In this document: positions 1 through 64,000 of the stretch, in pieces
How the letters are laid out: each line of letters starts with the position of its first letter
How positions within the stretch are numbered: the stretch's first letter is position 1
Source of the DNA: a virus
Lineage: Duplodnaviria > Caudoviricetes
Virus record (IMG/VR): IMGVR_UViG_3300014203_000012
Coordinates: 119,920 to 183,919 of that record
DNA: 64,000 nucleotides
Direction: 5' to 3' (one strand)
Translations under genes and position numbers: made by a program
Notes under the pieces: generated by a model
Seen by the model: the letters and a program-made list of their open reading frames with translations, nothing else
What the model was told of the DNA's origin: nothing
Database searches by the model: none

Positions 1-245
1 AAGAAGAAGCGGAAACTCTTAAAAAAGAGTATAACGTTGACGTTAGCCGTCCAGGTGTTGCTGGTAATATAATGGAAGCATATAACCTTATGGGGTTTGT
101 TATTAACGATCAAGTATTGGAAAAGGTCGACTTCTTATTTGATGATGGCTCTAACGAATATGAAATTATTTCGTTTACCCACCTTGAGAGAGAAGAAAGC
201 GGAAACTATAAAAAGGTAATTAACCTTTTAGCTAAATCAAGATAA
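1..245 (+). CDS. 3' end of a hypothetical (probably virion) protein, truncated by window edge
   Basis: Open frame from base 3 (EEAETLKKEYNVDV...KVINLLAKSR) to TAA 243-245, followed by GGAGG RBS of next gene. Confidence 0.75.
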   Translation, partial: EEAETLKKEYNVDVSRPGVAGNIMEAYNLMGFVINDQVLEKVDFLFDDGSNEYEIISFTHLEREESGNYKKVINLLAKSR

Positions 246-258
246 GGAGGAAACCAAA

Positions 259-1266
259 TTGAAAAGTTATTTCAGAGCAGCAGTAAATGAACATATGGAC
301 ATAACTGACCAAAAAACAAGAAGTACAGTCCTCTCTATTAATGAGCAGGATCAAGATACTGTGTTATTGTCTTTAACCGGAAAACTATATGAAATGATTG
401 TTGAAAAAGTAGACGATATAGATTTTGGAGATATTCCTGATACTAAAGGGGATATTACTCAATTGCCAGCATATACTAAAATCACTTCTAGTATTGATAC
501 TCTTACCGCTATACTAGAGCAGTATAAACAACCTACCGATACAATAGATACTATCCAAAATGCGTTATCTAATTTGGTAAATCATAAAGAGTTATTTAAA
601 AGAGGGTACGCAGCTAATATTGAAATCATTATGGTTACTTATAGTGAAATGGCTTTAGGCATAGTTAATAGTATTTCATATATGATCGCAGCTACAATTG
701 AATTCATTAAAAATCCTAGTGATGAAGGATTTAAGATCTCTTTAGATAAAACTGGGCTAGCCAGAACAAAAGATTCTTTGATCTATTCTAATCTAGGCAG
801 ATTTAATGAAGCCTGCAAACAGAACCAGTTAGAAAACGCATTTGAGCCTCTTATCAAGGCACGAGTAAAGAATTTCACTGGAATTGAAATTGGTGTTGTT
901 GCCGGTGGTATTGCCATTGCTGGTATACTACTTAACATCCTTCCAATCTTACGCGAAATGACTTTCTTTTTTTATTCAACTCGTACAAGAATAAGTCAAT
1001 ACTTCGATCTTCAGGCAGATTTACTTGAGATGAACTCTAATGCTATTCGTATGAATGAAATAGATACATTAGATGAAAAAAATAAAGTTGCCAAACGTCA
1101 AGCTTCTATAGCTGGTGCTTTCCGTACATTATCAAACAAAATTTGTATAAATAATGTTGCTGCGGAAAAAGACACACCAAAATCTATGAAATCAGAAGAT
1201 AAAAAAATGAAGATTGATGATATTGTTGATTCTTTACCGGATTCAGCGGCACAATCATTATTCTAA
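259..1266 (+). CDS. Hypothetical protein, probably virion structural
   Basis: 335-aa ORF, TTG start after AGGAGG; operon context; no recognisable enzyme motif. Confidence 0.6.
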   Translation: MKSYFRAAVNEHMDITDQKTRSTVLSINEQDQDTVLLSLTGKLYEMIVEKVDDIDFGDIPDTKGDITQLPAYTKITSSIDTLTAILEQYKQPTDTIDTIQNALSNLVNHKELFKRGYAANIEIIMVTYSEMALGIVNSISYMIAATIEFIKNPSDEGFKISLDKTGLARTKDSLIYSNLGRFNEACKQNQLENAFEPLIKARVKNFTGIEIGVVAGGIAIAGILLNILPILREMTFFFYSTRTRISQYFDLQADLLEMNSNAIRMNEIDTLDEKNKVAKRQASIAGAFRTLSNKICINNVAAEKDTPKSMKSEDKKMKIDDIVDSLPDSAAQSLF

Positions 1267-1282
1267 GAAAGGAGTGATATAA

Positions 1283-2245
1283 GTGTTTACAGTTGATAAG
1301 ATAATGACTCATGGACAGTTTGCTCAAGAAATGTTAGAGCAAATGAATTCAGAAGTTTCACCATATAATGCTAAGTCATATAATGAACATTTAAAAACTA
1401 TGGAAAATAAAAAGAACCGCAATGAAACTGACTTTATGTATGAAGGTGTTGAAAAGGTAGCTAATGCTAAAATGAGAATGTCTAAGTTCTCTGAAGCTCT
1501 ATCTGCTCATCTTCTAAAAGAATGTTTCTGTGTGGTATTTGATAAGATCATGGAAGCTGAAAGGTGCACTCAGCATGAACAATCAATTGGTCGTTCTATG
1601 ATTTCCAAACTTATTAAAGAAGAAGGCACGTCAGCACTTTTAACGAGATTTGAAAATAAAAGCATGATACTTTCTGAGTTTGCTAGGTATACTGAAAAGT
1701 ATCATAGGCTTGCAATGGAATCAGTAGCGACTAAAACTATTGCCGCTCCTGAAGACGATACATGTTATGTCTTAGATAAAGAAATTGCTGAGAAATTCAT
1801 GGATGATGTAAAAGACTTAGTTCCAGATAAAACTATAGATCTCATCAGAGATAGAGTCGAAGATGCAATGCAAGAATTTATTGATCAAAACACTGAAAAT
1901 AAAATTGCTATTAAGGATATATACCTTAACGCAAAAATGTCAGTAGAGAAAGCTTCTAGCGATGCAGTGAAAGAAGAATTTACTTCTAGAGCTAAGGGGT
2001 TAGCTGCTAGGGTTTATGAGAAACCTACTAAAGTATTTGGGGCTATGGTTACTGCTGTTGGGGAGGCTGTTATGAAAACAGACGCTCTTAAAGCTGAGTA
2101 TGTGGACGGTAGTAAACTAAAACTAGAGCATTTATGCAATGATGTAAGAGTTATGTATACTGTGCTTGAAATGGCTAACACTTTAAATGTAGTAAACGTA
2201 GACTCTACTTACATTAAACAAGCCATCACTGATCTAAAAGGATAA
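1283..2245 (+). CDS. Hypothetical protein, probably virion/head-associated
   Basis: 320-aa helical ORF with RBS AAGGAG; several hydrophobic-x-E motifs (FMYE, LAME, AVKE) like head-protease sites of jumbo phages. Confidence 0.55.
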   Translation: MFTVDKIMTHGQFAQEMLEQMNSEVSPYNAKSYNEHLKTMENKKNRNETDFMYEGVEKVANAKMRMSKFSEALSAHLLKECFCVVFDKIMEAERCTQHEQSIGRSMISKLIKEEGTSALLTRFENKSMILSEFARYTEKYHRLAMESVATKTIAAPEDDTCYVLDKEIAEKFMDDVKDLVPDKTIDLIRDRVEDAMQEFIDQNTENKIAIKDIYLNAKMSVEKASSDAVKEEFTSRAKGLAARVYEKPTKVFGAMVTAVGEAVMKTDALKAEYVDGSKLKLEHLCNDVRVMYTVLEMANTLNVVNVDSTYIKQAITDLKG

Positions 2246-2246
2246 A

Positions 2247-2285
2247 AAATAAACCCCATACACATAATGTGTATGGGGTTTATTT
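2247..2285. terminator. Bidirectional intrinsic terminator
   Basis: Inverted repeat AAATAAACCCCATACAC-ATAAT-GTGTATGGGGTTTATTT between convergent genes. Confidence 0.85.
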
Positions 2286-2290
2286 ATTTT

Positions 2291-2444
2291 TTATTTATGC
2301 TTAATACTGGTTAATGGATTAATATTTTTTAATCCGCATTTAGGACATTCGCTATCACACATAGATTCCCAATCTTCTGACCATACTGTGTTACAATCAG
2401 GGCAATCATAATTATTTGTGTAGTTCCCTTAAAGTCTTTTTCAT
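2291..2444 (-). pseudogene. Small zinc-ribbon protein (CPDC...CPKC) with a +1 frameshift near its start
   Basis: GGAGG + ATG at 2444 reads MKKTLRELHK-stop; the +1 frame reads NYTNNYDCPDCNTVWSEDWESMCDSECPKCGLKNINPLTSIKHK-stop. Confidence 0.55.
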
Positions 2445-2446
2445 TT

Positions 2447-3049
2447 CTATTCTGACCTCCTAATATTATTCGTTATATCCAATGGTGGATATTGCGGGTT
2501 CATCAGAGCAGATAGCAGATTAAATCCAAAAGGCGCGGGACAATTCCTAATTGCACTTTCAGTTAGTTTATCAAATTCAAGTATTGACGTTTCACGCAAT
2601 TTAGATAGTTGTGGGATAAATGCAATGATAGAACGAAGCATTTTAGCGTCTTCCTTTTTAATAGTATTCCCATGCATAACAATTATCGATTGAACTAAAT
2701 CATTTAAGTTTAAGCAAATATCTGCAATAACGTCACTCTTAAATTTCTCAGGTTCTAATATACTAAATGTTTCCCCACAAATGGCGCATGTATGTGAGCC
2801 ATCTGTATTTTGCTTAAGAGATATATTACCATTTTCGCATCTATGTGTGCAATCTTTTTTCTCTTCCATATCACATCCAATTTCATTGGTAGGTATACCT
2901 TGAAATTTTACAACGTCTGCCTTTATATTATAACTCCCCAAACGTTGTAAAATCTCTTTGTTAAATGGCATAAGACTTACCAAATTAGATGCCAAGTCTA
3001 TATCCTTATTCTCTACAGTTATCTCGATATTAATATTGATCTTCTTCAT
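2447..3049 (-). CDS. Hypothetical Zn-finger-containing protein, early-type promoter
   Basis: CTHRC...HTCAICG motif; likely start ATG 3049 after AAGGAGG. Confidence 0.65.
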   Translation of the reverse strand: MKKININIEITVENKDIDLASNLVSLMPFNKEILQRLGSYNIKADVVKFQGIPTNEIGCDMEEKKDCTHRCENGNISLKQNTDGSHTCAICGETFSILEPEKFKSDVIADICLNLNDLVQSIIVMHGNTIKKEDAKMLRSIIAFIPQLSKLRETSILEFDKLTESAIRNCPAPFGFNLLSALMNPQYPPLDITNNIRRSE

Positions 3050-3085
3050 TATATATTCCTCCTTAAGATGCAATTTTATTATTGC

Positions 3086-3105
3086 TCATCTATATAATAT
3101 ATAAC
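3086..3105 (-). promoter_or_regulatory. Early-type phage promoter motif (TATATATTATATAGATGAG)
   Basis: Same motif recurs about 10 times upstream of genes in this window. Confidence 0.7.
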
Positions 3106-3161
3106 TCAAAAGATATAACTTAGCATATCCCCGTAATACATAATGTATTACGGGGATATAT

Positions 3162-3569
3162 TTATAATGTAATGATTACAGTATTCTCGCCAATACGAGA
3201 AATATAATAGAATAAGTTCTCTGGAAGGCTATAGAATTTCAATACTTCTTCCATGCTCATGTGGGAATAAATATCAGTCTTATACCGATCAAAGAATTTT
3301 TTCATTGCTGCATCGATAGCTTCATAAAATACAATTGAGTTGTATCTATCACCTTCAAACTTTTTCATGAATGCCTTACGGAATTGAATTTGAATAGATT
3401 TGTTAACATAATCAATGCTATAGCTAGAGATATAGCTAGAGATATTGCCTTTTTCATTTCTAATGATCTCCAGTAATGTGTCCAATTTATCAGTACTATA
3501 AAATTGGCTTTTACATAATTTCTGTCTTACGTCACCTGCGAATGTAATAATTTCATCTTGTTGTCTCAT
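3162..3569 (-). CDS. Hypothetical protein
   Basis: 135-aa ORF with AGGAG RBS, followed by hairpin 3126-3160. Confidence 0.65.
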   Translation of the reverse strand: MRQQDEIITFAGDVRQKLCKSQFYSTDKLDTLLEIIRNEKGNISSYISSYSIDYVNKSIQIQFRKAFMKKFEGDRYNSIVFYEAIDAAMKKFFDRYKTDIYSHMSMEEVLKFYSLPENLFYYISRIGENTVIITL

Positions 3570-3586
3570 TTTAATTTCTCCTATTC

Positions 3587-4291
3587 CTATTTAAAATATT
3601 TAACTTCTCCGTCATATCGTTTTGATATTGTTTTGAATTGATGCCTATTAAATAACATATTTAGATACCGTAGTCGTATTTCCACTCTCGGTAAAACCGA
3701 ATAATGTTTCTCTACAGTTCCTTTTATAACTAAAGCATCATCTAGCCAGATATTACTATTGGACATATCGCTATATTTCTTTCCTATATTGTCCCAGTCT
3801 GGTTTATACAAATGTCGATCCATACCTATTTCTGCTAAATAGGTTTCTACCGCATTATAATAACTTGGAGTTTTAAAAAATGTAGTATATAATATATCGC
3901 ACGGGGTATATATTATAGAATTTAAATTAACGAAATCTTGTTCAGTTAGAAGCCTATCCATAAACCTATTATCTTCTGCACCATTTATAGAATACACATG
4001 GACAAAACTAGGATTAGATAATGCTGCATTTGCTAGATTATTTCTATTTATAAGTCTGAATCTAGGTCTAGGTGATCCTTCTGGTATTTCATAAAGTACT
4101 ATAAATATTTCAGTATAGTATAATTCATTAAGCATTCTTTCATGTTTATCGATTATTTCATCGGCTTTCTTATCAGTTATTTTTAATTTATCATATAACC
4201 AATTTAATCTCTGGAGATAATCCTTTGGAATGTCTCCATATTTGTTTTCATACTCTAAAGCTTTTATTTCTCTTTTTTTATTAGTTGTCAT
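3587..4291 (-). CDS. rusA: RusA-like Holliday junction resolvase
   Basis: PRPR motif and KPDWDNIGKKYSD...WLDDALV, matching RusA KPDxDNxxK...DD catalytic pattern. Confidence 0.75.
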   Translation of the reverse strand: MTTNKKREIKALEYENKYGDIPKDYLQRLNWLYDKLKITDKKADEIIDKHERMLNELYYTEIFIVLYEIPEGSPRPRFRLINRNNLANAALSNPSFVHVYSINGAEDNRFMDRLLTEQDFVNLNSIIYTPCDILYTTFFKTPSYYNAVETYLAEIGMDRHLYKPDWDNIGKKYSDMSNSNIWLDDALVIKGTVEKHYSVLPRVEIRLRYLNMLFNRHQFKTISKRYDGEVKYFK

Positions 4292-4356
4292 TTTAACACC
4301 GCCAATTTATAAAGCTAAAGCCGTCTATTGGCTTTAGCTTTATGTAATTGAACGCA

Positions 4357-6207
4357 TTAATTTTTATTAAATAGATTTAGCATTTTATTCGTTGCCCACT
4401 GGTCTAATCCGCCCGCAACGTCAGTGTATATCTTATCCATATATTTATCCCTAAAATATTGCGAGTAGTATAAATATAACGTTCGTTTTAAGTCTGGTTC
4501 GTTTATATTAATACCGCACAGATTAGCTACATAATCCATAAGCGTAATATTACTTAACAAACCTTTCTTAATATCATCATTTGTAGTAATAGCCATAGCA
4601 CCATATAATTCCTTAATGGTAAAATGTACGTCTACAGATGTAGGCAATCCACTAGGAGTCCAGCTTCCTTCTTGCCCTTTAGTGATACTCATATTAGTTA
4701 TTATACCCATATCACAATTAAATAGACCTTTATAGAAAGCTCTAACAAGAAATGGAGATACATATCCATTCGGCCCAACAGATCTTGGAGATACATATCC
4801 GACTAAGTGTAGTATAGGAACTATAATATTTAGATATATACTATAATTATCACAATCAGGAGAGGTTAATTTAATGCTTATATCATAATCTCTAGAGAAT
4901 TGCGAATCGTTCCATATCTCTGGAAATATAAGTTTACCACCAGCTATTACAGTCTTAAGTCCATTCGTAATACCGCCAATAAGACCATTACTATTTGCCA
5001 TTTTAGAAACCATATCTTGTTTATTTTGTTCAGTTTTTGCAATTTGTTTATCCGCACTAAATGCATCTAACTCCATACCGGTCAAAGCTCCAGCTCCACC
5101 AAGTATAAAATTCATTTCTCTACCTATATCAGAGATACCATTTACTTTCCCTGCTATCATTGATTGCCCTGTACTATTTGAGAATGAATCAGATATTTGA
5201 TTTTCTGAATTTATATAAAATGCTACCCCTCCTCGGTAGTTTAACATGCTATGAAGAGTTTCATTAGAATTGCTTTGCCAATCATAGTTTCCTAGTGTTT
5301 TATCACCATAATATGTTTCATCTTGTAAATTAAGCAATTTTGCCGCTGCTCTACACATTGGATTTACATGTTTAAAATATGAGGTCCAATTCACATTTAA
5401 TCCATAATATCTACCTGGATTGTTTATGAGAGAATCTAAATCAGTCTTGCTTGATCCATCTCCAGTAAATGTCGTAACTACATACTCTAAAATATTTTCC
5501 TTTTCTTTTTTACTATAACCGGATAAGAATTCTGGACTTCCAGGAACCATAACGAGTAAAGGTAATTTTGAAACTATTTTTTCTGCATATTTACGACCAA
5601 ACGAATCAGAATTGTTGGGATCTATGCGCCTATCTGCGATTTCCATATATTGATATGGCATACCATATACTCCACGCAATGACGTTATACGCAATCCATC
5701 TAATATAGAATCTGTATTTTTTGTAGTTCCAACAGTAGATTCTGTAGTACTAGAAGTGACATCTCTAGGTGGAGGGGTTGGAGTTATTGCTATCTCTGGT
5801 GGAACCATAATTGTGCCATTTGCGGTTACACTTATATCTGAAATATTTACCCAATATTGATTTTCCCCATTTGATATTTGTGCCGTAGTCCCTTTTATTG
5901 CAACTACTCCAAATGTAACACTAGTTACAGATATTGGTAGGAATCCACCATCTGTAGTTTTTACTTTATCTGTAGAATTAAATTTTATATAAGATCCAAC
6001 TTTTACATCAGTCTTGGTGGTTTCACCAACTTTTTCAACTGATCCGTCAGCGTTGAGTACCCACCCCACACTTGTATGATACCAACTATTTGTTACTTCA
6101 CTAACAACTAAACAACTTCCAGCGATTATACTGTCTAGTATAGGAGAGGTTATTGTACAATCTGAATGTGCATCTACTGTATTATTAAATTTATATATAT
6201 CTGCCAT
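4357..6207 (-). CDS. Tail/baseplate structural protein (tail-tube-initiator/hub-like)
   Basis: 616 aa, downstream of tape measure; C-terminal FPEIW..S.FSR.Y / GIITNMSITKG / PTSVDVHFTIKELY resembles myophage tail/baseplate proteins; late-type promoter 6236-6247. Confidence 0.55.
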   Translation of the reverse strand: MADIYKFNNTVDAHSDCTITSPILDSIIAGSCLVVSEVTNSWYHTSVGWVLNADGSVEKVGETTKTDVKVGSYIKFNSTDKVKTTDGGFLPISVTSVTFGVVAIKGTTAQISNGENQYWVNISDISVTANGTIMVPPEIAITPTPPPRDVTSSTTESTVGTTKNTDSILDGLRITSLRGVYGMPYQYMEIADRRIDPNNSDSFGRKYAEKIVSKLPLLVMVPGSPEFLSGYSKKEKENILEYVVTTFTGDGSSKTDLDSLINNPGRYYGLNVNWTSYFKHVNPMCRAAAKLLNLQDETYYGDKTLGNYDWQSNSNETLHSMLNYRGGVAFYINSENQISDSFSNSTGQSMIAGKVNGISDIGREMNFILGGAGALTGMELDAFSADKQIAKTEQNKQDMVSKMANSNGLIGGITNGLKTVIAGGKLIFPEIWNDSQFSRDYDISIKLTSPDCDNYSIYLNIIVPILHLVGYVSPRSVGPNGYVSPFLVRAFYKGLFNCDMGIITNMSITKGQEGSWTPSGLPTSVDVHFTIKELYGAMAITTNDDIKKGLLSNITLMDYVANLCGININEPDLKRTLYLYYSQYFRDKYMDKIYTDVAGGLDQWATNKMLNLFNKN

Positions 6208-6284
6208 TTTAATCCCACCTCATAAGGTATAATTTTAATATAGTGTTGGGAAGGTCAATTATGACCTTCCCAAGTATATAGTTT

Positions 6285-9200
6285 TTATGAAATAGCTATG
6301 GCTCTCATAGCACTTATAATACTTTGAGTGTCTTTAGTCGCCATTATATCACCAAATCCATTATTACTTCCATTACCCATTGAGGATAATTTAGATAATA
6401 TTGAAGCTGGAGATAGACTAGATTTTTGGTTAGATGCGGTAGTAGTGTTTGTTTGAGCTTGAGTTGATGGTGTCTGCCCAGTAAGAGCTCCAGCGATAGA
6501 AGCTAGTAATGAAATAATCATATCTAATTTAGGACTATAATCAGGAGCGCAAGCTTGTGATATTTGCGATTTATCTTGTTGTGCTTGAGCTACTGATACA
6601 GGATTTGAACTATTTGCTTTGATAATATTAGGGTCTATAATATTTTTATCTATAGAATCGGTTATAGACTCTATATTAGTTTGGTCAGTTCCTCTACCCC
6701 AAATGGGACTACCAGTACCTACCCCACCATTAAGATGTTTTAGAGCAAAGTTTTTTCTGGCTTGTTTTAATTGAGATAATAGTTCTTGACCTCTACTATT
6801 TTTAGTTTTAATAATAGAATTATCCTGAGATGAGGATTCTTGGGTATCCGTTTTATTATTAAAACCATCAATGAAATTAGTTGAGATACCATTTAATGGA
6901 TTATCTGTATTTTTAGTAGCCTCTTTTACAAGAGCATTTGCATAACTAGGATTAACTTCACTTATAGGTTGTTTACCACTTAGTGTTTTAGCAGTTAAAT
7001 CAGATTGAGCTATCCCTTCAGGTGAAGGAAGATTAATTGCAGGGCTAGTACTATTTGGTTTGAGTTGAGCTTGTGCCGCATCCCACATTTCTTTTATTTT
7101 CTGGGCTTTAGCTTTAGCCACATCCATTGAATCGTCGTCTGTAATTTTATTATAGTCTTGTATAAAGTCTTCTGGTACAGCTTTAATGGAATCTTTAATC
7201 TGATCTAGCATAGTACCAGTTCCAAATTTACGAGGACCTGTTTTACCAGTTCCAAATTTGTTTAGTCCAGATTTACCACTAGCGCTTCCAGGACCCGCTT
7301 CGGCTGCAGTATCTACACCGTTTGTTTTATTGCCAGTTACTACAGAACCATCACCAGCCCCAGTTGCAACGTATCCAAATATATTTTTATCTCCCCATGT
7401 ATCCGCCATAGGTCCGTGTTTTACTTTTAGTGTACTAGACGAGTTACCGAAATAACCACCTTTACCATCAGCAATAACAACATGATCTGGATCGCTAGGA
7501 TCGCTATCAGTATTTATAAGACCAATATCACCCTCAGCTCCACCTTTAGATGCATCTTTCCATAACCCAGATGCTTTAGCTTGTTCCATAAGGGTTGGTG
7601 TCCAAAGAGGCATACTATTAGCGAATTCATTTCCAGAGTGTTCTATATAGTCTTTAGCAAATGCAGTACAGCCATTAGGACCATAGCCTTGCGGTTGATC
7701 TGATTCGACTAAACCTTCAGCCCAAGTAGAAGCTTTTTGTATTCCAGCATTTGTACTATTTGATACGAATTTTTCTCCAGTGTATCCGTCGGATTGTTTC
7801 TTATCTTTCTTATCCTTAGAACCAAATATACTGCTAAATGGATTATCATCACCAAATATCATTTTAAGTTTATCAGCGCCAAAGAAACTTCCAGCTTGAG
7901 ATGTAATAGCCCCAGCTAAAGGTCCAAGAGCCTGTTGCATTTTACCAGTCATTGATTTAGCCGCGCTTAGAACCCCACCTAACATTCCATCACTACTTGC
8001 GGTTTGAGCTGCAGCCGCAACTTTATTACTATTATTAATTGGAGTAGCTCCAGGAGCGGATTCTCCAGAAAGCGAAACTCCAGCGGTATTAACTGATGGT
8101 TTAGTAATCTCTGTTGTAGTAGTAGGTGCAAGTCCAGGAGCTGCACTATTATCCAATTCAATTCCTCTACCCCATTTACCTTTACCTGTGTGTGGTGGAG
8201 TAGTAGCATCAGAACTATTAAGATTGAAAGCATTGCTCATTGTTTCAGCTAATTCACTAAGTTGGCCAAAGAAACCAGTATTCTTTTTCTTAGTATCTTT
8301 ATTATTAGTTTTGCTATTAGTCGCAGAACCACTAAATGGTTTTCCCTGACCTATAGTATTAAAAATATTTTCGCCATAGGATACACGCTTACCCATTTCA
8401 GAACCACCGCTAACTTCAAAATCGGTATCCCAAATTTCAGCAGCTTCTTTAATACTTTTTGATGAGTTAAGTTTATCAACTACCCCCCTTTCATTCATTT
8501 CCTGCCACATGAAATTAAGTTGGGTATCTAATAAATTTGGATCTCCTAGAGCTGACATTCTAGCGTATCTATCATTTTTATCCCACTGACAAATACCTCG
8601 GTGTGTTCCATTATCTGCAGTAGGGTCAAAACTAGATTCTTGCTGAATATTTCCCATAATACCAGCTATAGCTTCGGAGCTCATTTTTTTATCTTTTAAG
8701 AAGTTCCATATTTTTTGGGCATTATCCTCTGTGCCACGACCCCATTTACCAGTACCTAGTTTACCCATTGCAGATTTGAGGACTTTATTTCCTCGTCCAA
8801 ATTTACCTTTACCTGCAGCGATAGCCATGGAAGATTTACCTAGTACACTACTGGCTTTATACATTTTGTCTGGTGTTGTAGACTCTGGATCTTGTACAGT
8901 TATATTTCCTTTACCATCCATGCCAGTACCGACGACATAATGATTATACTGACCGTATGGATTGTCATTGTTAACACCTTTATTATCTTTACCCATTAGC
9001 AATACTGGATTGCCCTGAGAAAGATTAGATTTTATATCAGTTGGAGATTGAACTTGTTCAGTGCCTATACCATATTTGCCAAGAATATCTCCAAAATAGC
9101 CAGGTTCTGTTCCTCCATCTTTTTCTTTATATCCCTTGGATAAGGCATATTTAGCCGCGCTCTTAGGATCTATGTTGACTCCTAGTGCACTTGCCATATT

Positions 9201-12200
9201 AGTCGCAGAAACAGGACCACATCCACTGTCCTCCATAGTCTGAGGGGTGCTGTCTTGAGAAGTATTGAAGTTCATGGCATTAGCCGGATCTAATTGTGAG
9301 TGAAACCCATCAGCTAAAGTTCCAGCACCTCTACCAAACTTAGGACCGGTTTTACCAGTAGCAGAATTTTTATCCATCCAAGTAGCTACTGTATTTTTGG
9401 CAGAGTTGTATGCATTCCCAACTTTATCCGATATATTCTGAGCCCCATTCTTAACTGAGTCCCAGGCATTGTTAGCCATCTTTTTAGTAGAATCCCATGC
9501 ATTAGCTGCAAAATTCTTAACAGAATCCCAAGTATTACTAGCTATATCTTTAGCAGAATTCCAAGATTTCTGAAAAAATCCTCCAACTCCAGATGGTCCT
9601 TTATTCTCACTAGGATCTTTATTGTCTTGACTTTCGTTAGTAGAGTCACTTCCACCATTTCTTAATTTTTCTACATCCGCTCTGGTAAATCCGCATGGAG
9701 GTCCGATAATACCTAATGCCATATCTAATACATCATCTGTTTGTATCACATACCCAAGTATAGGAATCATATTAACCACGGCATCTACGAAGCCAGCAAC
9801 AAATTTCATCCCAGCAGTAGATCCTGATTTGATTTGGTATAATTCGTCGGAACCGCTCCACCCATGCCAAAACCATGATATTGCTTCTCCAACAGCTAAA
9901 ACAACATCCCCAATACCAGCAGTCGCAGCTCCTACTGTAGCATATGCTGCAGCCATACTAAGTTTAGCTCCAAGTTTCTCTACTATTTTAGCAATATTTT
10001 TAGGAGCAGCCATCTTCTCTAATAGTTTACCACAAAATTCCTGCACAGCAGTATATGCTTTACTACTAGGAATAAACTTTCCTACTTTCTCTACTAAAGA
10101 TTTTAATGCGTCTTTAGCTTTAGCTATAAAAGCTTGAGCTTTTTCCACAATTTCTGGATTATTAGCTATATCCCTTACAATGCGCAATCCACCACCAATA
10201 AGACCAGACGCGGTATTACTAAATGAAGGAGCATTAGTAGTAGTAGTATTAGGCGCATCTGAATTATCTGGAGTTGCAGCTTCTGCTTTAGATGATGAAA
10301 ATAATGAAGTGCCAATAGCAGCAGCTCCAGCTGCTAATGCTAATTTACCTTTATGCTTAGATATAAAAGATCCAGCTCTACTTAACGCTCCAGGTTTTCC
10401 ACCAGCCGCAGCCGCTCCTTTAGCTTTTGTGGCTTTACCGTCGCTACGATCTCTGATTTCTTGCGCAGCATCAGCTATTGGATTTCCTGAAGAATCACCA
10501 ACTCCTGCTCCGCCTTTTAGTAGATCTATTATCTGTTGAAGATAGCTAACCATAGTAGTTCTATGGGTATTCATGGCAGCTAATAAATCCGTAGGTTCGT
10601 CTACTGCGTTTCCGTCACCGTCAACTGCAGAAGATGAGTCTCCACCACCAAATAATCCACTTATCTTCCCACCTGCTTTGCCTAGTAGTGATTTACCTTT
10701 AGTTAATCCTTTACCAAGGAATCCACCAATTTTGCTATTACCAAATCTAGTGCTTAGTGCACCTAGTTTACCAACCATTGCTCCACCTAATTTAGTTCCA
10801 ATTATCTTATCTTTTATTTTAGATGCGAATCCACCTAGCTTATTACCAGCCCAGCCAGCAGCTCCACCTAATTTATTACCAGCCCAGCCAGCAGCTGCTC
10901 CAAGTTTATTCCCAACCCAACTAGCAGCTCCACCTAGTTTACCGCCCATCCAACTTCCAACTCCACCTAAACCTAAAAGTTGTAATGGTAAACCTAATAA
11001 GCTACCAAAGCTTTTGAGCATGGTCATAGGCAATTTAACTAGATCTAGTAACCCACTTAAAGCTCCAGCCAGTCCACCTTTAGCTATAGATTTGGCCGCT
11101 TCAGCACCAACCTTAAGTTTACCACTAGCAACGCCAGCCATTATCTTAAGATTAGTTAGAATACCTTTTTGAGTATTATCTCTATCCGATATCTTTTCTT
11201 GAATGGCTTTATTATCTTTGCTATTAGCCATAACCATAGACCCATCGGTAGATTTGGTATAGCTTTCTATACCATACTCGGTGTTTACTTGAGTTGGACT
11301 TTTAGAATCTTTAGGTACTGGGGTGCTAGTTGCAGCGAATTTATTTTCATTAGCTGGTACGACTTGTTCACCTTTCGATAAAACCGCTACTCCACCTTTA
11401 GTAATACTCGTAGCACCATCAGCAAAACCATTAGGTAATATTGAGGGGTGTCTGAGAGTTTTGTACTTGTCCGCAATAGAGGCGCCAATAGATGATATTC
11501 CCGCACCAATAGCATTTTTTGTAGATCTGATACCGCCAGCTATATCATTAGCGGCCATAGAAATACCAGTTTTAGCGATAGATTTGCCACGACTAAATTC
11601 TTCACCTATAGGTGAAATTACTTTACCCACATCGTCTTTATATTTCTGATAATTAGTTCTAGGGTCGTAATTATTTCCGTTTACTTTAGATACGTTATCA
11701 GCAGCTTTTTCATCATCTTCATTTGTTGAGTCATACATTTTATCTATAGCTTTATCTTTAGCACTGCCTAGATATTGTGATTTCTTAGGAGCCATCTTTT
11801 TCAAAGTGTCTTGACTTACATTATTGAATCCACCTTTAAATAGTTCTACCATAGCTTTAATTACTTCAGGATCTTCATTCATAATAGCATCCATATTAGT
11901 AATCTTCATTCCAGTTTGAACAAATGCTAGTATATTACCAAAACCCTCATCGGACATTTTAGCTAATTTATCATAGTCTTTAATCTCATATCCCGATTGT
12001 CCTAGTTCGATAAATCGTTTAAACGTATTAGCATCATAACTTAGTATTTTATCTAGATCTTTAAACTTATACCCATTATAAGCAAGCTTTTTAATGTCTT
12101 GGAATCTGTTAGGGTTATCAGCAAGAACATTTTTATTAGCTTCAGATATCTTTTGACCATCATACGCTTTAGATATTGATTCGTTAGTAGTATTAACAAG

Positions 12201-15200
12201 TTCATTATTCTGACCAGTATATATTTCACTAGCTTTATCGCCAATTTTATTAGCTCGATCTAGTTTCTTTTGTTGCTTAGGATTTATACCCATAGCATTG
12301 TCTCTGATTTGCGCTAGTATTTCTACTTGCTCTTTCATAAACATTGCAAGTTTATCTGTATTAGCATCTAGTGAAGAATTAATAGAGTCAAATTGATTAC
12401 CCTCTTTAATAGTACCATCTTTGCTTTCATCTCTAGATTGTATTTCAGTTTGTAGAACTGAACGGTATTTATCTAGATTATCTGCATTGATCCCTTTGAT
12501 ACCATGATCTTTTTCTAATTTTGCATATAGTTCATTTTCATTTCCAGTATAGTTTTCTTTTCTAGCCTTCATTTCTCTAACTTTATTAGATTTAACATTT
12601 ACTTCTTTAGAGAGTTTTGCTTTTTCAGCTGTACTTAAATCAGATTCCTGGATAAGACGTTGAGCTTTTTCCATATCTCCAGCGTGAGCAGCTTTAAGAA
12701 TAGCTTTAGATTTTGAAACTCCTAGTTTATCAGTAACTGTAGAGCCTAGATCTTTTACATATTCAGCATGACGTTCATCTAAGAACCCTTTACCTTTTTT
12801 AAGTTCTCCCATGAGATTATGTGCTTTTTCTAAGTCATCTTTACTAGAATTAGATAGGTTTTCATCATATCCCTTTAACTTATAATCTTTACCACGTTTA
12901 GCCATGAACTCAAGACGTTCATCTGCAGTCATGTAGTCAGCATTAGATTTTTCTATTTGATGCTGTCTTACTTTATCTCCAACCCAGCCAATTGCTTTAG
13001 ATGGAGCAGATATTACTTTAGCTCCTATATTAGCAGCTTTCTTAGCTGCCCACGTTACTGGTTTTAGTATTGCTTTTACTGGAGCCATGAGTTTTTTAAC
13101 AAGTGGTATGCCTAAAGCAGATTTTATCGCCCAACCAAAAGCCTTTCCTATACCTTTAAACGTATCTTTTATAGCCAAACTTATTTGTTTACCAATAGGA
13201 GCTATAGAACGTTTGATTGGATCGAGCATATCTTTCTTCATAAAATCAAAGAATTTAGTTTTAAAAGTAGAAGCGAAACCTGCTAACGGATCTATCAATG
13301 TTTCTCTTAAAGCCCCAGATAAACCGCCTTTACGTACGCCTTTAGAATCTGCTTTTCCAAGCATGAAATCTTTAAATTCATCTGTGGTTGATACTAATCC
13401 CAGTCCTGTACCAAGAGCAGCATTACCTAGTAGACCGAATGGTCCTAAAAACATAGTTCCAATTGCAGCAGCAGCTACATTAGGGAAAGCTTTTTGTATA
13501 AGTTTTTGGCTGTCTCCATTGATTAAGCCATCTTTCTCACCGAATAATGCATTTTGTATACCTTCATTATTCTTAGCAAAACTAATAGCTGAACCCATCA
13601 TAAGACCACCAAGTGGTCCAAGTGGAGTTAACATGCCAAGCACCGTACCAGTTATACCATAAGTCTTAGCATCAGGTAAATACTTCGACATGCTTTCTTG
13701 TAATTCATCAGAGAATAATCCGCCGCCTCTTTTGCCGGTGTCGTTCCCTTCTGCATCGTATACTTTTTCACCAAATAAGCCCTTTTGGAAAGTTTCACTA
13801 TTGGATACAACAGATAATGCCGAACCTGCAATAGCTCCTAATAATGGACCACCTATTCCAGTAAGTAAACCTACTGTACCACCAAGTAACCCACCAGCTA
13901 TACCTTTAGGTAAATGCTTTTTAACTTCTGCATTTACTTTTGAAATTTTCATTCCAGCTTCTTTAGTATCAAATAATTGGTTAGCAAAATCGCCTATACC
14001 ATTTTTAAAGTTATTTACACCTTTAGAAATAGCACCTTCTTGGCCAAAAGCAGGAGTACCATTAGCATTTTCAGCAATATCATTTTTATCAAAGACTTTT
14101 CCAAGTCTTTGTTTGATATTTCTTTCATTTACTTCATCCTTACGTCTATCTGCTTTATCTTTATTAGGATTGAATGGATTCTCATCAGATGGGATAATTG
14201 CTTCTCCCTCTGATACTATACTTAATCCACTCTTAGTAATATTTCTAGCACCTTGGGCAAAGTGATTAACTTTGACTTGTCTTTCATCTAATTTAGGATT
14301 GCTTTTGAGATCGAATCCAAAGTTATTATAATAATCTTCTCCTCGTTCGGACGTTCCTCTTTCTGCGTCAGATAAGAATTTATTCCCGATAGGCGTGAAA
14401 TTTTCCAAAGGTGTATCCGTAGCTAAAGTTGGTAATATAGATGGAGAATGGTATTTCAGATTAGCTGTATATGATTCTACTAAATTTTTCTTTTTATACG
14501 ATTCTAAGTAGGGAGCAATAGAAGGATTTGCTTTTGATGCGGATGCTACAAATTTAGTAAAACTCTCACTAATAGCTTTAAGACGTTCTACCGAATTGGT
14601 ATCGAGTATAGCCTGTACGGTAGTGCTTATTTGCTCTTCTGGGATAGACATCTTCCCAAGCGTATCAGAAAAAATCTCTGTATATCTTCCGTATAATGCA
14701 CCCTTAGATGCGATTATATCATTCATTTTATTAGTAAGATCAGAGGTGTCTTTACCTACAGTAGCTCTTTGGTTTATCTGGATTCGTATAGATTTTAAAG
14801 GATCACCTTTACCTAATCCTTTAACAGCTGTCATATATTCGGCCGATAACTCATCTACTTTTTTATATGCGACTTTAGCTTCTGGATCTGAAGTCGCCAA
14901 CCCTAAAAGAGTAGCTAAAGAATCTAACGCTTGAGTAAAAGATTTTCGTTCAGTCGCATTACCAGTGAATGCTTTCTTATTAGCTTCAGCTTGCGATAAT
15001 ATAATATTTGGATCACTTATAGCTTTGTCTTTTGTAGTTCCAAACTGTTTCCAACTTTCATCTTGCTCTCTTTGTAAAGATGATCGTTTTTGTTCTAATT
15101 TTTCTCTACCAGTCTTCATTGAAGAGGTTGCGTGTTCTAAAGCCATACCTTTACTAAAAATAGCATTAGCTCTTTTATTTTTAAGAAGATGCGAATACTT

Positions 15201-18200
15201 TGGATCACTTAGATCTAGTTTGGATAGGATTGTATCGCTAGGAAGTTCTAATATAGATTTGATAGTATTGAGATCTTCAATTTTACCATTACGCTGAGCA
15301 AGTAACTCACTATCATCTTCATTATAGTTTTGAATAGCGAGATCAGTTTCCTGTATCTTACCTTTTCTTTCGGTATAAGATTGTATTTTATTATTAAATA
15401 CTTTTTTAGTTTTAGAATCTCTAAGTTTTATAGAATTTAGGTAGTCTAATCTTTCTTGTAGTTCAGATATTTTTTTAGGATTTGTTTCTTCCTTTAATTT
15501 ATTGGCTATAGTTTGACGCTCTTTAGTGTTAGCGTCTATACGTTTTACAGATTTATTATTTTTAACAGTATGCTTAAATGCTGTTACCTCGTCTATAGCA
15601 TCAACACCAGTAGTTCTCTTAGCACTAGCTATTTTTTGATCTGTAGTTTGTTCACCTAGAATTTTATTATTATAGAATTGATCTGCATCTTTATAGGACT
15701 TTTTCATGTCCTTTTTTACTTCTTCGTATGCTTGGTTATATGCATTTTTAACCGCATCTATAGTAGGAGTTAGTATACCTTCCTTACCAACAAAATAATC
15801 ACTGATACCTTTGGTTATACCATCGATATCTACACCCATTCCCTTTAAAGCATTTTTACTAGCTTTCCACATGGATTCGCCACCAAATTTATCTTTAAAA
15901 GGTTTTAGAAGAGTATTGTCCATCCAATCGTTTATTTTACCGAAAGTGCCTTGCAGTTCCCAACTCATACGATTAAAGAAACCTTTAATCTTATTTCCAT
16001 TTTTGTCTTTAACGTCGGATTCTTGACCATAGAAGAAGTTATAAATATTCTCATCTGCTTTACTTATTACTCCAGTGAGTATATCCGCAGGCTTAGCAGT
16101 TAATTTATCTATACCGTTTCTAATAACGTCATATTTAGCTCCCAAAGAACCAGCTCTGATAAGTTGATTTAAGAAAGTAGTTTTATTATCTTTATCAGCA
16201 GTTTCTTCTAAATTTTTCTTAGAATCTTTTGCACTAGTAGCGATCATATCTGTTAGCCAGGTAGAATTATTTTCCATAGATCTTTTATTATCTCTTACAT
16301 TTCTATTACTAGCATTAACACGAATAGCCCCAGACGCCTCTGATGTATCGTCCATATAACGATCTACTCTCCCAATCATCTTACCTTGAGATTTAGCTTG
16401 ATTATATCTAGAATTTTCAATACGCTCAAAAGAGTCATTCATTGATTTGGTTCTATCCTGTTCTATTTTAGCATTAGATTTTTCTTTAGGCCCTAGAGTT
16501 CTTTCAAATTGTTTTTTTAACTCTTCGTCTGATACGTTGGAGAAATCATCTTGGCGACCATTCGCTTTATTCTTTCCACTTTTTCCACCGCGAGAAGATC
16601 CGCAACCAAAACCATTAGTTTTTCTAATAGCAAATAGCTCACCTTGTATTCCTCTTAAATAGTCAAAGATATTCTTTTTAAACGGATCTGTTACTTTAAG
16701 AATATTAGACTGATCTCCTAGATTGCCATATTTTTCTTTAATAATACCAGTTTTATCGTCAGTTTTAATATGAGAATCCGCATTGTATCCATTAAATAGA
16801 TTTCCGTATAGTGAGTTACCATCTTTTTCTATACCTTCCATTTGACGATTATGCATTTCTCTTTGAGATTGTATATTGTTAGCAGACTTCATTGCAGTTC
16901 CACGTTTAAGATTGGAAAACATGGTTTTAAAAAGTTTCATATTAGCTTTACTTTCTATACCATATTTAGTGTTATCAGATTCGTCCTTAGAATTTGGGTC
17001 GAAGTGCCCAAAATCATCATATATTTTTGTAAATATGGTTTCCATATCTTTATGCATAGCTTCTTTATCTTCTCTAGATTTAAAAGATAAAGCTTCCATC
17101 ATTTTCTTCATCTCGTCAGACATATCAGACGTGGCCGATTGAACGTTAGTTTTTTTAATATTATTAAACTGCGTTTGTACTGCTTTAGCATTAGTCCATT
17201 TACCACTTTTAAGATCATAGAATCGTTCATTAGTTCCACCAATCAATGCTTCTATTCTTCTCAAGTGACCAGGTATAACTTCGATTAAGCTTTTATTAGC
17301 TATTCCATTCCATTGCATATTTCCTTGTTCATATTTAGAAGTGTCAATAGTACTTTTAACAGTATTCTTTAATCCAAATATTTTACCAAGGAACTGCTCT
17401 AATGGATTTGCATTATCATCATTAGCATTTTTATTAAACTTAGCAGTCATAGTGGCGAAAGCGCCAGATAAAGTATCATCGAATTTCTTCAATGCTGTAG
17501 TTAATTTTGGTCCCATCGCACTAGCTATTAAGAACTGTGGTATGATAGCTAATGGATTATTCGCAAACATTTTAAGATTCTCTTCTGAAAGCATACCAAG
17601 CATACCACCAGATGCTTCATTAGCAGCATTTACAAAGTTACCACCAACAGCTTTACCATAAGCTTTAAGATCTGGAGTTCCACTAGCGTTTACAACATCA
17701 TCAAATCTATTTGCTTTCTTCTCTTTTTCTTCCTTCAATTCAACTTTATACTTTTCACGTTGCATTGTAAGCATTTCTTTAAGAATAGCATTCTGTTCTT
17801 GTAAAAGACCAGTCGTAGATTCGAAGTATCTCTTAGAGTTTTCAGCATGTGCACTTACTACTTCAGTATTGAATTTGTATAAAGCGTCAATACCATTAGA
17901 CAATCCGCCAAAGCCAGATTGTATACTATTCATAAGTCTAATAGATTGAGTGTATTGCATATTAGCATTGCTCTTAGCAGTTCCTGCAATATATTCAGCA
18001 GAATTAGCAACAGCATTGGTTACAGCATATGCATTCTTTTCGGATGCAGAGTTGACTGCTTTGATAACCATTTGATCGCCATCTGTTATTGTAGGAGTTG
18101 CATTGGTATCTGTAGTATTATCGAATTCTGACATATCTTCCGTGTCGCCAAAATCACCAAAAGAAGAATCTTCTCTTTTCTTGTTATACAGATTACCAGA

Positions 18201-18449
18201 CTTGATATCTTCCATTGCATTACCAAATGCTAAATCGCTAAGTCTATATACAGTACTACCCTGGATTAGGTCTTTAGCACGTTTTACTGTGGTCTTATAA
18301 TCTCTAACCGAGTGGAATACTTCTTTATAGAGTTCTTGATTAGACTCAGCAAAACTTGATAATGCTGGCGCTTTCTCTGACATATGCTGTATAGCAGCAT
18401 ACGAAACAGACTTGCCTAAGTTCTTTATATAATCAGCAACAGGATTCAT
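6285..18449 (-). CDS. Giant tape-measure / tail-associated lysin (~4054 aa) with C39-like peptidase, phage-tail lysozyme and CHAP/NlpC-like domains
   Basis: Likely start ATG 18449 (MNPVADY) after AGGAGG; 11-aa W-periodic repeats (AWDSVKNxAxN; GGAAGWAGNKL); FAxGA...GE..P motifs; GCGP..H..D (C39), IAGIMGNIQQES..GICQW (lysozyme), GCTAF..GD..DHVVI (CHAP-like). Confidence 0.8.
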   Translation of the reverse strand: MNPVADYIKNLGKSVSYAAIQHMSEKAPALSSFAESNQELYKEVFHSVRDYKTTVKRAKDLIQGSTVYRLSDLAFGNAMEDIKSGNLYNKKREDSSFGDFGDTEDMSEFDNTTDTNATPTITDGDQMVIKAVNSASEKNAYAVTNAVANSAEYIAGTAKSNANMQYTQSIRLMNSIQSGFGGLSNGIDALYKFNTEVVSAHAENSKRYFESTTGLLQEQNAILKEMLTMQREKYKVELKEEKEKKANRFDDVVNASGTPDLKAYGKAVGGNFVNAANEASGGMLGMLSEENLKMFANNPLAIIPQFLIASAMGPKLTTALKKFDDTLSGAFATMTAKFNKNANDDNANPLEQFLGKIFGLKNTVKSTIDTSKYEQGNMQWNGIANKSLIEVIPGHLRRIEALIGGTNERFYDLKSGKWTNAKAVQTQFNNIKKTNVQSATSDMSDEMKKMMEALSFKSREDKEAMHKDMETIFTKIYDDFGHFDPNSKDESDNTKYGIESKANMKLFKTMFSNLKRGTAMKSANNIQSQREMHNRQMEGIEKDGNSLYGNLFNGYNADSHIKTDDKTGIIKEKYGNLGDQSNILKVTDPFKKNIFDYLRGIQGELFAIRKTNGFGCGSSRGGKSGKNKANGRQDDFSNVSDEELKKQFERTLGPKEKSNAKIEQDRTKSMNDSFERIENSRYNQAKSQGKMIGRVDRYMDDTSEASGAIRVNASNRNVRDNKRSMENNSTWLTDMIATSAKDSKKNLEETADKDNKTTFLNQLIRAGSLGAKYDVIRNGIDKLTAKPADILTGVISKADENIYNFFYGQESDVKDKNGNKIKGFFNRMSWELQGTFGKINDWMDNTLLKPFKDKFGGESMWKASKNALKGMGVDIDGITKGISDYFVGKEGILTPTIDAVKNAYNQAYEEVKKDMKKSYKDADQFYNNKILGEQTTDQKIASAKRTTGVDAIDEVTAFKHTVKNNKSVKRIDANTKERQTIANKLKEETNPKKISELQERLDYLNSIKLRDSKTKKVFNNKIQSYTERKGKIQETDLAIQNYNEDDSELLAQRNGKIEDLNTIKSILELPSDTILSKLDLSDPKYSHLLKNKRANAIFSKGMALEHATSSMKTGREKLEQKRSSLQREQDESWKQFGTTKDKAISDPNIILSQAEANKKAFTGNATERKSFTQALDSLATLLGLATSDPEAKVAYKKVDELSAEYMTAVKGLGKGDPLKSIRIQINQRATVGKDTSDLTNKMNDIIASKGALYGRYTEIFSDTLGKMSIPEEQISTTVQAILDTNSVERLKAISESFTKFVASASKANPSIAPYLESYKKKNLVESYTANLKYHSPSILPTLATDTPLENFTPIGNKFLSDAERGTSERGEDYYNNFGFDLKSNPKLDERQVKVNHFAQGARNITKSGLSIVSEGEAIIPSDENPFNPNKDKADRRKDEVNERNIKQRLGKVFDKNDIAENANGTPAFGQEGAISKGVNNFKNGIGDFANQLFDTKEAGMKISKVNAEVKKHLPKGIAGGLLGGTVGLLTGIGGPLLGAIAGSALSVVSNSETFQKGLFGEKVYDAEGNDTGKRGGGLFSDELQESMSKYLPDAKTYGITGTVLGMLTPLGPLGGLMMGSAISFAKNNEGIQNALFGEKDGLINGDSQKLIQKAFPNVAAAAIGTMFLGPFGLLGNAALGTGLGLVSTTDEFKDFMLGKADSKGVRKGGLSGALRETLIDPLAGFASTFKTKFFDFMKKDMLDPIKRSIAPIGKQISLAIKDTFKGIGKAFGWAIKSALGIPLVKKLMAPVKAILKPVTWAAKKAANIGAKVISAPSKAIGWVGDKVRQHQIEKSNADYMTADERLEFMAKRGKDYKLKGYDENLSNSSKDDLEKAHNLMGELKKGKGFLDERHAEYVKDLGSTVTDKLGVSKSKAILKAAHAGDMEKAQRLIQESDLSTAEKAKLSKEVNVKSNKVREMKARKENYTGNENELYAKLEKDHGIKGINADNLDKYRSVLQTEIQSRDESKDGTIKEGNQFDSINSSLDANTDKLAMFMKEQVEILAQIRDNAMGINPKQQKKLDRANKIGDKASEIYTGQNNELVNTTNESISKAYDGQKISEANKNVLADNPNRFQDIKKLAYNGYKFKDLDKILSYDANTFKRFIELGQSGYEIKDYDKLAKMSDEGFGNILAFVQTGMKITNMDAIMNEDPEVIKAMVELFKGGFNNVSQDTLKKMAPKKSQYLGSAKDKAIDKMYDSTNEDDEKAADNVSKVNGNNYDPRTNYQKYKDDVGKVISPIGEEFSRGKSIAKTGISMAANDIAGGIRSTKNAIGAGISSIGASIADKYKTLRHPSILPNGFADGATSITKGGVAVLSKGEQVVPANENKFAATSTPVPKDSKSPTQVNTEYGIESYTKSTDGSMVMANSKDNKAIQEKISDRDNTQKGILTNLKIMAGVASGKLKVGAEAAKSIAKGGLAGALSGLLDLVKLPMTMLKSFGSLLGLPLQLLGLGGVGSWMGGKLGGAASWVGNKLGAAAGWAGNKLGGAAGWAGNKLGGFASKIKDKIIGTKLGGAMVGKLGALSTRFGNSKIGGFLGKGLTKGKSLLGKAGGKISGLFGGGDSSSAVDGDGNAVDEPTDLLAAMNTHRTTMVSYLQQIIDLLKGGAGVGDSSGNPIADAAQEIRDRSDGKATKAKGAAAAGGKPGALSRAGSFISKHKGKLALAAGAAAIGTSLFSSSKAEAATPDNSDAPNTTTTNAPSFSNTASGLIGGGLRIVRDIANNPEIVEKAQAFIAKAKDALKSLVEKVGKFIPSSKAYTAVQEFCGKLLEKMAAPKNIAKIVEKLGAKLSMAAAYATVGAATAGIGDVVLAVGEAISWFWHGWSGSDELYQIKSGSTAGMKFVAGFVDAVVNMIPILGYVIQTDDVLDMALGIIGPPCGFTRADVEKLRNGGSDSTNESQDNKDPSENKGPSGVGGFFQKSWNSAKDIASNTWDSVKNFAANAWDSTKKMANNAWDSVKNGAQNISDKVGNAYNSAKNTVATWMDKNSATGKTGPKFGRGAGTLADGFHSQLDPANAMNFNTSQDSTPQTMEDSGCGPVSATNMASALGVNIDPKSAAKYALSKGYKEKDGGTEPGYFGDILGKYGIGTEQVQSPTDIKSNLSQGNPVLLMGKDNKGVNNDNPYGQYNHYVVGTGMDGKGNITVQDPESTTPDKMYKASSVLGKSSMAIAAGKGKFGRGNKVLKSAMGKLGTGKWGRGTEDNAQKIWNFLKDKKMSSEAIAGIMGNIQQESSFDPTADNGTHRGICQWDKNDRYARMSALGDPNLLDTQLNFMWQEMNERGVVDKLNSSKSIKEAAEIWDTDFEVSGGSEMGKRVSYGENIFNTIGQGKPFSGSATNSKTNNKDTKKKNTGFFGQLSELAETMSNAFNLNSSDATTPPHTGKGKWGRGIELDNSAAPGLAPTTTTEITKPSVNTAGVSLSGESAPGATPINNSNKVAAAAQTASSDGMLGGVLSAAKSMTGKMQQALGPLAGAITSQAGSFFGADKLKMIFGDDNPFSSIFGSKDKKDKKQSDGYTGEKFVSNSTNAGIQKASTWAEGLVESDQPQGYGPNGCTAFAKDYIEHSGNEFANSMPLWTPTLMEQAKASGLWKDASKGGAEGDIGLINTDSDPSDPDHVVIADGKGGYFGNSSSTLKVKHGPMADTWGDKNIFGYVATGAGDGSVVTGNKTNGVDTAAEAGPGSASGKSGLNKFGTGKTGPRKFGTGTMLDQIKDSIKAVPEDFIQDYNKITDDDSMDVAKAKAQKIKEMWDAAQAQLKPNSTSPAINLPSPEGIAQSDLTAKTLSGKQPISEVNPSYANALVKEATKNTDNPLNGISTNFIDGFNNKTDTQESSSQDNSIIKTKNSRGQELLSQLKQARKNFALKHLNGGVGTGSPIWGRGTDQTNIESITDSIDKNIIDPNIIKANSSNPVSVAQAQQDKSQISQACAPDYSPKLDMIISLLASIAGALTGQTPSTQAQTNTTTASNQKSSLSPASILSKLSSMGNGSNNGFGDIMATKDTQSIISAMRAIAIS

Positions 18450-18511
18450 ATCCCATTCCTCCTTTCTTTTAACATTTATATCTATGTTTTCACCTACACT
18501 TCTTATACGAG

Positions 18512-18545
18512 ACAAACCATAGAGACTACCACATTGTGGTAGTCT
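18512..18545. repeat. 34-bp direct repeat copy 1 (contains terminator hairpin AGACTACCAC-ATT-GTGGTAGTCT)
   Basis: ACAAAC(C/A)ATAGAGACTACCACATTGTGGTAGTCT, 33/34 identical to 19774-19807. Confidence 0.9.
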
Positions 18546-18552
18546 CTTATAT

Positions 18553-19683
18553 CTATTTTTCACCATATGCCGATTTGGTATCAGTTAAGAACATTGTAAA
18601 TTTTGTTCTTGGAATGATTTCTAATATATTATCCCATAATAAAGATATATTAGATAGATTAGGTATTAGTGTAGGAGTGGTACATGTCGTAATATCACCT
18701 AAACCTAATTGAGGGTTATTACCATATGCTTTTACAGTACCGTCATCTAGTAATACCATTGAATAATAATACCCACTTGCTATTTGTTTTACATTAGTTA
18801 GATTAGGTATTAACGTAGGACTAGTACGATTAACTGCATCACCTAACCCTAATTGTCCGCCAACATTATATCCAAAGGTATATACTGTACCATCGGTTAT
18901 TAATATCGATGTGTGGTGGGTTCCACCAGATATTTGTTTTGCGTTAGATATACCAGGTATTAAAGTAGGAGTAGATATTGGATTTGTGGTATTGCCTAAA
19001 CCTAATTCACCGAGACTATTATAACCAAATGCTTTTATTGTACCATCATTTAATAATGCAAACGAATTATAACTACCTCCTGCTATTTGTTTTACGTTAC
19101 TTAGACTAGGTATTAATTTAGGCATTAAACTATTACCAACATATCCTAATTGACCGGAATCATTCAGCCCAAATGATTTTACTGTACCATCATTTAGTAA
19201 TGCTAAAGAATGATATATACCACCTGCTATTTGTTTTACATTAGTTAAATTAGGTATTATTGTAGGAGTTTTATATGGTGTTGTAGTATTTCCTAACCCT
19301 AATTCACCTTGAGCATTATATCCCCACCCTTTTACAGTTCCATCATTTAATACTGCCAGCGAATGATTATTACATCCTACTATTTGTTTTACATTCGTCA
19401 ATCCAGGTATTAACGTAGGAGTAGATATCGGGGTTGTGGTATTGCCTAAACCTAATTGACCATCCGTATTATTACCAAATGAATATAATGTACCGTCATT
19501 TAGTAAAACTAAAGAATAATCATACCCACATGATGTTTGTTTTACGTTAGTTAAATTAGGTATTAACGTAGGGGTGTCGAGATTTGTGATATTACCTAAA
19601 CCTAATTGACCGGTAGTGTTATAACCAAATGATTTTACTGTACCATCGTTTAATAAAACTAAAGAATGTAGATTTACACTCAT
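18553..19683 (-). CDS. RCC1/BLIP-II-type repeat protein, 7 repeats (beta-propeller)
   Basis: Seven ~51-aa repeats SLxLLNDGTVKxFGxNxxGQLGLGN...PTLIPxLxNVKQI; ATG 19683 after GAGGTG. Confidence 0.9.
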   Translation of the reverse strand: MSVNLHSLVLLNDGTVKSFGYNTTGQLGLGNITNLDTPTLIPNLTNVKQTSCGYDYSLVLLNDGTLYSFGNNTDGQLGLGNTTTPISTPTLIPGLTNVKQIVGCNNHSLAVLNDGTVKGWGYNAQGELGLGNTTTPYKTPTIIPNLTNVKQIAGGIYHSLALLNDGTVKSFGLNDSGQLGYVGNSLMPKLIPSLSNVKQIAGGSYNSFALLNDGTIKAFGYNSLGELGLGNTTNPISTPTLIPGISNAKQISGGTHHTSILITDGTVYTFGYNVGGQLGLGDAVNRTSPTLIPNLTNVKQIASGYYYSMVLLDDGTVKAYGNNPQLGLGDITTCTTPTLIPNLSNISLLWDNILEIIPRTKFTMFLTDTKSAYGEK

Positions 19684-19773
19684 TATACTCACCTCTTATT
19701 TCTTTTACACAATATTCATATATTTGATTTAGTATTATAAAGGTGTTGTATATATTCAGCTCCCATATATTAA

Positions 19774-19807
19774 ACAAACAATAGAGACTACCACATTGTG
19801 GTAGTCT
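19774..19807. repeat. 34-bp direct repeat copy 2
   Basis: Matches 18512-18545; the two copies bracket the RCC1 gene and its promoter. Confidence 0.9.
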
Positions 19808-19823
19808 TATATAATTATTCTTT

Positions 19824-20354
19824 TTATTTAACCCAAGGTGGGCAAGGAGCATATACTTTTAAGCTTTCATAACCTTGAACGAAAGCTTCACCGCGCCCAA
19901 AGATTTTATTGCCATCTGCATCCACACCAATTTGTTTAGGATATGGACGACTGCCAGCTTCAACTTCTTTTAAACTAACTGCAACGTCAGACTTTTCTCT
20001 GCCGCCTAATTGAAGCTTGCGACCGCAATGAACATAAGTGTTGATAAATTCTTTTGAAACGTCAACAAGGTTTTCTGCTTCTGCACGTTTGAATTCATAT
20101 TTTTCCATAAGAGTAGCAGCTTCATTTTGTGGGATTTTTGCTGCGCCTGACATCGCCGAAGCAACCATTGCTCGAACTGCCTTAGAAGGATTGAAAGAAT
20201 CAGATTTTCCTTCTTTTGAATAAATGCCAACTTCGTATGAAGTGTCATTCATCATTGCCCTCATTACACGAGCCTCATCTTTACGACTACTCGTTACTTG
20301 AGTGATTGTGCCTTTAATTTCCTCGATTAGTGCTTTTACTGTTTCCTTTTCCAT
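19824..20354 (-). CDS. Hypothetical protein
   Basis: 176-aa ORF, RBS AGGGGG. Confidence 0.75.
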   Translation of the reverse strand: MEKETVKALIEEIKGTITQVTSSRKDEARVMRAMMNDTSYEVGIYSKEGKSDSFNPSKAVRAMVASAMSGAAKIPQNEAATLMEKYEFKRAEAENLVDVSKEFINTYVHCGRKLQLGGREKSDVAVSLKEVEAGSRPYPKQIGVDADGNKIFGRGEAFVQGYESLKVYAPCPPWVK

Positions 20355-20448
20355 TTTTACTTCCCCCTATTTTAGTTTATTTGGATATAGTTGATTATAA
20401 ATAAGTTACATGTATAATAAATTATTATACATGTAATTGTATTGAAAC

Positions 20449-21498
20449 CTAATTAACCGTAAACTTTTGATTGCCTACAGATAAACTATATGCAAACATT
20501 TGTATATTTTGACTTAATTCATCTATATCTTTTTCAATTTTCGATAATTTCGTATATACATACTGAACTTGGTCACTGGATACTTCTGTCATAAGACTTT
20601 CACACATCGCCAAATACATACGCTCTAAATCTAACTCACTTTCTATACGAAAGCGTTTAAGTGTAAGACCATCAAGCAATGGTGAATTATCTCCAACGAT
20701 AGGCATGAACTTATCAAGATTGGCAAAGATATCTTGTATATCAAAAGTTTTAGTTCCCACTATACAAAATTCTTGTAATACCACAGTTTTAGATGCGGTG
20801 TTAAATTTTTTATTTAGTTCATTAAGATATGTAGTGGCGTCGCTTATCTTAAGAGATGAGCAGGCTGCACTGCAACAATTCTCTGGAAATTTTATATTTG
20901 TTGAAGGTTTTTCTTTCATATTAGGATTTACTTCACTAATTGGAACGGATTTAAGTATCTCATCATCTTTTAGCTCACGAGGTTTAATACATTTAGTTTT
21001 TTCACTTGACTTTGTTTTGACAAGCGGAGAGCCGAACATATCTTCCAGGTTTGATTTATCTTCTACCAAATCTAGACATGGTACAGGATCGTTTTCAGAT
21101 ACTATTCTTGAGAAATATAGTTCTATATTATTATGAGTTATATGCCAACCAACTGCACTCAATACTAACTCTTTAACAAATTTAATATTTTTAATACCTT
21201 TGAATTTTTTGTTATCGGTATTAATGTCTATTTGACACGCTGAATCTAGACAAAGCGCATGTACTGTTTGAGGTACGATGTTAAAGCATAATGCATTATC
21301 GTAGAATCCAACATACTTTATGATCATATTTACAGCAATACCGGTATATGGATTATTGAAATATTCAAATATTACTGGAAGATCGTTAATAGAAATTGTA
21401 ACTTTATCTACTCCTGCCTTATTTAGAATAGCAATAAATTCTTGTAAATTGAAGTCTTTCATATTTACATTATTCGGAACTACACAAAGTTTAATCAT
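20449..21498 (-). CDS. Hypothetical protein
   Basis: 349-aa ORF, RBS GAGGTG. Confidence 0.7.
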   Translation of the reverse strand: MIKLCVVPNNVNMKDFNLQEFIAILNKAGVDKVTISINDLPVIFEYFNNPYTGIAVNMIIKYVGFYDNALCFNIVPQTVHALCLDSACQIDINTDNKKFKGIKNIKFVKELVLSAVGWHITHNNIELYFSRIVSENDPVPCLDLVEDKSNLEDMFGSPLVKTKSSEKTKCIKPRELKDDEILKSVPISEVNPNMKEKPSTNIKFPENCCSAACSSLKISDATTYLNELNKKFNTASKTVVLQEFCIVGTKTFDIQDIFANLDKFMPIVGDNSPLLDGLTLKRFRIESELDLERMYLAMCESLMTEVSSDQVQYVYTKLSKIEKDIDELSQNIQMFAYSLSVGNQKFTVN

Positions 21499-21593
21499 TT
21501 TTATACACCTCTTATTATATATTCTTTACCCTAGTGTCCGCACTCCAATCAAGTTCTAATTTAATATTGCCTTAGTATAAGATGATTAGCATT

Positions 21594-21728
21594 TTATTTT
21601 CCTCCTATTTTTTTAAGTCTTACCACAGGATATATGAGTTTAATTGGTTTACACCTTTCATGTAATATTTGATCTATTTGTTCTCTACTGCATTTAGATA
21701 TTGTATCTAGAAAATCTGATTTATTCAT
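21594..21728 (-). CDS. Small hypothetical protein (44 aa, not in ORF track)
   Basis: GGAGG RBS then MNKSDFLDTISKCSREQIDQILHERCKPIKLIYPVVRLKKIGGK-stop. Confidence 0.5.
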   Translation of the reverse strand: MNKSDFLDTISKCSREQIDQILHERCKPIKLIYPVVRLKKIGGK

Positions 21729-21812
21729 ACCATATACCTCCAATAATTAGTTACTTATAAGTCTATACTCTTTCAATTATTTATATTTACACCCATCTAA
21801 ATGGATACAGCA

Positions 21813-21824
21813 AACACTAGAGTA
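21813..21824 (+). promoter_or_regulatory. Late-type promoter AACA-N6-TA
   Basis: AACACTAGAGTA ~30 nt before RNAP beta start; same pattern precedes most structural genes. Confidence 0.55.
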
Positions 21825-21852
21825 AATTTGATACAGAAGGTGGTGGATAACA

Positions 21853-24800
21853 ATGTCTGTATACTTAGACGATATAAAACCTCTAAGGCTAACAAAGACA
21901 GAGTTTTTTCTTCCTATTAACGAAGAGGATAAGAAAAAGAACAGTGCAATATTCTTACTAACTCCTAATCTAGAAAGTTCTATAAATATGATGAAGCACC
22001 CATTGGCGCTCAACCGAAGGTTGTTCGAATCATATTATATAGAGAAGGACATCGCTTTTATTCTTAACGAGTCAAGGCAATTAGTAGTTGGTGAGGATAT
22101 AATACCAGTGGAATACAACCCACTAAATCCTATGAATTCTATAAAGATGCATCATAAAAAATATCATAAGTCAATTGTAAAACCAGTTGAGATGATAAAG
22201 GAAGGACTAGTCCCTAAACTTACATTTTATCACGGGACATCACTAAAATTAAATTCGTTACATCCAACCTCTCCAATGCTTGGTAATAAATTAGAAGATG
22301 CTAAATGGGCTACTTATCTATGGAGAGATAAAACAAAAGCTAGATATTTCGCTATTCAAAAAACTTGTAGAAATATATTAAGAAAAGAAGACAAAGATAA
22401 AAACTATATGAAACCTGCATATGATATAGCATCTGGTAAATCATTTTTATTAGAAAAGGATTGGGATTGTGTAAAAGATATGGTGGTTGGAAATGTAGCA
22501 TATGTATACACAACAGAAGTCCCAGCAAATAAGATAGGGTTTGGGCATTGTAGTTCTATTGCAGAGTTTACAACTGATATTGAATTGCCATTATTAAAAA
22601 CTGAACGTATATATATAACAAGTGCTATATTTGATGAGGCTTTCATTAAAGTAGGAGAATCAGAATTAAAGGATAGAACTGCTAATGTACTAAATACAGC
22701 TTCTCGTGGTATATTAAAATATATAATGCACGATCAAGATGAAATATTTAAGAAAGAAATGATTATTAAAAAGAAATTAAAAAATAAAGAAATATCACCT
22801 GGAGATAATCTAAATATAATCTTAGATAATCTAGAAGAGCAGGCTATACTTTCAGAAGCTGTAGAGCAGATAGTAGTAGAAGATTATGATAGACCACGAG
22901 GAGAATATTCTATTAATGAAGACTTTGTTCATACTAACTATGAGCATGAAGAATATAAGATTTTCTTTGGCGACGCAGTTCAATCTATATTAGAAGACGA
23001 AAACCCTAAATCTAAATTGTACTCTTCCGCTATGCGTAAACTTCTCTATTCTGAGAGGATTAAGAACCAAAAAGAGTGTGTTCTTATCCATGATAAAGTA
23101 AAAACAGATCTGACATTTATCAAGTATACCTATATCAACTATGCTCTTTATAAACAAAAGAATCTATTTATAGATTGGTCTTACTATACTCAAACCTTCT
23201 TTAAGAATAATATTTATAAGATGGATAGAGCGGTTGACCTATACTTTGAGTTTATCACTAGATTCTTGGATGATGCTAGATTAGATGATAACGGGTATGT
23301 AAAGAAAACAGTATTTGTTCCAGTACAGGATTGGATAAAAACTGATATTGTTGCGTGGGATTATACCAAAGACATCAACCCTATTTCAGTTATCTATAGA
23401 CTACTCAAACGTAAATCTACTCTATTAAAAGAAAAATGGGGTGGATATAATTTTGTATTCCTATCAAACAACGCATACTTCAAACTAGACTTCAATGATT
23501 TTGATGATAAAGGACTTCCTTTATTCACCATGCTAGTAAGCAAGCTTAGTACTGGTCAAACACAAGATGCTGAGTTTGAAAAGAACGATTCCCCAAAAGC
23601 TATTCTCCATAAGATAATAGATAATATTGAAGATGGTGGAATAGAAATAAGCAATCTTACTGGTGGTACCTCTAAACTTTCTCCTGAAGATATCAAAAAG
23701 AAACTCGATATGGGAGGATCAGATAATATCGCCGATGATAAGCGCCCTAAAGAAGAAGTAGAAGATGAGAAGAAAGCTAAATTAGTTACTCATATAAAGG
23801 ATACCGCAGAAAAGTCTACAGATGAAAAGAATGCTATGGAAAATCTAAATTCTGATATAGATAGCGAATGGGTTAAAAATCTCATAACTGACCTACAATC
23901 TGAAGATGGACCAAATATGAACATAGCTAGAAAAGCTAGAATAAGTAGTCTTAGATCTGACTTTGCTAATAAAAAATTAAATAATACAAAGATTGAAGAT
24001 ATCATCTATCAAAATAAAAGGATGACTGAATTGGAAACTGATGTGATTCCGATTAAGAATATAAATGAAGAATGGAATGATGTTAAGTTTACTACGTTTA
24101 GTAAGAACTACAATCTAGATTCAGATATATATGCTATACTGGCCGATATGGGAACTAAATCAGATCCTATTATGGTTATAGATGTGGATCGTGTTGACAC
24201 TTCTACTTCAGAAGATTATGTAGAAACTTGGTCTGTAAAATTTGAAGATGCAAACGGTAAAAGATTTACCACAAAACTAGATATTCCTAAGTTTGTAAAT
24301 AATAGATTTATGAAGCTTAGAGGCAATCTAAAAGTAGTTAGTGGTCAATTGGTACTACTCCCTATTATCAAGACAGATGAGGATACTGCTCAAATAGTAT
24401 CGTCATATAATAAAATCTTTGTAAGACGGGTAAATCCTAGTGGTGGTTCTAAAACTACACGAAGCGTAAGTAAGTTAATTAAAGCTCTATCTAAATATGA
24501 AGGAACTAAAATCAAAGTATTTGAAGGGGATAATAGTTTCGTATGTGAAAAATATGATCTACCTATTGAATACAGAGATTTAGCCGGAATGTATAGCAAG
24601 ATAGTATTATCAGATGGAAGTTATTATTGCTTTAATATGGATGATATAAAAACACTACCATTGGAATATCCAAAAGAAGATAGTAGTAGAATTCCGTTCT
24701 ATGTAAATGCAAAGGGTAAAGTGGAAACATGCGCAGATGATCCAGCTAATATAATCCTGGATAGATTGTGTTTTGATGATATAGAATTTGCAAAGATCGT

Positions 24801-27003
24801 AGAAGGTATAAAGCCAGATAAAAGATTAAGTTATACGACTGCTAGTATTCTTAACACTGATATTCCTATTATAGTTGTTATGGCATATAGTGAAGGCTTA
24901 CAAACTGCTATGAAAAAAGGTAATGTAACATTCCAATTTACCGATAAACGACCAGACTCGAATACGCCATCTATTAAATTCTCAGATGGGTATATAACCT
25001 ACGATACCAGTATAAGTAGTTCTCTTTTAATGGCTGGTCTTTTGCAATGTGACACGGCTAGTTATTCTATTAAGGATATCAATAAAAAAGAAATGTGGCT
25101 TGATTTCTTAGATAACTTTGGTGGAAGAATAAAAGCAGATGGGATGGATAACTTCTATGATTTGATGATGGACCCAATGACTAAAGAAATATGCGAGTTA
25201 TATAATCTACCATCAGACTATGTAGAAGCTTTAGGCTATGCTAGTGATCTATTAGTAGATACAAAATTCAATAGGCATGTAGATATAACTGGTAATAGAA
25301 TAAGAACCAATGAAATAGTTGCTGGGTATGTATATAAAGCATTATCTAAAAGCTATGGCGAATACAAAAATCAGTTAAAGAGAAATAAGAAAGATGCTTC
25401 TCTTACTATAAAACAATCTGCGGTTATAGATGCTATTTTAACAGATCCTACGTCAACAGATTTATCTATTTTAAATGCACTGCTTGAAGTGGAATCTGCT
25501 AATGCTATGTCGTTTAAAGGCTTATCTGGTATGAACTCAGATAGAAGTTATAGTTTGGATAAAAGAACGTATGATGAATCTATGCTTGGAGTGTTAGCTT
25601 CTTCAACAGGATTTGCTGCAAATGTTGGTATTACTAGACAGGCTTCTATAAATAGTAATGTAAAAGGAAATAGGGGATTGATATCTACCCCTAAAACTAA
25701 AGATGCAAATACATTAAATATGTTGTGCGCTACAGAGGCTTTAACTCCTTTTGGATCTACACATGACGATCCTATTAGAACAGCAATGGCTTTTGTTCAA
25801 ACTTCTAAGCATCAAATGCGGGTAAAGAAATCTTCCCCTAATCTTGTAACTATGGGAATGGATGAGGCTTTACCGTATATTACTTCAGATACTTTCTCTC
25901 ATAAATTCAAAGGTAAAAAGGGTAAGGTAATAGAAGTTACTGATGACTATCTTATATTTGAAGAAACCGGAGATGCTGTTAGGAGTGATGGAGTTACATC
26001 TAGAGGATATGTAGATCTGAGAGAAACTGTTATGAAGAACTCAGATGGTGGATTTTATGTAACAGTTAAGCTTGATCCTTGTGTTAAGAAGGGCGATACA
26101 TTGAAATATAACGATATCCTTGCATATGATAAAACTTCATACTCTAAAGCTATTGGTACAGATAAGACTGAGAAGATAATATCTTATAATATTGGCACTT
26201 TGGCTAAACTTGGAATCCTCACAACTGATGAGGCTTATGAAGATAGTGCTATTATTGTAGATTCCTTAGCTGATTCGTTGACTACGACTTATTGTGTTAA
26301 AAAAGAAAGAGCTTTATCTAAAGATACAAATGTATATAATGTAGCTAAGAAGGGCGATACTATAGAAGAGGGAGATCCTCTAATCATATTCCAAAATGCG
26401 TTTGAAGAGAAAGATGCTAATGCTTTACTCAAATCTATAACAGATGATGATGTGGAAGCTATATCTGACTTAGGACGTATACATGTGAGATCTAAATTAA
26501 CTGGCTGGGTTCAGGATGTTAAAATCTATCGTACTTGTGAACTAGACGAGTTATCCCCATCATTAAAGAAACTAGTTAGTTTTTATGAAAAACAAATTCA
26601 AACTAATAAGAAGCTATTTAAAGATAATAAGATTGAAGGTGCTAACTATTTACTAGAACCGGATTATAAGTTACCTTCCACTGGTAAGCTTAAAGGTGTA
26701 GATACTGGAGTTCTAATCGAATTCTATATCAAGTGTGAAGATAAAATGGGTATTGGTGATAAACTTGTATATAGCTCAGCAATCAAGGGTGTAGTAAAAG
26801 ATATTATACCTATAGGTGAAGAACCATATACAGATTTTCATAAAGATGAACAAGTAGATGCGTTATTAACTACATTATCTATCAATGCTCGTATGGTTGG
26901 ATCTATAATCTTGAATGGATCTTTAAATAAAGTTCTTGTAGAGTTGGATAGACAATGTAAAGAAAAACTAGGGATTCCGTGGAAAAATTTAAAAGATATG
27001 TAA
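21853..27003 (+). CDS. rpoB: Phage RNA polymerase beta-like subunit (probably virion RNAP) with long N-terminal extension including an ART-like domain
   Basis: IPKF..RFMKLRGNLKVVSGQL (beta N-terminal region), EALTPFGSTHDDPIRTAMAFVQ, AYEDSAII, GDKL..AIKGVV, DALL..LSINARM; ends before beta region I. Confidence 0.9.
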   Translation: MSVYLDDIKPLRLTKTEFFLPINEEDKKKNSAIFLLTPNLESSINMMKHPLALNRRLFESYYIEKDIAFILNESRQLVVGEDIIPVEYNPLNPMNSIKMHHKKYHKSIVKPVEMIKEGLVPKLTFYHGTSLKLNSLHPTSPMLGNKLEDAKWATYLWRDKTKARYFAIQKTCRNILRKEDKDKNYMKPAYDIASGKSFLLEKDWDCVKDMVVGNVAYVYTTEVPANKIGFGHCSSIAEFTTDIELPLLKTERIYITSAIFDEAFIKVGESELKDRTANVLNTASRGILKYIMHDQDEIFKKEMIIKKKLKNKEISPGDNLNIILDNLEEQAILSEAVEQIVVEDYDRPRGEYSINEDFVHTNYEHEEYKIFFGDAVQSILEDENPKSKLYSSAMRKLLYSERIKNQKECVLIHDKVKTDLTFIKYTYINYALYKQKNLFIDWSYYTQTFFKNNIYKMDRAVDLYFEFITRFLDDARLDDNGYVKKTVFVPVQDWIKTDIVAWDYTKDINPISVIYRLLKRKSTLLKEKWGGYNFVFLSNNAYFKLDFNDFDDKGLPLFTMLVSKLSTGQTQDAEFEKNDSPKAILHKIIDNIEDGGIEISNLTGGTSKLSPEDIKKKLDMGGSDNIADDKRPKEEVEDEKKAKLVTHIKDTAEKSTDEKNAMENLNSDIDSEWVKNLITDLQSEDGPNMNIARKARISSLRSDFANKKLNNTKIEDIIYQNKRMTELETDVIPIKNINEEWNDVKFTTFSKNYNLDSDIYAILADMGTKSDPIMVIDVDRVDTSTSEDYVETWSVKFEDANGKRFTTKLDIPKFVNNRFMKLRGNLKVVSGQLVLLPIIKTDEDTAQIVSSYNKIFVRRVNPSGGSKTTRSVSKLIKALSKYEGTKIKVFEGDNSFVCEKYDLPIEYRDLAGMYSKIVLSDGSYYCFNMDDIKTLPLEYPKEDSSRIPFYVNAKGKVETCADDPANIILDRLCFDDIEFAKIVEGIKPDKRLSYTTASILNTDIPIIVVMAYSEGLQTAMKKGNVTFQFTDKRPDSNTPSIKFSDGYITYDTSISSSLLMAGLLQCDTASYSIKDINKKEMWLDFLDNFGGRIKADGMDNFYDLMMDPMTKEICELYNLPSDYVEALGYASDLLVDTKFNRHVDITGNRIRTNEIVAGYVYKALSKSYGEYKNQLKRNKKDASLTIKQSAVIDAILTDPTSTDLSILNALLEVESANAMSFKGLSGMNSDRSYSLDKRTYDESMLGVLASSTGFAANVGITRQASINSNVKGNRGLISTPKTKDANTLNMLCATEALTPFGSTHDDPIRTAMAFVQTSKHQMRVKKSSPNLVTMGMDEALPYITSDTFSHKFKGKKGKVIEVTDDYLIFEETGDAVRSDGVTSRGYVDLRETVMKNSDGGFYVTVKLDPCVKKGDTLKYNDILAYDKTSYSKAIGTDKTEKIISYNIGTLAKLGILTTDEAYEDSAIIVDSLADSLTTTYCVKKERALSKDTNVYNVAKKGDTIEEGDPLIIFQNAFEEKDANALLKSITDDDVEAISDLGRIHVRSKLTGWVQDVKIYRTCELDELSPSLKKLVSFYEKQIQTNKKLFKDNKIEGANYLLEPDYKLPSTGKLKGVDTGVLIEFYIKCEDKMGIGDKLVYSSAIKGVVKDIIPIGEEPYTDFHKDEQVDALLTTLSINARMVGSIILNGSLNKVLVELDRQCKEKLGIPWKNLKDM

Positions 27004-27030
27004 AAAATAAATTAGAGGTATAGCATTATG

Positions 27031-27756
27031 CTATACCTCTACTACTGGTTTTATAAATATAATTAAACTTGGTATATCGTCATCTTCATAATTGGCGGTG
27101 GATAAAACTAATGTAAATGGGTATAATATATTAAATATTTCAATAAACGTTCCAGTATCACTATTTAATATATTATGACGTTTAATAATAAATTCTGTAT
27201 CAGTGATATCATTGATAAAAAGTACAGTTTCGAATCTAGTAAAATCTTTCTCTATAAAATCTAAATTAAAACTTAGTTCTAATAGAGTTGTATAAAACTT
27301 AGCTAATGATATTTTCACATATGGAGTTTTAATTAACGTTTTAGCTTTTTCCATTATAGCTTCTATATAAGATATATCAAAATCTCCATTTATTTCATCT
27401 GAGATAGCGTCATAATTTTGTAATATATATGACGTGCTAAAAAGATTTGCTTGAGCTTCTATATCATCATTATAACTAACTTCTTTCAATTTATAATCTA
27501 TCACTTGATCTATGTGTGCTAACTCATGGGCAATTACTAATATAATTGATACTTCTACACCTCCTCTATATTGTTGCATTATATCAGATATACATATTTC
27601 TACTATGCCATTATGTGTATTACCGGCAAAATTAATCATTTTATCACTTTGGAGTATTCGTAAAGAAGTTGTCTTTACGACACTATTGATTTTACCATTT
27701 AAATAATTAAATATTTTGTGTGCAAAATCTTCATAATACTTCATATCTTTTTCCAT
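27031..27756 (-). CDS. HExxH zinc metallopeptidase-like protein (IrrE/ImmA-like)
   Basis: VIAHELAHID...IEAQAN motif; likely start ATG 27756; early motif at 27779-27798. Confidence 0.65.
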   Translation of the reverse strand: MEKDMKYYEDFAHKIFNYLNGKINSVVKTTSLRILQSDKMINFAGNTHNGIVEICISDIMQQYRGGVEVSIILVIAHELAHIDQVIDYKLKEVSYNDDIEAQANLFSTSYILQNYDAISDEINGDFDISYIEAIMEKAKTLIKTPYVKISLAKFYTTLLELSFNLDFIEKDFTRFETVLFINDITDTEFIIKRHNILNSDTGTFIEIFNILYPFTLVLSTANYEDDDIPSLIIFIKPVVEV

Positions 27757-27841
27757 AATATAACCACCTTTATTTTTACTCATCTATATAATATATAATC
27801 AAAAAATAAATAGGTATATCATTATGATATACCTCTTTATT

Positions 27842-28288
27842 TTATTTAATATCTTTTAAATTAGGAACAATATTACCACTACAATCCGGTTTTGGTATAG
27901 ATATAGATATATTCTTTATGCCCTTTTTTAATTCTGAGAAAGGTATAGGCGTCATATCTATACCTTCAAATATATTTGGAATTTGTTTATCCAATTTTAA
28001 TATATTATCAAACACTTCAAGATCTTGTTCAGTAACTAGTTCTTCTATACTTAAACAATCACCATCATAATCTCCAGCTAGTTGGGGAAGCGGTTTGAAT
28101 ACTCTCCTATATTTATTTCTTAGATATTTTAATAGTCTTTTTCTTACCTTTTTATTCTTAGAAATATCAACCTTAGCATAGCTATCTAATAAGATATACA
28201 TATTATTTAAAGTAACATATTTATCCCCGTAAGCTTCCATAACAGTTAATTGAGTTTTAACCAATTTCAATATAATCATCTCCCTCAA
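27842..28288 (-). CDS. Hypothetical protein containing an RNAP catalytic-loop-like GDYDGD motif
   Basis: LPQLAGDYDGDCLSI versus LTPFAADFDGDCLNI in the spliced beta' gene. Confidence 0.65.
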   Translation of the reverse strand: MREMIILKLVKTQLTVMEAYGDKYVTLNNMYILLDSYAKVDISKNKKVRKRLLKYLRNKYRRVFKPLPQLAGDYDGDCLSIEELVTEQDLEVFDNILKLDKQIPNIFEGIDMTPIPFSELKKGIKNISISIPKPDCSGNIVPNLKDIK

Positions 28289-28325
28289 ATTTAAGAGGTG
28301 TAGTATAATACTACACCTCTTATAC

Positions 28326-28517
28326 TTATTCCCATATTAATAAAACAGATATTAATGTAACGTACCCAACTAGTGTACCGAATGAGACTTTGGATATCGC
28401 GATCGTATCCTCTCTAGTCCAATTCTTTATTAAGTATCTAACCCCTAAAACCAAGGTTGTCCATATTATAGTTACGAAGTCCCTTATATCATAAAACATT
28501 GCTTCTACCAGGATCAT
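28326..28517 (-). CDS. Small membrane protein
   Basis: 63 aa, two hydrophobic segments, RBS AGGAG, early motif 28553-28572. Confidence 0.6.
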   Translation of the reverse strand: MILVEAMFYDIRDFVTIIWTTLVLGVRYLIKNWTREDTIAISKVSFGTLVGYVTLISVLLIWE

Positions 28518-28552
28518 AGTAATCCACTCCTATATTAATATTTTAGTTATAT

Positions 28553-28618
28553 TCACTTCTATAATATATAATCAAATAGTTATACTATTGCATTTTGATT
28601 ATATATTATATAGATGAG
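28553..28618. promoter_or_regulatory. Back-to-back early-type promoters
   Basis: TATATATTATAGAAGTGA on minus strand (28553-28572) and TATATATTATATAGATGAG on plus strand (28599-28618). Confidence 0.7.
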
Positions 28619-28660
28619 CAATAAACAATTGCATCTTATATTGAAGGTGGTAATTATATA

Positions 28661-29227
28661 ATGGAAAAAATCACAATAACTAAGAAAAATATTAATATTG
28701 TTGCATCAAAACTAAATTCGTTTTTCACTAAGGCAGATAAGGCTATACTGACGAATGGTACTTCTTGTTTAATAGACGATGGAGTTAAATTTATTATAAC
28801 AAAAAAGACATTAACTGATGAAATTATATGCCCAAATGATATAGAGTTGAGGGAGAATGATAAATTTATAGGTATACCATTTTGTGTAATTGGTGGTGGT
28901 AAATTAAAAATTGAGTTACGTTTTGATACAATACTATATATTGATGATATGGAGTTAATATCTTATAATCAACTAACTGAAGCTATTAAGATAACATTGA
29001 GCGTAGAAAGACTTTATATTCCTGAGATAAAAAAGGATGATTCGGAATTGATTGCTGGTCTTAAGCAGGCTATAATTAATAAGGGTATTACGTTGGATGA
29101 GTATCGAGAATTATTTGAAAATGTACCTGGTTGTGAAACTATACTAGATCAATTGGATTTGACTATATCTGATTTGTTAAATATTTGTAAAAAATTAAGA
29201 TTAAGAATTTCTATAGGTAAAAGATAA
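28661..29227 (+). CDS. Hypothetical protein, possible C-terminal HTH
   Basis: 188 aa; C-terminus LKQAIINKGITLDEY...LTISDLLNICKKL resembles XRE-type HTH. Confidence 0.55.
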   Translation: MEKITITKKNINIVASKLNSFFTKADKAILTNGTSCLIDDGVKFIITKKTLTDEIICPNDIELRENDKFIGIPFCVIGGGKLKIELRFDTILYIDDMELISYNQLTEAIKITLSVERLYIPEIKKDDSELIAGLKQAIINKGITLDEYRELFENVPGCETILDQLDLTISDLLNICKKLRLRISIGKR

Positions 29228-29744
29228 AGTATGAAGGTAAGCATTGTGCTTACCTTTTTTATTTTTTATAATTAATACAGATATAATAAAGTAAATTTAT
29301 ATTCAGATAATCAATTAAGATTATCTGAATATATCTATTTGAATGCGATTAGACCGTTAGCCCCTAATATAATTATCTATAAATATAGTATCTTTTATAT
29401 ATTACTTCTATTCTTTCTTATTTTTCCTCCCTTCTCCTATATTATTGTTATTGATTTAATAAAAGATTACATTTTAATATATTTCTGAGATATTCCTATA
29501 TACTAAATATAAAAAAGGCCCCAGTGTATATTTTACACTGGGTCAGAGAGTATATAGTGGGATTACTAATATGTATATATCAGTATTATTTTACACTAAT
29601 ATATATGATTATAAAAGACAAACCAGAGCCCTAGTGTGTTATGTCACACTAGGGATGATATATATATAGTATTTCGGGATAGAAACGCTAAGCTTCCTTC
29701 ACCCCAAAGTAAGTGATACTTTTGTATCACCTTTATGTAACAAA

Positions 29745-29881
29745 ATATATCCCAAGTAATCAATGATTACTTGGGATATATTTAAAAATGTGTTGACTTG
29801 ATGCGTGCGAATTCATCTAGCAGTTTATTAGTAGGGCAAACTAATAATACTAAGAGGACTAGTTGCTTGCATAACTAGTTT
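29745..29881 (-). ncRNA. Candidate small structured RNA
   Basis: AACA-N6-TA promoter at 29881-29892, three hairpins, then strong terminator palindrome 29745-29781; no RBS-led ORF. Confidence 0.4.
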
Positions 29882-29911
29882 ATCTTTATGTTCATCTAGT
29901 TTATTTTTTAA

Positions 29912-30619
29912 TTATTCGATTGAAAACTCCATAGCTTTTCTGATGATCTTATCACCAGAATCGAATAATATTACATAATTTAAATTTTTTGTGTCTTTAA
30001 ACTCAACTGCCCATAATGGAACAGTAAACCCTTCCATTATGATTCTCTTAAGGTATCGTAAGAAATCATCTTGCTCATCATTTGGTACTAACGTACCATT
30101 ACACTCTATCTCAGAAATCTTTCCTTCAACTTCATAATCTTCGATGATTTTATTTACGATATCTAATTCATTGCTTACTTCAACTCCTACTTCTTCTGTC
30201 TTAGTTTGCTTAATAGCTTCAACCATGCTATCTTCTATAGTATCTGCATTATCATCGCAATATATAGCTTGATAGAAATCCATTGCATTTACTTTAATTT
30301 CATTGATATTTGTTTTAGCTTTAAGATCTATTGTTGGTGTATTAAAAGCCTCTTCGATCGCAGACTTTTCCAATTCCATAATATCTTCTAAAGTATCCTC
30401 ATCTGTAACCTCTTTCATCTCACCATTCGATAATATAACTTGTACTTTACCACGAACTAAATACGTTGCAATCATAAGCTTATCTAAACAAGTCTGATAC
30501 GTTGCAACATTCTTTCCTTTACTGATACTATTGAGTGTAGAGATGAGATCAATGTTTACCTGAATACCTAACATTTCTGAATAGTTATTTGGTTGTGGTG
30601 TTAAAAATACAAATACCAT
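29912..30619 (-). CDS. Acidic hypothetical protein
   Basis: 235-aa ORF coupled to upstream gene, GGAGG RBS. Confidence 0.7.
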   Translation of the reverse strand: MVFVFLTPQPNNYSEMLGIQVNIDLISTLNSISKGKNVATYQTCLDKLMIATYLVRGKVQVILSNGEMKEVTDEDTLEDIMELEKSAIEEAFNTPTIDLKAKTNINEIKVNAMDFYQAIYCDDNADTIEDSMVEAIKQTKTEEVGVEVSNELDIVNKIIEDYEVEGKISEIECNGTLVPNDEQDDFLRYLKRIIMEGFTVPLWAVEFKDTKNLNYVILFDSGDKIIRKAMEFSIE

Positions 30620-30620
30620 T

Positions 30621-31136
30621 TTATTCTTCCTCCTCTGGGTATAATTTTGTTAATACTTTAGATACCGCGTAATATGTAGACTTAGTCATAATTTGTTTAT
30701 AATATTCTTCATTATTTTCAAACCATTGAGCCGCATTAGTTTTAAATTTGTATCCCATTGCAATCCAATCTAGAATCATTTCAGCTATATATACTCGATC
30801 CATATTAAGTGGACGCATACCTTGTTTTTCTCGAAGAATCCAGAATTCCGGATGATGTTTATTAGTATTCATATGGTTTAACCATCCAAGATTCATCTCA
30901 TCTTCTGCTATCTCTAGATCTTCATCTTTAGCTGGGAAGAACTTTTTCCTATACCCGTCAAATTCTTCTAAAGAAAATTTAGATTTATCGTGGATACATA
31001 CTAACCTAAATAACTCACCCTCTAATGATGGAGTTCCTAGTATCTCCAGTATTCGTGCCCCATATTCATTATACGCTTTCATAACATTTTCAGTATGCTC
31101 CAAAATATATTTTACATATTGTTCGTCTTCTTTCAT
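30621..31136 (-). CDS. HD-superfamily-like protein (DUF5662-like)
   Basis: H...HDKSK...H...NKHHPEFW...EMILDW pattern. Confidence 0.7.
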   Translation of the reverse strand: MKEDEQYVKYILEHTENVMKAYNEYGARILEILGTPSLEGELFRLVCIHDKSKFSLEEFDGYRKKFFPAKDEDLEIAEDEMNLGWLNHMNTNKHHPEFWILREKQGMRPLNMDRVYIAEMILDWIAMGYKFKTNAAQWFENNEEYYKQIMTKSTYYAVSKVLTKLYPEEEE

Positions 31137-31229
31137 AATATAACCTCCTATATTAGATTATTATATTGTAAACGAGTATATTATTATACACATAATTAAA
31201 CAAATATAAAATAAGAGAGGTGTTTATAA

Positions 31230-31766
31230 ATGGGTGCAAACGATCATTCTTTAGTTTTACTAAACGATGGCACAGTAAAAGCATTTGGGGATAATATCGA
31301 AGGTCAATTAGGTTTAGGTAATACTACTTCACCAATTACTAGTCCTGCACTAATATCTAGTCTAAGTAATGTAAAACAAATAGGCTGTGGCGGTACTTAT
31401 TCTTTAGTTTTACTAAACGATGGTACTGTAAAAGCATTTGGCTATAATACTAGTGGTCAATTAGGTTTAGGTAACGTAACCACACCAATTACTAGTCCTA
31501 CGTTAATACCTAGCCTAATTAACGTAAAACTGATAGCATGTGGTGGGGAGTATTCATTAGCATTACTAAGCGATGGTACAGTAAAGGGATTCGGTCAAAA
31601 TACACATGCCCAATTAGGATTAGGTAATATCGTATCACCAAAGAGCACTCCTACACTAATACCTAATATAAATAACGCTGCATTCTTATGGGATAATACA
31701 TTATTTTCAATAACAAGATTTGTAATGTTCTTATCCGACGCCAAATCAATATATTCTAGTATATAA
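31230..31766 (+). CDS. RCC1/BLIP-II-type repeat protein, 3 repeats
   Basis: Three repeats of same consensus as 18553 and 61098 genes, same C-terminal tail; hairpin 31769-31797 downstream. Confidence 0.85.
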   Translation: MGANDHSLVLLNDGTVKAFGDNIEGQLGLGNTTSPITSPALISSLSNVKQIGCGGTYSLVLLNDGTVKAFGYNTSGQLGLGNVTTPITSPTLIPSLINVKLIACGGEYSLALLSDGTVKGFGQNTHAQLGLGNIVSPKSTPTLIPNINNAAFLWDNTLFSITRFVMFLSDAKSIYSSI

Positions 31767-31860
31767 ATACAAGGCTACAGTAATACTGTAGCCTTGTCTC
31801 GTGTATAAATATATTAGATATACGACTATATAGTAATCTAAAGGGGGGGGGGTATATATT

Positions 31861-32526
31861 ATGAGTGGTAAGCTTATTGCGTTTGATGGGCTGGATTGTA
31901 GTTTCAAAGAAACTAATTCTAAGATGTATTTAGAATATTTATTACAGAAAGGCGAAAAGGCAGTATTGTATTCTTTTCCAAGATATAATATGGAGCAATC
32001 GGTTTTTGTGAGAGAATATTTAGCTGGTGCTTATGGTAAAAAGAATGAACTCGATACTACGGTAATATCCATGTTTTATATGATGGATATGTTTGATTGT
32101 GCACAAAAGGAAATCATACCAAAACTAAAAGAAGGATATACTGTTGTTCTTGATAGATATTGGTACTGTAATCTATTTTATCGTTTAGGTTTAGGTGGAG
32201 CTTATAGTGCAATAGTAAGCCATAATATCATATCACAAATTGAAAATCTTGCAAGAAAACTAGATCTACCGAAGGCTGATATTGTAGTAAAACTCAAATC
32301 AGATCCCGACGTTATGCTTGATTTCATTCACAAAAAGAATTCCAAGGCAGATCAGCACGAGTCAGATGATAAATATTTATTAACTGTGGCTAAAGTGTTT
32401 GATGTAATAGATCTTAGTAAATATGTGACAGATCGGGTTGTGGATGTTTATACTACTAAAGATAAACAAATCCGCAATAAAGAAGATATCTTTAATGATA
32501 TACTTGCTGGTATTAATCATGAATAA
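31861..32526 (+). CDS. tmk: Thymidylate (dNMP) kinase
   Basis: LIAFDGLDCSFKET P-loop variant, FPRY, VVLDRY motifs. Confidence 0.85.
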   Translation: MSGKLIAFDGLDCSFKETNSKMYLEYLLQKGEKAVLYSFPRYNMEQSVFVREYLAGAYGKKNELDTTVISMFYMMDMFDCAQKEIIPKLKEGYTVVLDRYWYCNLFYRLGLGGAYSAIVSHNIISQIENLARKLDLPKADIVVKLKSDPDVMLDFIHKKNSKADQHESDDKYLLTVAKVFDVIDLSKYVTDRVVDVYTTKDKQIRNKEDIFNDILAGINHE

Positions 32527-32977
32527 AGATGGGAAAAAGGTAATCGCTATACTTACAGACAGAAGCTTTTATGCACATAATATAGAAGTTCCTATCAATC
32601 ATATATCCGATATACTTAAGGCTAATCATAAGGATACTATTTTTGTATATGGTATGAATAGCCGAGTTGATGATAGTGTAGAGAGATTTTGTGCTACATA
32701 TAGAGTTCCGAAAGAGAATATGATTAAGTTCGAGTACAGTACGGACAATCCAACTATTGTATCAAAACAATTTGCTAATGTGATTACCTACAGTCCAGAT
32801 AAGGTATATATTTTCAGAGATAATCCAAGTAGTGCCGATACTAATACTCTTATAAATAAATGCAAGCAGTATAATATACCAGTCGTTACTATAAATAGCC
32901 AGAACGAAGAGTGTATTATTGACAAACCGTTTGCTCATGATAATAAAATATATTATAAAAATAAAGGAGGATTTTAA
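32519..32977 (+). CDS. SLOG/DUF2493-like nucleotide-binding protein
   Basis: Likely start ATG 32519; IAILTDRSF..VYG..VD..ERFC..VYIFRD..T..LINKCKQYNIPV resembles DUF2493 pattern. Confidence 0.5.
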   Translation: MNKDGKKVIAILTDRSFYAHNIEVPINHISDILKANHKDTIFVYGMNSRVDDSVERFCATYRVPKENMIKFEYSTDNPTIVSKQFANVITYSPDKVYIFRDNPSSADTNTLINKCKQYNIPVVTINSQNEECIIDKPFAHDNKIYYKNKGGF

Positions 32978-34300
32978 ATGAACTTTTTTTCAAAATTAAT
33001 AGGTCTATTTAAAAAAGATAAAGCATTTGATAAGAAAGCAAAATTAATAGTAGACGAGTATGGAGATCTAAGCGTTAGTCTTATATCTTTTAGCGATGCA
33101 TCGTATATGTCAAGCTTTGCTGCAAAAATGTGTGTCGGGGCTCCAGTAGAAGAGGATTATGATAAACGGTTAGGTCATATCTCTCGTGTAATTTCTAGAG
33201 GGCACGAATCTACTATTGCACATTCTAATATTATAATGCTTGTATTACTCGATAGTGCATTTAATTCTAAATTCATCGAGATAGCTCCAGCATTAAAATT
33301 TGCAGAGTATGTCACATCTGAGCAAGAAGATGGGTCTAATGCGATCTTAATTGGCGGTAGTGTTAGAGCATATAAATATTTTTTCCGTGAAGTAAAAGAT
33401 TTGAGCAACCCTATTTGTAATGCAATTAAAGAAACGTTATATCAATCAGCTGAATCTGCTTTCTTTGAAGATTTTATTGCAGATGGGTTAATGGATAAAG
33501 CTAAGTTTCAGTTCTATCCAATTGCTAATACAAATGTTGTAAGCGAAGAAGTAGCTGATGCAGATGGGGAAAAATATATGCAAGATTATTGTGAAGCCAC
33601 TGTCAAAGCTCAGAATATTTTAAAGGGTAAAGTATGTGATATTGCATATGCTGATGATGTATTAGGTATTTTGGATAAAGTTGAAGGATATGGTTTTACC
33701 CTTCGCGATATATTAAAACTCACAACTTGTACTGTTATTTTCCACGATATTTCTAGGATTATCTCTCAGCAACTTACTCGCCATCTTGCTGGTATTGCGC
33801 AAGAATCTCAACGATATGTAGATTACAGTACTGCTAAATTTATAGATCCTACTCAATTTAATAAAAAATATGATATGACTAAAAATTATAAAATTGAGAT
33901 TGGTCTTAATAAATATGAAATGTCTTCTACTGAACTTGGTAAAATGCTTCTTTTAATATATCCTCAACTTGTCGCGCAGGGTATGCTTAAACAGGATGCT
34001 AGAGGATTCTTGGTGCAGAATGGAGAAACTAAACTTGTTATGACATTTACACTTTCTAACTTAATTCATTTTATCAAGGAAAGAAAACCTAATGTTGCAC
34101 AGCCAGAGGCACAATATATCACAAATGATATGATCGAAGGGTTATACAAGTATGAAGCAACAACGTATCTATTTAGCAGTATTGGTGTTGATGGGCTAAT
34201 CAATATTTGTGAAACTCCAGTATATAAAGCTAAAGAAGGAGAAGATTTAGCAGCGATAGAAAATTCTATTGACGAGATTATATCTGAGGAGGAAATATAA
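32978..34300 (+). CDS. thyX: Flavin-dependent thymidylate synthase
   Basis: GHESTIAH and ISRIISQQLTRHLAGIAQESQRYV, ARGFL motifs; long form. Confidence 0.85.
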   Translation: MNFFSKLIGLFKKDKAFDKKAKLIVDEYGDLSVSLISFSDASYMSSFAAKMCVGAPVEEDYDKRLGHISRVISRGHESTIAHSNIIMLVLLDSAFNSKFIEIAPALKFAEYVTSEQEDGSNAILIGGSVRAYKYFFREVKDLSNPICNAIKETLYQSAESAFFEDFIADGLMDKAKFQFYPIANTNVVSEEVADADGEKYMQDYCEATVKAQNILKGKVCDIAYADDVLGILDKVEGYGFTLRDILKLTTCTVIFHDISRIISQQLTRHLAGIAQESQRYVDYSTAKFIDPTQFNKKYDMTKNYKIEIGLNKYEMSSTELGKMLLLIYPQLVAQGMLKQDARGFLVQNGETKLVMTFTLSNLIHFIKERKPNVAQPEAQYITNDMIEGLYKYEATTYLFSSIGVDGLINICETPVYKAKEGEDLAAIENSIDEIISEEEI

Positions 34301-34563
34301 TGACACCAGAGACTAGAACTAATTTAGAAACTGCACATAATAATCTAATCCCATCAAAGAGAAGAGTTTTACGACTCAAAGATGGAACTGAAAAATCTTT
34401 CATTGATCTTAAACCGAACGATATATTTCAAGTTATCGAGCCAGACGGTGTAGTTGATTCGTACGTAAGCGATGGAAAAACAGTAAGTTGGAACAAATGT
34501 GTAGATGAACCGTACCTCAATGCCGAAAGTGTTGTAACTGTAAAAGTAGAGCCTGTAATTTAA
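34300..34563 (+). CDS. Hypothetical protein
   Basis: 87 aa, TAATG coupling and GAGGAGG RBS. Confidence 0.7.
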   Translation: MTPETRTNLETAHNNLIPSKRRVLRLKDGTEKSFIDLKPNDIFQVIEPDGVVDSYVSDGKTVSWNKCVDEPYLNAESVVTVKVEPVI

Positions 34564-34631
34564 AATATATACACATCTCTACACTATATTGAACTAGAAA
34601 AGATCTACCTAAATAAAGGAGGAGATATAAA

Positions 34632-35051
34632 ATGAACAATTTTAAACAATTTACTACATTTGAAGATGGTATAACAGAACTATGTAAACTAGTACCTGAT
34701 GTCACAAAATACACTAAGTACACAAAAACTGAACAAGAGGTATCTAGTAAGTTAATGGAGTGCATTAAAGATAACTATCCTACTGTCTATAGTCCAGAAT
34801 ATCCTGCAACTTATTCGCTAAGTATAAGTGCTCGTGAGGTTGGATTTAAAACACGCAGTTTCTTTGCATTCGGTTGGAAAATTCTAATATCCCCTAAAGA
34901 TAATACAGTTACATATGGTTTCCGTATTTCTTTTAGCGACTTTAAAAATATCTTTAATAATAAAACAGAAGAGCTTTTGGCAACCAATGGTTGGGCATCA
35001 ATACCAACTATTAAAAGAGATATTAAAAAACCCGTTGCCACTAAAGTATGA
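34632..35051 (+). CDS. Hypothetical protein
   Basis: 139 aa, AGGAGGAG RBS, hairpin 35058-35087 downstream. Confidence 0.7.
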   Translation: MNNFKQFTTFEDGITELCKLVPDVTKYTKYTKTEQEVSSKLMECIKDNYPTVYSPEYPATYSLSISAREVGFKTRSFFAFGWKILISPKDNTVTYGFRISFSDFKNIFNNKTEELLATNGWASIPTIKRDIKKPVATKV

Positions 35052-35123
35052 TGATATAATGCACTAGAGCAATTGCTCTAGTGCATTCTCTTGTTTACAT
35101 ACACTTAAAGGTGGTGATATTAT

Positions 35124-35855
35124 ATGGCAAGGAATCCTAATAATGTAATTAAAGTTGATTATAATGCTCTAAAATCAGAGGTAGTTAAAATTGAAAGCCT
35201 TCCAGAATTTGATATACCGGATTATGATTTAGCCAATCATAAAGAGTTTCCTAAATATATCTCGGCAATAGAAAAGATATGTAGAGGATCATTTGAGTAT
35301 AAACAGTATGTAGGGTTTTTAAGAGATTATGTTGATATGAATAAATGTAGTTTTTATAAAAACGTTACTAATATGGACTCGTTTAAAATTAAGATCCACA
35401 TACACCACGAACCCATAACACTATATGATATTGTGCTTGCAGTGTATAATAAACGATGCGCTTTCAGAGAATCCATTTCAGATGAAATGGTCGCTAAAGA
35501 AGTAATGTATAATCACTACAAGATGAATATAGGACTAATTCCATTATCTGAGACTGTTCATGAATTGGTTCATAATCAATATCTGTTCGTACCAACTACT
35601 GCAGTATTTGGGGTGTATAAAACATTTGTTGATATTTATAAAGATTTCATAGAAGAGGAAACTTTGGATAATCTAAGAAAAGCAGAAGAGGCTAGCACTC
35701 ACTACAATTATACACAAGCTGAATCTTTACTAAACACTAATATGATATTCATTGACCCCTCAGGAGCATACAAATTACCCAAGTATGAAGATGTCATTTC
35801 TAGTATGAAAGCTAGAGTTGAAGAGTTAAAACTGCCAGCTAGCGCTCGATCGTAA
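35124..35855 (+). CDS. HNH-like protein (paralog of 46115-46813)
   Basis: IHIHHEPITLYDI...LIPLSETVHELVH. Confidence 0.55.
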   Translation: MARNPNNVIKVDYNALKSEVVKIESLPEFDIPDYDLANHKEFPKYISAIEKICRGSFEYKQYVGFLRDYVDMNKCSFYKNVTNMDSFKIKIHIHHEPITLYDIVLAVYNKRCAFRESISDEMVAKEVMYNHYKMNIGLIPLSETVHELVHNQYLFVPTTAVFGVYKTFVDIYKDFIEEETLDNLRKAEEASTHYNYTQAESLLNTNMIFIDPSGAYKLPKYEDVISSMKARVEELKLPASARS

Positions 35856-35917
35856 TACTATGATATCTTACTTATATATTATAAAGATGAGAATAATAAA
35901 AAGTGAGGTAATATAAT

Positions 35918-36043
35918 ATGACTAATGTTAAATATTTACTACTAAACGTGTCAAGACCTAAAGTTAGATTACCTAAGGTTTATCCTAGGATAATCAAATT
36001 CGCTATCAATTTTTATCAGAAATATTTCTTTCTATCTATATAA
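35918..36043 (+). CDS. Small basic peptide (41 aa, not in ORF track)
   Basis: Early motif 35872-35891, GAGGT RBS, MTNVKYLLLNVSRPKVRLPKVYPRIIKFAINFYQKYFFLSI, hairpin 36048-36067. Confidence 0.55.
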   Translation: MTNVKYLLLNVSRPKVRLPKVYPRIIKFAINFYQKYFFLSI

Positions 36044-36139
36044 AGATAAGGCGGGTCTTCCCGCTTTATTTTTTGTTTGTGTGGAACATAATAGTAAAAT
36101 TCTCTCTAACACAGGTGAATTAAATGTGGAGGTGTAGGT

Positions 36140-36625
36140 ATGTCCTTATTCAAAAATAGTACACAACTTATTATTGAAATGACTAAAGGTGAAGGTGGAA
36201 TTACTGATGATGATCTAGATATCAAACTTAATTCCATTAGTTTTGATGATGTATTGGCTGACATGCAGTCTATCCAAATGGGTGAACTTGGATATAAAGT
36301 TGAAATGGTTACTGTCCGTGAATGCAAACGTCTTGGCTATGATTTAGTAGAAATGGATGAACTTGCAAAATACATGGTAAGTAATAACATTCGCGACTTT
36401 AAAGAAGCGATTGAAAATGTTGCTGAATCGTGTGCTCGCGATTCTAAGAAATTTGCTATTGTTATTGATGAAGCTTCAATTAGAAATTCGATATATGAGG
36501 CAGAATGTAGTTCAAAATGCGCCGATGAAGTTTTCAAAAAGGCTAAAGTTAACAATGTTGCTGATACTAAGAAAGTATTAGATATCCTTTATGATAAAGG
36601 CTTAAATGTCGTCAAAAGGGGATAA
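36140..36625 (+). CDS. Hypothetical protein, probably virion-associated
   Basis: 161 aa, GGAGGT RBS, AACA-N6-TA at 36085-36096, hairpin 36637-36674. Confidence 0.65.
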   Translation: MSLFKNSTQLIIEMTKGEGGITDDDLDIKLNSISFDDVLADMQSIQMGELGYKVEMVTVRECKRLGYDLVEMDELAKYMVSNNIRDFKEAIENVAESCARDSKKFAIVIDEASIRNSIYEAECSSKCADEVFKKAKVNNVADTKKVLDILYDKGLNVVKRG

Positions 36626-36728
36626 TATTACAATTAAATATATCGGATAGCCTTATTCGGCTATCCGATATATTGTGTCTTAATATTACTCCTAAATATA
36701 TATTATATAGGTGATAAACTAATAAGGA

Positions 36729-37109
36729 GTGGATAAAATGAACTTAGAAAATCATGATAATATAAATACAATTTTAAAATATTTATTACAATGTCTAGCT
36801 ATGGTAGATAAGGCATATATAGTTAGAAGCAATTTCATATCTAGTATACATACAGCAGATACTCTAGCTATAAAATTATTTGCGTTAAAACACAATCTAT
36901 TAACCGATGAAGATTTTAAAGAATGGATTGACGAGGCATTATGCTATATGCATGATATTAAAAAAGATATACGAGCTAGAATAAGCAGAATGCCACAAAA
37001 AGAACTAATGATATTAATGAACGACGAATCCGCAACATTCAAATTTATAGAGAAATACCTAACTAAAGAGGAGGAATTAAAAAATGATCGCTTTTTTCAA
37101 TGCAGTTAA
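36729..37109 (+). CDS. Hypothetical protein
   Basis: Early motif 36696-36714; true start may be ATG 36738. Confidence 0.65.
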   Translation: MDKMNLENHDNINTILKYLLQCLAMVDKAYIVRSNFISSIHTADTLAIKLFALKHNLLTDEDFKEWIDEALCYMHDIKKDIRARISRMPQKELMILMNDESATFKFIEKYLTKEEELKNDRFFQCS

Positions 37110-37779
37110 TACCTATACAGACGCATCAATAGTAAAAGATATTGATGGGAATTTCATATCATGCGCTGGGTTTGTAACCACGTTTCATGGTGAGATAATA
37201 GACAAAGGGACTAAAATAGTATACCAAACTACAAATAACTATGGAGAGATAATGGCTATATATTTGGGTATTCAAAGCTTATTATCTTTTAAAGAATATG
37301 ATGCATTTCTCAATCTGTTTTCTGATTCTAAAATATCAGTATTCGGATTAAAGGAATGGATTTATGGTTGGTTAAGAAATATGGATAGCAGAACAAAAAT
37401 GCTAATCAATTCTAGTGGGACCAACGTAGCCAATCAGGACATATTTTGTAACATTATAAATTTCATTGTACAAAATAATACACATCTATCTATTTATCAT
37501 CAGCGGGGTCATCAGAATCCAGCTAATGTAACTCATATGGAAGTGGTAAGAAAATCATTTTTGGAAAATAATAATATTGAAATTACTGATGATATAATCC
37601 GAGAAATTTGCTATTATAATGACGTAGTTGATAATATGACTAGGGATGCATTGGTGCGTACAGTTGCAAAGGACGGGTTCAATCCACAGACTTGTAGAAA
37701 GCCTAAGATTGTAGCTACCAGAGTATTGAATTGGGATATGATGAAACAATATAAAACATTAATCGAAGGGAAGGGTTAA
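37084..37779 (+). CDS. rnhA: Ribonuclease HI
   Basis: YTDAS, TNNYGEIMAI, FSDS, HQRGH, NDVVD catalytic pattern. Confidence 0.85.
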   Translation: MIAFFNAVNTYTDASIVKDIDGNFISCAGFVTTFHGEIIDKGTKIVYQTTNNYGEIMAIYLGIQSLLSFKEYDAFLNLFSDSKISVFGLKEWIYGWLRNMDSRTKMLINSSGTNVANQDIFCNIINFIVQNNTHLSIYHQRGHQNPANVTHMEVVRKSFLENNNIEITDDIIREICYYNDVVDNMTRDALVRTVAKDGFNPQTCRKPKIVATRVLNWDMMKQYKTLIEGKG

Positions 37780-37781
37780 AT

Positions 37782-38180
37782 ATGGAAACTGTTAACGAAG
37801 CTACTGTAGTTACTACAGGGGGAAGATTTTATACAGATAAAATGAATTCGTGTTATGATGAATTTTTAAGGCTCAAACCAGATTTTAATGTTCTTGGTGA
37901 GGTATTCTTTGCACTACTACACGATGCAACAATATCGCTTATTAAATCTGCAGCTAAGAGCTGTGACAATGCAACGCTAAATGATAATACTGAGAGTATA
38001 GTTAATTTGACAGATAAGTATGCTAGATTATATTTTGCGCTACAACGAGAAGAGACAGCTTTACTAATGCTTAGGTCAGCGTTGTATGACATAATTCGTG
38101 GATATGATTATACAAATAACAAGTACGATGCATTAGCATTAAATTTATATGAACGTATTCGAAAGTTAATAACAGTTTAG
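37782..38180 (+). CDS. Hypothetical protein
   Basis: 132-aa ORF in operon. Confidence 0.7.
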   Translation: METVNEATVVTTGGRFYTDKMNSCYDEFLRLKPDFNVLGEVFFALLHDATISLIKSAAKSCDNATLNDNTESIVNLTDKYARLYFALQREETALLMLRSALYDIIRGYDYTNNKYDALALNLYERIRKLITV

Positions 38181-38241
38181 AATATATATTATATAGATGA
38201 GCATGGATAAATTGTATTAAGAGAGAGAAAGGGAGATTAAT

Positions 38242-41200
38242 ATGGCTTGCAATAATTTAGAGCATAATTACAATTGTAATTGTGATAAAGATGGAAAAGT
38301 TATACTTATCGAGATATCAGATGATATCATTACTGGATACAACGGATTAATCGCTGCTATTCCAGACACAGATTCACTTCTAGCGGAATTTAATGGATAT
38401 ATCCAACAGTATGGTGGATTGGATAAGGTGTGCGAAATATTTCCTTATATCGATCTTGATCTTAACCGTTATGGTATATTCGTTCCTAAGAACATGAATC
38501 CATTTTCTAAGTTTTCTAATATGTATCATATTATGAAAGCTAGAAGACGAGACGAAGCTAAAGATTATGCCGCAATGGAGGCAAATAGGGTAACTAAAAA
38601 TGAAAACGGCTCAGTATTTGGTAGTGGCTTTTCTGGACTTCCTATGATGCCACCTGAACAGCCAATGATGGGTGCCTATGTTCCAGCGAATGAATACGAT
38701 CAATCTATGCAAATGGGATACAATCAACCTATGATGCAACAATCATCTATACCTGGATTCGTTCCAGCTAATGGGTATGCGCAAAATATGCAACAACCAC
38801 AGCATATTAATATGGGTGGATATGTATCTGTCAATGGTCAATGCCAAATCAATTCTATGGATAGTTATACTTCATCTGCTCAGAACTATACAAATACAAG
38901 TCGAGAAGCTGAACAGTTTGCACTAGCTGCCGCTCAAGTGTTTGTTAGTAGAGAAGAAGAAAATCCAGCAGACAAAGAGCCAACTATAAGTTTTGGTTCT
39001 AATAAGTTTGTAGAAAATGAAAAGGAAACTGGCTATAGTTTCAATTGCAATAAAATAGGCGATATGGAGCCCGAAGGTGGTTTATTAAATTTTAACCCAG
39101 AATGGCATCCTAATGATCCTAGAAATTATGCACAAACCCAACCACAACAAATGGTAGGCGGTGCATTCGGTATGCCATTCGTTCCACAGACTAACTACTA
39201 TCAAACTCCTGGATTTGTAAACGAGAACCGATCGGATAAGGAGACGTTCTTTTCGGTTGGTAAATTGGCTCAAGATAGGATGTTGCAACAGCCTAATCTT
39301 GATACAAATATTCCTTATATGAATGCACAAAATAAGAACTGGAAACCTAATCATCCAATTCTTAAAAATGCAGAATTTCCAGAGGGGATTGATGAATCCC
39401 ACCCAGAGTTTGAAAGAGTTAGAAACCAGATGAAGTTCGAATGCTTCGGGCCAGAAGCTGAAATGGCTAGAGCATATACTCCAAGCATAGACCCTTCTAT
39501 ATTAAATAGAAATATTATCGACACTGGAGATCCAACTATGTTAGCTCCAGAAATGGATGAGGCTGAAGTTGAACATAGGTTATTGGATGAACAATTTGGT
39601 GAACGCAGAAGAATGAAAATATCGCAAGTTAATCAGGCAGAAAGCGATTTCGTTGCAATGATGCACCAACAACAACCACCTACAACAATGCCGCAGAATC
39701 TTGGAGGGAATCCATATTTTGCAAATAATCCTTGGCTACAAAATCATCAAGCCCAAATGGCTCGTATGAGCAATATGGGCATGGCAAATAGTGGTGGATA
39801 TTATGGAGCAGTCCCAGGTATGAACATGATGCCTCCTGCTATTGGCATGATGCCTAACATGGGGATGATTCCTGGAGCGAACGCTCAGTATTTTCAGACA
39901 GATAATGAATGGATGCTTCCAACTGAAGAAGAAATAAAAACTGGAAAGGTGGCAATAGCTACAGTTGTCAGGGATGGTAAAATATCTGAGGACATCGTAG
40001 AGCCTGTAAGAAAAAGAGAAGAGGAGGATATTAAAGTCGCAATAGTGCGAAAACACACTGATGAAAATGGAGTTGAATATGACGAATTTCTATATGGAGA
40101 TAGGGAGGCTGCTAACGAAAACCCAAATAAAGATTCATTAACCTACAAAGAAGCTGCTACAATTGCAAAGAGAAGTGAATTGGAGGAGGATACGTACGTA
40201 CTTGCTAAAGAATTAGCTAGGTATAATACGTTATTATCTGATAGCTTAATATGGTATCAGAAGAATGTAGGTATGGACGAATTTATGGAAATAAGACGGG
40301 AGGCACAAAAACAGCTAATCCGATATAGGAATGAGGATAAATTATCAAATATTAAATCTACTGTATTTATTGCAGGAGATAAAACAGTGGTACGACCACC
40401 AAAACCTACAAATATGGAGGAGTTGGAAAAGATAGCTCGTAAAGAGTTATCTGGTCATCAAACCCAAAAGGATAAGGAGGATAGTATTGTTGATAGATAT
40501 CGCAATGTAAACTCTGCTCTTAATACACAAAAGAGAGCAATTCTTAACGGAACCTCTGTTACTGAAATCATCACTAAACTTCAGGCGCTAACCGACATGC
40601 GGATAAATTGTGGTGATGCTGAAATTGAAATGAACGAAAGGATCGATCAGCGTATTAAATGCCTACCTCCAATTAAGATAGAAGAACGGGAAAATTATCT
40701 TATTTGGAAACGATTGATGAAGAGTGCTAAAGCATATACTGGTAGGGATATTAGTAATTTTGATGAGCAGTTTGATGAATGGTGGAACAAACCTAGGATA
40801 GTTACACCTGCACAAAAGAAAGAACAGTTTGAGAAGTATAGAACTCGTATGACTGAGCTATCTATTGAGCATCTTAACCGAATAGTATCAAACTCTCCAA
40901 CTCCTGAACAGAGAGAAAAGACTTATATCGATGCGGTACTAAAATCATGGCGTGACTATGATAAAGGCTACATCACTCAAGATATGGGTTTGTATGAGCA
41001 CTTTGATAAACTTGGTTTCTTGTTAACTCGAAATATTGAAGTCCAGATCGAAAGGGATTCCAATAAAGCGAGTAAATTGTATGATCCTTCCTCATATTTA
41101 GCTGAAGTCAGAAAGCATTCAGCTATAAGAAATATGCAAGAGGGTAAAGGTTATATTCCTACAATGGATCTCATGGATCAAAAAGTATATAACCGCAAAA

Positions 41201-41256
41201 GACAAGATTTCATTAATCAAATATTCAAAAAAGCTAATAGGGGGACGATAACCTAA
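38242..41256 (+). CDS. Large protein with Q/M/P/G/N-rich low-complexity regions
   Basis: 1004 aa; segments such as PMMPPEQPMMGAY, QQPQHINMGGY, GMNMMPPAIGMMPNMGMIPG; early motif 38181-38201. Confidence 0.75.
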   Translation: MACNNLEHNYNCNCDKDGKVILIEISDDIITGYNGLIAAIPDTDSLLAEFNGYIQQYGGLDKVCEIFPYIDLDLNRYGIFVPKNMNPFSKFSNMYHIMKARRRDEAKDYAAMEANRVTKNENGSVFGSGFSGLPMMPPEQPMMGAYVPANEYDQSMQMGYNQPMMQQSSIPGFVPANGYAQNMQQPQHINMGGYVSVNGQCQINSMDSYTSSAQNYTNTSREAEQFALAAAQVFVSREEENPADKEPTISFGSNKFVENEKETGYSFNCNKIGDMEPEGGLLNFNPEWHPNDPRNYAQTQPQQMVGGAFGMPFVPQTNYYQTPGFVNENRSDKETFFSVGKLAQDRMLQQPNLDTNIPYMNAQNKNWKPNHPILKNAEFPEGIDESHPEFERVRNQMKFECFGPEAEMARAYTPSIDPSILNRNIIDTGDPTMLAPEMDEAEVEHRLLDEQFGERRRMKISQVNQAESDFVAMMHQQQPPTTMPQNLGGNPYFANNPWLQNHQAQMARMSNMGMANSGGYYGAVPGMNMMPPAIGMMPNMGMIPGANAQYFQTDNEWMLPTEEEIKTGKVAIATVVRDGKISEDIVEPVRKREEEDIKVAIVRKHTDENGVEYDEFLYGDREAANENPNKDSLTYKEAATIAKRSELEEDTYVLAKELARYNTLLSDSLIWYQKNVGMDEFMEIRREAQKQLIRYRNEDKLSNIKSTVFIAGDKTVVRPPKPTNMEELEKIARKELSGHQTQKDKEDSIVDRYRNVNSALNTQKRAILNGTSVTEIITKLQALTDMRINCGDAEIEMNERIDQRIKCLPPIKIEERENYLIWKRLMKSAKAYTGRDISNFDEQFDEWWNKPRIVTPAQKKEQFEKYRTRMTELSIEHLNRIVSNSPTPEQREKTYIDAVLKSWRDYDKGYITQDMGLYEHFDKLGFLLTRNIEVQIERDSNKASKLYDPSSYLAEVRKHSAIRNMQEGKGYIPTMDLMDQKVYNRKRQDFINQIFKKANRGTIT

Positions 41257-42812
41257 TGGCTAGAATAGATATTCTAAAAGAGATATACTGCAAGAAAAGG
41301 CTTATCAAGGATTTTGACTTTGATAAGCTTTTTCATTATCCTATATCATATTATCTAAATGCAAATGATATAATTAGATTACGCTACCTTGCAACCTCGG
41401 CTAAATGGTCGTCTAAACAAAAGAAAGATAAAATTGCAGAGATTAATAGCGTAATGAACCCAAGAGGGTTTAAATGGTTTGCCACAGGAACTAATAGAAT
41501 CATTTACAAGAATGAATACGACCAGTCATTCTTAATAAAAGTTGCATTTGATAGTGTTGGTATGAAAGACAATCCAGACGAATTCTACAATCAAGGATTT
41601 GTAAAGCCATTTGTTGCAAAGACGTTTGATGTGTCTCCATGTGGGACAGTCAGTTTAGTCGAAAGAGTAAATCCAATTGCTAATAGGTTTGAATTTGAAG
41701 ATATTGCAGGAGAGATCTTTGATATACTTCATAACTTCTTTGTCGGTAAATATATTTTAGAAGATATAGGAACTGACTTCTTTAAGAATTGGGGAATCAG
41801 GGACGGGTTTGGCCCCGTCCTATTAGATTTCCCATATCTATATGAAACAGATGGGGATAAGCTGCAATGTATAGCTATATACCCGAATGGGCAACATTGC
41901 GATGGTATAATTGATTATGATAATGGCTTAAACACACTAGTATGTGAGAAGTGTAATAAACGCTACTCGGCTAGAAGTTTAGGTAAAGTTAATCATATAA
42001 AGTCTATTAAAAATAAAATTATTGAGGAGGATTCTAATATGGAAAGCGAAATTTTAGTATCTGTTGTTAAAAATGGTAAGGAATACAAGTTGTACAGTGA
42101 ATCTGATTGTATAGCACCCAATGCGTATAAGCAAAGAAAGCGTATCGTTGGTGAGGATAATCTCACTGCATGTGTAATCGGTGGGTATATTAAGAAAGCA
42201 GAACCAACTAAGACTGACAACTCTCATATTAGCGATATTGTTAAGAAGCAATTGAAAGAATTTCAAATTCAGACTGATACTGTTGTAAGCGTGACAGTTC
42301 AAAGCCCTGATGTGATCGAACAGACTGAGTTTGTTGAAGTGCCACCAAAGCATTTCAAGAGTCCAGACAAAAATTCTGAACTTGAATTTCAAGACGAATC
42401 AATCGAAAAAGATTTCGCGGATGAAGCTAAAAAGGAACAGCAAGAGCTGGAAGATAATGAAGCTAAAGCAGTTCCAGTAGTAAACGCTAAAGAAAGAGCG
42501 CTTATGAATAGATTCATGACAACTCAAATGAAAAAATTTCAGTTTGGTGATTATACAGAACCATCTCAAACTCAACGTACTGATATGATCGATTATTTGA
42601 TAGTAGCTGTAACTGCAAAATATACACTCGATCCTGAAATTGCAGTTATGGCTGTATCTGAATTTGTCGATACCCAGTATCATTTTGAAGCTGAGAAGAC
42701 TGATATTGCTAAAGCTGAAGATTTGGCTAAAAAATACTATGGCGATAAATCATATGAATGTGAAGACTCAATAGAACCTATGGCTAAACGTAGTATTTCT
42801 AAAGAATTCTAA
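41256..42812 (+). CDS. Protein-kinase-like protein with Zn ribbon and acidic tail
   Basis: ATGTNRIIY (Gly loop), LIKVA, N..E, EDIG..FKNWG (catalytic loop), LLDFP; C..HC..CEKC. Confidence 0.65.
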   Translation: MARIDILKEIYCKKRLIKDFDFDKLFHYPISYYLNANDIIRLRYLATSAKWSSKQKKDKIAEINSVMNPRGFKWFATGTNRIIYKNEYDQSFLIKVAFDSVGMKDNPDEFYNQGFVKPFVAKTFDVSPCGTVSLVERVNPIANRFEFEDIAGEIFDILHNFFVGKYILEDIGTDFFKNWGIRDGFGPVLLDFPYLYETDGDKLQCIAIYPNGQHCDGIIDYDNGLNTLVCEKCNKRYSARSLGKVNHIKSIKNKIIEEDSNMESEILVSVVKNGKEYKLYSESDCIAPNAYKQRKRIVGEDNLTACVIGGYIKKAEPTKTDNSHISDIVKKQLKEFQIQTDTVVSVTVQSPDVIEQTEFVEVPPKHFKSPDKNSELEFQDESIEKDFADEAKKEQQELEDNEAKAVPVVNAKERALMNRFMTTQMKKFQFGDYTEPSQTQRTDMIDYLIVAVTAKYTLDPEIAVMAVSEFVDTQYHFEAEKTDIAKAEDLAKKYYGDKSYECEDSIEPMAKRSISKEF

Positions 42813-42828
42813 AAGGGGGTTGAGCTAA

Positions 42829-43476
42829 ATGAATGGTAAGTTATATATCAGTAGCGACTTTGGCGATGTACGTAATGTTATCGCCAATGGCACTACTGTA
42901 GTAGCTCTTGTTGATGATGCTGAAAAGTACCGTTACATAAATTGCGTTATTATGGGCAACTTACTGCCGCCATATGAATCACTGAGTGCGGAAATAGATG
43001 GCGATACTCAAACATCTGCAGCCATCTATTATTCATATTTGATGTCTAAGATAAACGTTATCGCCAATATCTTAGCAGCATTGAATATGGGTAAGAATAT
43101 ATTACTATTCGTTCCAGAAGAGGAATCTATGAACTTTGGGTTTGTAAATGTGCTTATTAGCTTCTTCTTAAACGTGTTCGGTATTAAGATCCAATGTAGG
43201 TTTAATGATTATTATGAAATTAGCAACGAACCTATATTTGTTGCTAGAAGAGCAGATGCATTGTTTGTAAATGAGCTAATACAATTTGACGTTTATTGCG
43301 CTATGATGCCACAAGGTGTTCTGCCATCTGAAGAAGCATGTGGTAGAATGATGAGATCAATAAATTATAATTTCTCCACTATGGGAGAGTGTGTAAATTA
43401 TTGTAATCAATACATTGAGTCAGTACGACAGCAAAAAGCTGGAGTGTTCACTCCTGTATTTAGAGTGACATCATGA
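42829..43476 (+). CDS. Hypothetical protein
   Basis: 215-aa ORF in operon. Confidence 0.7.
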   Translation: MNGKLYISSDFGDVRNVIANGTTVVALVDDAEKYRYINCVIMGNLLPPYESLSAEIDGDTQTSAAIYYSYLMSKINVIANILAALNMGKNILLFVPEEESMNFGFVNVLISFFLNVFGIKIQCRFNDYYEISNEPIFVARRADALFVNELIQFDVYCAMMPQGVLPSEEACGRMMRSINYNFSTMGECVNYCNQYIESVRQQKAGVFTPVFRVTS

Positions 43477-43994
43477 TTGTATTTGGTAATAACAATATCG
43501 TTCCCTATCTTTTGATAGATAGGGAACGATACTTTGTACTTAATTTTTTTAATCCAACAAATCTAGGAGATAGATTAAATACTCTATGGGCACCTCCTAT
43601 AATATTTCAAACATGTCCATTAGATTCTGCTGAGTTTGATATGGCGTACGCTAATTATATATTAACTAACGATGATGCATTTATAGATTTCATGGAAATC
43701 ATGATGTGTATGTATTATAATGAGGATGTGTTTATCTTAACAGATTTAGACTCCCCTCCAGTTGTATCTATGTGCGAGTCAATCCTTAAGTTAATTCAAC
43801 AGCGATACGGATACAACTGTTATATAGCAAACGAACCGGAAGATATATTTAGTATGCCAATGTCAGAAATATCCGAAATGGGCTCTCAAGTGTTCATTCA
43901 GGATAAAGAAAGATATGCATACCTAACCGTAGATGCAAAGGAACTGATGAAAAATATAGAAACAGTTGGTGGTGAAAGTGACAAGTGCGTATGA
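43473..43994 (+). CDS. Hypothetical protein
   Basis: 173 aa, ATGA overlap with previous gene. Confidence 0.7.
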   Translation: MIVFGNNNIVPYLLIDRERYFVLNFFNPTNLGDRLNTLWAPPIIFQTCPLDSAEFDMAYANYILTNDDAFIDFMEIMMCMYYNEDVFILTDLDSPPVVSMCESILKLIQQRYGYNCYIANEPEDIFSMPMSEISEMGSQVFIQDKERYAYLTVDAKELMKNIETVGGESDKCV

Positions 43995-44793
43995 GGTAGA
44001 TAAATATACCATGCCTGTCAATTATATCATATCTGAATATATACGAGAGTATGATATAAGCAAAGCCAATATAAATATTTTATTGTATAAGGGGCTGATA
44101 TCTCAGCCCCAATATAATTATTTATACTCATTACCTGGAGAGCAAAGAAAGATCAAAGTTGGGCTAATGCAACGAGACAGCCCTGTAATAAATAAAGGAT
44201 TAAGCTCAGGGTTTGGTGAAGCAAGGAAGATGTTCTATGAAGCTAATAATATTCAGGAACATGAAATCCTTGCGGTTAAGAAGGACGCTATCTTTCTAAT
44301 GAATAAGATACCGTCCGTTACCAAGTTTGGCAATATAGAATTTGTCGAAAAGAACCTTTATACATCCTTTTATCAATTGGCTGGATTAGAATTGTACTAC
44401 TACTATAACTCTAATACAAACCAAGAGAAACTTGATATAAAGGGCATGAGTGATGATGTCATAGCGTTACACAAACCGTATATGATTGATTTGCTCATGT
44501 ATATATTTGGAACTGCCCAAGAAAGTCCGTCACGAGATGTGGTGGGTCTCGTATCCAATATACGTGATCGTTACATAAGTGGTGAACTTGGAGTTAACTA
44601 TTTTAGAGAATTTAATAATAGATCCTTATTTAGAACGAAGATAGATATCATGGGGGAGAGAATGTATCTCACTTGTTTGGACCGAAACGTCCAAGTAAAA
44701 GATATAGACCCTGCACATAATTACTCTCTGCTCCAAGAAGTGTATCGGATTTTTGTTGGGCAGTATCTAAAAACAGCACAGAATAAAAGGTAA
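43966..44793 (+). CDS. Minimal family-B-like DNA polymerase palm subunit (divergent)
   Basis: IREYDISKAN (motif A-like), AVKKDAIF (motif C-like), LDIKG; no exonuclease domain; start may be GTG 43978. Confidence 0.5.
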   Translation: MVVKVTSAYEVDKYTMPVNYIISEYIREYDISKANINILLYKGLISQPQYNYLYSLPGEQRKIKVGLMQRDSPVINKGLSSGFGEARKMFYEANNIQEHEILAVKKDAIFLMNKIPSVTKFGNIEFVEKNLYTSFYQLAGLELYYYYNSNTNQEKLDIKGMSDDVIALHKPYMIDLLMYIFGTAQESPSRDVVGLVSNIRDRYISGELGVNYFREFNNRSLFRTKIDIMGERMYLTCLDRNVQVKDIDPAHNYSLLQEVYRIFVGQYLKTAQNKR

Positions 44794-44822
44794 GCTTAAT
44801 CGCTTACCTTTTATTTTTTTAG

Positions 44823-44872
44823 TTATATATTATATAAATGAGCAATAAAACAATTGCATCTTAAGGAGGAAT
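44823..44872 (+). promoter_or_regulatory. Early promoter + 5' hairpin + RBS leader cassette
   Basis: TTATATATTATATAAATGAGCAATAAAACAATTGCATCTTAAGGAGGAAT, near-identical to the leader at 3055-3105 (minus). Confidence 0.75.
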
Positions 44873-44877
44873 TTATT

Positions 44878-45546
44878 ATGAGAAACAGTGTAATGGATGA
44901 TATGCTTGATTGTACGGTAGATAAGAATATAATTGCGTCGCATCAATTTTGTATACGTAATGATCTAGAAGGATTGAAACGTTTGGAAAAAGAACTAGAT
45001 ATAAGTGAGTTGCTTTATAAAACTAGTTCTTATTTCGCAGCACATTCATATTCAGAAACTCCTATGAATATAGCAGCCAGTAATGGATATATCGAATTGT
45101 TCGATTATTTATTTAACAACTATGGACAGAAAACAGGTAGGCTTTATAAGATGGATATAAGGTGTGCTGTAGAGAGTGCATGTATGTTAGGGCAATTGGA
45201 AATATTGAAATACATTACCAGTCAAGGAATAAGTTTATGGAAATACTGTCTAGTGTATGCTATAAGAGATTGTCATTTAGAAATAGTTAAATATTTAATA
45301 GAAGAGTGTGGATTAAATGTTAATGAAACTTTATCATACCGTGACACTCCGGTGAAAACTAATTTAATAACTTTTACATTAGCAAATAAACAATTGAATC
45401 CTATACCTGAAGATAAAGCGTTGGAAGTTATTAAATATTTAATAGAAACACAAAATGCAGATCCAACAGCCAGTGATAATTTTCTACTAAAGGCTGCGAA
45501 AGAATTAGGTTTTAAAAGTATTATATCCTATCTAGAATCTAAATAG
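44878..45546 (+). CDS. Ankyrin-repeat protein
   Basis: TPMNIAASNGYIELFDYL, SACMLGQLEILKYI, YAIRDCHLEIVKYLIEECGLNVN; likely start ATG 44878. Confidence 0.8.
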   Translation: MRNSVMDDMLDCTVDKNIIASHQFCIRNDLEGLKRLEKELDISELLYKTSSYFAAHSYSETPMNIAASNGYIELFDYLFNNYGQKTGRLYKMDIRCAVESACMLGQLEILKYITSQGISLWKYCLVYAIRDCHLEIVKYLIEECGLNVNETLSYRDTPVKTNLITFTLANKQLNPIPEDKALEVIKYLIETQNADPTASDNFLLKAAKELGFKSIISYLESK

Positions 45547-45585
45547 GTATTAAAGGTAAGCTCAAATGAGCTTACCTTATATTTT

Positions 45586-46140
45586 TTATAATATATTAGT
45601 TGATTCGCTTTCTTTTTTCCTTTTGGCAGACAAGAGTTCTAGATTATTAGACTCTTCCATTCTATTATTATGAATAGAATAGTTCATTACAACCATATAT
45701 ATCTTCTCGGTTAATACACTTTCAACTAACTCTTCATTGTAATATGATCGCATTTTATATAGTGTAACTTTAGACATTCTGGTTAGTACACTTTCTATGA
45801 GAATAGATATTATTTTTTTCTCGTCTTCTTCACTAATGTACTCTTTATCCTTCCATCCACTGTTTAATGCAATATATTCATTAAAACATTCAGTTATTAT
45901 AAGATCGATTATAGCTGGTGTTGTTGGATCGAATAGACTTTGTTCACATATGGTTTTTGTTATTTCCGTTCTACGATTAAGAATAATCATCCCATATAAT
46001 ACCGAACACCAAAAGAATGATTGATTGGGGTCCTCCCAAATAATTGCACTAAGTAGTGCAACCGCTAATACATAAAATCCTGGTTTTGTCAACATTTGTG
46101 ATAATTTCATTTTACTATAAGAAACGTTCATTATATTCAC
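45586..46140 (-). CDS. Membrane-anchored hypothetical protein
   Basis: Two N-terminal hydrophobic segments; 184 aa. Confidence 0.6.
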   Translation of the reverse strand: MNIMNVSYSKMKLSQMLTKPGFYVLAVALLSAIIWEDPNQSFFWCSVLYGMIILNRRTEITKTICEQSLFDPTTPAIIDLIITECFNEYIALNSGWKDKEYISEEDEKKIISILIESVLTRMSKVTLYKMRSYYNEELVESVLTEKIYMVVMNYSIHNNRMEESNNLELLSAKRKKESESTNIL

Positions 46141-46813
46141 TCCAATTCAAAATATTATCCCTAATACTTAGTAGTTGCAGTGTATTTAGTTCATTAGTTT
46201 CACTGGATGCAGATTCTTTTTTTAGCATAAATAATATCTTCATAGCAATATCTCTAGTAATGCCAGTTCTGTATTTAGATAAGAATGTATACCAATCGCC
46301 GAATCCCATAAATGTAGGAACATAGAAATTTGGATCGTTATGATGCATTTGGTGGCATGTTTTACATAGCATTACTGTACATATATCATGCTTGGTATGT
46401 TCTATCTTAAGAACTTCTACTAAATCAAACGTAGTAATAGCACCATACGTATTTAAAACATGCTCGGTTATAATTAGAGCAATATCAAATATAGTTAAAA
46501 TATGATGATGCATTTCAATAGTTGCCATTTCTTCATCTTCACTTGAGTGAATATTAGAGTGGAAATGACAACGATTCAACCCCATATCCATAAGATGACT
46601 TTTATAATGCTTATAAGTTTTTCCTTGTCTAAATCGTTTAATTGCATTGTCTAAGAAACTTTTATAAGTTTCTACGTCTAATAGGGTTTCCCTTGTTTGT
46701 GCAAATGGAACTTCAAAGGGAGAATTTGGTGACATTAATGTGGGATTTTCTTCATTATATATAAAAATATCTGGATAATTTGTTTGTTGCATCGTTTGTG
46801 GTAACATTTTCAT
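46115..46813 (-). CDS. HNH-like protein (paralog of 35124-35855)
   Basis: C..H...IEMHHHILTIFDI...VMLCKTCHQMHH. Confidence 0.6.
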   Translation of the reverse strand: MKMLPQTMQQTNYPDIFIYNEENPTLMSPNSPFEVPFAQTRETLLDVETYKSFLDNAIKRFRQGKTYKHYKSHLMDMGLNRCHFHSNIHSSEDEEMATIEMHHHILTIFDIALIITEHVLNTYGAITTFDLVEVLKIEHTKHDICTVMLCKTCHQMHHNDPNFYVPTFMGFGDWYTFLSKYRTGITRDIAMKILFMLKKESASSETNELNTLQLLSIRDNILNWSEYNERFL

Positions 46814-47132
46814 TCCTCCTAGTTTTTAAAATACTTTCACATCTGTTAATGCCATCTTCCAGCATTATAGAAAAGTATTTTTGATCGCCAAAAAATTTAT
46901 ACTTCTCTTCAAAGTTTCTTCTGCTACCTAGATGATCTATCGAGTCTAGGAAGCATCCTATAAAAAATGATGCATTTATTGAGTAGGTTATTATTGATAA
47001 TAATACACAAATATGTGGTTCTTTATTACGATCAAATTCATCTAAATGAATTTTATCGCGAACTTTCTTTCCCTCATCCCTACCACTCAATATTCTTTCT
47101 TGTGGTAGTAATATAGTCATAGGCATAATCAT
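46755..47132 (-). CDS. STAS-like (DUF4325-like) protein
   Basis: LSGRDEGKKVR...SINASFFIGCF pattern. Confidence 0.55.
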   Translation of the reverse strand: MIMPMTILLPQERILSGRDEGKKVRDKIHLDEFDRNKEPHICVLLSIITYSINASFFIGCFLDSIDHLGSRRNFEEKYKFFGDQKYFSIMLEDGINRCESILKTRRNENVTTNDATNKLSRYFYI

Positions 47133-47209
47133 ACCCCCTCCTTAATACTATGTTTTAGGATACAATTAAATGTGAGTTACATAGTAATAATACAATTGGG
47201 CATAGGGAG

Positions 47210-50200
47210 ATGTTTAAATTGGAAATTAAAAAAATATATACAGAGAACCCGTTTGTTGATTCTCTGCTATACTGTGTTAAATTGCTAGCTTTTGGTTCGA
47301 TAGTTAAATTCGCAGAAATTGCGGATAACGACGAAACCGAAAACAGTATTAAACAATCTGACTTATATATAGCCTCTATAGAAAATAGAGGTATATTTGA
47401 TTTGTTTAATTATACTACAAATATACTAAATAAAAGTTCACTCCCTAAAGAGAATATGTCAGATTATTTAAAAGATAAATATCTGATACCCGAGGCTTAT
47501 AGGGACGAGGTCACTGCACTTGCTATGGCGGATTGCATCGCGAATTATAATGAAGAAAATGAATACTATAGAACGCTTTGTGGTCTACCACCAAATGGGG
47601 AGTATGGTATTCCTTTAAAAAGCTATGAATATCTTATACCAGATGGTAACGCAAGCACCGCTACATATGTGCACGAACTCGGCACTGATGGTGCAAAAAT
47701 GCTTGAGTTGTATGGTATACTAGATATAATAAAAGCAGACTATCCTGATGATGCGTATTTAAATTATCTAACTTATGGTATTACGATATATAAGGCTAGA
47801 AAGGCAATGGACTATCAAATTTTATACATGCCAACCACATCTATTTTAGAAATAGATGATAAATTTATGTCTAAATATGAACTCAATCGTGCATTTACAA
47901 TAAGATCTATTTATTCAGATGCTTTTAAAACAAAATCTGATTATTATAATAATTTTATTGGTTTGCTCATAATGATAATGACAATGACTGATATGCTTAC
48001 CGAGGTACAAGAGCATATAATCAAGAAAGATATATTAGATTCTAGATGTATTGAGTATATCTTTTCTATGTATGGACTACCATATTATCACTCTATTCCA
48101 TTGAAATATCAAACTAATATGTGCAAAAATATTAATGCTTTAGTTAAGTATAAATCTTGCGAGCAGGGTATGCTTAATCTTATAACTTTATTTGGAATGG
48201 ATAATATTGAAGTTTTTAAATATTTCATACTCAGAGATAGAAAGACTGATAACTGGGGAGAATTTATTTATAATACAACAATAGATATCACATCTAAAGA
48301 AAATGATATAATAATACATGAGCAGGTAACTAAACCCATCAGTGATGACACCGTGCCATTTCTATTCAACTATTTTCTTCAGAAAGGGAATGTAATGTTT
48401 GTATGGTTAGATGGATATAAACTAAAAGATACTATTGATTATGAGGTATATAATTACGATAAGATTGCATTTAAGAATGGGGTAACTTCTGGTAAAAATA
48501 ATATAACGTACGATTTCTACTATGATAAAAATACAGTTAATTCTGAATTTAAACCAGATGCAGAGAATGGTATTACTATGATTACAGATACCTTTACAAA
48601 TGCGACAGATATTAACACGTTTGCTTTTACTCCACCATACCCAGAATATTTCATTGATAAAAACTGTATGATAGTATCTATGGGTGGGGTATTCATTGAT
48701 AGTAGTGCTTATGTATTGGATCTCAGTGTCAATACAATTACCATCAATGGGGAATATAACACTAAAGGCAAACAGCTAACATTTATCTATCTATATGGTA
48801 AGAAATTAACTACTATATTTAAATGCTATAAAGTTCCAACTACAGTAAATGGTCAGGCTAGATTTACTGTACCGGAACCTTTTACAAATTATATAGATAA
48901 TGGAAATGATTTCTTTGTAACTATAGGGTCTACATATATAGATCCTAGACGATACACTACCGAAGATGGGCAAATTGTATTTAGCGATTTATCGCTAGAT
49001 ATAGGTAGAGATGTATCATTTAATTTTGTATATTCTGCAGCAGCTATCTATGCAAATGTGGATATAACACAAACTATTAAAACAATCACTGCAACCAAAT
49101 ACTATCAATATGAGTTTACCGTAGATTTTCCAATAGATGATTATTTAAAATTTGGATATAAGATCTATATTAAACTTAGAGGGTGGTATTTATCCGATGA
49201 TTATTATGACGTATATTCAAATAAACTTGTATTCAGAGATAGGGCTATTGCATTGCAACCTGGTGAAACAATAGAGCTATGTTTTGTATATGGGCCAACA
49301 GCTAGAAATATAATAGTTTATAAAGACCATATGGTTGCTGAAACTGCATATCAAGATACATTTGATATTGCATATCCTTTAAGTAACTTCTTTCTTAGAG
49401 GTAATAAAGTAATTATAGATTGTGATGGAGCATTATTAACAGAAGGTGCCGAGTTTAATTTCAATGGGGATAAAAGTAAAATCACAATTATAAATAAAGA
49501 TTACTTACCATATGCTGGACAAAAGATAAATTATACCTTTGTTTATAACTTAGAGTCTGATTATGCTATTAAGCTTGAGCAGCAAGTAATAATAGCAACA
49601 GAAGATGATCAACAAACATTTTATCTTAATTTCCCATTCTATCCATATACTGAAACGACTCAAGGATTTATACTTATGCATAATAGCTTAATTATAGATT
49701 CTAATCTTATAACTGTGAATAAGTATGATTGTGGCATTCCGCTTGATGATGTTAAAATTGGAGATGAAATCGTTGTTCTTTACATCTTCAACAATAAATA
49801 TCTTATCAGTAAGGATGAGTTACTTACGGTTGAAGAGAAGACAATTACTACTAGTTTAAGTATTGATGATGATCTTTTTATAGATATTCCTATCCCATTT
49901 AATGATTATATCGAGAATAGATGGGATTACTTTGTTGATTATACTCGTAATAGATTGCTAGATGAGTATGAAGTAATAGGTAATGGATTACTGTTTCTCG
50001 ATCCTAAAAAGATACTCAACTATAATTCATTAACATTTACATTTATCTATAAAGAGTCATATTTAACTAGATCTGAGGATGAAGACTATTCTAAAGATAT
50101 TGCTCTTAAATTTGTTAAGATTCCTCTTAACGCCGCAACCAATACTGACTATTTAAAAAAGGAAACCAATACTAGATCATATGATAGCATCACATTAAAT

Positions 50201-51310
50201 GATAAATTTTGGGATGGAGATTGCAATCAGGATAATGCACATGCTGCAATTAAAACTAGCATTCTTAAAGAACAATTTAATTTTGCTAGAACTAAATATA
50301 TGACATTGGAATATTTAGTTGAGTTGACTGATATGTCGTTTGAACTATCATATTTCTACAATATATTATATGATGATGTATTTAAAGAGGATCTTTTGAC
50401 AATTAAAGTCCCTACTATTTCTCCTAATAAAAACTTTAAACTTAGCCATATATTTTGCTATATGACATCACTTGCCTACTTATATAGTGGTATCAGCGAT
50501 ACGATTATGGATACTCCTACAAAGGTATTGTATGTAAAAGGGTTTAATTTTAAGACTGATTTGACTTCTCTTAGAAATTATATCTTAGAACAGCGCCGTT
50601 TACCTGGGGATTTTGATGTGTTTAATTTCATCAATCCAGCTGAACAGATTCCATCTATAGATGAGTTTATCAATATTTATACAACTAATAAAGAAGTGTG
50701 GAAAACTATATGTGCAGGTATGACTGAGGCTAAGAACTACGATATATATAAGATATGGAAGAAACTATATGATGGGTTAATGATTTGCCAGTTTAATTTA
50801 GAATTCTTCAAATTATCTAATGGGAATGTAGCTCCAACCTTTACTGATTTCTTAAAAGAAAAAGATAACGTTCTCTATGTATCGCTAAAGACAATATCTG
50901 CTATTTCTGATCAAGAAACAAGAGATAATGAAATCATAACCATGATATCAGATATAGTCTATATACTCGAAGAATATATCGATGCCAAAGAGTTCAAATA
51001 CGTCTACAGTCAGTTTCCTGGAGTGTCTGGAGAGTATGTACTACAATACTTATTTACTATGATTAATTTCTTTAAATCATATAAAGTTGTATTGAATCAA
51101 ATGAATATTCAGTATATCTGTAATAATAAAACACAAAATACATTACGTCCATACGATACCCAATCTATGCAGATACATTTGGACAAACCAGACTATATAA
51201 ATATAATAGAGACTAAAGATTCTGGTATTAATCTTATTAAGACAGATAATATAGGAATTAAAGAGAAATTATCCTTCTCGTACTACCAGGAGGATGGGGA
51301 TATGATCTGA
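47210..51310 (+). CDS. Large baseplate-wedge-like virion protein with ~7 internal beta-rich repeats
   Basis: 1366 aa; NINALVKYKS..G...LITLFG motif; ~85-aa repeats with P(F/Y)xxY...V..G..(L/I); TACA-N6-TA at 47178. Confidence 0.6.
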   Translation: MFKLEIKKIYTENPFVDSLLYCVKLLAFGSIVKFAEIADNDETENSIKQSDLYIASIENRGIFDLFNYTTNILNKSSLPKENMSDYLKDKYLIPEAYRDEVTALAMADCIANYNEENEYYRTLCGLPPNGEYGIPLKSYEYLIPDGNASTATYVHELGTDGAKMLELYGILDIIKADYPDDAYLNYLTYGITIYKARKAMDYQILYMPTTSILEIDDKFMSKYELNRAFTIRSIYSDAFKTKSDYYNNFIGLLIMIMTMTDMLTEVQEHIIKKDILDSRCIEYIFSMYGLPYYHSIPLKYQTNMCKNINALVKYKSCEQGMLNLITLFGMDNIEVFKYFILRDRKTDNWGEFIYNTTIDITSKENDIIIHEQVTKPISDDTVPFLFNYFLQKGNVMFVWLDGYKLKDTIDYEVYNYDKIAFKNGVTSGKNNITYDFYYDKNTVNSEFKPDAENGITMITDTFTNATDINTFAFTPPYPEYFIDKNCMIVSMGGVFIDSSAYVLDLSVNTITINGEYNTKGKQLTFIYLYGKKLTTIFKCYKVPTTVNGQARFTVPEPFTNYIDNGNDFFVTIGSTYIDPRRYTTEDGQIVFSDLSLDIGRDVSFNFVYSAAAIYANVDITQTIKTITATKYYQYEFTVDFPIDDYLKFGYKIYIKLRGWYLSDDYYDVYSNKLVFRDRAIALQPGETIELCFVYGPTARNIIVYKDHMVAETAYQDTFDIAYPLSNFFLRGNKVIIDCDGALLTEGAEFNFNGDKSKITIINKDYLPYAGQKINYTFVYNLESDYAIKLEQQVIIATEDDQQTFYLNFPFYPYTETTQGFILMHNSLIIDSNLITVNKYDCGIPLDDVKIGDEIVVLYIFNNKYLISKDELLTVEEKTITTSLSIDDDLFIDIPIPFNDYIENRWDYFVDYTRNRLLDEYEVIGNGLLFLDPKKILNYNSLTFTFIYKESYLTRSEDEDYSKDIALKFVKIPLNAATNTDYLKKETNTRSYDSITLNDKFWDGDCNQDNAHAAIKTSILKEQFNFARTKYMTLEYLVELTDMSFELSYFYNILYDDVFKEDLLTIKVPTISPNKNFKLSHIFCYMTSLAYLYSGISDTIMDTPTKVLYVKGFNFKTDLTSLRNYILEQRRLPGDFDVFNFINPAEQIPSIDEFINIYTTNKEVWKTICAGMTEAKNYDIYKIWKKLYDGLMICQFNLEFFKLSNGNVAPTFTDFLKEKDNVLYVSLKTISAISDQETRDNEIITMISDIVYILEEYIDAKEFKYVYSQFPGVSGEYVLQYLFTMINFFKSYKVVLNQMNIQYICNNKTQNTLRPYDTQSMQIHLDKPDYINIIETKDSGINLIKTDNIGIKEKLSFSYYQEDGDMI

Positions 51311-51357
51311 TTGGACAACATATTATTAAATTGGTAGCGGAAGGAGAATAGCATACA

Positions 51358-52176
51358 ATGAGTCTTGATTATTTAAAAGTACTCTTACCTCTAACAGATA
51401 CAGTTGGAATAAGAGATGAAAAGCATTTCAATATAAGAACTAAAGTCGTTGTTAAATGCCAAGAAACTGGCGAGACTATATTTACTGAATCGAATAAACT
51501 AATTCTTCCAGGTGCAGGATTCTTGGCAAGGGCTATGTTTGATTTGGTTGGGAGTGAAATAACTCCAAGTTATAATACCGCTTTAGATCTAGACAATACA
51601 GTCTACGCCTCAATCCCTACTAGTGTGAATAAAGTAAGTTTATTCTGCGTTGGAACTGATGGATGTGGCAGAGAAAACTCTCAAGTTTTTGAAGAGGATT
51701 ATCGTAAATGGATAGATCCAATAACTGGGCTTGTACCATTTCAGTATAGACCATTGGCTAAGGATATAACCGATTCTGCCAGAAAAGAAGTATATTTTGG
51801 TAGAAAAACATTAGATGCGTATTATGCATATTATTTTAAGAAGTTTGATTCAGACCCACAATTTACCCAGCAATTTACCGATGGTACTCCTATTGATAGT
51901 TCAATTTATTCTACAACTTCAACTTTACCAGTAGAGACAATTGTAAATATGCAAATGTCTGTTACCCCAGCAGATTGTAGAGATAATTTTATTGCCAGTA
52001 CTGGTATTAACGATGCTAAGATTAATACTATCTCATTATGTACGGCATGGGCTAAAGTTATAGATGGATACAATGTATATCAAGATATTAGACCTGTCAC
52101 CAAGCTCAATTTCCCTAACGAATGTTTGATTGACCTAAAAAAAGGTATTGATATCGATTACAGCGTTTATTTCTAA
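51358..52176 (+). CDS. Baseplate/tail structural protein
   Basis: 272 aa; NKLILPGA, FCVGTDG, INTISL, TKLNF..E..ID.KGIDI.YSVYF; AACA-N6-TA at 51317. Confidence 0.55.
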   Translation: MSLDYLKVLLPLTDTVGIRDEKHFNIRTKVVVKCQETGETIFTESNKLILPGAGFLARAMFDLVGSEITPSYNTALDLDNTVYASIPTSVNKVSLFCVGTDGCGRENSQVFEEDYRKWIDPITGLVPFQYRPLAKDITDSARKEVYFGRKTLDAYYAYYFKKFDSDPQFTQQFTDGTPIDSSIYSTTSTLPVETIVNMQMSVTPADCRDNFIASTGINDAKINTISLCTAWAKVIDGYNVYQDIRPVTKLNFPNECLIDLKKGIDIDYSVYF

Positions 52177-52247
52177 TATATAAGCAGAGTAGTTTATCTA
52201 CTCTGCTATATTTTCACATAAAATACATTAAACTAAGGGGTGATATC

Positions 52248-53468
52248 ATGAAGCGAAAAAGTAATACTATTACTAAGAAAGAAGATATAGACTATTTTTG
52301 CTCTTTAGACCTGGAAACGCTAACTAGCTTATCTTTTATTATGGAACTCTTTGGCGAGTTTGGTAATAAACGTAGATTTAATCCGTATGATATAGTTACA
52401 ATTCCAGCAGATTCCTACGGTCCCGAAGGTAAACGTAATAAGAAACCTTTCACAACAACTGTAGGACTATGGATATTTAATAAAGCATTTATAGAGCCGG
52501 AGTTGTTTGATTTATTAGGATATATATCAGATCCAATAACAAAAAAAGTTGCAAGCAAGATAAATTCAAAAATCGGGTATGCTGTATTAGAAGATAAAAT
52601 TCCTTTAGAAGCGATGAAAAATTATATAATGACAACTCAAAAGTTCCAACCATATTCTAATATTCTTTGTCCTAGTTTTACAATGAATATGCTTCTCATA
52701 ACAGATAAGCTAGCTTCTAGAAAAAAAGCTCTTTTGGATAAATATAAAGTTCAGATATCTGCAGGTGACGAAAAAGTAGTATCTATTATAGAAAAGGATC
52801 TACTGGATTATTCTAAAGACTTATTAGATGATGACCCATCTATGGATCTTTATAAGTCTGGTGCTAAAGGGTCTTTTGGTAATAACTTTAAGAATCTATT
52901 TGTCATGCGCGGAGCAATTAAAGATCCAGATCCTACTAAAGGATACGATATTGTGACAGATAGTTATATTGATGGTATTAAGAAAGAAAACTATAGCGCT
53001 ATGGCTAAGTCACTATCCGCTGGTCCTTATGCTAGAGCAAAGAAAACTGCATATGGTGGTTATTGGGAGAAACTTTTCTTAAGAGCATTTCAACACATAG
53101 TTTTGTTACCAATCGGATCAGATTGCGAAACAAAGAGAACAATCAATGTAACAATAAGCGATAAAAATATTAGTATGCTTATGTATAACTATATACTAGA
53201 AGGAAGTAGATTAATAGAGCTAACTTCTGATAATACCGATCAGTATATGGGCAAAACTGTTAAGATGCGTTTCTCTTCTTTATGTGAAGATAAGAAAGGT
53301 ATCTGCAACAAATGTGCTGGCAACCTATTCTATAGATTAGGTATACAAAATGTCGGGGTAGCCACACCACAGCTTGCATCTAGGCTGAAGGTTATTTCAT
53401 TAAAGGCGTTCCATGATAGTCAAGTACAGTTACAAGAAATAGATGTGGCTAAAGCGTTTGGAATATAA
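52248..53468 (+). CDS. rpoC: RNA polymerase beta' C-terminal subunit (probably virion RNAP)
   Basis: SGAKGS..LFVMRG, KTAYGGYWEKLF (bridge helix), DCET, CEDKKGICNKCAG (Zn), SLKAFH (trigger loop); late-type promoter 52224-52235. Confidence 0.9.
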   Translation: MKRKSNTITKKEDIDYFCSLDLETLTSLSFIMELFGEFGNKRRFNPYDIVTIPADSYGPEGKRNKKPFTTTVGLWIFNKAFIEPELFDLLGYISDPITKKVASKINSKIGYAVLEDKIPLEAMKNYIMTTQKFQPYSNILCPSFTMNMLLITDKLASRKKALLDKYKVQISAGDEKVVSIIEKDLLDYSKDLLDDDPSMDLYKSGAKGSFGNNFKNLFVMRGAIKDPDPTKGYDIVTDSYIDGIKKENYSAMAKSLSAGPYARAKKTAYGGYWEKLFLRAFQHIVLLPIGSDCETKRTINVTISDKNISMLMYNYILEGSRLIELTSDNTDQYMGKTVKMRFSSLCEDKKGICNKCAGNLFYRLGIQNVGVATPQLASRLKVISLKAFHDSQVQLQEIDVAKAFGI

Positions 53469-53480
53469 TTTTAGGAGGGT

Positions 53481-53726
53481 TTGATCATGGTATTGACAGA
53501 TAAAGAAAAATTAGCGTTACTTGAAGTGGCATACGAGCCAGATGAAGGAGAAAATATCCATATAGTATTTGAGAAAGTGGGCTGGAGTGTACATCCTAGA
53601 ATTTTGGGTGTATTTACAGACGAACAACATTCTCAGGCAAATGTATTATCTAAAGTGGAATGCAGATCTATCATTACAATTAAAGCAAATACATTAATAG
53701 ATGGAGGGGTTAAATTTGAAGATTGA
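53481..53726 (+). CDS. Hypothetical protein
   Basis: AGGAGG RBS, 81 aa. Confidence 0.6.
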   Translation: MIMVLTDKEKLALLEVAYEPDEGENIHIVFEKVGWSVHPRILGVFTDEQHSQANVLSKVECRSIITIKANTLIDGGVKFED

Positions 53727-53925
53727 AATGGTAAGAGTCAACGATTCTGGACGTTTTAAACTTCCAGACGAATACGAAGCGAAATGTGCCAAAATCAATA
53801 GACTCTCTATTGATAATAATACCCTCCCTCCAAGTACATATGCATTGATCGGCCCTCGTAAAGCAGATATTACTATTCTCATTCCTAAAGAAACTGTAGT
53901 ATATGCTGATATTGACCAACTATAA
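53701..53925 (+). CDS. Hypothetical protein
   Basis: 74 aa ORF; true start probably TTG 53716 after GGAGGG; hairpin 53929-53961 follows. Confidence 0.55.
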   Translation: MEGLNLKIEMVRVNDSGRFKLPDEYEAKCAKINRLSIDNNTLPPSTYALIGPRKADITILIPKETVVYADIDQL

Positions 53926-54081
53926 TTAATATACCAGAGTAGGTAAACTACTCTGGTATATATTATTTTTTACATCATAATCAACCCTTTAATAACCTGG
54001 TTACTAACCAATTTATAGTTCAGGTATATATTATATAAGTGGTAAAGGGCATTTACTATTTTATGAGGAGGATTTGTATTT

Positions 54082-57000
54082 ATGAAACTAAACGTAAAAT
54101 TACAGTATCCGTTTAATGTAGACTACGAGTTTAGAACTAGATTAGAGCGAATCAATCTAGACAAAGAAATGGAAGCAGATATCGCTGCTAATAAAGGGTT
54201 CTTTATTAAAGAACCACAGGCTATTAATAAGACCTTGAAGAGTTCAGATTCTATTTATTCTGAACGCTTTATGAAAACGCTGCAAGACCCAGATGCATTT
54301 ACCGATAGGTATAGTTGCAAGGATCATTGCACAGAAGGAAGAGATAATAAGGGTATGACTTGCCCAATATGTCATACCGAAGTAAAATTTGTTGGTGATG
54401 ATTTTGAAATATTCGGGTGGATTAGAATTAAGGAGCCATATGCTATCATCCATCCAAACTTGTACAAATCTATTGCATATTTTATCGGCGTGGGAACTCT
54501 CGAAAATATTATCGAGCCAGAGATAGAATTGGATTATAATGGATTACCAGTAAGTGGATATGACAAAAGGGTTAATAAAAAGAAAGCAAAAAGAAGATAT
54601 AGCAAACGAACCGGTAAGATAGATGAAACATTTGCCGGTATTGGCATGATGGAATTCAGAGAAAGATTTGATGAGATCATGGATTACTTCTTGACTAAAA
54701 ATAAAGGTAACAAACGTGAGTATTATGATGATATCATGGCAAATCGTGATATTATATTCATGCACAACGTTCCGGTTTATTCCACTGGATTGAGACCATT
54801 CAAGACAGAAGGGAAAAGATTTACATTCGAAGGCACTAATGCCATATTTAATATCATGGCAAAGATTGCCGCTAAAATAAACAATGATGAGCTGAGCATC
54901 TATCGTAATAAAAAGTATAGAAATACTTTATTATGGGATATGCAAGAAAAGTATAATAAACTCTATGCGGAAATAGAGAATATTTGTTCAAACAAAAAGG
55001 GTTCTGTAAGAATGCTAGTTGGAGGTAGATGTAGTTTTACCTCTAGACTAGTTATCATTCCAGATCCTCTATTAAGAATGGATGAAATTAAGATATCATA
55101 TTATAGCTTAGTAGAATTATTACAGCAAACTATAATAAATATCTTAGCTAGTTCTTTTAACACATCATATGCTAAAGCATATATGATGTGGTGGCGTAGT
55201 CAGATCACACCTAGCCCACGAGTAAGAGAAATTATTGAAAATCTCATACAAGCTAGTGGTGGTATAAATGTATTAATTAATCGGAATTCAGTGGAGTTCC
55301 CCAACATGGCGACATGTTGTTAAGGCTACCTTTTGAATTGCTGGGAAGTGCTAAAGCTTAGAACAGCTACAACGTAATCTTAACGGATAAGCGTGAATGC
55401 CGTCGAAAGACAGAAAAAATGTTTTAAGATGTCCTACGCTGAGAAAAAGGCATACTGTAGAGTATGCCGCTAAGGGATATAAACAATGTGCAATCAGCAG
55501 CGAAGCTCGTTAAATACGAGAACGTTCAACGATCATCGAAAACGCGGTTATTTGTCTTGTACGATAACTGGAAGTGAGTAGAGTAGCCTCCAAGCGGAGT
55601 GCGAAGTGAAAGGCATCTTTCTGAGATGAAGATATGATCTGGTATCCTATTATAATGATAGGGAAGTTCATAAAGAGAACTGCACTGATTAGCGCCCAGT
55701 GTGAACGTACGCCAACAATAAACTATGGATCTATTATGGCTATGCGAATCGTAGGCATTAATGATGACTATACTATGAGTTTACCATTGCAAATATTAAC
55801 TCCATTTGCAGCTGACTTTGATTTGGCTGCTTAGCAGCCTAAGTCCCACTATATAGTAATATAGAGTGGTATCCTTTTTAATTGCTGGAAAGCGCTAGTG
55901 TTTCTAAAGCTACAACGTAGAGAGTGATCTCAAGCGTGAATGCCACCGAAAGGTAGAAAAAATTTAGAAGACGGAATATGGCGAAAGTCTAAGTTCCATC
56001 AGACGAAATGTGTTCCCAGCAGCGAAGTGTCAAAAAGATATAATGTATTGGCTTTGATAATGAAAGGGTGCGATATTAATGAATCAACAAGATATCGTTT
56101 ATGCAAATTATTATAGATCAAAGCTTACACAGATCGTCGCTAGAGCTGACGAGGTATTTCTTGATATAAATTTTCCTGATTGTATTGGTTATATGGTAAG
56201 CAATTATGGAAGAGTGTATAGTAAACCAAGCGATATAATGGTTACTCAATTTCAGAATAGAAATGGTTATATGGAGTGTAAAATATATGAGGTGAATAAA
56301 CTTATACACCGATTAGTATTTCAAACATTCCACCCTATTCCAAATCCAGAAGATTATGACGTTAACCACATAGATACATGTAAACAAAATAATCTTGATT
56401 GGAATTTAGAATGGATGACTAGATCTGAAAATTGTATACACGCTTTTAATAATGGGTTATCTAAGCAAGGAGAGCTCCACCCAAATTCTAAATATAGCAA
56501 CGAGCAAATTCATACAATATGCAAATGTTTAGAAGATGGTATGGGGTATATGGGCCTGTGTGCATTCTTAGGGATAGAATACAATCATAATACCTGCACA
56601 CTTTTACATAAAATAAAATCAGGACGTAGTTGGAAACAAATATCAAGTCAATACAAAATAAGATCTTTTTGATGAACGTTCAACGACTATCGAAAACGCG
56701 GTTATTCGTCTTGTACGATAACTGGAAGTGAGTAGAGTAGCGCCAAGTGGTGGGGAAACCCTTAAAGCGAAACGGAAGGCATCCTTAACGGGATGGTGAT
56801 ATAGTCTACTATCCAACTGTAATTGTTGGGAAGTTCATAAGAGAACTGCACAGATTAACGACCTGTGTGAATGTAAGGGGTGATTGTCTGAATATCCTGT
56901 ACATACCGAATAAGGCTTTCTGGGAATCTGCAATATTCTGCTTCAATCCTAGAAACTCAATGTTGATTTCTAAGAACGATGGCAGATTTAATAATCAAGT

Positions 57001-57118
57001 TAACGTGTTTAAAGATATCATAATCAATGCTAACGGTATAATCAATCTTGCAAGAGATAATTATACTAAAGAGCAACTGGATAGGATAGAAGCTATCAAA
57101 GCTAAATACTCAGTATAA
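54082..57118 (+). CDS. rpoC: RNA polymerase beta' N-terminal/catalytic subunit (probably non-virion RNAP), spliced: 54082-55287, 55712-55822, 56879-57118 (518 aa)
   Basis: Zn finger C..C..CPIC, NKKGSVR..VGGRCSFTSRLVI; joining exons restores NRN|PTINYGS and AADFD|GDCLN; early motif 54025-54042. Confidence 0.92.
55288..55711 (+). mobile_element. Group I intron 1 (424 nt, no ORF)
   Basis: Exon ends in U paired to G in P1 (GGAAU|UC with GAGUUCC); AAUUGCUGGGAA, CAGCAG, GUUCAACGAUCAU / AUAUGAUCU core; ends in G. Confidence 0.9.
55823..56878 (+). mobile_element. Group I intron 2 (1056 nt) with homing endonuclease
   Basis: P1 GAU|UU with AAGUC gives U-G at splice site; AAUUGCUGGAAA, CAGCAG, GUUCAACGACUAU / AUAUAGUCU; ends in G; splits DFD|GD. 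Confidence 0.92.
56079..56672 (+). CDS. Intron-encoded NUMOD4/HNH homing endonuclease
   Basis: YMVSNYGRVYS, LIHRLVFQTF, VNHIDTCKQNNLDWNLEWMTRSENCIHA; C-terminal HTH-like. Confidence 0.9.
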   Translation: MNQQDIVYANYYRSKLTQIVARADEVFLDINFPDCIGYMVSNYGRVYSKPSDIMVTQFQNRNGYMECKIYEVNKLIHRLVFQTFHPIPNPEDYDVNHIDTCKQNNLDWNLEWMTRSENCIHAFNNGLSKQGELHPNSKYSNEQIHTICKCLEDGMGYMGLCAFLGIEYNHNTCTLLHKIKSGRSWKQISSQYKIRSF

Positions 57119-57178
57119 ATATATAATAAGAACGGCATATGCCGTTCTTATTTATTTAAATTTAAGGGGTGAGTTATA

Positions 57179-57535
57179 TTGAAAGATGATTACCGTAAAA
57201 GAGCGGCGATTTATGGAAATCCGCCACGTATTGGAGAAAATATTACTATTAGGAATACTATCAGTGGAAATCTTCAAATATTACGAGCCACTACACAAAT
57301 AAAAGATCCGTTTATCAAAAATCTGTGGCATATTGGATTTACAAGTTCAAATCCAGCCGAAAATACATTTGATATAGGTGATAGTATAAACGGGTGCTTA
57401 ATCAAATCATATAGAAAAATAATATGCTCGTCTTCAAAACCTAGTAGGAACGAGTATATTACTGTGGAAAATAGCAATGATGATATTATTGGAAGGATAG
57501 TAACTAGTATGTGTGTAGCAAAGGGTGAGTTATAA
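57179..57535 (+). CDS. Hypothetical protein, tandem paralog 1
   Basis: PPRIGENITIRN..G...WHIGFTSSNPAEN. Confidence 0.65.
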   Translation: MKDDYRKRAAIYGNPPRIGENITIRNTISGNLQILRATTQIKDPFIKNLWHIGFTSSNPAENTFDIGDSINGCLIKSYRKIICSSSKPSRNEYITVENSNDDIIGRIVTSMCVAKGEL

Positions 57536-57861
57536 TGCAAATTGAAGATGGAGTCTCTATAAACGAGACTCCTCCCCTTATTGGGGAGCATGTATTTATT
57601 AAAAATGGTAGCGGTAAAATTGAAAAGGTAAGAGTGGCTATGCATCTAAAAAATAAGGTGTATGAAAATGTTACTCATGTATTCTTTGCTAGTCTAAACC
57701 AAGATGACAATATCTATAAAGAAAATGGAGTGCCGTTTTGTGTAATGCAAACGTATGGTAGAATTAAAAGCACTCTGGCTATGAAAGATGAATTCTTATT
57801 TAAAAGAATATTACGTACTACTGATAAAAAGCATATTGCACTATTATGGACTAAGGAGTGA
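57535..57861 (+). CDS. Hypothetical protein, tandem paralog 2
   Basis: PPLIGEHVFIKNGSG...THVFFASLNQDDN. Confidence 0.7.
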   Translation: MQIEDGVSINETPPLIGEHVFIKNGSGKIEKVRVAMHLKNKVYENVTHVFFASLNQDDNIYKENGVPFCVMQTYGRIKSTLAMKDEFLFKRILRTTDKKHIALLWTKE

Positions 57862-57867
57862 TTTATA

Positions 57868-58104
57868 ATGTTAGTTGCTGATATTAAAAGTCTCCCTGCT
57901 ATTGGGGAAAGAGTTATTATGGAGAATAGTGTCCATGGAGAAATGGAAGATTTAAAAGTAGTTGGGCACTTACCGGACGATGAATTACTTAACACTGTTC
58001 ATGTATTCTTCGCTAGCGATGATCCTGCAGATAATGTTAATATCGAAAATGGAATAGCTTACTATTCTATTAGAACATATATGCCTGTACCTGAAGGGGT
58101 ATAG
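57868..58104 (+). CDS. Hypothetical protein, tandem paralog 3
   Basis: LPAIGERVIMENSVHG...VHVFFASDDPADN. Confidence 0.7.
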   Translation: MLVADIKSLPAIGERVIMENSVHGEMEDLKVVGHLPDDELLNTVHVFFASDDPADNVNIENGIAYYSIRTYMPVPEGV

Positions 58105-58154
58105 GCGCATTATATATGATATGGATAATATTTTAAAGTGGAGGGGAATAAATA

Positions 58155-58631
58155 ATGACGTGTGAAAGTAAACGTGGAGATAAACGGGAAGGTGCAGGAA
58201 GGAAATCAACTGGTCTGGGAAGGGAAGTTTATTACGTTACACCAGAAGAGGGTATTAAGTTACGTGAACTTCTCGATGAACTTCGTAAATCCGCTCAAAT
58301 AGATAGTCCGCCTCCGACGACTACTATTATATTTAATGCGCTTAATGTCTTAATTGAAAACGAAGATATAATATCTATGTACGTCGAAGGGTATAATGTG
58401 CTAGAAATAAAAGAAAAGTTAATGCTACCCAATCTTGAAAGTATTACTAAGCTTCTTAAAGAAAACGGATATACTATACCTAGATCGGCTATAAGGTATT
58501 TAACCAAAAAACAAAAAGATAGAATAGTAGAAATGTTTATAAATGAATATAGCTGGCGTAAAATTGGAATGGAATCAGGTTTATCTAGAAGCACTATAAA
58601 TAAATTACTAAGTGATAAAGGTCTTTTATAA
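58155..58631 (+). CDS. DNA-binding protein (REGAGRK motif plus HTH domains)
   Basis: RGDKREGAGRKS; SWRKIGMESGLSRSTINKLL. Confidence 0.7.
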   Translation: MTCESKRGDKREGAGRKSTGLGREVYYVTPEEGIKLRELLDELRKSAQIDSPPPTTTIIFNALNVLIENEDIISMYVEGYNVLEIKEKLMLPNLESITKLLKENGYTIPRSAIRYLTKKQKDRIVEMFINEYSWRKIGMESGLSRSTINKLLSDKGLL

Positions 58632-58665
58632 AAACTAGTATTTTAAAGTGGAGGGGTAATAAATA

Positions 58666-59178
58666 ATGATAGATGGTATTAGAGATATTAATGGTAAACT
58701 AATCTATGAAAATATTAAGCTAGAGCCTAATATGGTAGAATGGAAAAATAGAGCATCTATGGATGAGGTCCTTAATGAATATGGATTTGATGCGCTTAAA
58801 GCATTAGGCTTGGTAAATATTGATGATCCGCAAATAATATACACGTTGTTAAGTGGTATAGGCGAACATATACTAGCGCCAGTACATCTCTTAACTGGTC
58901 TGATAATTAGAACGAGTAATGCGTTTTATGTATTAAAATCTTTAGAAAAAATAATATCGGTTAATGATATATTATACAATCCTAGATGGGAATTTATCAA
59001 TAAGCGGGTATTCCAATGCGGTATTCATCGCACAGGACCATTCACCCCACCAAAAATTGATAAAGAGTTTTACGAAGGTAAATATTTTATTATCGATATC
59101 TCTAGGTTTATTATTAGAAAAGAAAGTAATGCTGATAGTGGATATATGGTTTTATCTAAAGGTATGATGCAAAGTTAA
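58666..59178 (+). CDS. Hypothetical protein
   Basis: 170 aa, GGAGGGG RBS. Confidence 0.65.
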   Translation: MIDGIRDINGKLIYENIKLEPNMVEWKNRASMDEVLNEYGFDALKALGLVNIDDPQIIYTLLSGIGEHILAPVHLLTGLIIRTSNAFYVLKSLEKIISVNDILYNPRWEFINKRVFQCGIHRTGPFTPPKIDKEFYEGKYFIIDISRFIIRKESNADSGYMVLSKGMMQS

Positions 59179-59201
59179 GAATATAAAGGGGGAGAATTTA
59201 A

Positions 59202-59366
59202 ATGAATACTCAAAAAAATAATAAGAAATATCCAACTGTAAAACAAAAGGATATGATTGTAGAAAAGTATAACACTGGATCTAGTTTAAGTAAATTAGAA
59301 ACGGAATTTGGATTTCCTCAAGATGTTATACGTAGAGTAATTGTCATTCGTGGTCTAGAAAAATAG
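59202..59366 (+). CDS. Small HTH protein (54 aa, not in ORF track)
   Basis: GGGGGAG RBS; TVKQKDMIVEKYNTGSSLSKLETEFGFPQDVIRRVI, similar to C-terminus of 58155 gene. Confidence 0.65.
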   Translation: MNTQKNNKKYPTVKQKDMIVEKYNTGSSLSKLETEFGFPQDVIRRVIVIRGLEK

Positions 59367-59429
59367 AAGAAATAAACCTTTACCCAAACATACGGGTAAA
59401 GGTTTATTTTTTATAAGAGGGGTGATTAT

Positions 59430-60743
59430 ATGCGTAAAGAAGACAGACCACTAATTTATATGCCTATTGAAAAGCCGATAGAATGTATACGGGAATTCAA
59501 TAAAGCGTTAAATGTTAGTTTATGCGTTCCTTCAGTTTCTAATTCATACTCTATGTGTGTAGAGTATATAACTGGGTGGATTGAATCTAAATTCCAATCA
59601 GATTATTTTAAAAGTACTCATATCGAAGGTATGAATATACTATCTGATTTTAGATCACATGATAAAAATGAGTTGGTTAAACGTTTAAAACCAGCTCTTT
59701 CTATCGTACCGCAAATAGATAATGAGTTTGATAGAGAGCATTTAGATCTATATAATTATGGGACTAATCTTCTCTATAATAAATGTAGTTATAAAGATGC
59801 GTTCTTTAAAGATCTAGGAAAGAAAAACTTTATATCTATAGCAATGGAAGTCTTACAAATGAACTTTAGTATTAGAATTAAAGTATCATCTAAAGCTCAT
59901 GCATTAGATCTTGCTAAGTTTATTCAAATGGCTTTCAGATCTAATGGGACGCAAGGAAAGTATGTGGATATGGATTTTCATATTCCTACAGAATTAATGA
60001 TGAAAGTTGCAATAGATAGCGGATTTGAAATAAGTAATAACGAAGTTACTGATATGCCTGGATTCTTGTATTATCTTAATAGACACTCTCAGTTGCCATT
60101 CATGTATAAACTGAGATCTATAAAGGGTAAGTATGAATACTTTATTAAAATGAGCGAGATGTATATTCATACTAGAACTAATAATGTTTCAGTAGATGAT
60201 GGAGAGCGCGAAGGTCAATTGATAAATAACTTTATTGTTGATTTTGATTGCGTTGTAAGATTTCCAGTTCCTAAGTTCTATGCATATTATTCATTAGAAC
60301 AGCATGAGCTAATAAGAGGACAAAAGATGGATGGAACATACACAGTTTACGACCTTTGTATGACTAATATTCCTCAAGTTAATTCTAAAGGTTGGAATCA
60401 ATATATGACAACCGAATATTTAGATGATGACGCTAACTATAAAGCCAAGACTCCAGTAGAAATTAGTCTGGAAGATCTATTCAGTGGAACAGGAAAAGGG
60501 CGGCTAAAGGAGATTGCTGATTACACTAAGTCACTATACCTGTCTCCATCAGTATTTATCGAAATAAAGCTTTTCAATGACACTAAAGAGGTTGAAACGG
60601 AGATAGACTGGACTAACTATACATTAAAATCTAAGATCGCTATGGTTAATATTAAGTCATTTATAGTTATTTACACAGATCTGGGGTATATAAACGAACA
60701 GCAAATAGCTATAAACAAATACAAGGATTCTAGAATTAAATAA
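59430..60743 (+). CDS. Probable virion structural protein (tail completion/neck-like)
   Basis: 437 aa, AACA-N6-TA at 59387-59398; KPALSIVP and beta-rich pattern; function inferred. Confidence 0.45.
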   Translation: MRKEDRPLIYMPIEKPIECIREFNKALNVSLCVPSVSNSYSMCVEYITGWIESKFQSDYFKSTHIEGMNILSDFRSHDKNELVKRLKPALSIVPQIDNEFDREHLDLYNYGTNLLYNKCSYKDAFFKDLGKKNFISIAMEVLQMNFSIRIKVSSKAHALDLAKFIQMAFRSNGTQGKYVDMDFHIPTELMMKVAIDSGFEISNNEVTDMPGFLYYLNRHSQLPFMYKLRSIKGKYEYFIKMSEMYIHTRTNNVSVDDGEREGQLINNFIVDFDCVVRFPVPKFYAYYSLEQHELIRGQKMDGTYTVYDLCMTNIPQVNSKGWNQYMTTEYLDDDANYKAKTPVEISLEDLFSGTGKGRLKEIADYTKSLYLSPSVFIEIKLFNDTKEVETEIDWTNYTLKSKIAMVNIKSFIVIYTDLGYINEQQIAINKYKDSRIK

Positions 60744-60759
60744 GATAAAGGATAATATT

Positions 60760-61047
60760 ATGAATAAAACAGAATATCTACTATCATGCCTAATTGAAGA
60801 AAGTTCTGAGGTAATAAAAGCCACAACTAAATCTTTACGTTTTGGGTTGAATGGGACTTATTGTGGCAGCGCAACAAACGCACAAGATATAGAAAAAGAA
60901 TATCATGAACTAGTCGCAATAATTGAGATGTTGGAGGCTCACGGAATAATCACCCTATCTAATCGTAATATCCAAATAAGAGAGAAGAAAGAAAAATTAC
61001 TTTTATATATGGAGCACTCTAAAAATCTCGGTACGTTAATTGAATAA
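60760..61047 (+). CDS. MazG-like NTP pyrophosphohydrolase
   Basis: LIEESSEVIKA...IEKEYHEL (ExxE...ExxD/E). Confidence 0.6.
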   Translation: MNKTEYLLSCLIEESSEVIKATTKSLRFGLNGTYCGSATNAQDIEKEYHELVAIIEMLEAHGIITLSNRNIQIREKKEKLLLYMEHSKNLGTLIE

Positions 61048-61090
61048 ATTATACACCCCTATACTATTTCTAGTATAGGGGTGTATAATT
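61047..61090. terminator. Bidirectional terminator downstream of RCC1 gene
   Basis: AATTATACACCCCTATACTA-TTTC-TAGTATAGGGGTGTATAATT 20-bp perfect stem. Confidence 0.85.
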
Positions 61091-61097
61091 TGTCTTT

Positions 61098-62243
61098 TTA
61101 TATTTTGCCATATGTAGATTTAGTAACAGTCTTGAACATTACAAATCTTTTTATTAGGATGACTAATAAAATATTACTATCCCATAATAAAGTTACGTTA
61201 CTTAAATTAGGTATTAACGTAGGAGTAGTGCGAGTTGTTACATCACCTAAACCTAATTGACCATTATCATTAATACCAAATCCTTTTACTGTACCATCGT
61301 TTAGGAGAACTAAAGAATGACTATATCCGTCAGATATTTGTTTTACATTAGTTAGACTGGGTATTAACGTAGGTGTAGTAATTGGCGTTGTAGTATTACC
61401 TAACCCTAATCGACCATCGCCATTATAACCAAATGCTTTTACTGTACCACCGTTTAGTAAAACTAAAGAACGAATATTACCACATGATATTTGTTTTACA
61501 TTAGTTAGACTGGGTATTAATGTAGGTGTAGTAATTGACGTTGTAGTATTACCTAATCCTAATTGACCATAGCCATTATACCCAAATGCTTTTACTGTAC
61601 CACCGTTTAGTAATACTAATGAATAATTTTGTCCACCTGATATTTGGGTTACGTTAGTTAGACTAGGTATTAACGTAGGAGTGGTATATGGAGAAGTAGT
61701 ATTACCTAAACCTAATTGTCCATTATTATTATACCCAAATGCTTTTACTGTACCATCATTTAGTAAAACTAAAGAATGACTACTACCACATGCTATTTGG
61801 TTTACATTACTTAAACTAGATATCAGTGTAGGGCTGTGTTGATCTGTAGTATTTCCTAAACCTAATTGACCAATATTATTACCAAATCCATATACAGTAC
61901 CATCGTTTAGTAAAACTAATGAATGATTACTACCACATGATATTTGCTTTACGTTAGTTAGACTAGGTATTACTATAGGACTAGTATATGGAGTAGTATT
62001 ACCTAAACCTAATTGACCACTAGTATTATAACCAAATGCTTTTACTGTACCATCGTTTAGTAAAACTAAAGAATGACCATTACCACATGCTATTTGTTTT
62101 ACGTTACTTAGACCAGGTATTAATGTAGGAGTAGTAATTGGAGTAGTTGTATTACCTAAGCCTAATTGCCCACTAGTATTATCGCCAAATGCTTTTACTG
62201 TACCATCGTTTAGTAAAGCTAAAGAATGCATATTTTGTCCCAT
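61098..62243 (-). CDS. RCC1/BLIP-II-type repeat protein, 7 repeats (beta-propeller)
   Basis: Seven near-identical repeats; ATG 62243 after GAGGTG; AACA-N6-TA at 62271-62282. Confidence 0.9.
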   Translation of the reverse strand: MGQNMHSLALLNDGTVKAFGDNTSGQLGLGNTTTPITTPTLIPGLSNVKQIACGNGHSLVLLNDGTVKAFGYNTSGQLGLGNTTPYTSPIVIPSLTNVKQISCGSNHSLVLLNDGTVYGFGNNIGQLGLGNTTDQHSPTLISSLSNVNQIACGSSHSLVLLNDGTVKAFGYNNNGQLGLGNTTSPYTTPTLIPSLTNVTQISGGQNYSLVLLNGGTVKAFGYNGYGQLGLGNTTTSITTPTLIPSLTNVKQISCGNIRSLVLLNGGTVKAFGYNGDGRLGLGNTTTPITTPTLIPSLTNVKQISDGYSHSLVLLNDGTVKGFGINDNGQLGLGDVTTRTTPTLIPNLSNVTLLWDSNILLVILIKRFVMFKTVTKSTYGKI

Positions 62244-62422
62244 TATAAACACCTCTTATTCTTTTATATTTAATCATGTGTTGTATAGCTATGAGTTAAA
62301 CAATATCTCTATACTAGAGATAGTATAGGGATATGCTCTGTTTGTAATAGTGGTATATCTTGATGATATATTATAAAAGTGAGAATAAATAAAATAATTA
62401 TAATATAAGGGGAGATTTTATT

Positions 62423-62722
62423 ATGTATAAAGTTGTAGAAAATACTATGGTAGTTAACGAGGATAACATTATGCGTGGGGTATTAGCTTTGACTAATGAG
62501 ACTGAAGATTCAAGTGTTATCTTTGAAGGTTCTGATTCGTTGGACGATGACAATATTGATTGTCTAGAAAAGATGAAGATCGTATTTCAGAACTTGCCTA
62601 AAGATATTAAGGTATTACAATTTGAAAAGTATTCAGTTACGCTTGAAGGCGATACCGCATTAGAATTAATGGTTGATATTGTCGAAAATACTATCAAAGC
62701 AGTTAAAGCCAGACTTAATTAA
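62423..62722 (+). CDS. Acidic hypothetical protein, early-type promoter
   Basis: 99 aa; motif GATATATTATAAAAGTGAG at 62365-62383; AGGGGAG RBS. Confidence 0.7.
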   Translation: MYKVVENTMVVNEDNIMRGVLALTNETEDSSVIFEGSDSLDDDNIDCLEKMKIVFQNLPKDIKVLQFEKYSVTLEGDTALELMVDIVENTIKAVKARLN

Positions 62723-62791
62723 TAAGGAACTTCGGTTCTTTATTTTTTCTCAAAATAGAGAGGATAGCATTTAGCTATCCCTCTTATCTAT

Positions 62792-63400
62792 TTATTTAGA
62801 TATTGTAGATGCGGCATAACCTACGCCAACACCTATGAGTGTTCCCCATACTGTTTGTTGAGTTTTCTGTCGTTTAAGAACAGCTTGTTCATGCTCCATG
62901 CCTAATACAGTATTAGCAATTTCTCGTTTAACAATAGAATCGATATCTAATGTAGATGTGGTTTCTTGTGTTATAACAGTCTTACCATCCACAATTGCTG
63001 TACCGTCTAAATTTGTAGTTGGCAGTTCTTGTTTTTTGCCATTATAAGAAACAACAATTGGATTTACTTTATTAGTAACTTCAATACTAGCATCATTTTT
63101 AGTTGCCTTTTCTACGTATTCTGTCTTAACAATAGTATCACCTTTTATGTATTCCTTTAATGGAACACCTGCAGCTTTTTCTGCTTTAGCTACAGCAATA
63201 ACAGCTTTTTCTTTATCATCTATTACTGTAGCATACGTGGCTTTAAAAGTGTTATACTCTAAGTTTAGAGCATCCAATTTTCCCTGATAATATTTGGCGG
63301 TGTATTGATATGTTGCTATTGAGCATACAAGGGCAATTATAATAATTGCCGCTATGTTCTTAACTGAAGCCTTTTGAGAATCGGTTAACACAATGTTCAT
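62792..63400 (-). CDS. Membrane-anchored coiled-coil protein (spanin/lysis accessory-like)
   Basis: N-terminal TM (IAAIIIIALVCSIATY), coiled coil, hydrophobic C-terminus. Confidence 0.45.
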   Translation of the reverse strand: MNIVLTDSQKASVKNIAAIIIIALVCSIATYQYTAKYYQGKLDALNLEYNTFKATYATVIDDKEKAVIAVAKAEKAAGVPLKEYIKGDTIVKTEYVEKATKNDASIEVTNKVNPIVVSYNGKKQELPTTNLDGTAIVDGKTVITQETTSTLDIDSIVKREIANTVLGMEHEQAVLKRQKTQQTVWGTLIGVGVGYAASTISK

Positions 63401-63420
63401 TTAACTTTCCCCCCTTATTA

Positions 63421-64000
63421 TTATAAGATATAAACGTATGAAGATCCTTTAGCTTGCACTAAAATGTCCCCATCTATATCTTTATGAGTTTCTACCATAA
63501 CTATTATATCTCCAACAATATCCGCATTTATGGGCATTTCTACAGAAATATTCCCATCAATAAATGAAGTACATTTTTGCATAGCTATAATATCACCATT
63601 AATATCGGTTGATATATTTTGATATACAGTTATATCACCATTAATATCTTCAACCACCCCAGGTATTACGTTAATATCGCCATCGATATCTACAGGATCT
63701 GCTGGAAGTTCTACGAATAAATATCCTGATACTTCCTTTGCAATCGGTTGAGATACTGACACCTCACCATTAATATCAGTGATACTATCCTCTTTATTAA
63801 TAACTAGATCACCAGTAATATCAACAAGAGTATATCCTTTAAGCGACACCTCACCAGTTATCTCGGCGCTAATATCTTCTTTATCAATGACCAAATCACC
63901 AGTAATATCGATAGGGTCTGTTTTAACTGCAGCATCGATATCACCATTAATATCATTAGATTGAATTGGCTCTAGGTTAATAACTAGATCTCCATCAATA
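63421..64000 (-). CDS. 3' part of repeat-rich acidic structural protein (fibre-like), truncated by window edge
   Basis: Frame stays open to window end; 14-16-aa repeats DI(N/D/T)GD(I/L)xV. Confidence 0.65.
   Translation of the reverse strand, partial: IDGDLVINLEPIQSNDINGDIDAAVKTDPIDITGDLVIDKEDISAEITGEVSLKGYTLVDITGDLVINKEDSITDINGEVSVSQPIAKEVSGYLFVELPADPVDIDGDINVIPGVVEDINGDITVYQNISTDINGDIIAMQKCTSFIDGNISVEMPINADIVGDIIVMVETHKDIDGDILVQAKGSSYVYIL

Follow-up and report, generated by a model that had tools for sequence, protein, structure and literature searches.

The window analysed here, a stretch of 64,000 nucleotides, lies in the 184-kb record of an uncultured AR9/PBS1-like phage that encodes its own multisubunit RNA polymerases. 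It contains three stand-alone genes for RCC1-like repeat proteins, which we call R5 (18553–19683, minus strand, 376 amino acids), R6 (31230–31766, plus strand, 178 amino acids) and R7 (61098–62243, minus strand, 381 amino acids). The open reading frames and the division into blades agree with the seven, three and seven repeats reported for them in a preliminary description of this DNA. R5 and R7 consist of seven blades and a C-terminal tail; R6 has one blade of the first type, one internal blade and one of the last type followed by the tail, and is read as an internal-deletion derivative. All three genes exceed the Pfam cut-offs for RCC1/RCC1_2 (E values of 1e-29 to 1e-82), and their RCC1 scores of 239, 101 and 270 bits far exceed the required 21.7; R5 matches Pfam RCC1 at 3e-72 and the tail HMM at 1e-18. 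WD40_RLD has a cut-off of 150 bits, which the seven-blade copies in the window pass with 319 and 336 bits and the three-blade copy misses with 122. The family proved larger than first noted. Counted across the record, it comprises seven genes, three of them in the window, with 43 blades in total (7, 7, 7, 7, 7, 5 and 3; the five-blade copy is R1), and no stray RCC1-blade fragments were found elsewhere in the 184 kb. No close relative of the phage was detected by megablast in the phage collection, nor in IMG/VR, and the best match in a metagenome scan, at 67% identity, was in otherwise unrelated phages.

AlphaFold models R7 as a closed seven-bladed propeller, with a pLDDT of 94.2 overall and of 98 in the propeller through residue ∼355. 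In this model, the C-terminal strand N-V-x-L-L-W shuts the ring against the three N-terminal strands. A Foldseek comparison with UVR8 gave a TM score of 0.87 and an rmsd of 1.5 Å at 30% identity, and blade length is uniform at 48–51 residues without insertion. On the basis of the R7 model, the seven-repeat copies are predicted to be closed seven-bladed propellers; the three- and five-blade copies R6 and R1 fall short by repeat count and cannot complete the seven-fold ring alone.

Along the blade, a near-invariant scaffold surrounds a few highly variable positions, as had been proposed: 23 columns are at least 88% invariant, and column entropy over all blades recovered both expected hot spots. 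One is G-xx-H, with 2.95 bits at column 4 and 3.07 at column 5; the other is G-x-N-xx-G, with 2.98–3.14 bits at columns 21, 23 and 24. A third, milder variable spot covers columns 33–38. The combination of the five loop residues is unique in each of the 43 blades, and these residues are rich in Y, N, S, G, Q, T and D and almost devoid of charge. The same columns are variable in four other phage lineages with independently homogenized scaffolds. Columns 4 and 5 align with the W and R of the UVR8 GWRHT motif, and columns 21–24 with the UVR8 W-x-x-x-G segment. Strand order together with this alignment would place the five variable residues in the A-B and C-D loops and therefore on one face, which fits the clustering anticipated for them, and this face would correspond to the one UVR8 uses in dimer and partner contacts. 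The seven propeller proteins probably make up a repertoire of rapidly evolving binders.

The blades do not group by gene. In a per-repeat tree we counted 27 changes of gene label, compared with 29.2 ± 1.7 in shuffles, whereas blades do group by phage lineage, with 5 label changes versus 32.8. Synonymous codon heterozygosity at scaffold columns is 0.26, versus 0.60 expected from genome codon usage. The 43 blades are one homogenized pool that spans the seven genes. A 76-nt tract of R7 (61999–62074, minus strand), which includes the loop codons for YNTS, matches R6 (31399–31474) at 74 of 76 positions, exactly as described before, and the repeat exchange suggested as the source of diversity fits the lineage-specific homogenization of the blades. 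In the mechanism we propose, unequal crossing-over and gene conversion, acting both inside single paralogs and from one to another, would homogenize the scaffold, and the same exchange would shuffle loop variants and alter the blade number from seven to five to three.

At the hypervariable columns pN amounts to 0.585, and scaffold pS to 0.375; for the nearest blade pairs, the ratio of the two is 1.65 (1.33–2.03). A GY94 codon model estimated omega at 1.89 for the hypervariable columns versus 0.19 for the scaffold, and a likelihood-ratio test against omega = 1 gave 2ΔlnL of 3.6 (p about 0.06) for five codons in a saturated partition on a tree blurred by recombination. Positive selection on the loop columns is thus indicated, with a borderline formal test. 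Such selection would hold the loops different and hence maintain many binding specificities. As the test is not significant, the pattern could also have arisen without special selection, if moron-like cassettes were multiplied by recombination, the variable columns were unconstrained loops of a recently amplified repeat and the tail were the leftover of a longer ancestral C terminus. In any RCC1 repeat the loops are what varies, truncated three- and five-blade copies are present, and the longer C-terminal regions of homologs begin with the same LWD strand. Nonetheless, the five columns have diverged nonsynonymously 1.3–2.0 times as much as the scaffold has synonymously, and no two blades agree at these columns despite homogenized scaffold DNA. 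That the same positions vary in the four other lineages, that W, D, F, M, K and Y of the tail are invariant in all seven copies, and that every open reading frame, promoter and terminator of the seven units is intact also speak against neutral amplification, which we consider improbable.

Variation restricted to a few codons, many of them AAT or AAC in the consensus, could alternatively be written by a diversity-generating retroelement or another targeted mutator. However, no reverse transcriptase (PF00078) was found in the 184-kb record, which argues against a retroelement, with the proviso that this absence is not absolute at a record completeness of only about 75%. A search for a template-repeat/variable-repeat pair found none, and Q, M and E occur at variable columns, beyond the reach of adenine mutagenesis of AAY codons. 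Targeted mutation appears very improbable.

The tail LLWD...(R/K)F(V/T)MF...KS.Y, noted before for the window genes, ends these and every further paralog and is absent from all remaining proteins that the genome encodes. In the R7 model, the last ∼26 residues are unplaced (pLDDT 42–51), and no binding partner for them was found. It exits the propeller on the face that bears the variable loops, an awkward fit to a simple picture with the anchor below and the binding face up. We rejected the possibility that the tail is a degenerate extra blade, as the blade HMM scores negative on the tails. We also compared it with the hairpin that opens the C-terminal module in P0040, P0043, P0018 and phiCT19406A gp60; hhalign gave a probability below 1% and aligned nothing beyond LWDN. 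An alignment of tail and module by eye is suggestive, and we note it as a weak lead only. Neither tblastn nor phrog_21039 revealed a separate gene supplying the rest of a P0040/P0043/P0018-type module in this phage. AlphaFold also leaves the longer C-terminal module of P0043 unplaced, with a pLDDT of 30–54 over the C-terminal 90 residues.

Each of the seven genes forms a single-gene unit of late promoter, strong ribosome-binding site, open reading frame and hairpin terminator. The reported common leader AAGAG(A)GGTG-N6/7-ATG is present, and the motif AACA-N6-TA lies 5′ of six of the seven genes. In the window, it is found 5′ of R5 (19736–19747, minus strand), with a presumed transcription start 53 nt before the ATG, and 5′ of R7 (62271–62282, minus strand), with a presumed start 28 nt before the ATG; R6 is preceded by a promoter-like TACA-N6-TA (31187–31198, plus strand) with one mismatch to the consensus. 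Genome-wide, the motif precedes 30 of 168 genes, virion structural genes among them; shuffles gave 14.7 ± 3.2 and the antisense strand 5. As it equals the late-promoter consensus of AR9 (PMC5312081) and also fronts virion structural genes, the late expression suggested in the preliminary description is plausible.

Terminator hairpins of -19.5 to -26.8 kcal/mol follow all three window genes. That of R6 spans 31769–31797 (plus strand; -20.1 kcal/mol, z = -6.4). The R5 terminator hairpin (-19.5 kcal/mol) lies within the downstream copy (18512–18545) of a direct repeat that brackets the gene; the upstream copy (19774–19807), at a spacing of 1262 nt, is identical at 33 of 34 positions and forms a hairpin of -14.7 kcal/mol. 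Similarly, the R7 terminator hairpin (61050–61087, minus strand; -26.8 kcal/mol, z = -8.8) holds the downstream copy (61059–61080) of a repeat whose degenerate upstream copy (62309–62330; 18 of 22 identical, spacing 1250 nt) has the same stems and another loop. Overall, direct repeats of 22–57 nt, hairpin included, bracket four of the seven units at a spacing of 1242–1275 nt; besides R5 and R7, these are R4, with 51 nt repeated exactly, and R2, with 27 of 32 positions identical. Such units may have spread by recombination at their terminator hairpins.

Homologs of 50–67% identity have the same propeller at the N terminus of larger proteins, which are encoded in structural or tail-fibre-position modules adjoining lysis genes. 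In a C. tetani phage, the same C-terminal module is part of a LamG lectin protein whose gene has that of a discoidin protein on one side and the holin/endolysin genes on the other. Dockerin, T9SS-sorting or pilin signals are present in the nearest bacterial homologs, which are extracellular, and PHROG families annotated as 'tail protein' include these repeats. Precomputed Pfam 'Phage_fiber_C' matches in the homologs fall inside the RCC1 repeats and mark no separate domain, so we set them aside as evidence. Because of the tail-fibre-position modules, the LamG context, the extracellular bacterial homologs and the PHROG families, we favour a model where the seven genes are a late-expressed repertoire of RCC1-like propeller binders that serve as virion-borne adhesion heads, and we give this model about an even chance. 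Its least certain step is the choice of host-adhesion heads, tethered by the common ∼26-residue tail, over inhibitors that act inside the cell; both the docking by the tail and the virion location of the propellers are what we infer.

If the propellers instead stayed inside the cell, they could sequester or inhibit varied host proteins, in defence or elsewhere, with the tail as a shared regulatory, degradation or oligomerization tag. The proteins lack a signal peptide and look small and soluble, and an arms race with host defence proteins would also yield a diversifying repertoire. Eukaryotic RCC1-like domains and BLIP-II bind proteins through this same loop face. Phage phAPEC6 carries eleven RCC1-like genes, and a figure legend in its description gives them a colour apart from the 62 virion proteins detected by mass spectrometry and does not show them among these (PMC7247149). 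However, an intracellular role sits poorly with a promoter motif of the AR9 late class shared with virion structural genes, with homologs in tail and structural modules whose propellers are fused to large C-terminal regions, and with bacterial relatives that act outside the cell; moreover, the nearly charge-free loops resemble those of lectins or paratopes. We regard such a role as unlikely.

A further-reaching version of the adhesion-head model takes tail and units together. The ∼26-residue tail would serve every propeller, the three- and five-blade forms included, as a universal docking peptide for loading onto one virion acceptor, and the promoter–gene–terminator units would move and multiply by recombination that duplicates the local terminator hairpin and leaves the 22–57-nt repeats as target-site-like marks. 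That both parts hold jointly seems doubtful to us; if they do, this AR9-like jumbo phage would carry a self-renewing adhesin library. RCC1-like multi-copy genes are common in large phages, where databases call them 'chromosome condensation' proteins. The locus is a clean case of them, with 43 blades on one scaffold, five diversifying positions predicted on one face, a shared tail, cassette-like units and a readable late-promoter code. Should the propellers be host-binding heads, they would explain how host recognition can be widened or shifted without a dedicated mutator, and their scaffold would offer a natural template for engineered binders.

Among known proteins, UVR8, the RLDs of HERC1/HERC2, RPGR and human RCC1 share with the phage family a seven-bladed propeller of ∼51-residue repeats. 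In contrast to these solved domains, the phage protein is a propeller alone plus a 26-residue tail, its blades are all near-identical, it lacks the RCC1 β-wedge insertion and the Trp chromophore cluster, and its seven copies, some of only five or three blades, are encoded by a phage. The uniform blades without the β-wedge set it apart from RCC1 proper, the Ran guanine-nucleotide exchange factor. To our knowledge, bacteria have no Ran, and the database label 'regulator of chromosome condensation' is an echo of the domain name only. BLIP-II, the Streptomyces β-lactamase inhibitor protein II, is likewise a seven-bladed propeller related to RCC1, and the loops on one of its faces bind a protein partner; it is a secreted bacterial single-copy protein with repeats of about 40 residues. 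Although the preliminary description had used it as comparator, it proved a poor one: the phage proteins have an RCC1/UVR8-like fold with 51-residue repeats and an N terminus inside a blade, the TMq with BLIP-II is 0.56, compared with the TM of 0.87 for UVR8, and the phmmer match is weak (E = 4e-11).

The closest parallel in mode of evolution is the HNWD family (het-d/het-e) of Podospora anserina, whose WD40 repeats undergo concerted evolution both inside single members and across them, diversify at a few interaction-surface residues per repeat and are unstable in number (PMC1805685). The phage family shares these traits: its blades cluster strongly by lineage and not by gene, and their synonymous codons are homogenized. 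HNWD differs in its WD40 fold, its eukaryotic NLR context and the mutator (RIP) proposed for it. By our analysis, the phage blades would match its concerted evolution under diversifying selection, with the selection part borderline by formal test. The units themselves recall the PeSL cassettes of T4-type phages, small promoter and stem-loop units on either side of accessory genes, for which a role in shuffling, deletion and mini-circle formation through recombination has been proposed (PMC2839356). Four of the seven phage units are flanked in a PeSL-like manner; however, they use an AR9-type late promoter, what is repeated is the terminator hairpin, whose sequence differs per cassette, and they are known here from one genome. 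A repertoire of similar propellers is a pattern previously seen in other large phages. Like phAPEC6, phiCD211-like Clostridioides phages hold many RCC1-like genes in one large genome (6–12 matching places per record), at an identity to the present family below 41%. Unlike these sets, the genes described here are dispersed single-gene units rather than a tandem row, share a C-terminal tail and reside in an AR9-like phage.

The IMG/VR virus record (183,919 bp; ~75% complete and ~32% G+C) encodes split and fused subunits of a multisubunit RNA polymerase within the window, which covers its bases 119920-183919. As one beta-type subunit shares only ~36% identity with its nearest cultured relatives (AR9, PBS1 and kin), the phage is a distant AR9-like jumbo phage. 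Beta-type genes lie at window 21853-27003 (+), 52248-53468 (+) and 54082-55323 (+), and one of these ORFs, of 1716 aa, appears fused or extended. The three RCC1-like ORFs of the preliminary description, R5 (window 18553-19683, -), R6 (31230-31766, +) and R7 (61098-62243, -), were present as described and gave strong Pfam RCC1 matches. A search of the whole record added four further RCC1 genes, bringing the total to seven (R1-R7, with 5, 7, 7, 7, 7, 3 and 7 blades; 43 blades in all), and found no RCC1 fragments outside them.

Modelling of R7 with AlphaFold2 from a 62-sequence alignment resulted in a closed seven-bladed propeller (mean pLDDT 94.2; 98 up to ~residue 355). The top Foldseek match was UVR8 (TM 0.87, rmsd 1.5 Å), followed by HERC, RPGR and RCC1 domains; BLIP-II, previously put forward as a structural comparator, matched far more weakly than UVR8 (TMq 0.56). 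Each repeat runs through VKQISC, a G-xx loop, HSLVLL, an NDG turn, TVKxF, the long loop G-x-N-xx-GQLGLGN-T..., PTLIP and an SLSN loop. The N-terminus falls inside an A-B loop, and the end strand NVxLLW supplies the inner strand missing from the first blade, a 'velcro' closure within the confident part of the model. The last ~26 residues were unplaced (pLDDT 42-51). The exit point of this tail from the propeller is an A-B loop, which would bring it out on the variable face.

Five columns of the blade alignment (4, 5, 21, 23 and 24) were hypervariable, with an entropy of 2.95-3.14 bits across the 43 blades; columns 33-38 were intermediate, and 23 columns were ≥88% invariant. Because the A-B and C-D loops share one end of the four-strand meander, the DSSP strand order of the R7 model would place all variable columns on one face, as had been anticipated, and the conserved NDG turn and SLSN loop probably on the opposite one. 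In a phmmer alignment with UVR8, columns 4-5 correspond to W and R of GWRHT and columns 21-24 to the W-x-x-x-G segment, residues that form its dimer and partner-binding face. The five-residue combination was unique in 43/43 blades and consisted mostly of Y, N, S, G, Q, T and D, with K absent and only three R and three E.

Nei-Gojobori estimates over all pairs gave a pN of 0.585 at hypervariable columns, and a pS of 0.48 there and 0.375 in the scaffold. In 21 nearest pairs with no blade in common, hypervariable pN was 1.65 times scaffold pS (bootstrap 1.33-2.03). On a fixed tree, GY94 omega was 1.89 for hypervariable columns, 0.69 for the third loop and 0.19 for the scaffold. Omega above 1 was borderline: fixing it to 1 at the five columns cost 1.8 log-likelihood units (2dlnL 3.6, p ~0.06), in a partition that is tiny and saturated and on a tree blurred by recombination. 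Hence, diversifying selection at these columns is indicated but not proven. As no reverse transcriptase was found in the ~75% complete record, a DGR is very unlikely to be the source of loop variation.

Mean nucleotide identity was 0.74 for blades of one gene and 0.73 for blades of different genes. In agreement with the repeat shuffling suggested earlier, blades did not cluster by gene, the gene label requiring 27 changes on the blade tree versus 29.2±1.7 when shuffled. First blades formed a group (SH-aLRT 93), as did four last blades (95), and the third and fifth blades of R1 were a recent intragenic pair (99). With five homologs from four further phage lineages included in the blade tree, the lineage label required 5 changes (minimum 4; shuffled mean 32.8). 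Every blade of a lineage had that lineage's scaffold spelling (GQCGTG...QLTLYTIP, for instance, in a related 236-kb jumbo phage), and the loop positions that vary were the same in all lineages compared. Synonymous scaffold codons were specific to position (ATA 42/43, GTA 39/39), with proline encoded by CCT in 41/42 blades at one column and by CCA in 22/25 at another; their heterozygosity was 0.26 versus 0.60 expected from genome codon usage. Together, the absence of gene clustering, the lineage clustering and the position-specific codons show concerted evolution over the entire blade pool. Unique flanks would protect terminal blades from homogenization, a model that would also account for R1 and for R6, which has one first, one internal and one last blade, as products of in-frame internal deletion.

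The ATG of all seven copies sits six or seven bases past AAGAGGTG, and the leader ahead of it is homologous among the copies over ~45 nt. AACA-N6-TA occurs 28-53 nt ahead of the ATG in 6/7 copies, R6 having TACA-N6-TA. The same motif is the experimentally mapped AR9 late-promoter consensus, its final A being the start site (PMC5312081), which by analogy makes the late-type promoter of the preliminary description a reasonable reading. Throughout the record, AACA-N6-TA(A) preceded 30/168 crude gene calls compared with 14.7±3.2 in shuffles, 5 on the antisense strand and 7/148 intragenic windows. Its positions peak 30-50 nt upstream of start codons, and the enrichment there suggests that this distant relative has kept the promoter code of the AR9 non-virion RNA polymerase. 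Genes downstream include virion structural genes; other window sites are 6236-6247, 21813-21824 and 59387-59398. The motif also accompanies both genes for a pair of ~615-aa virion structural paralogs (phrog_20401), one at window 4357-6207 (-) near R5 and the other at genome 34286-36133 (-) near R1.

A strong hairpin lies 3' of each window gene (-19.5, -20.1 and -26.8 kcal/mol for R5, R6 and R7; z from -4.7 to -8.8), and direct repeats containing the hairpin flank 4/7 units: R4 (51 nt exact, spacing 1275), R5 (window 18512-18545 and 19774-19807; 33/34, spacing 1262), R2 (27/32, spacing 1242) and R7 (window 61059-61080 and 62309-62330; 18/22, spacing 1250). Their sequence differs from unit to unit. 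The 21-nt R4 hairpin core, GGTATAGCATTATGCTATACC, is present at four terminators (window 27017 region; genome 62371, 87699 and 88974), two bracketing R4 and two elsewhere in the genome. Terminators may serve as recombination sites. The match between paired copies declines in steps from perfect down to 82%, as if the units had been inserted at different times, each insertion doubling a terminator already present at the site; recombination with a matching terminator on integration would produce such repeats equally well.

In the 236-kb phage, an RCC1 gene lies between two structural genes whose homologs are directly adjacent in our genome, indicating that the positions of the RCC1 genes are not syntenic between these phages. 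Also beside structural genes, both genomes have a conserved run of four or five paralogs (340-465 aa each) (L014, the 236-kb record, 1432-8531; our genome 110002-114592). Directly downstream of R5 lies a 4093-aa giant ORF (window 6285-18566, -), whose 3582-aa homolog in the 236-kb phage has Peptidase_C39_2 and Phage_lysozyme matches. As its first ~40 codons as listed cross the R5 terminator hairpin, its real start is probably a downstream ATG (MNPVADYIK...). R6 is adjoined by thymidylate kinase-like (window 31861-32526, +) and thymidylate synthase-like (32978-34300, +) genes, which bear on the question of thymine versus uracil DNA in this AR9 relative. An ORF of short D-I-N/D-G-D-I/L-x-V repeats that runs past the window end (63421-63999, -) looks like a beta-helix or fibre-like protein.

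A tail HMM run against six frames of the genome matched only the seven RCC1 genes, extending the shared tail to all further paralogs; all seven copies keep its W, D, F, M, K and Y. The tail was rejected as a degenerate blade, as the blade HMM scored negative on it. Homologs with 50-67% identity have the same L-W-D strand followed by larger C-terminal regions, of 90 residues (P0040, P0043), ~240-290 residues (P0018, P0006) or at least 870 residues (L020). The 90-residue module matches phrog_21039 and the C-terminus of phiCT19406A gp60, a LamG lectin-domain protein encoded between a discoidin protein and holin/endolysin genes. The P0018 gene follows large unknown proteins and a SPRY protein and directly precedes an endolysin-like gene. 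Such surroundings suggest proteins of the distal tail or of host recognition. The short tail showed no statistically supported similarity to the P0040/P0043-type module, and AlphaFold did not fold that of P0043. Because the contigs with the closest propellers have nothing else in common with this genome, the conclusion is that the propeller moves between unrelated phages.

Overall, the structural and evolutionary description of the RCC1 family is solid; an adhesin function and a docking role of the tail are hypotheses. Large phages with sets of RCC1-like paralogs have been described before: phAPEC6 has eleven such genes, for which a chromatin-type role was guessed (PMC7247149), and each record of a phiCD211-like phage contains 6-12 matching places. 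In contrast to those sets, the genes described here are dispersed single-gene units with AR9-type transcription signals, and their shared element is C-terminal rather than N-terminal. The hairpins bracketing RCC1 units are reminiscent of PeSL cassettes in T4-type phages (PMC2839356), and the concerted evolution of the blades matches that of the WD40 repeats in the Podospora HNWD genes (PMC1805685).
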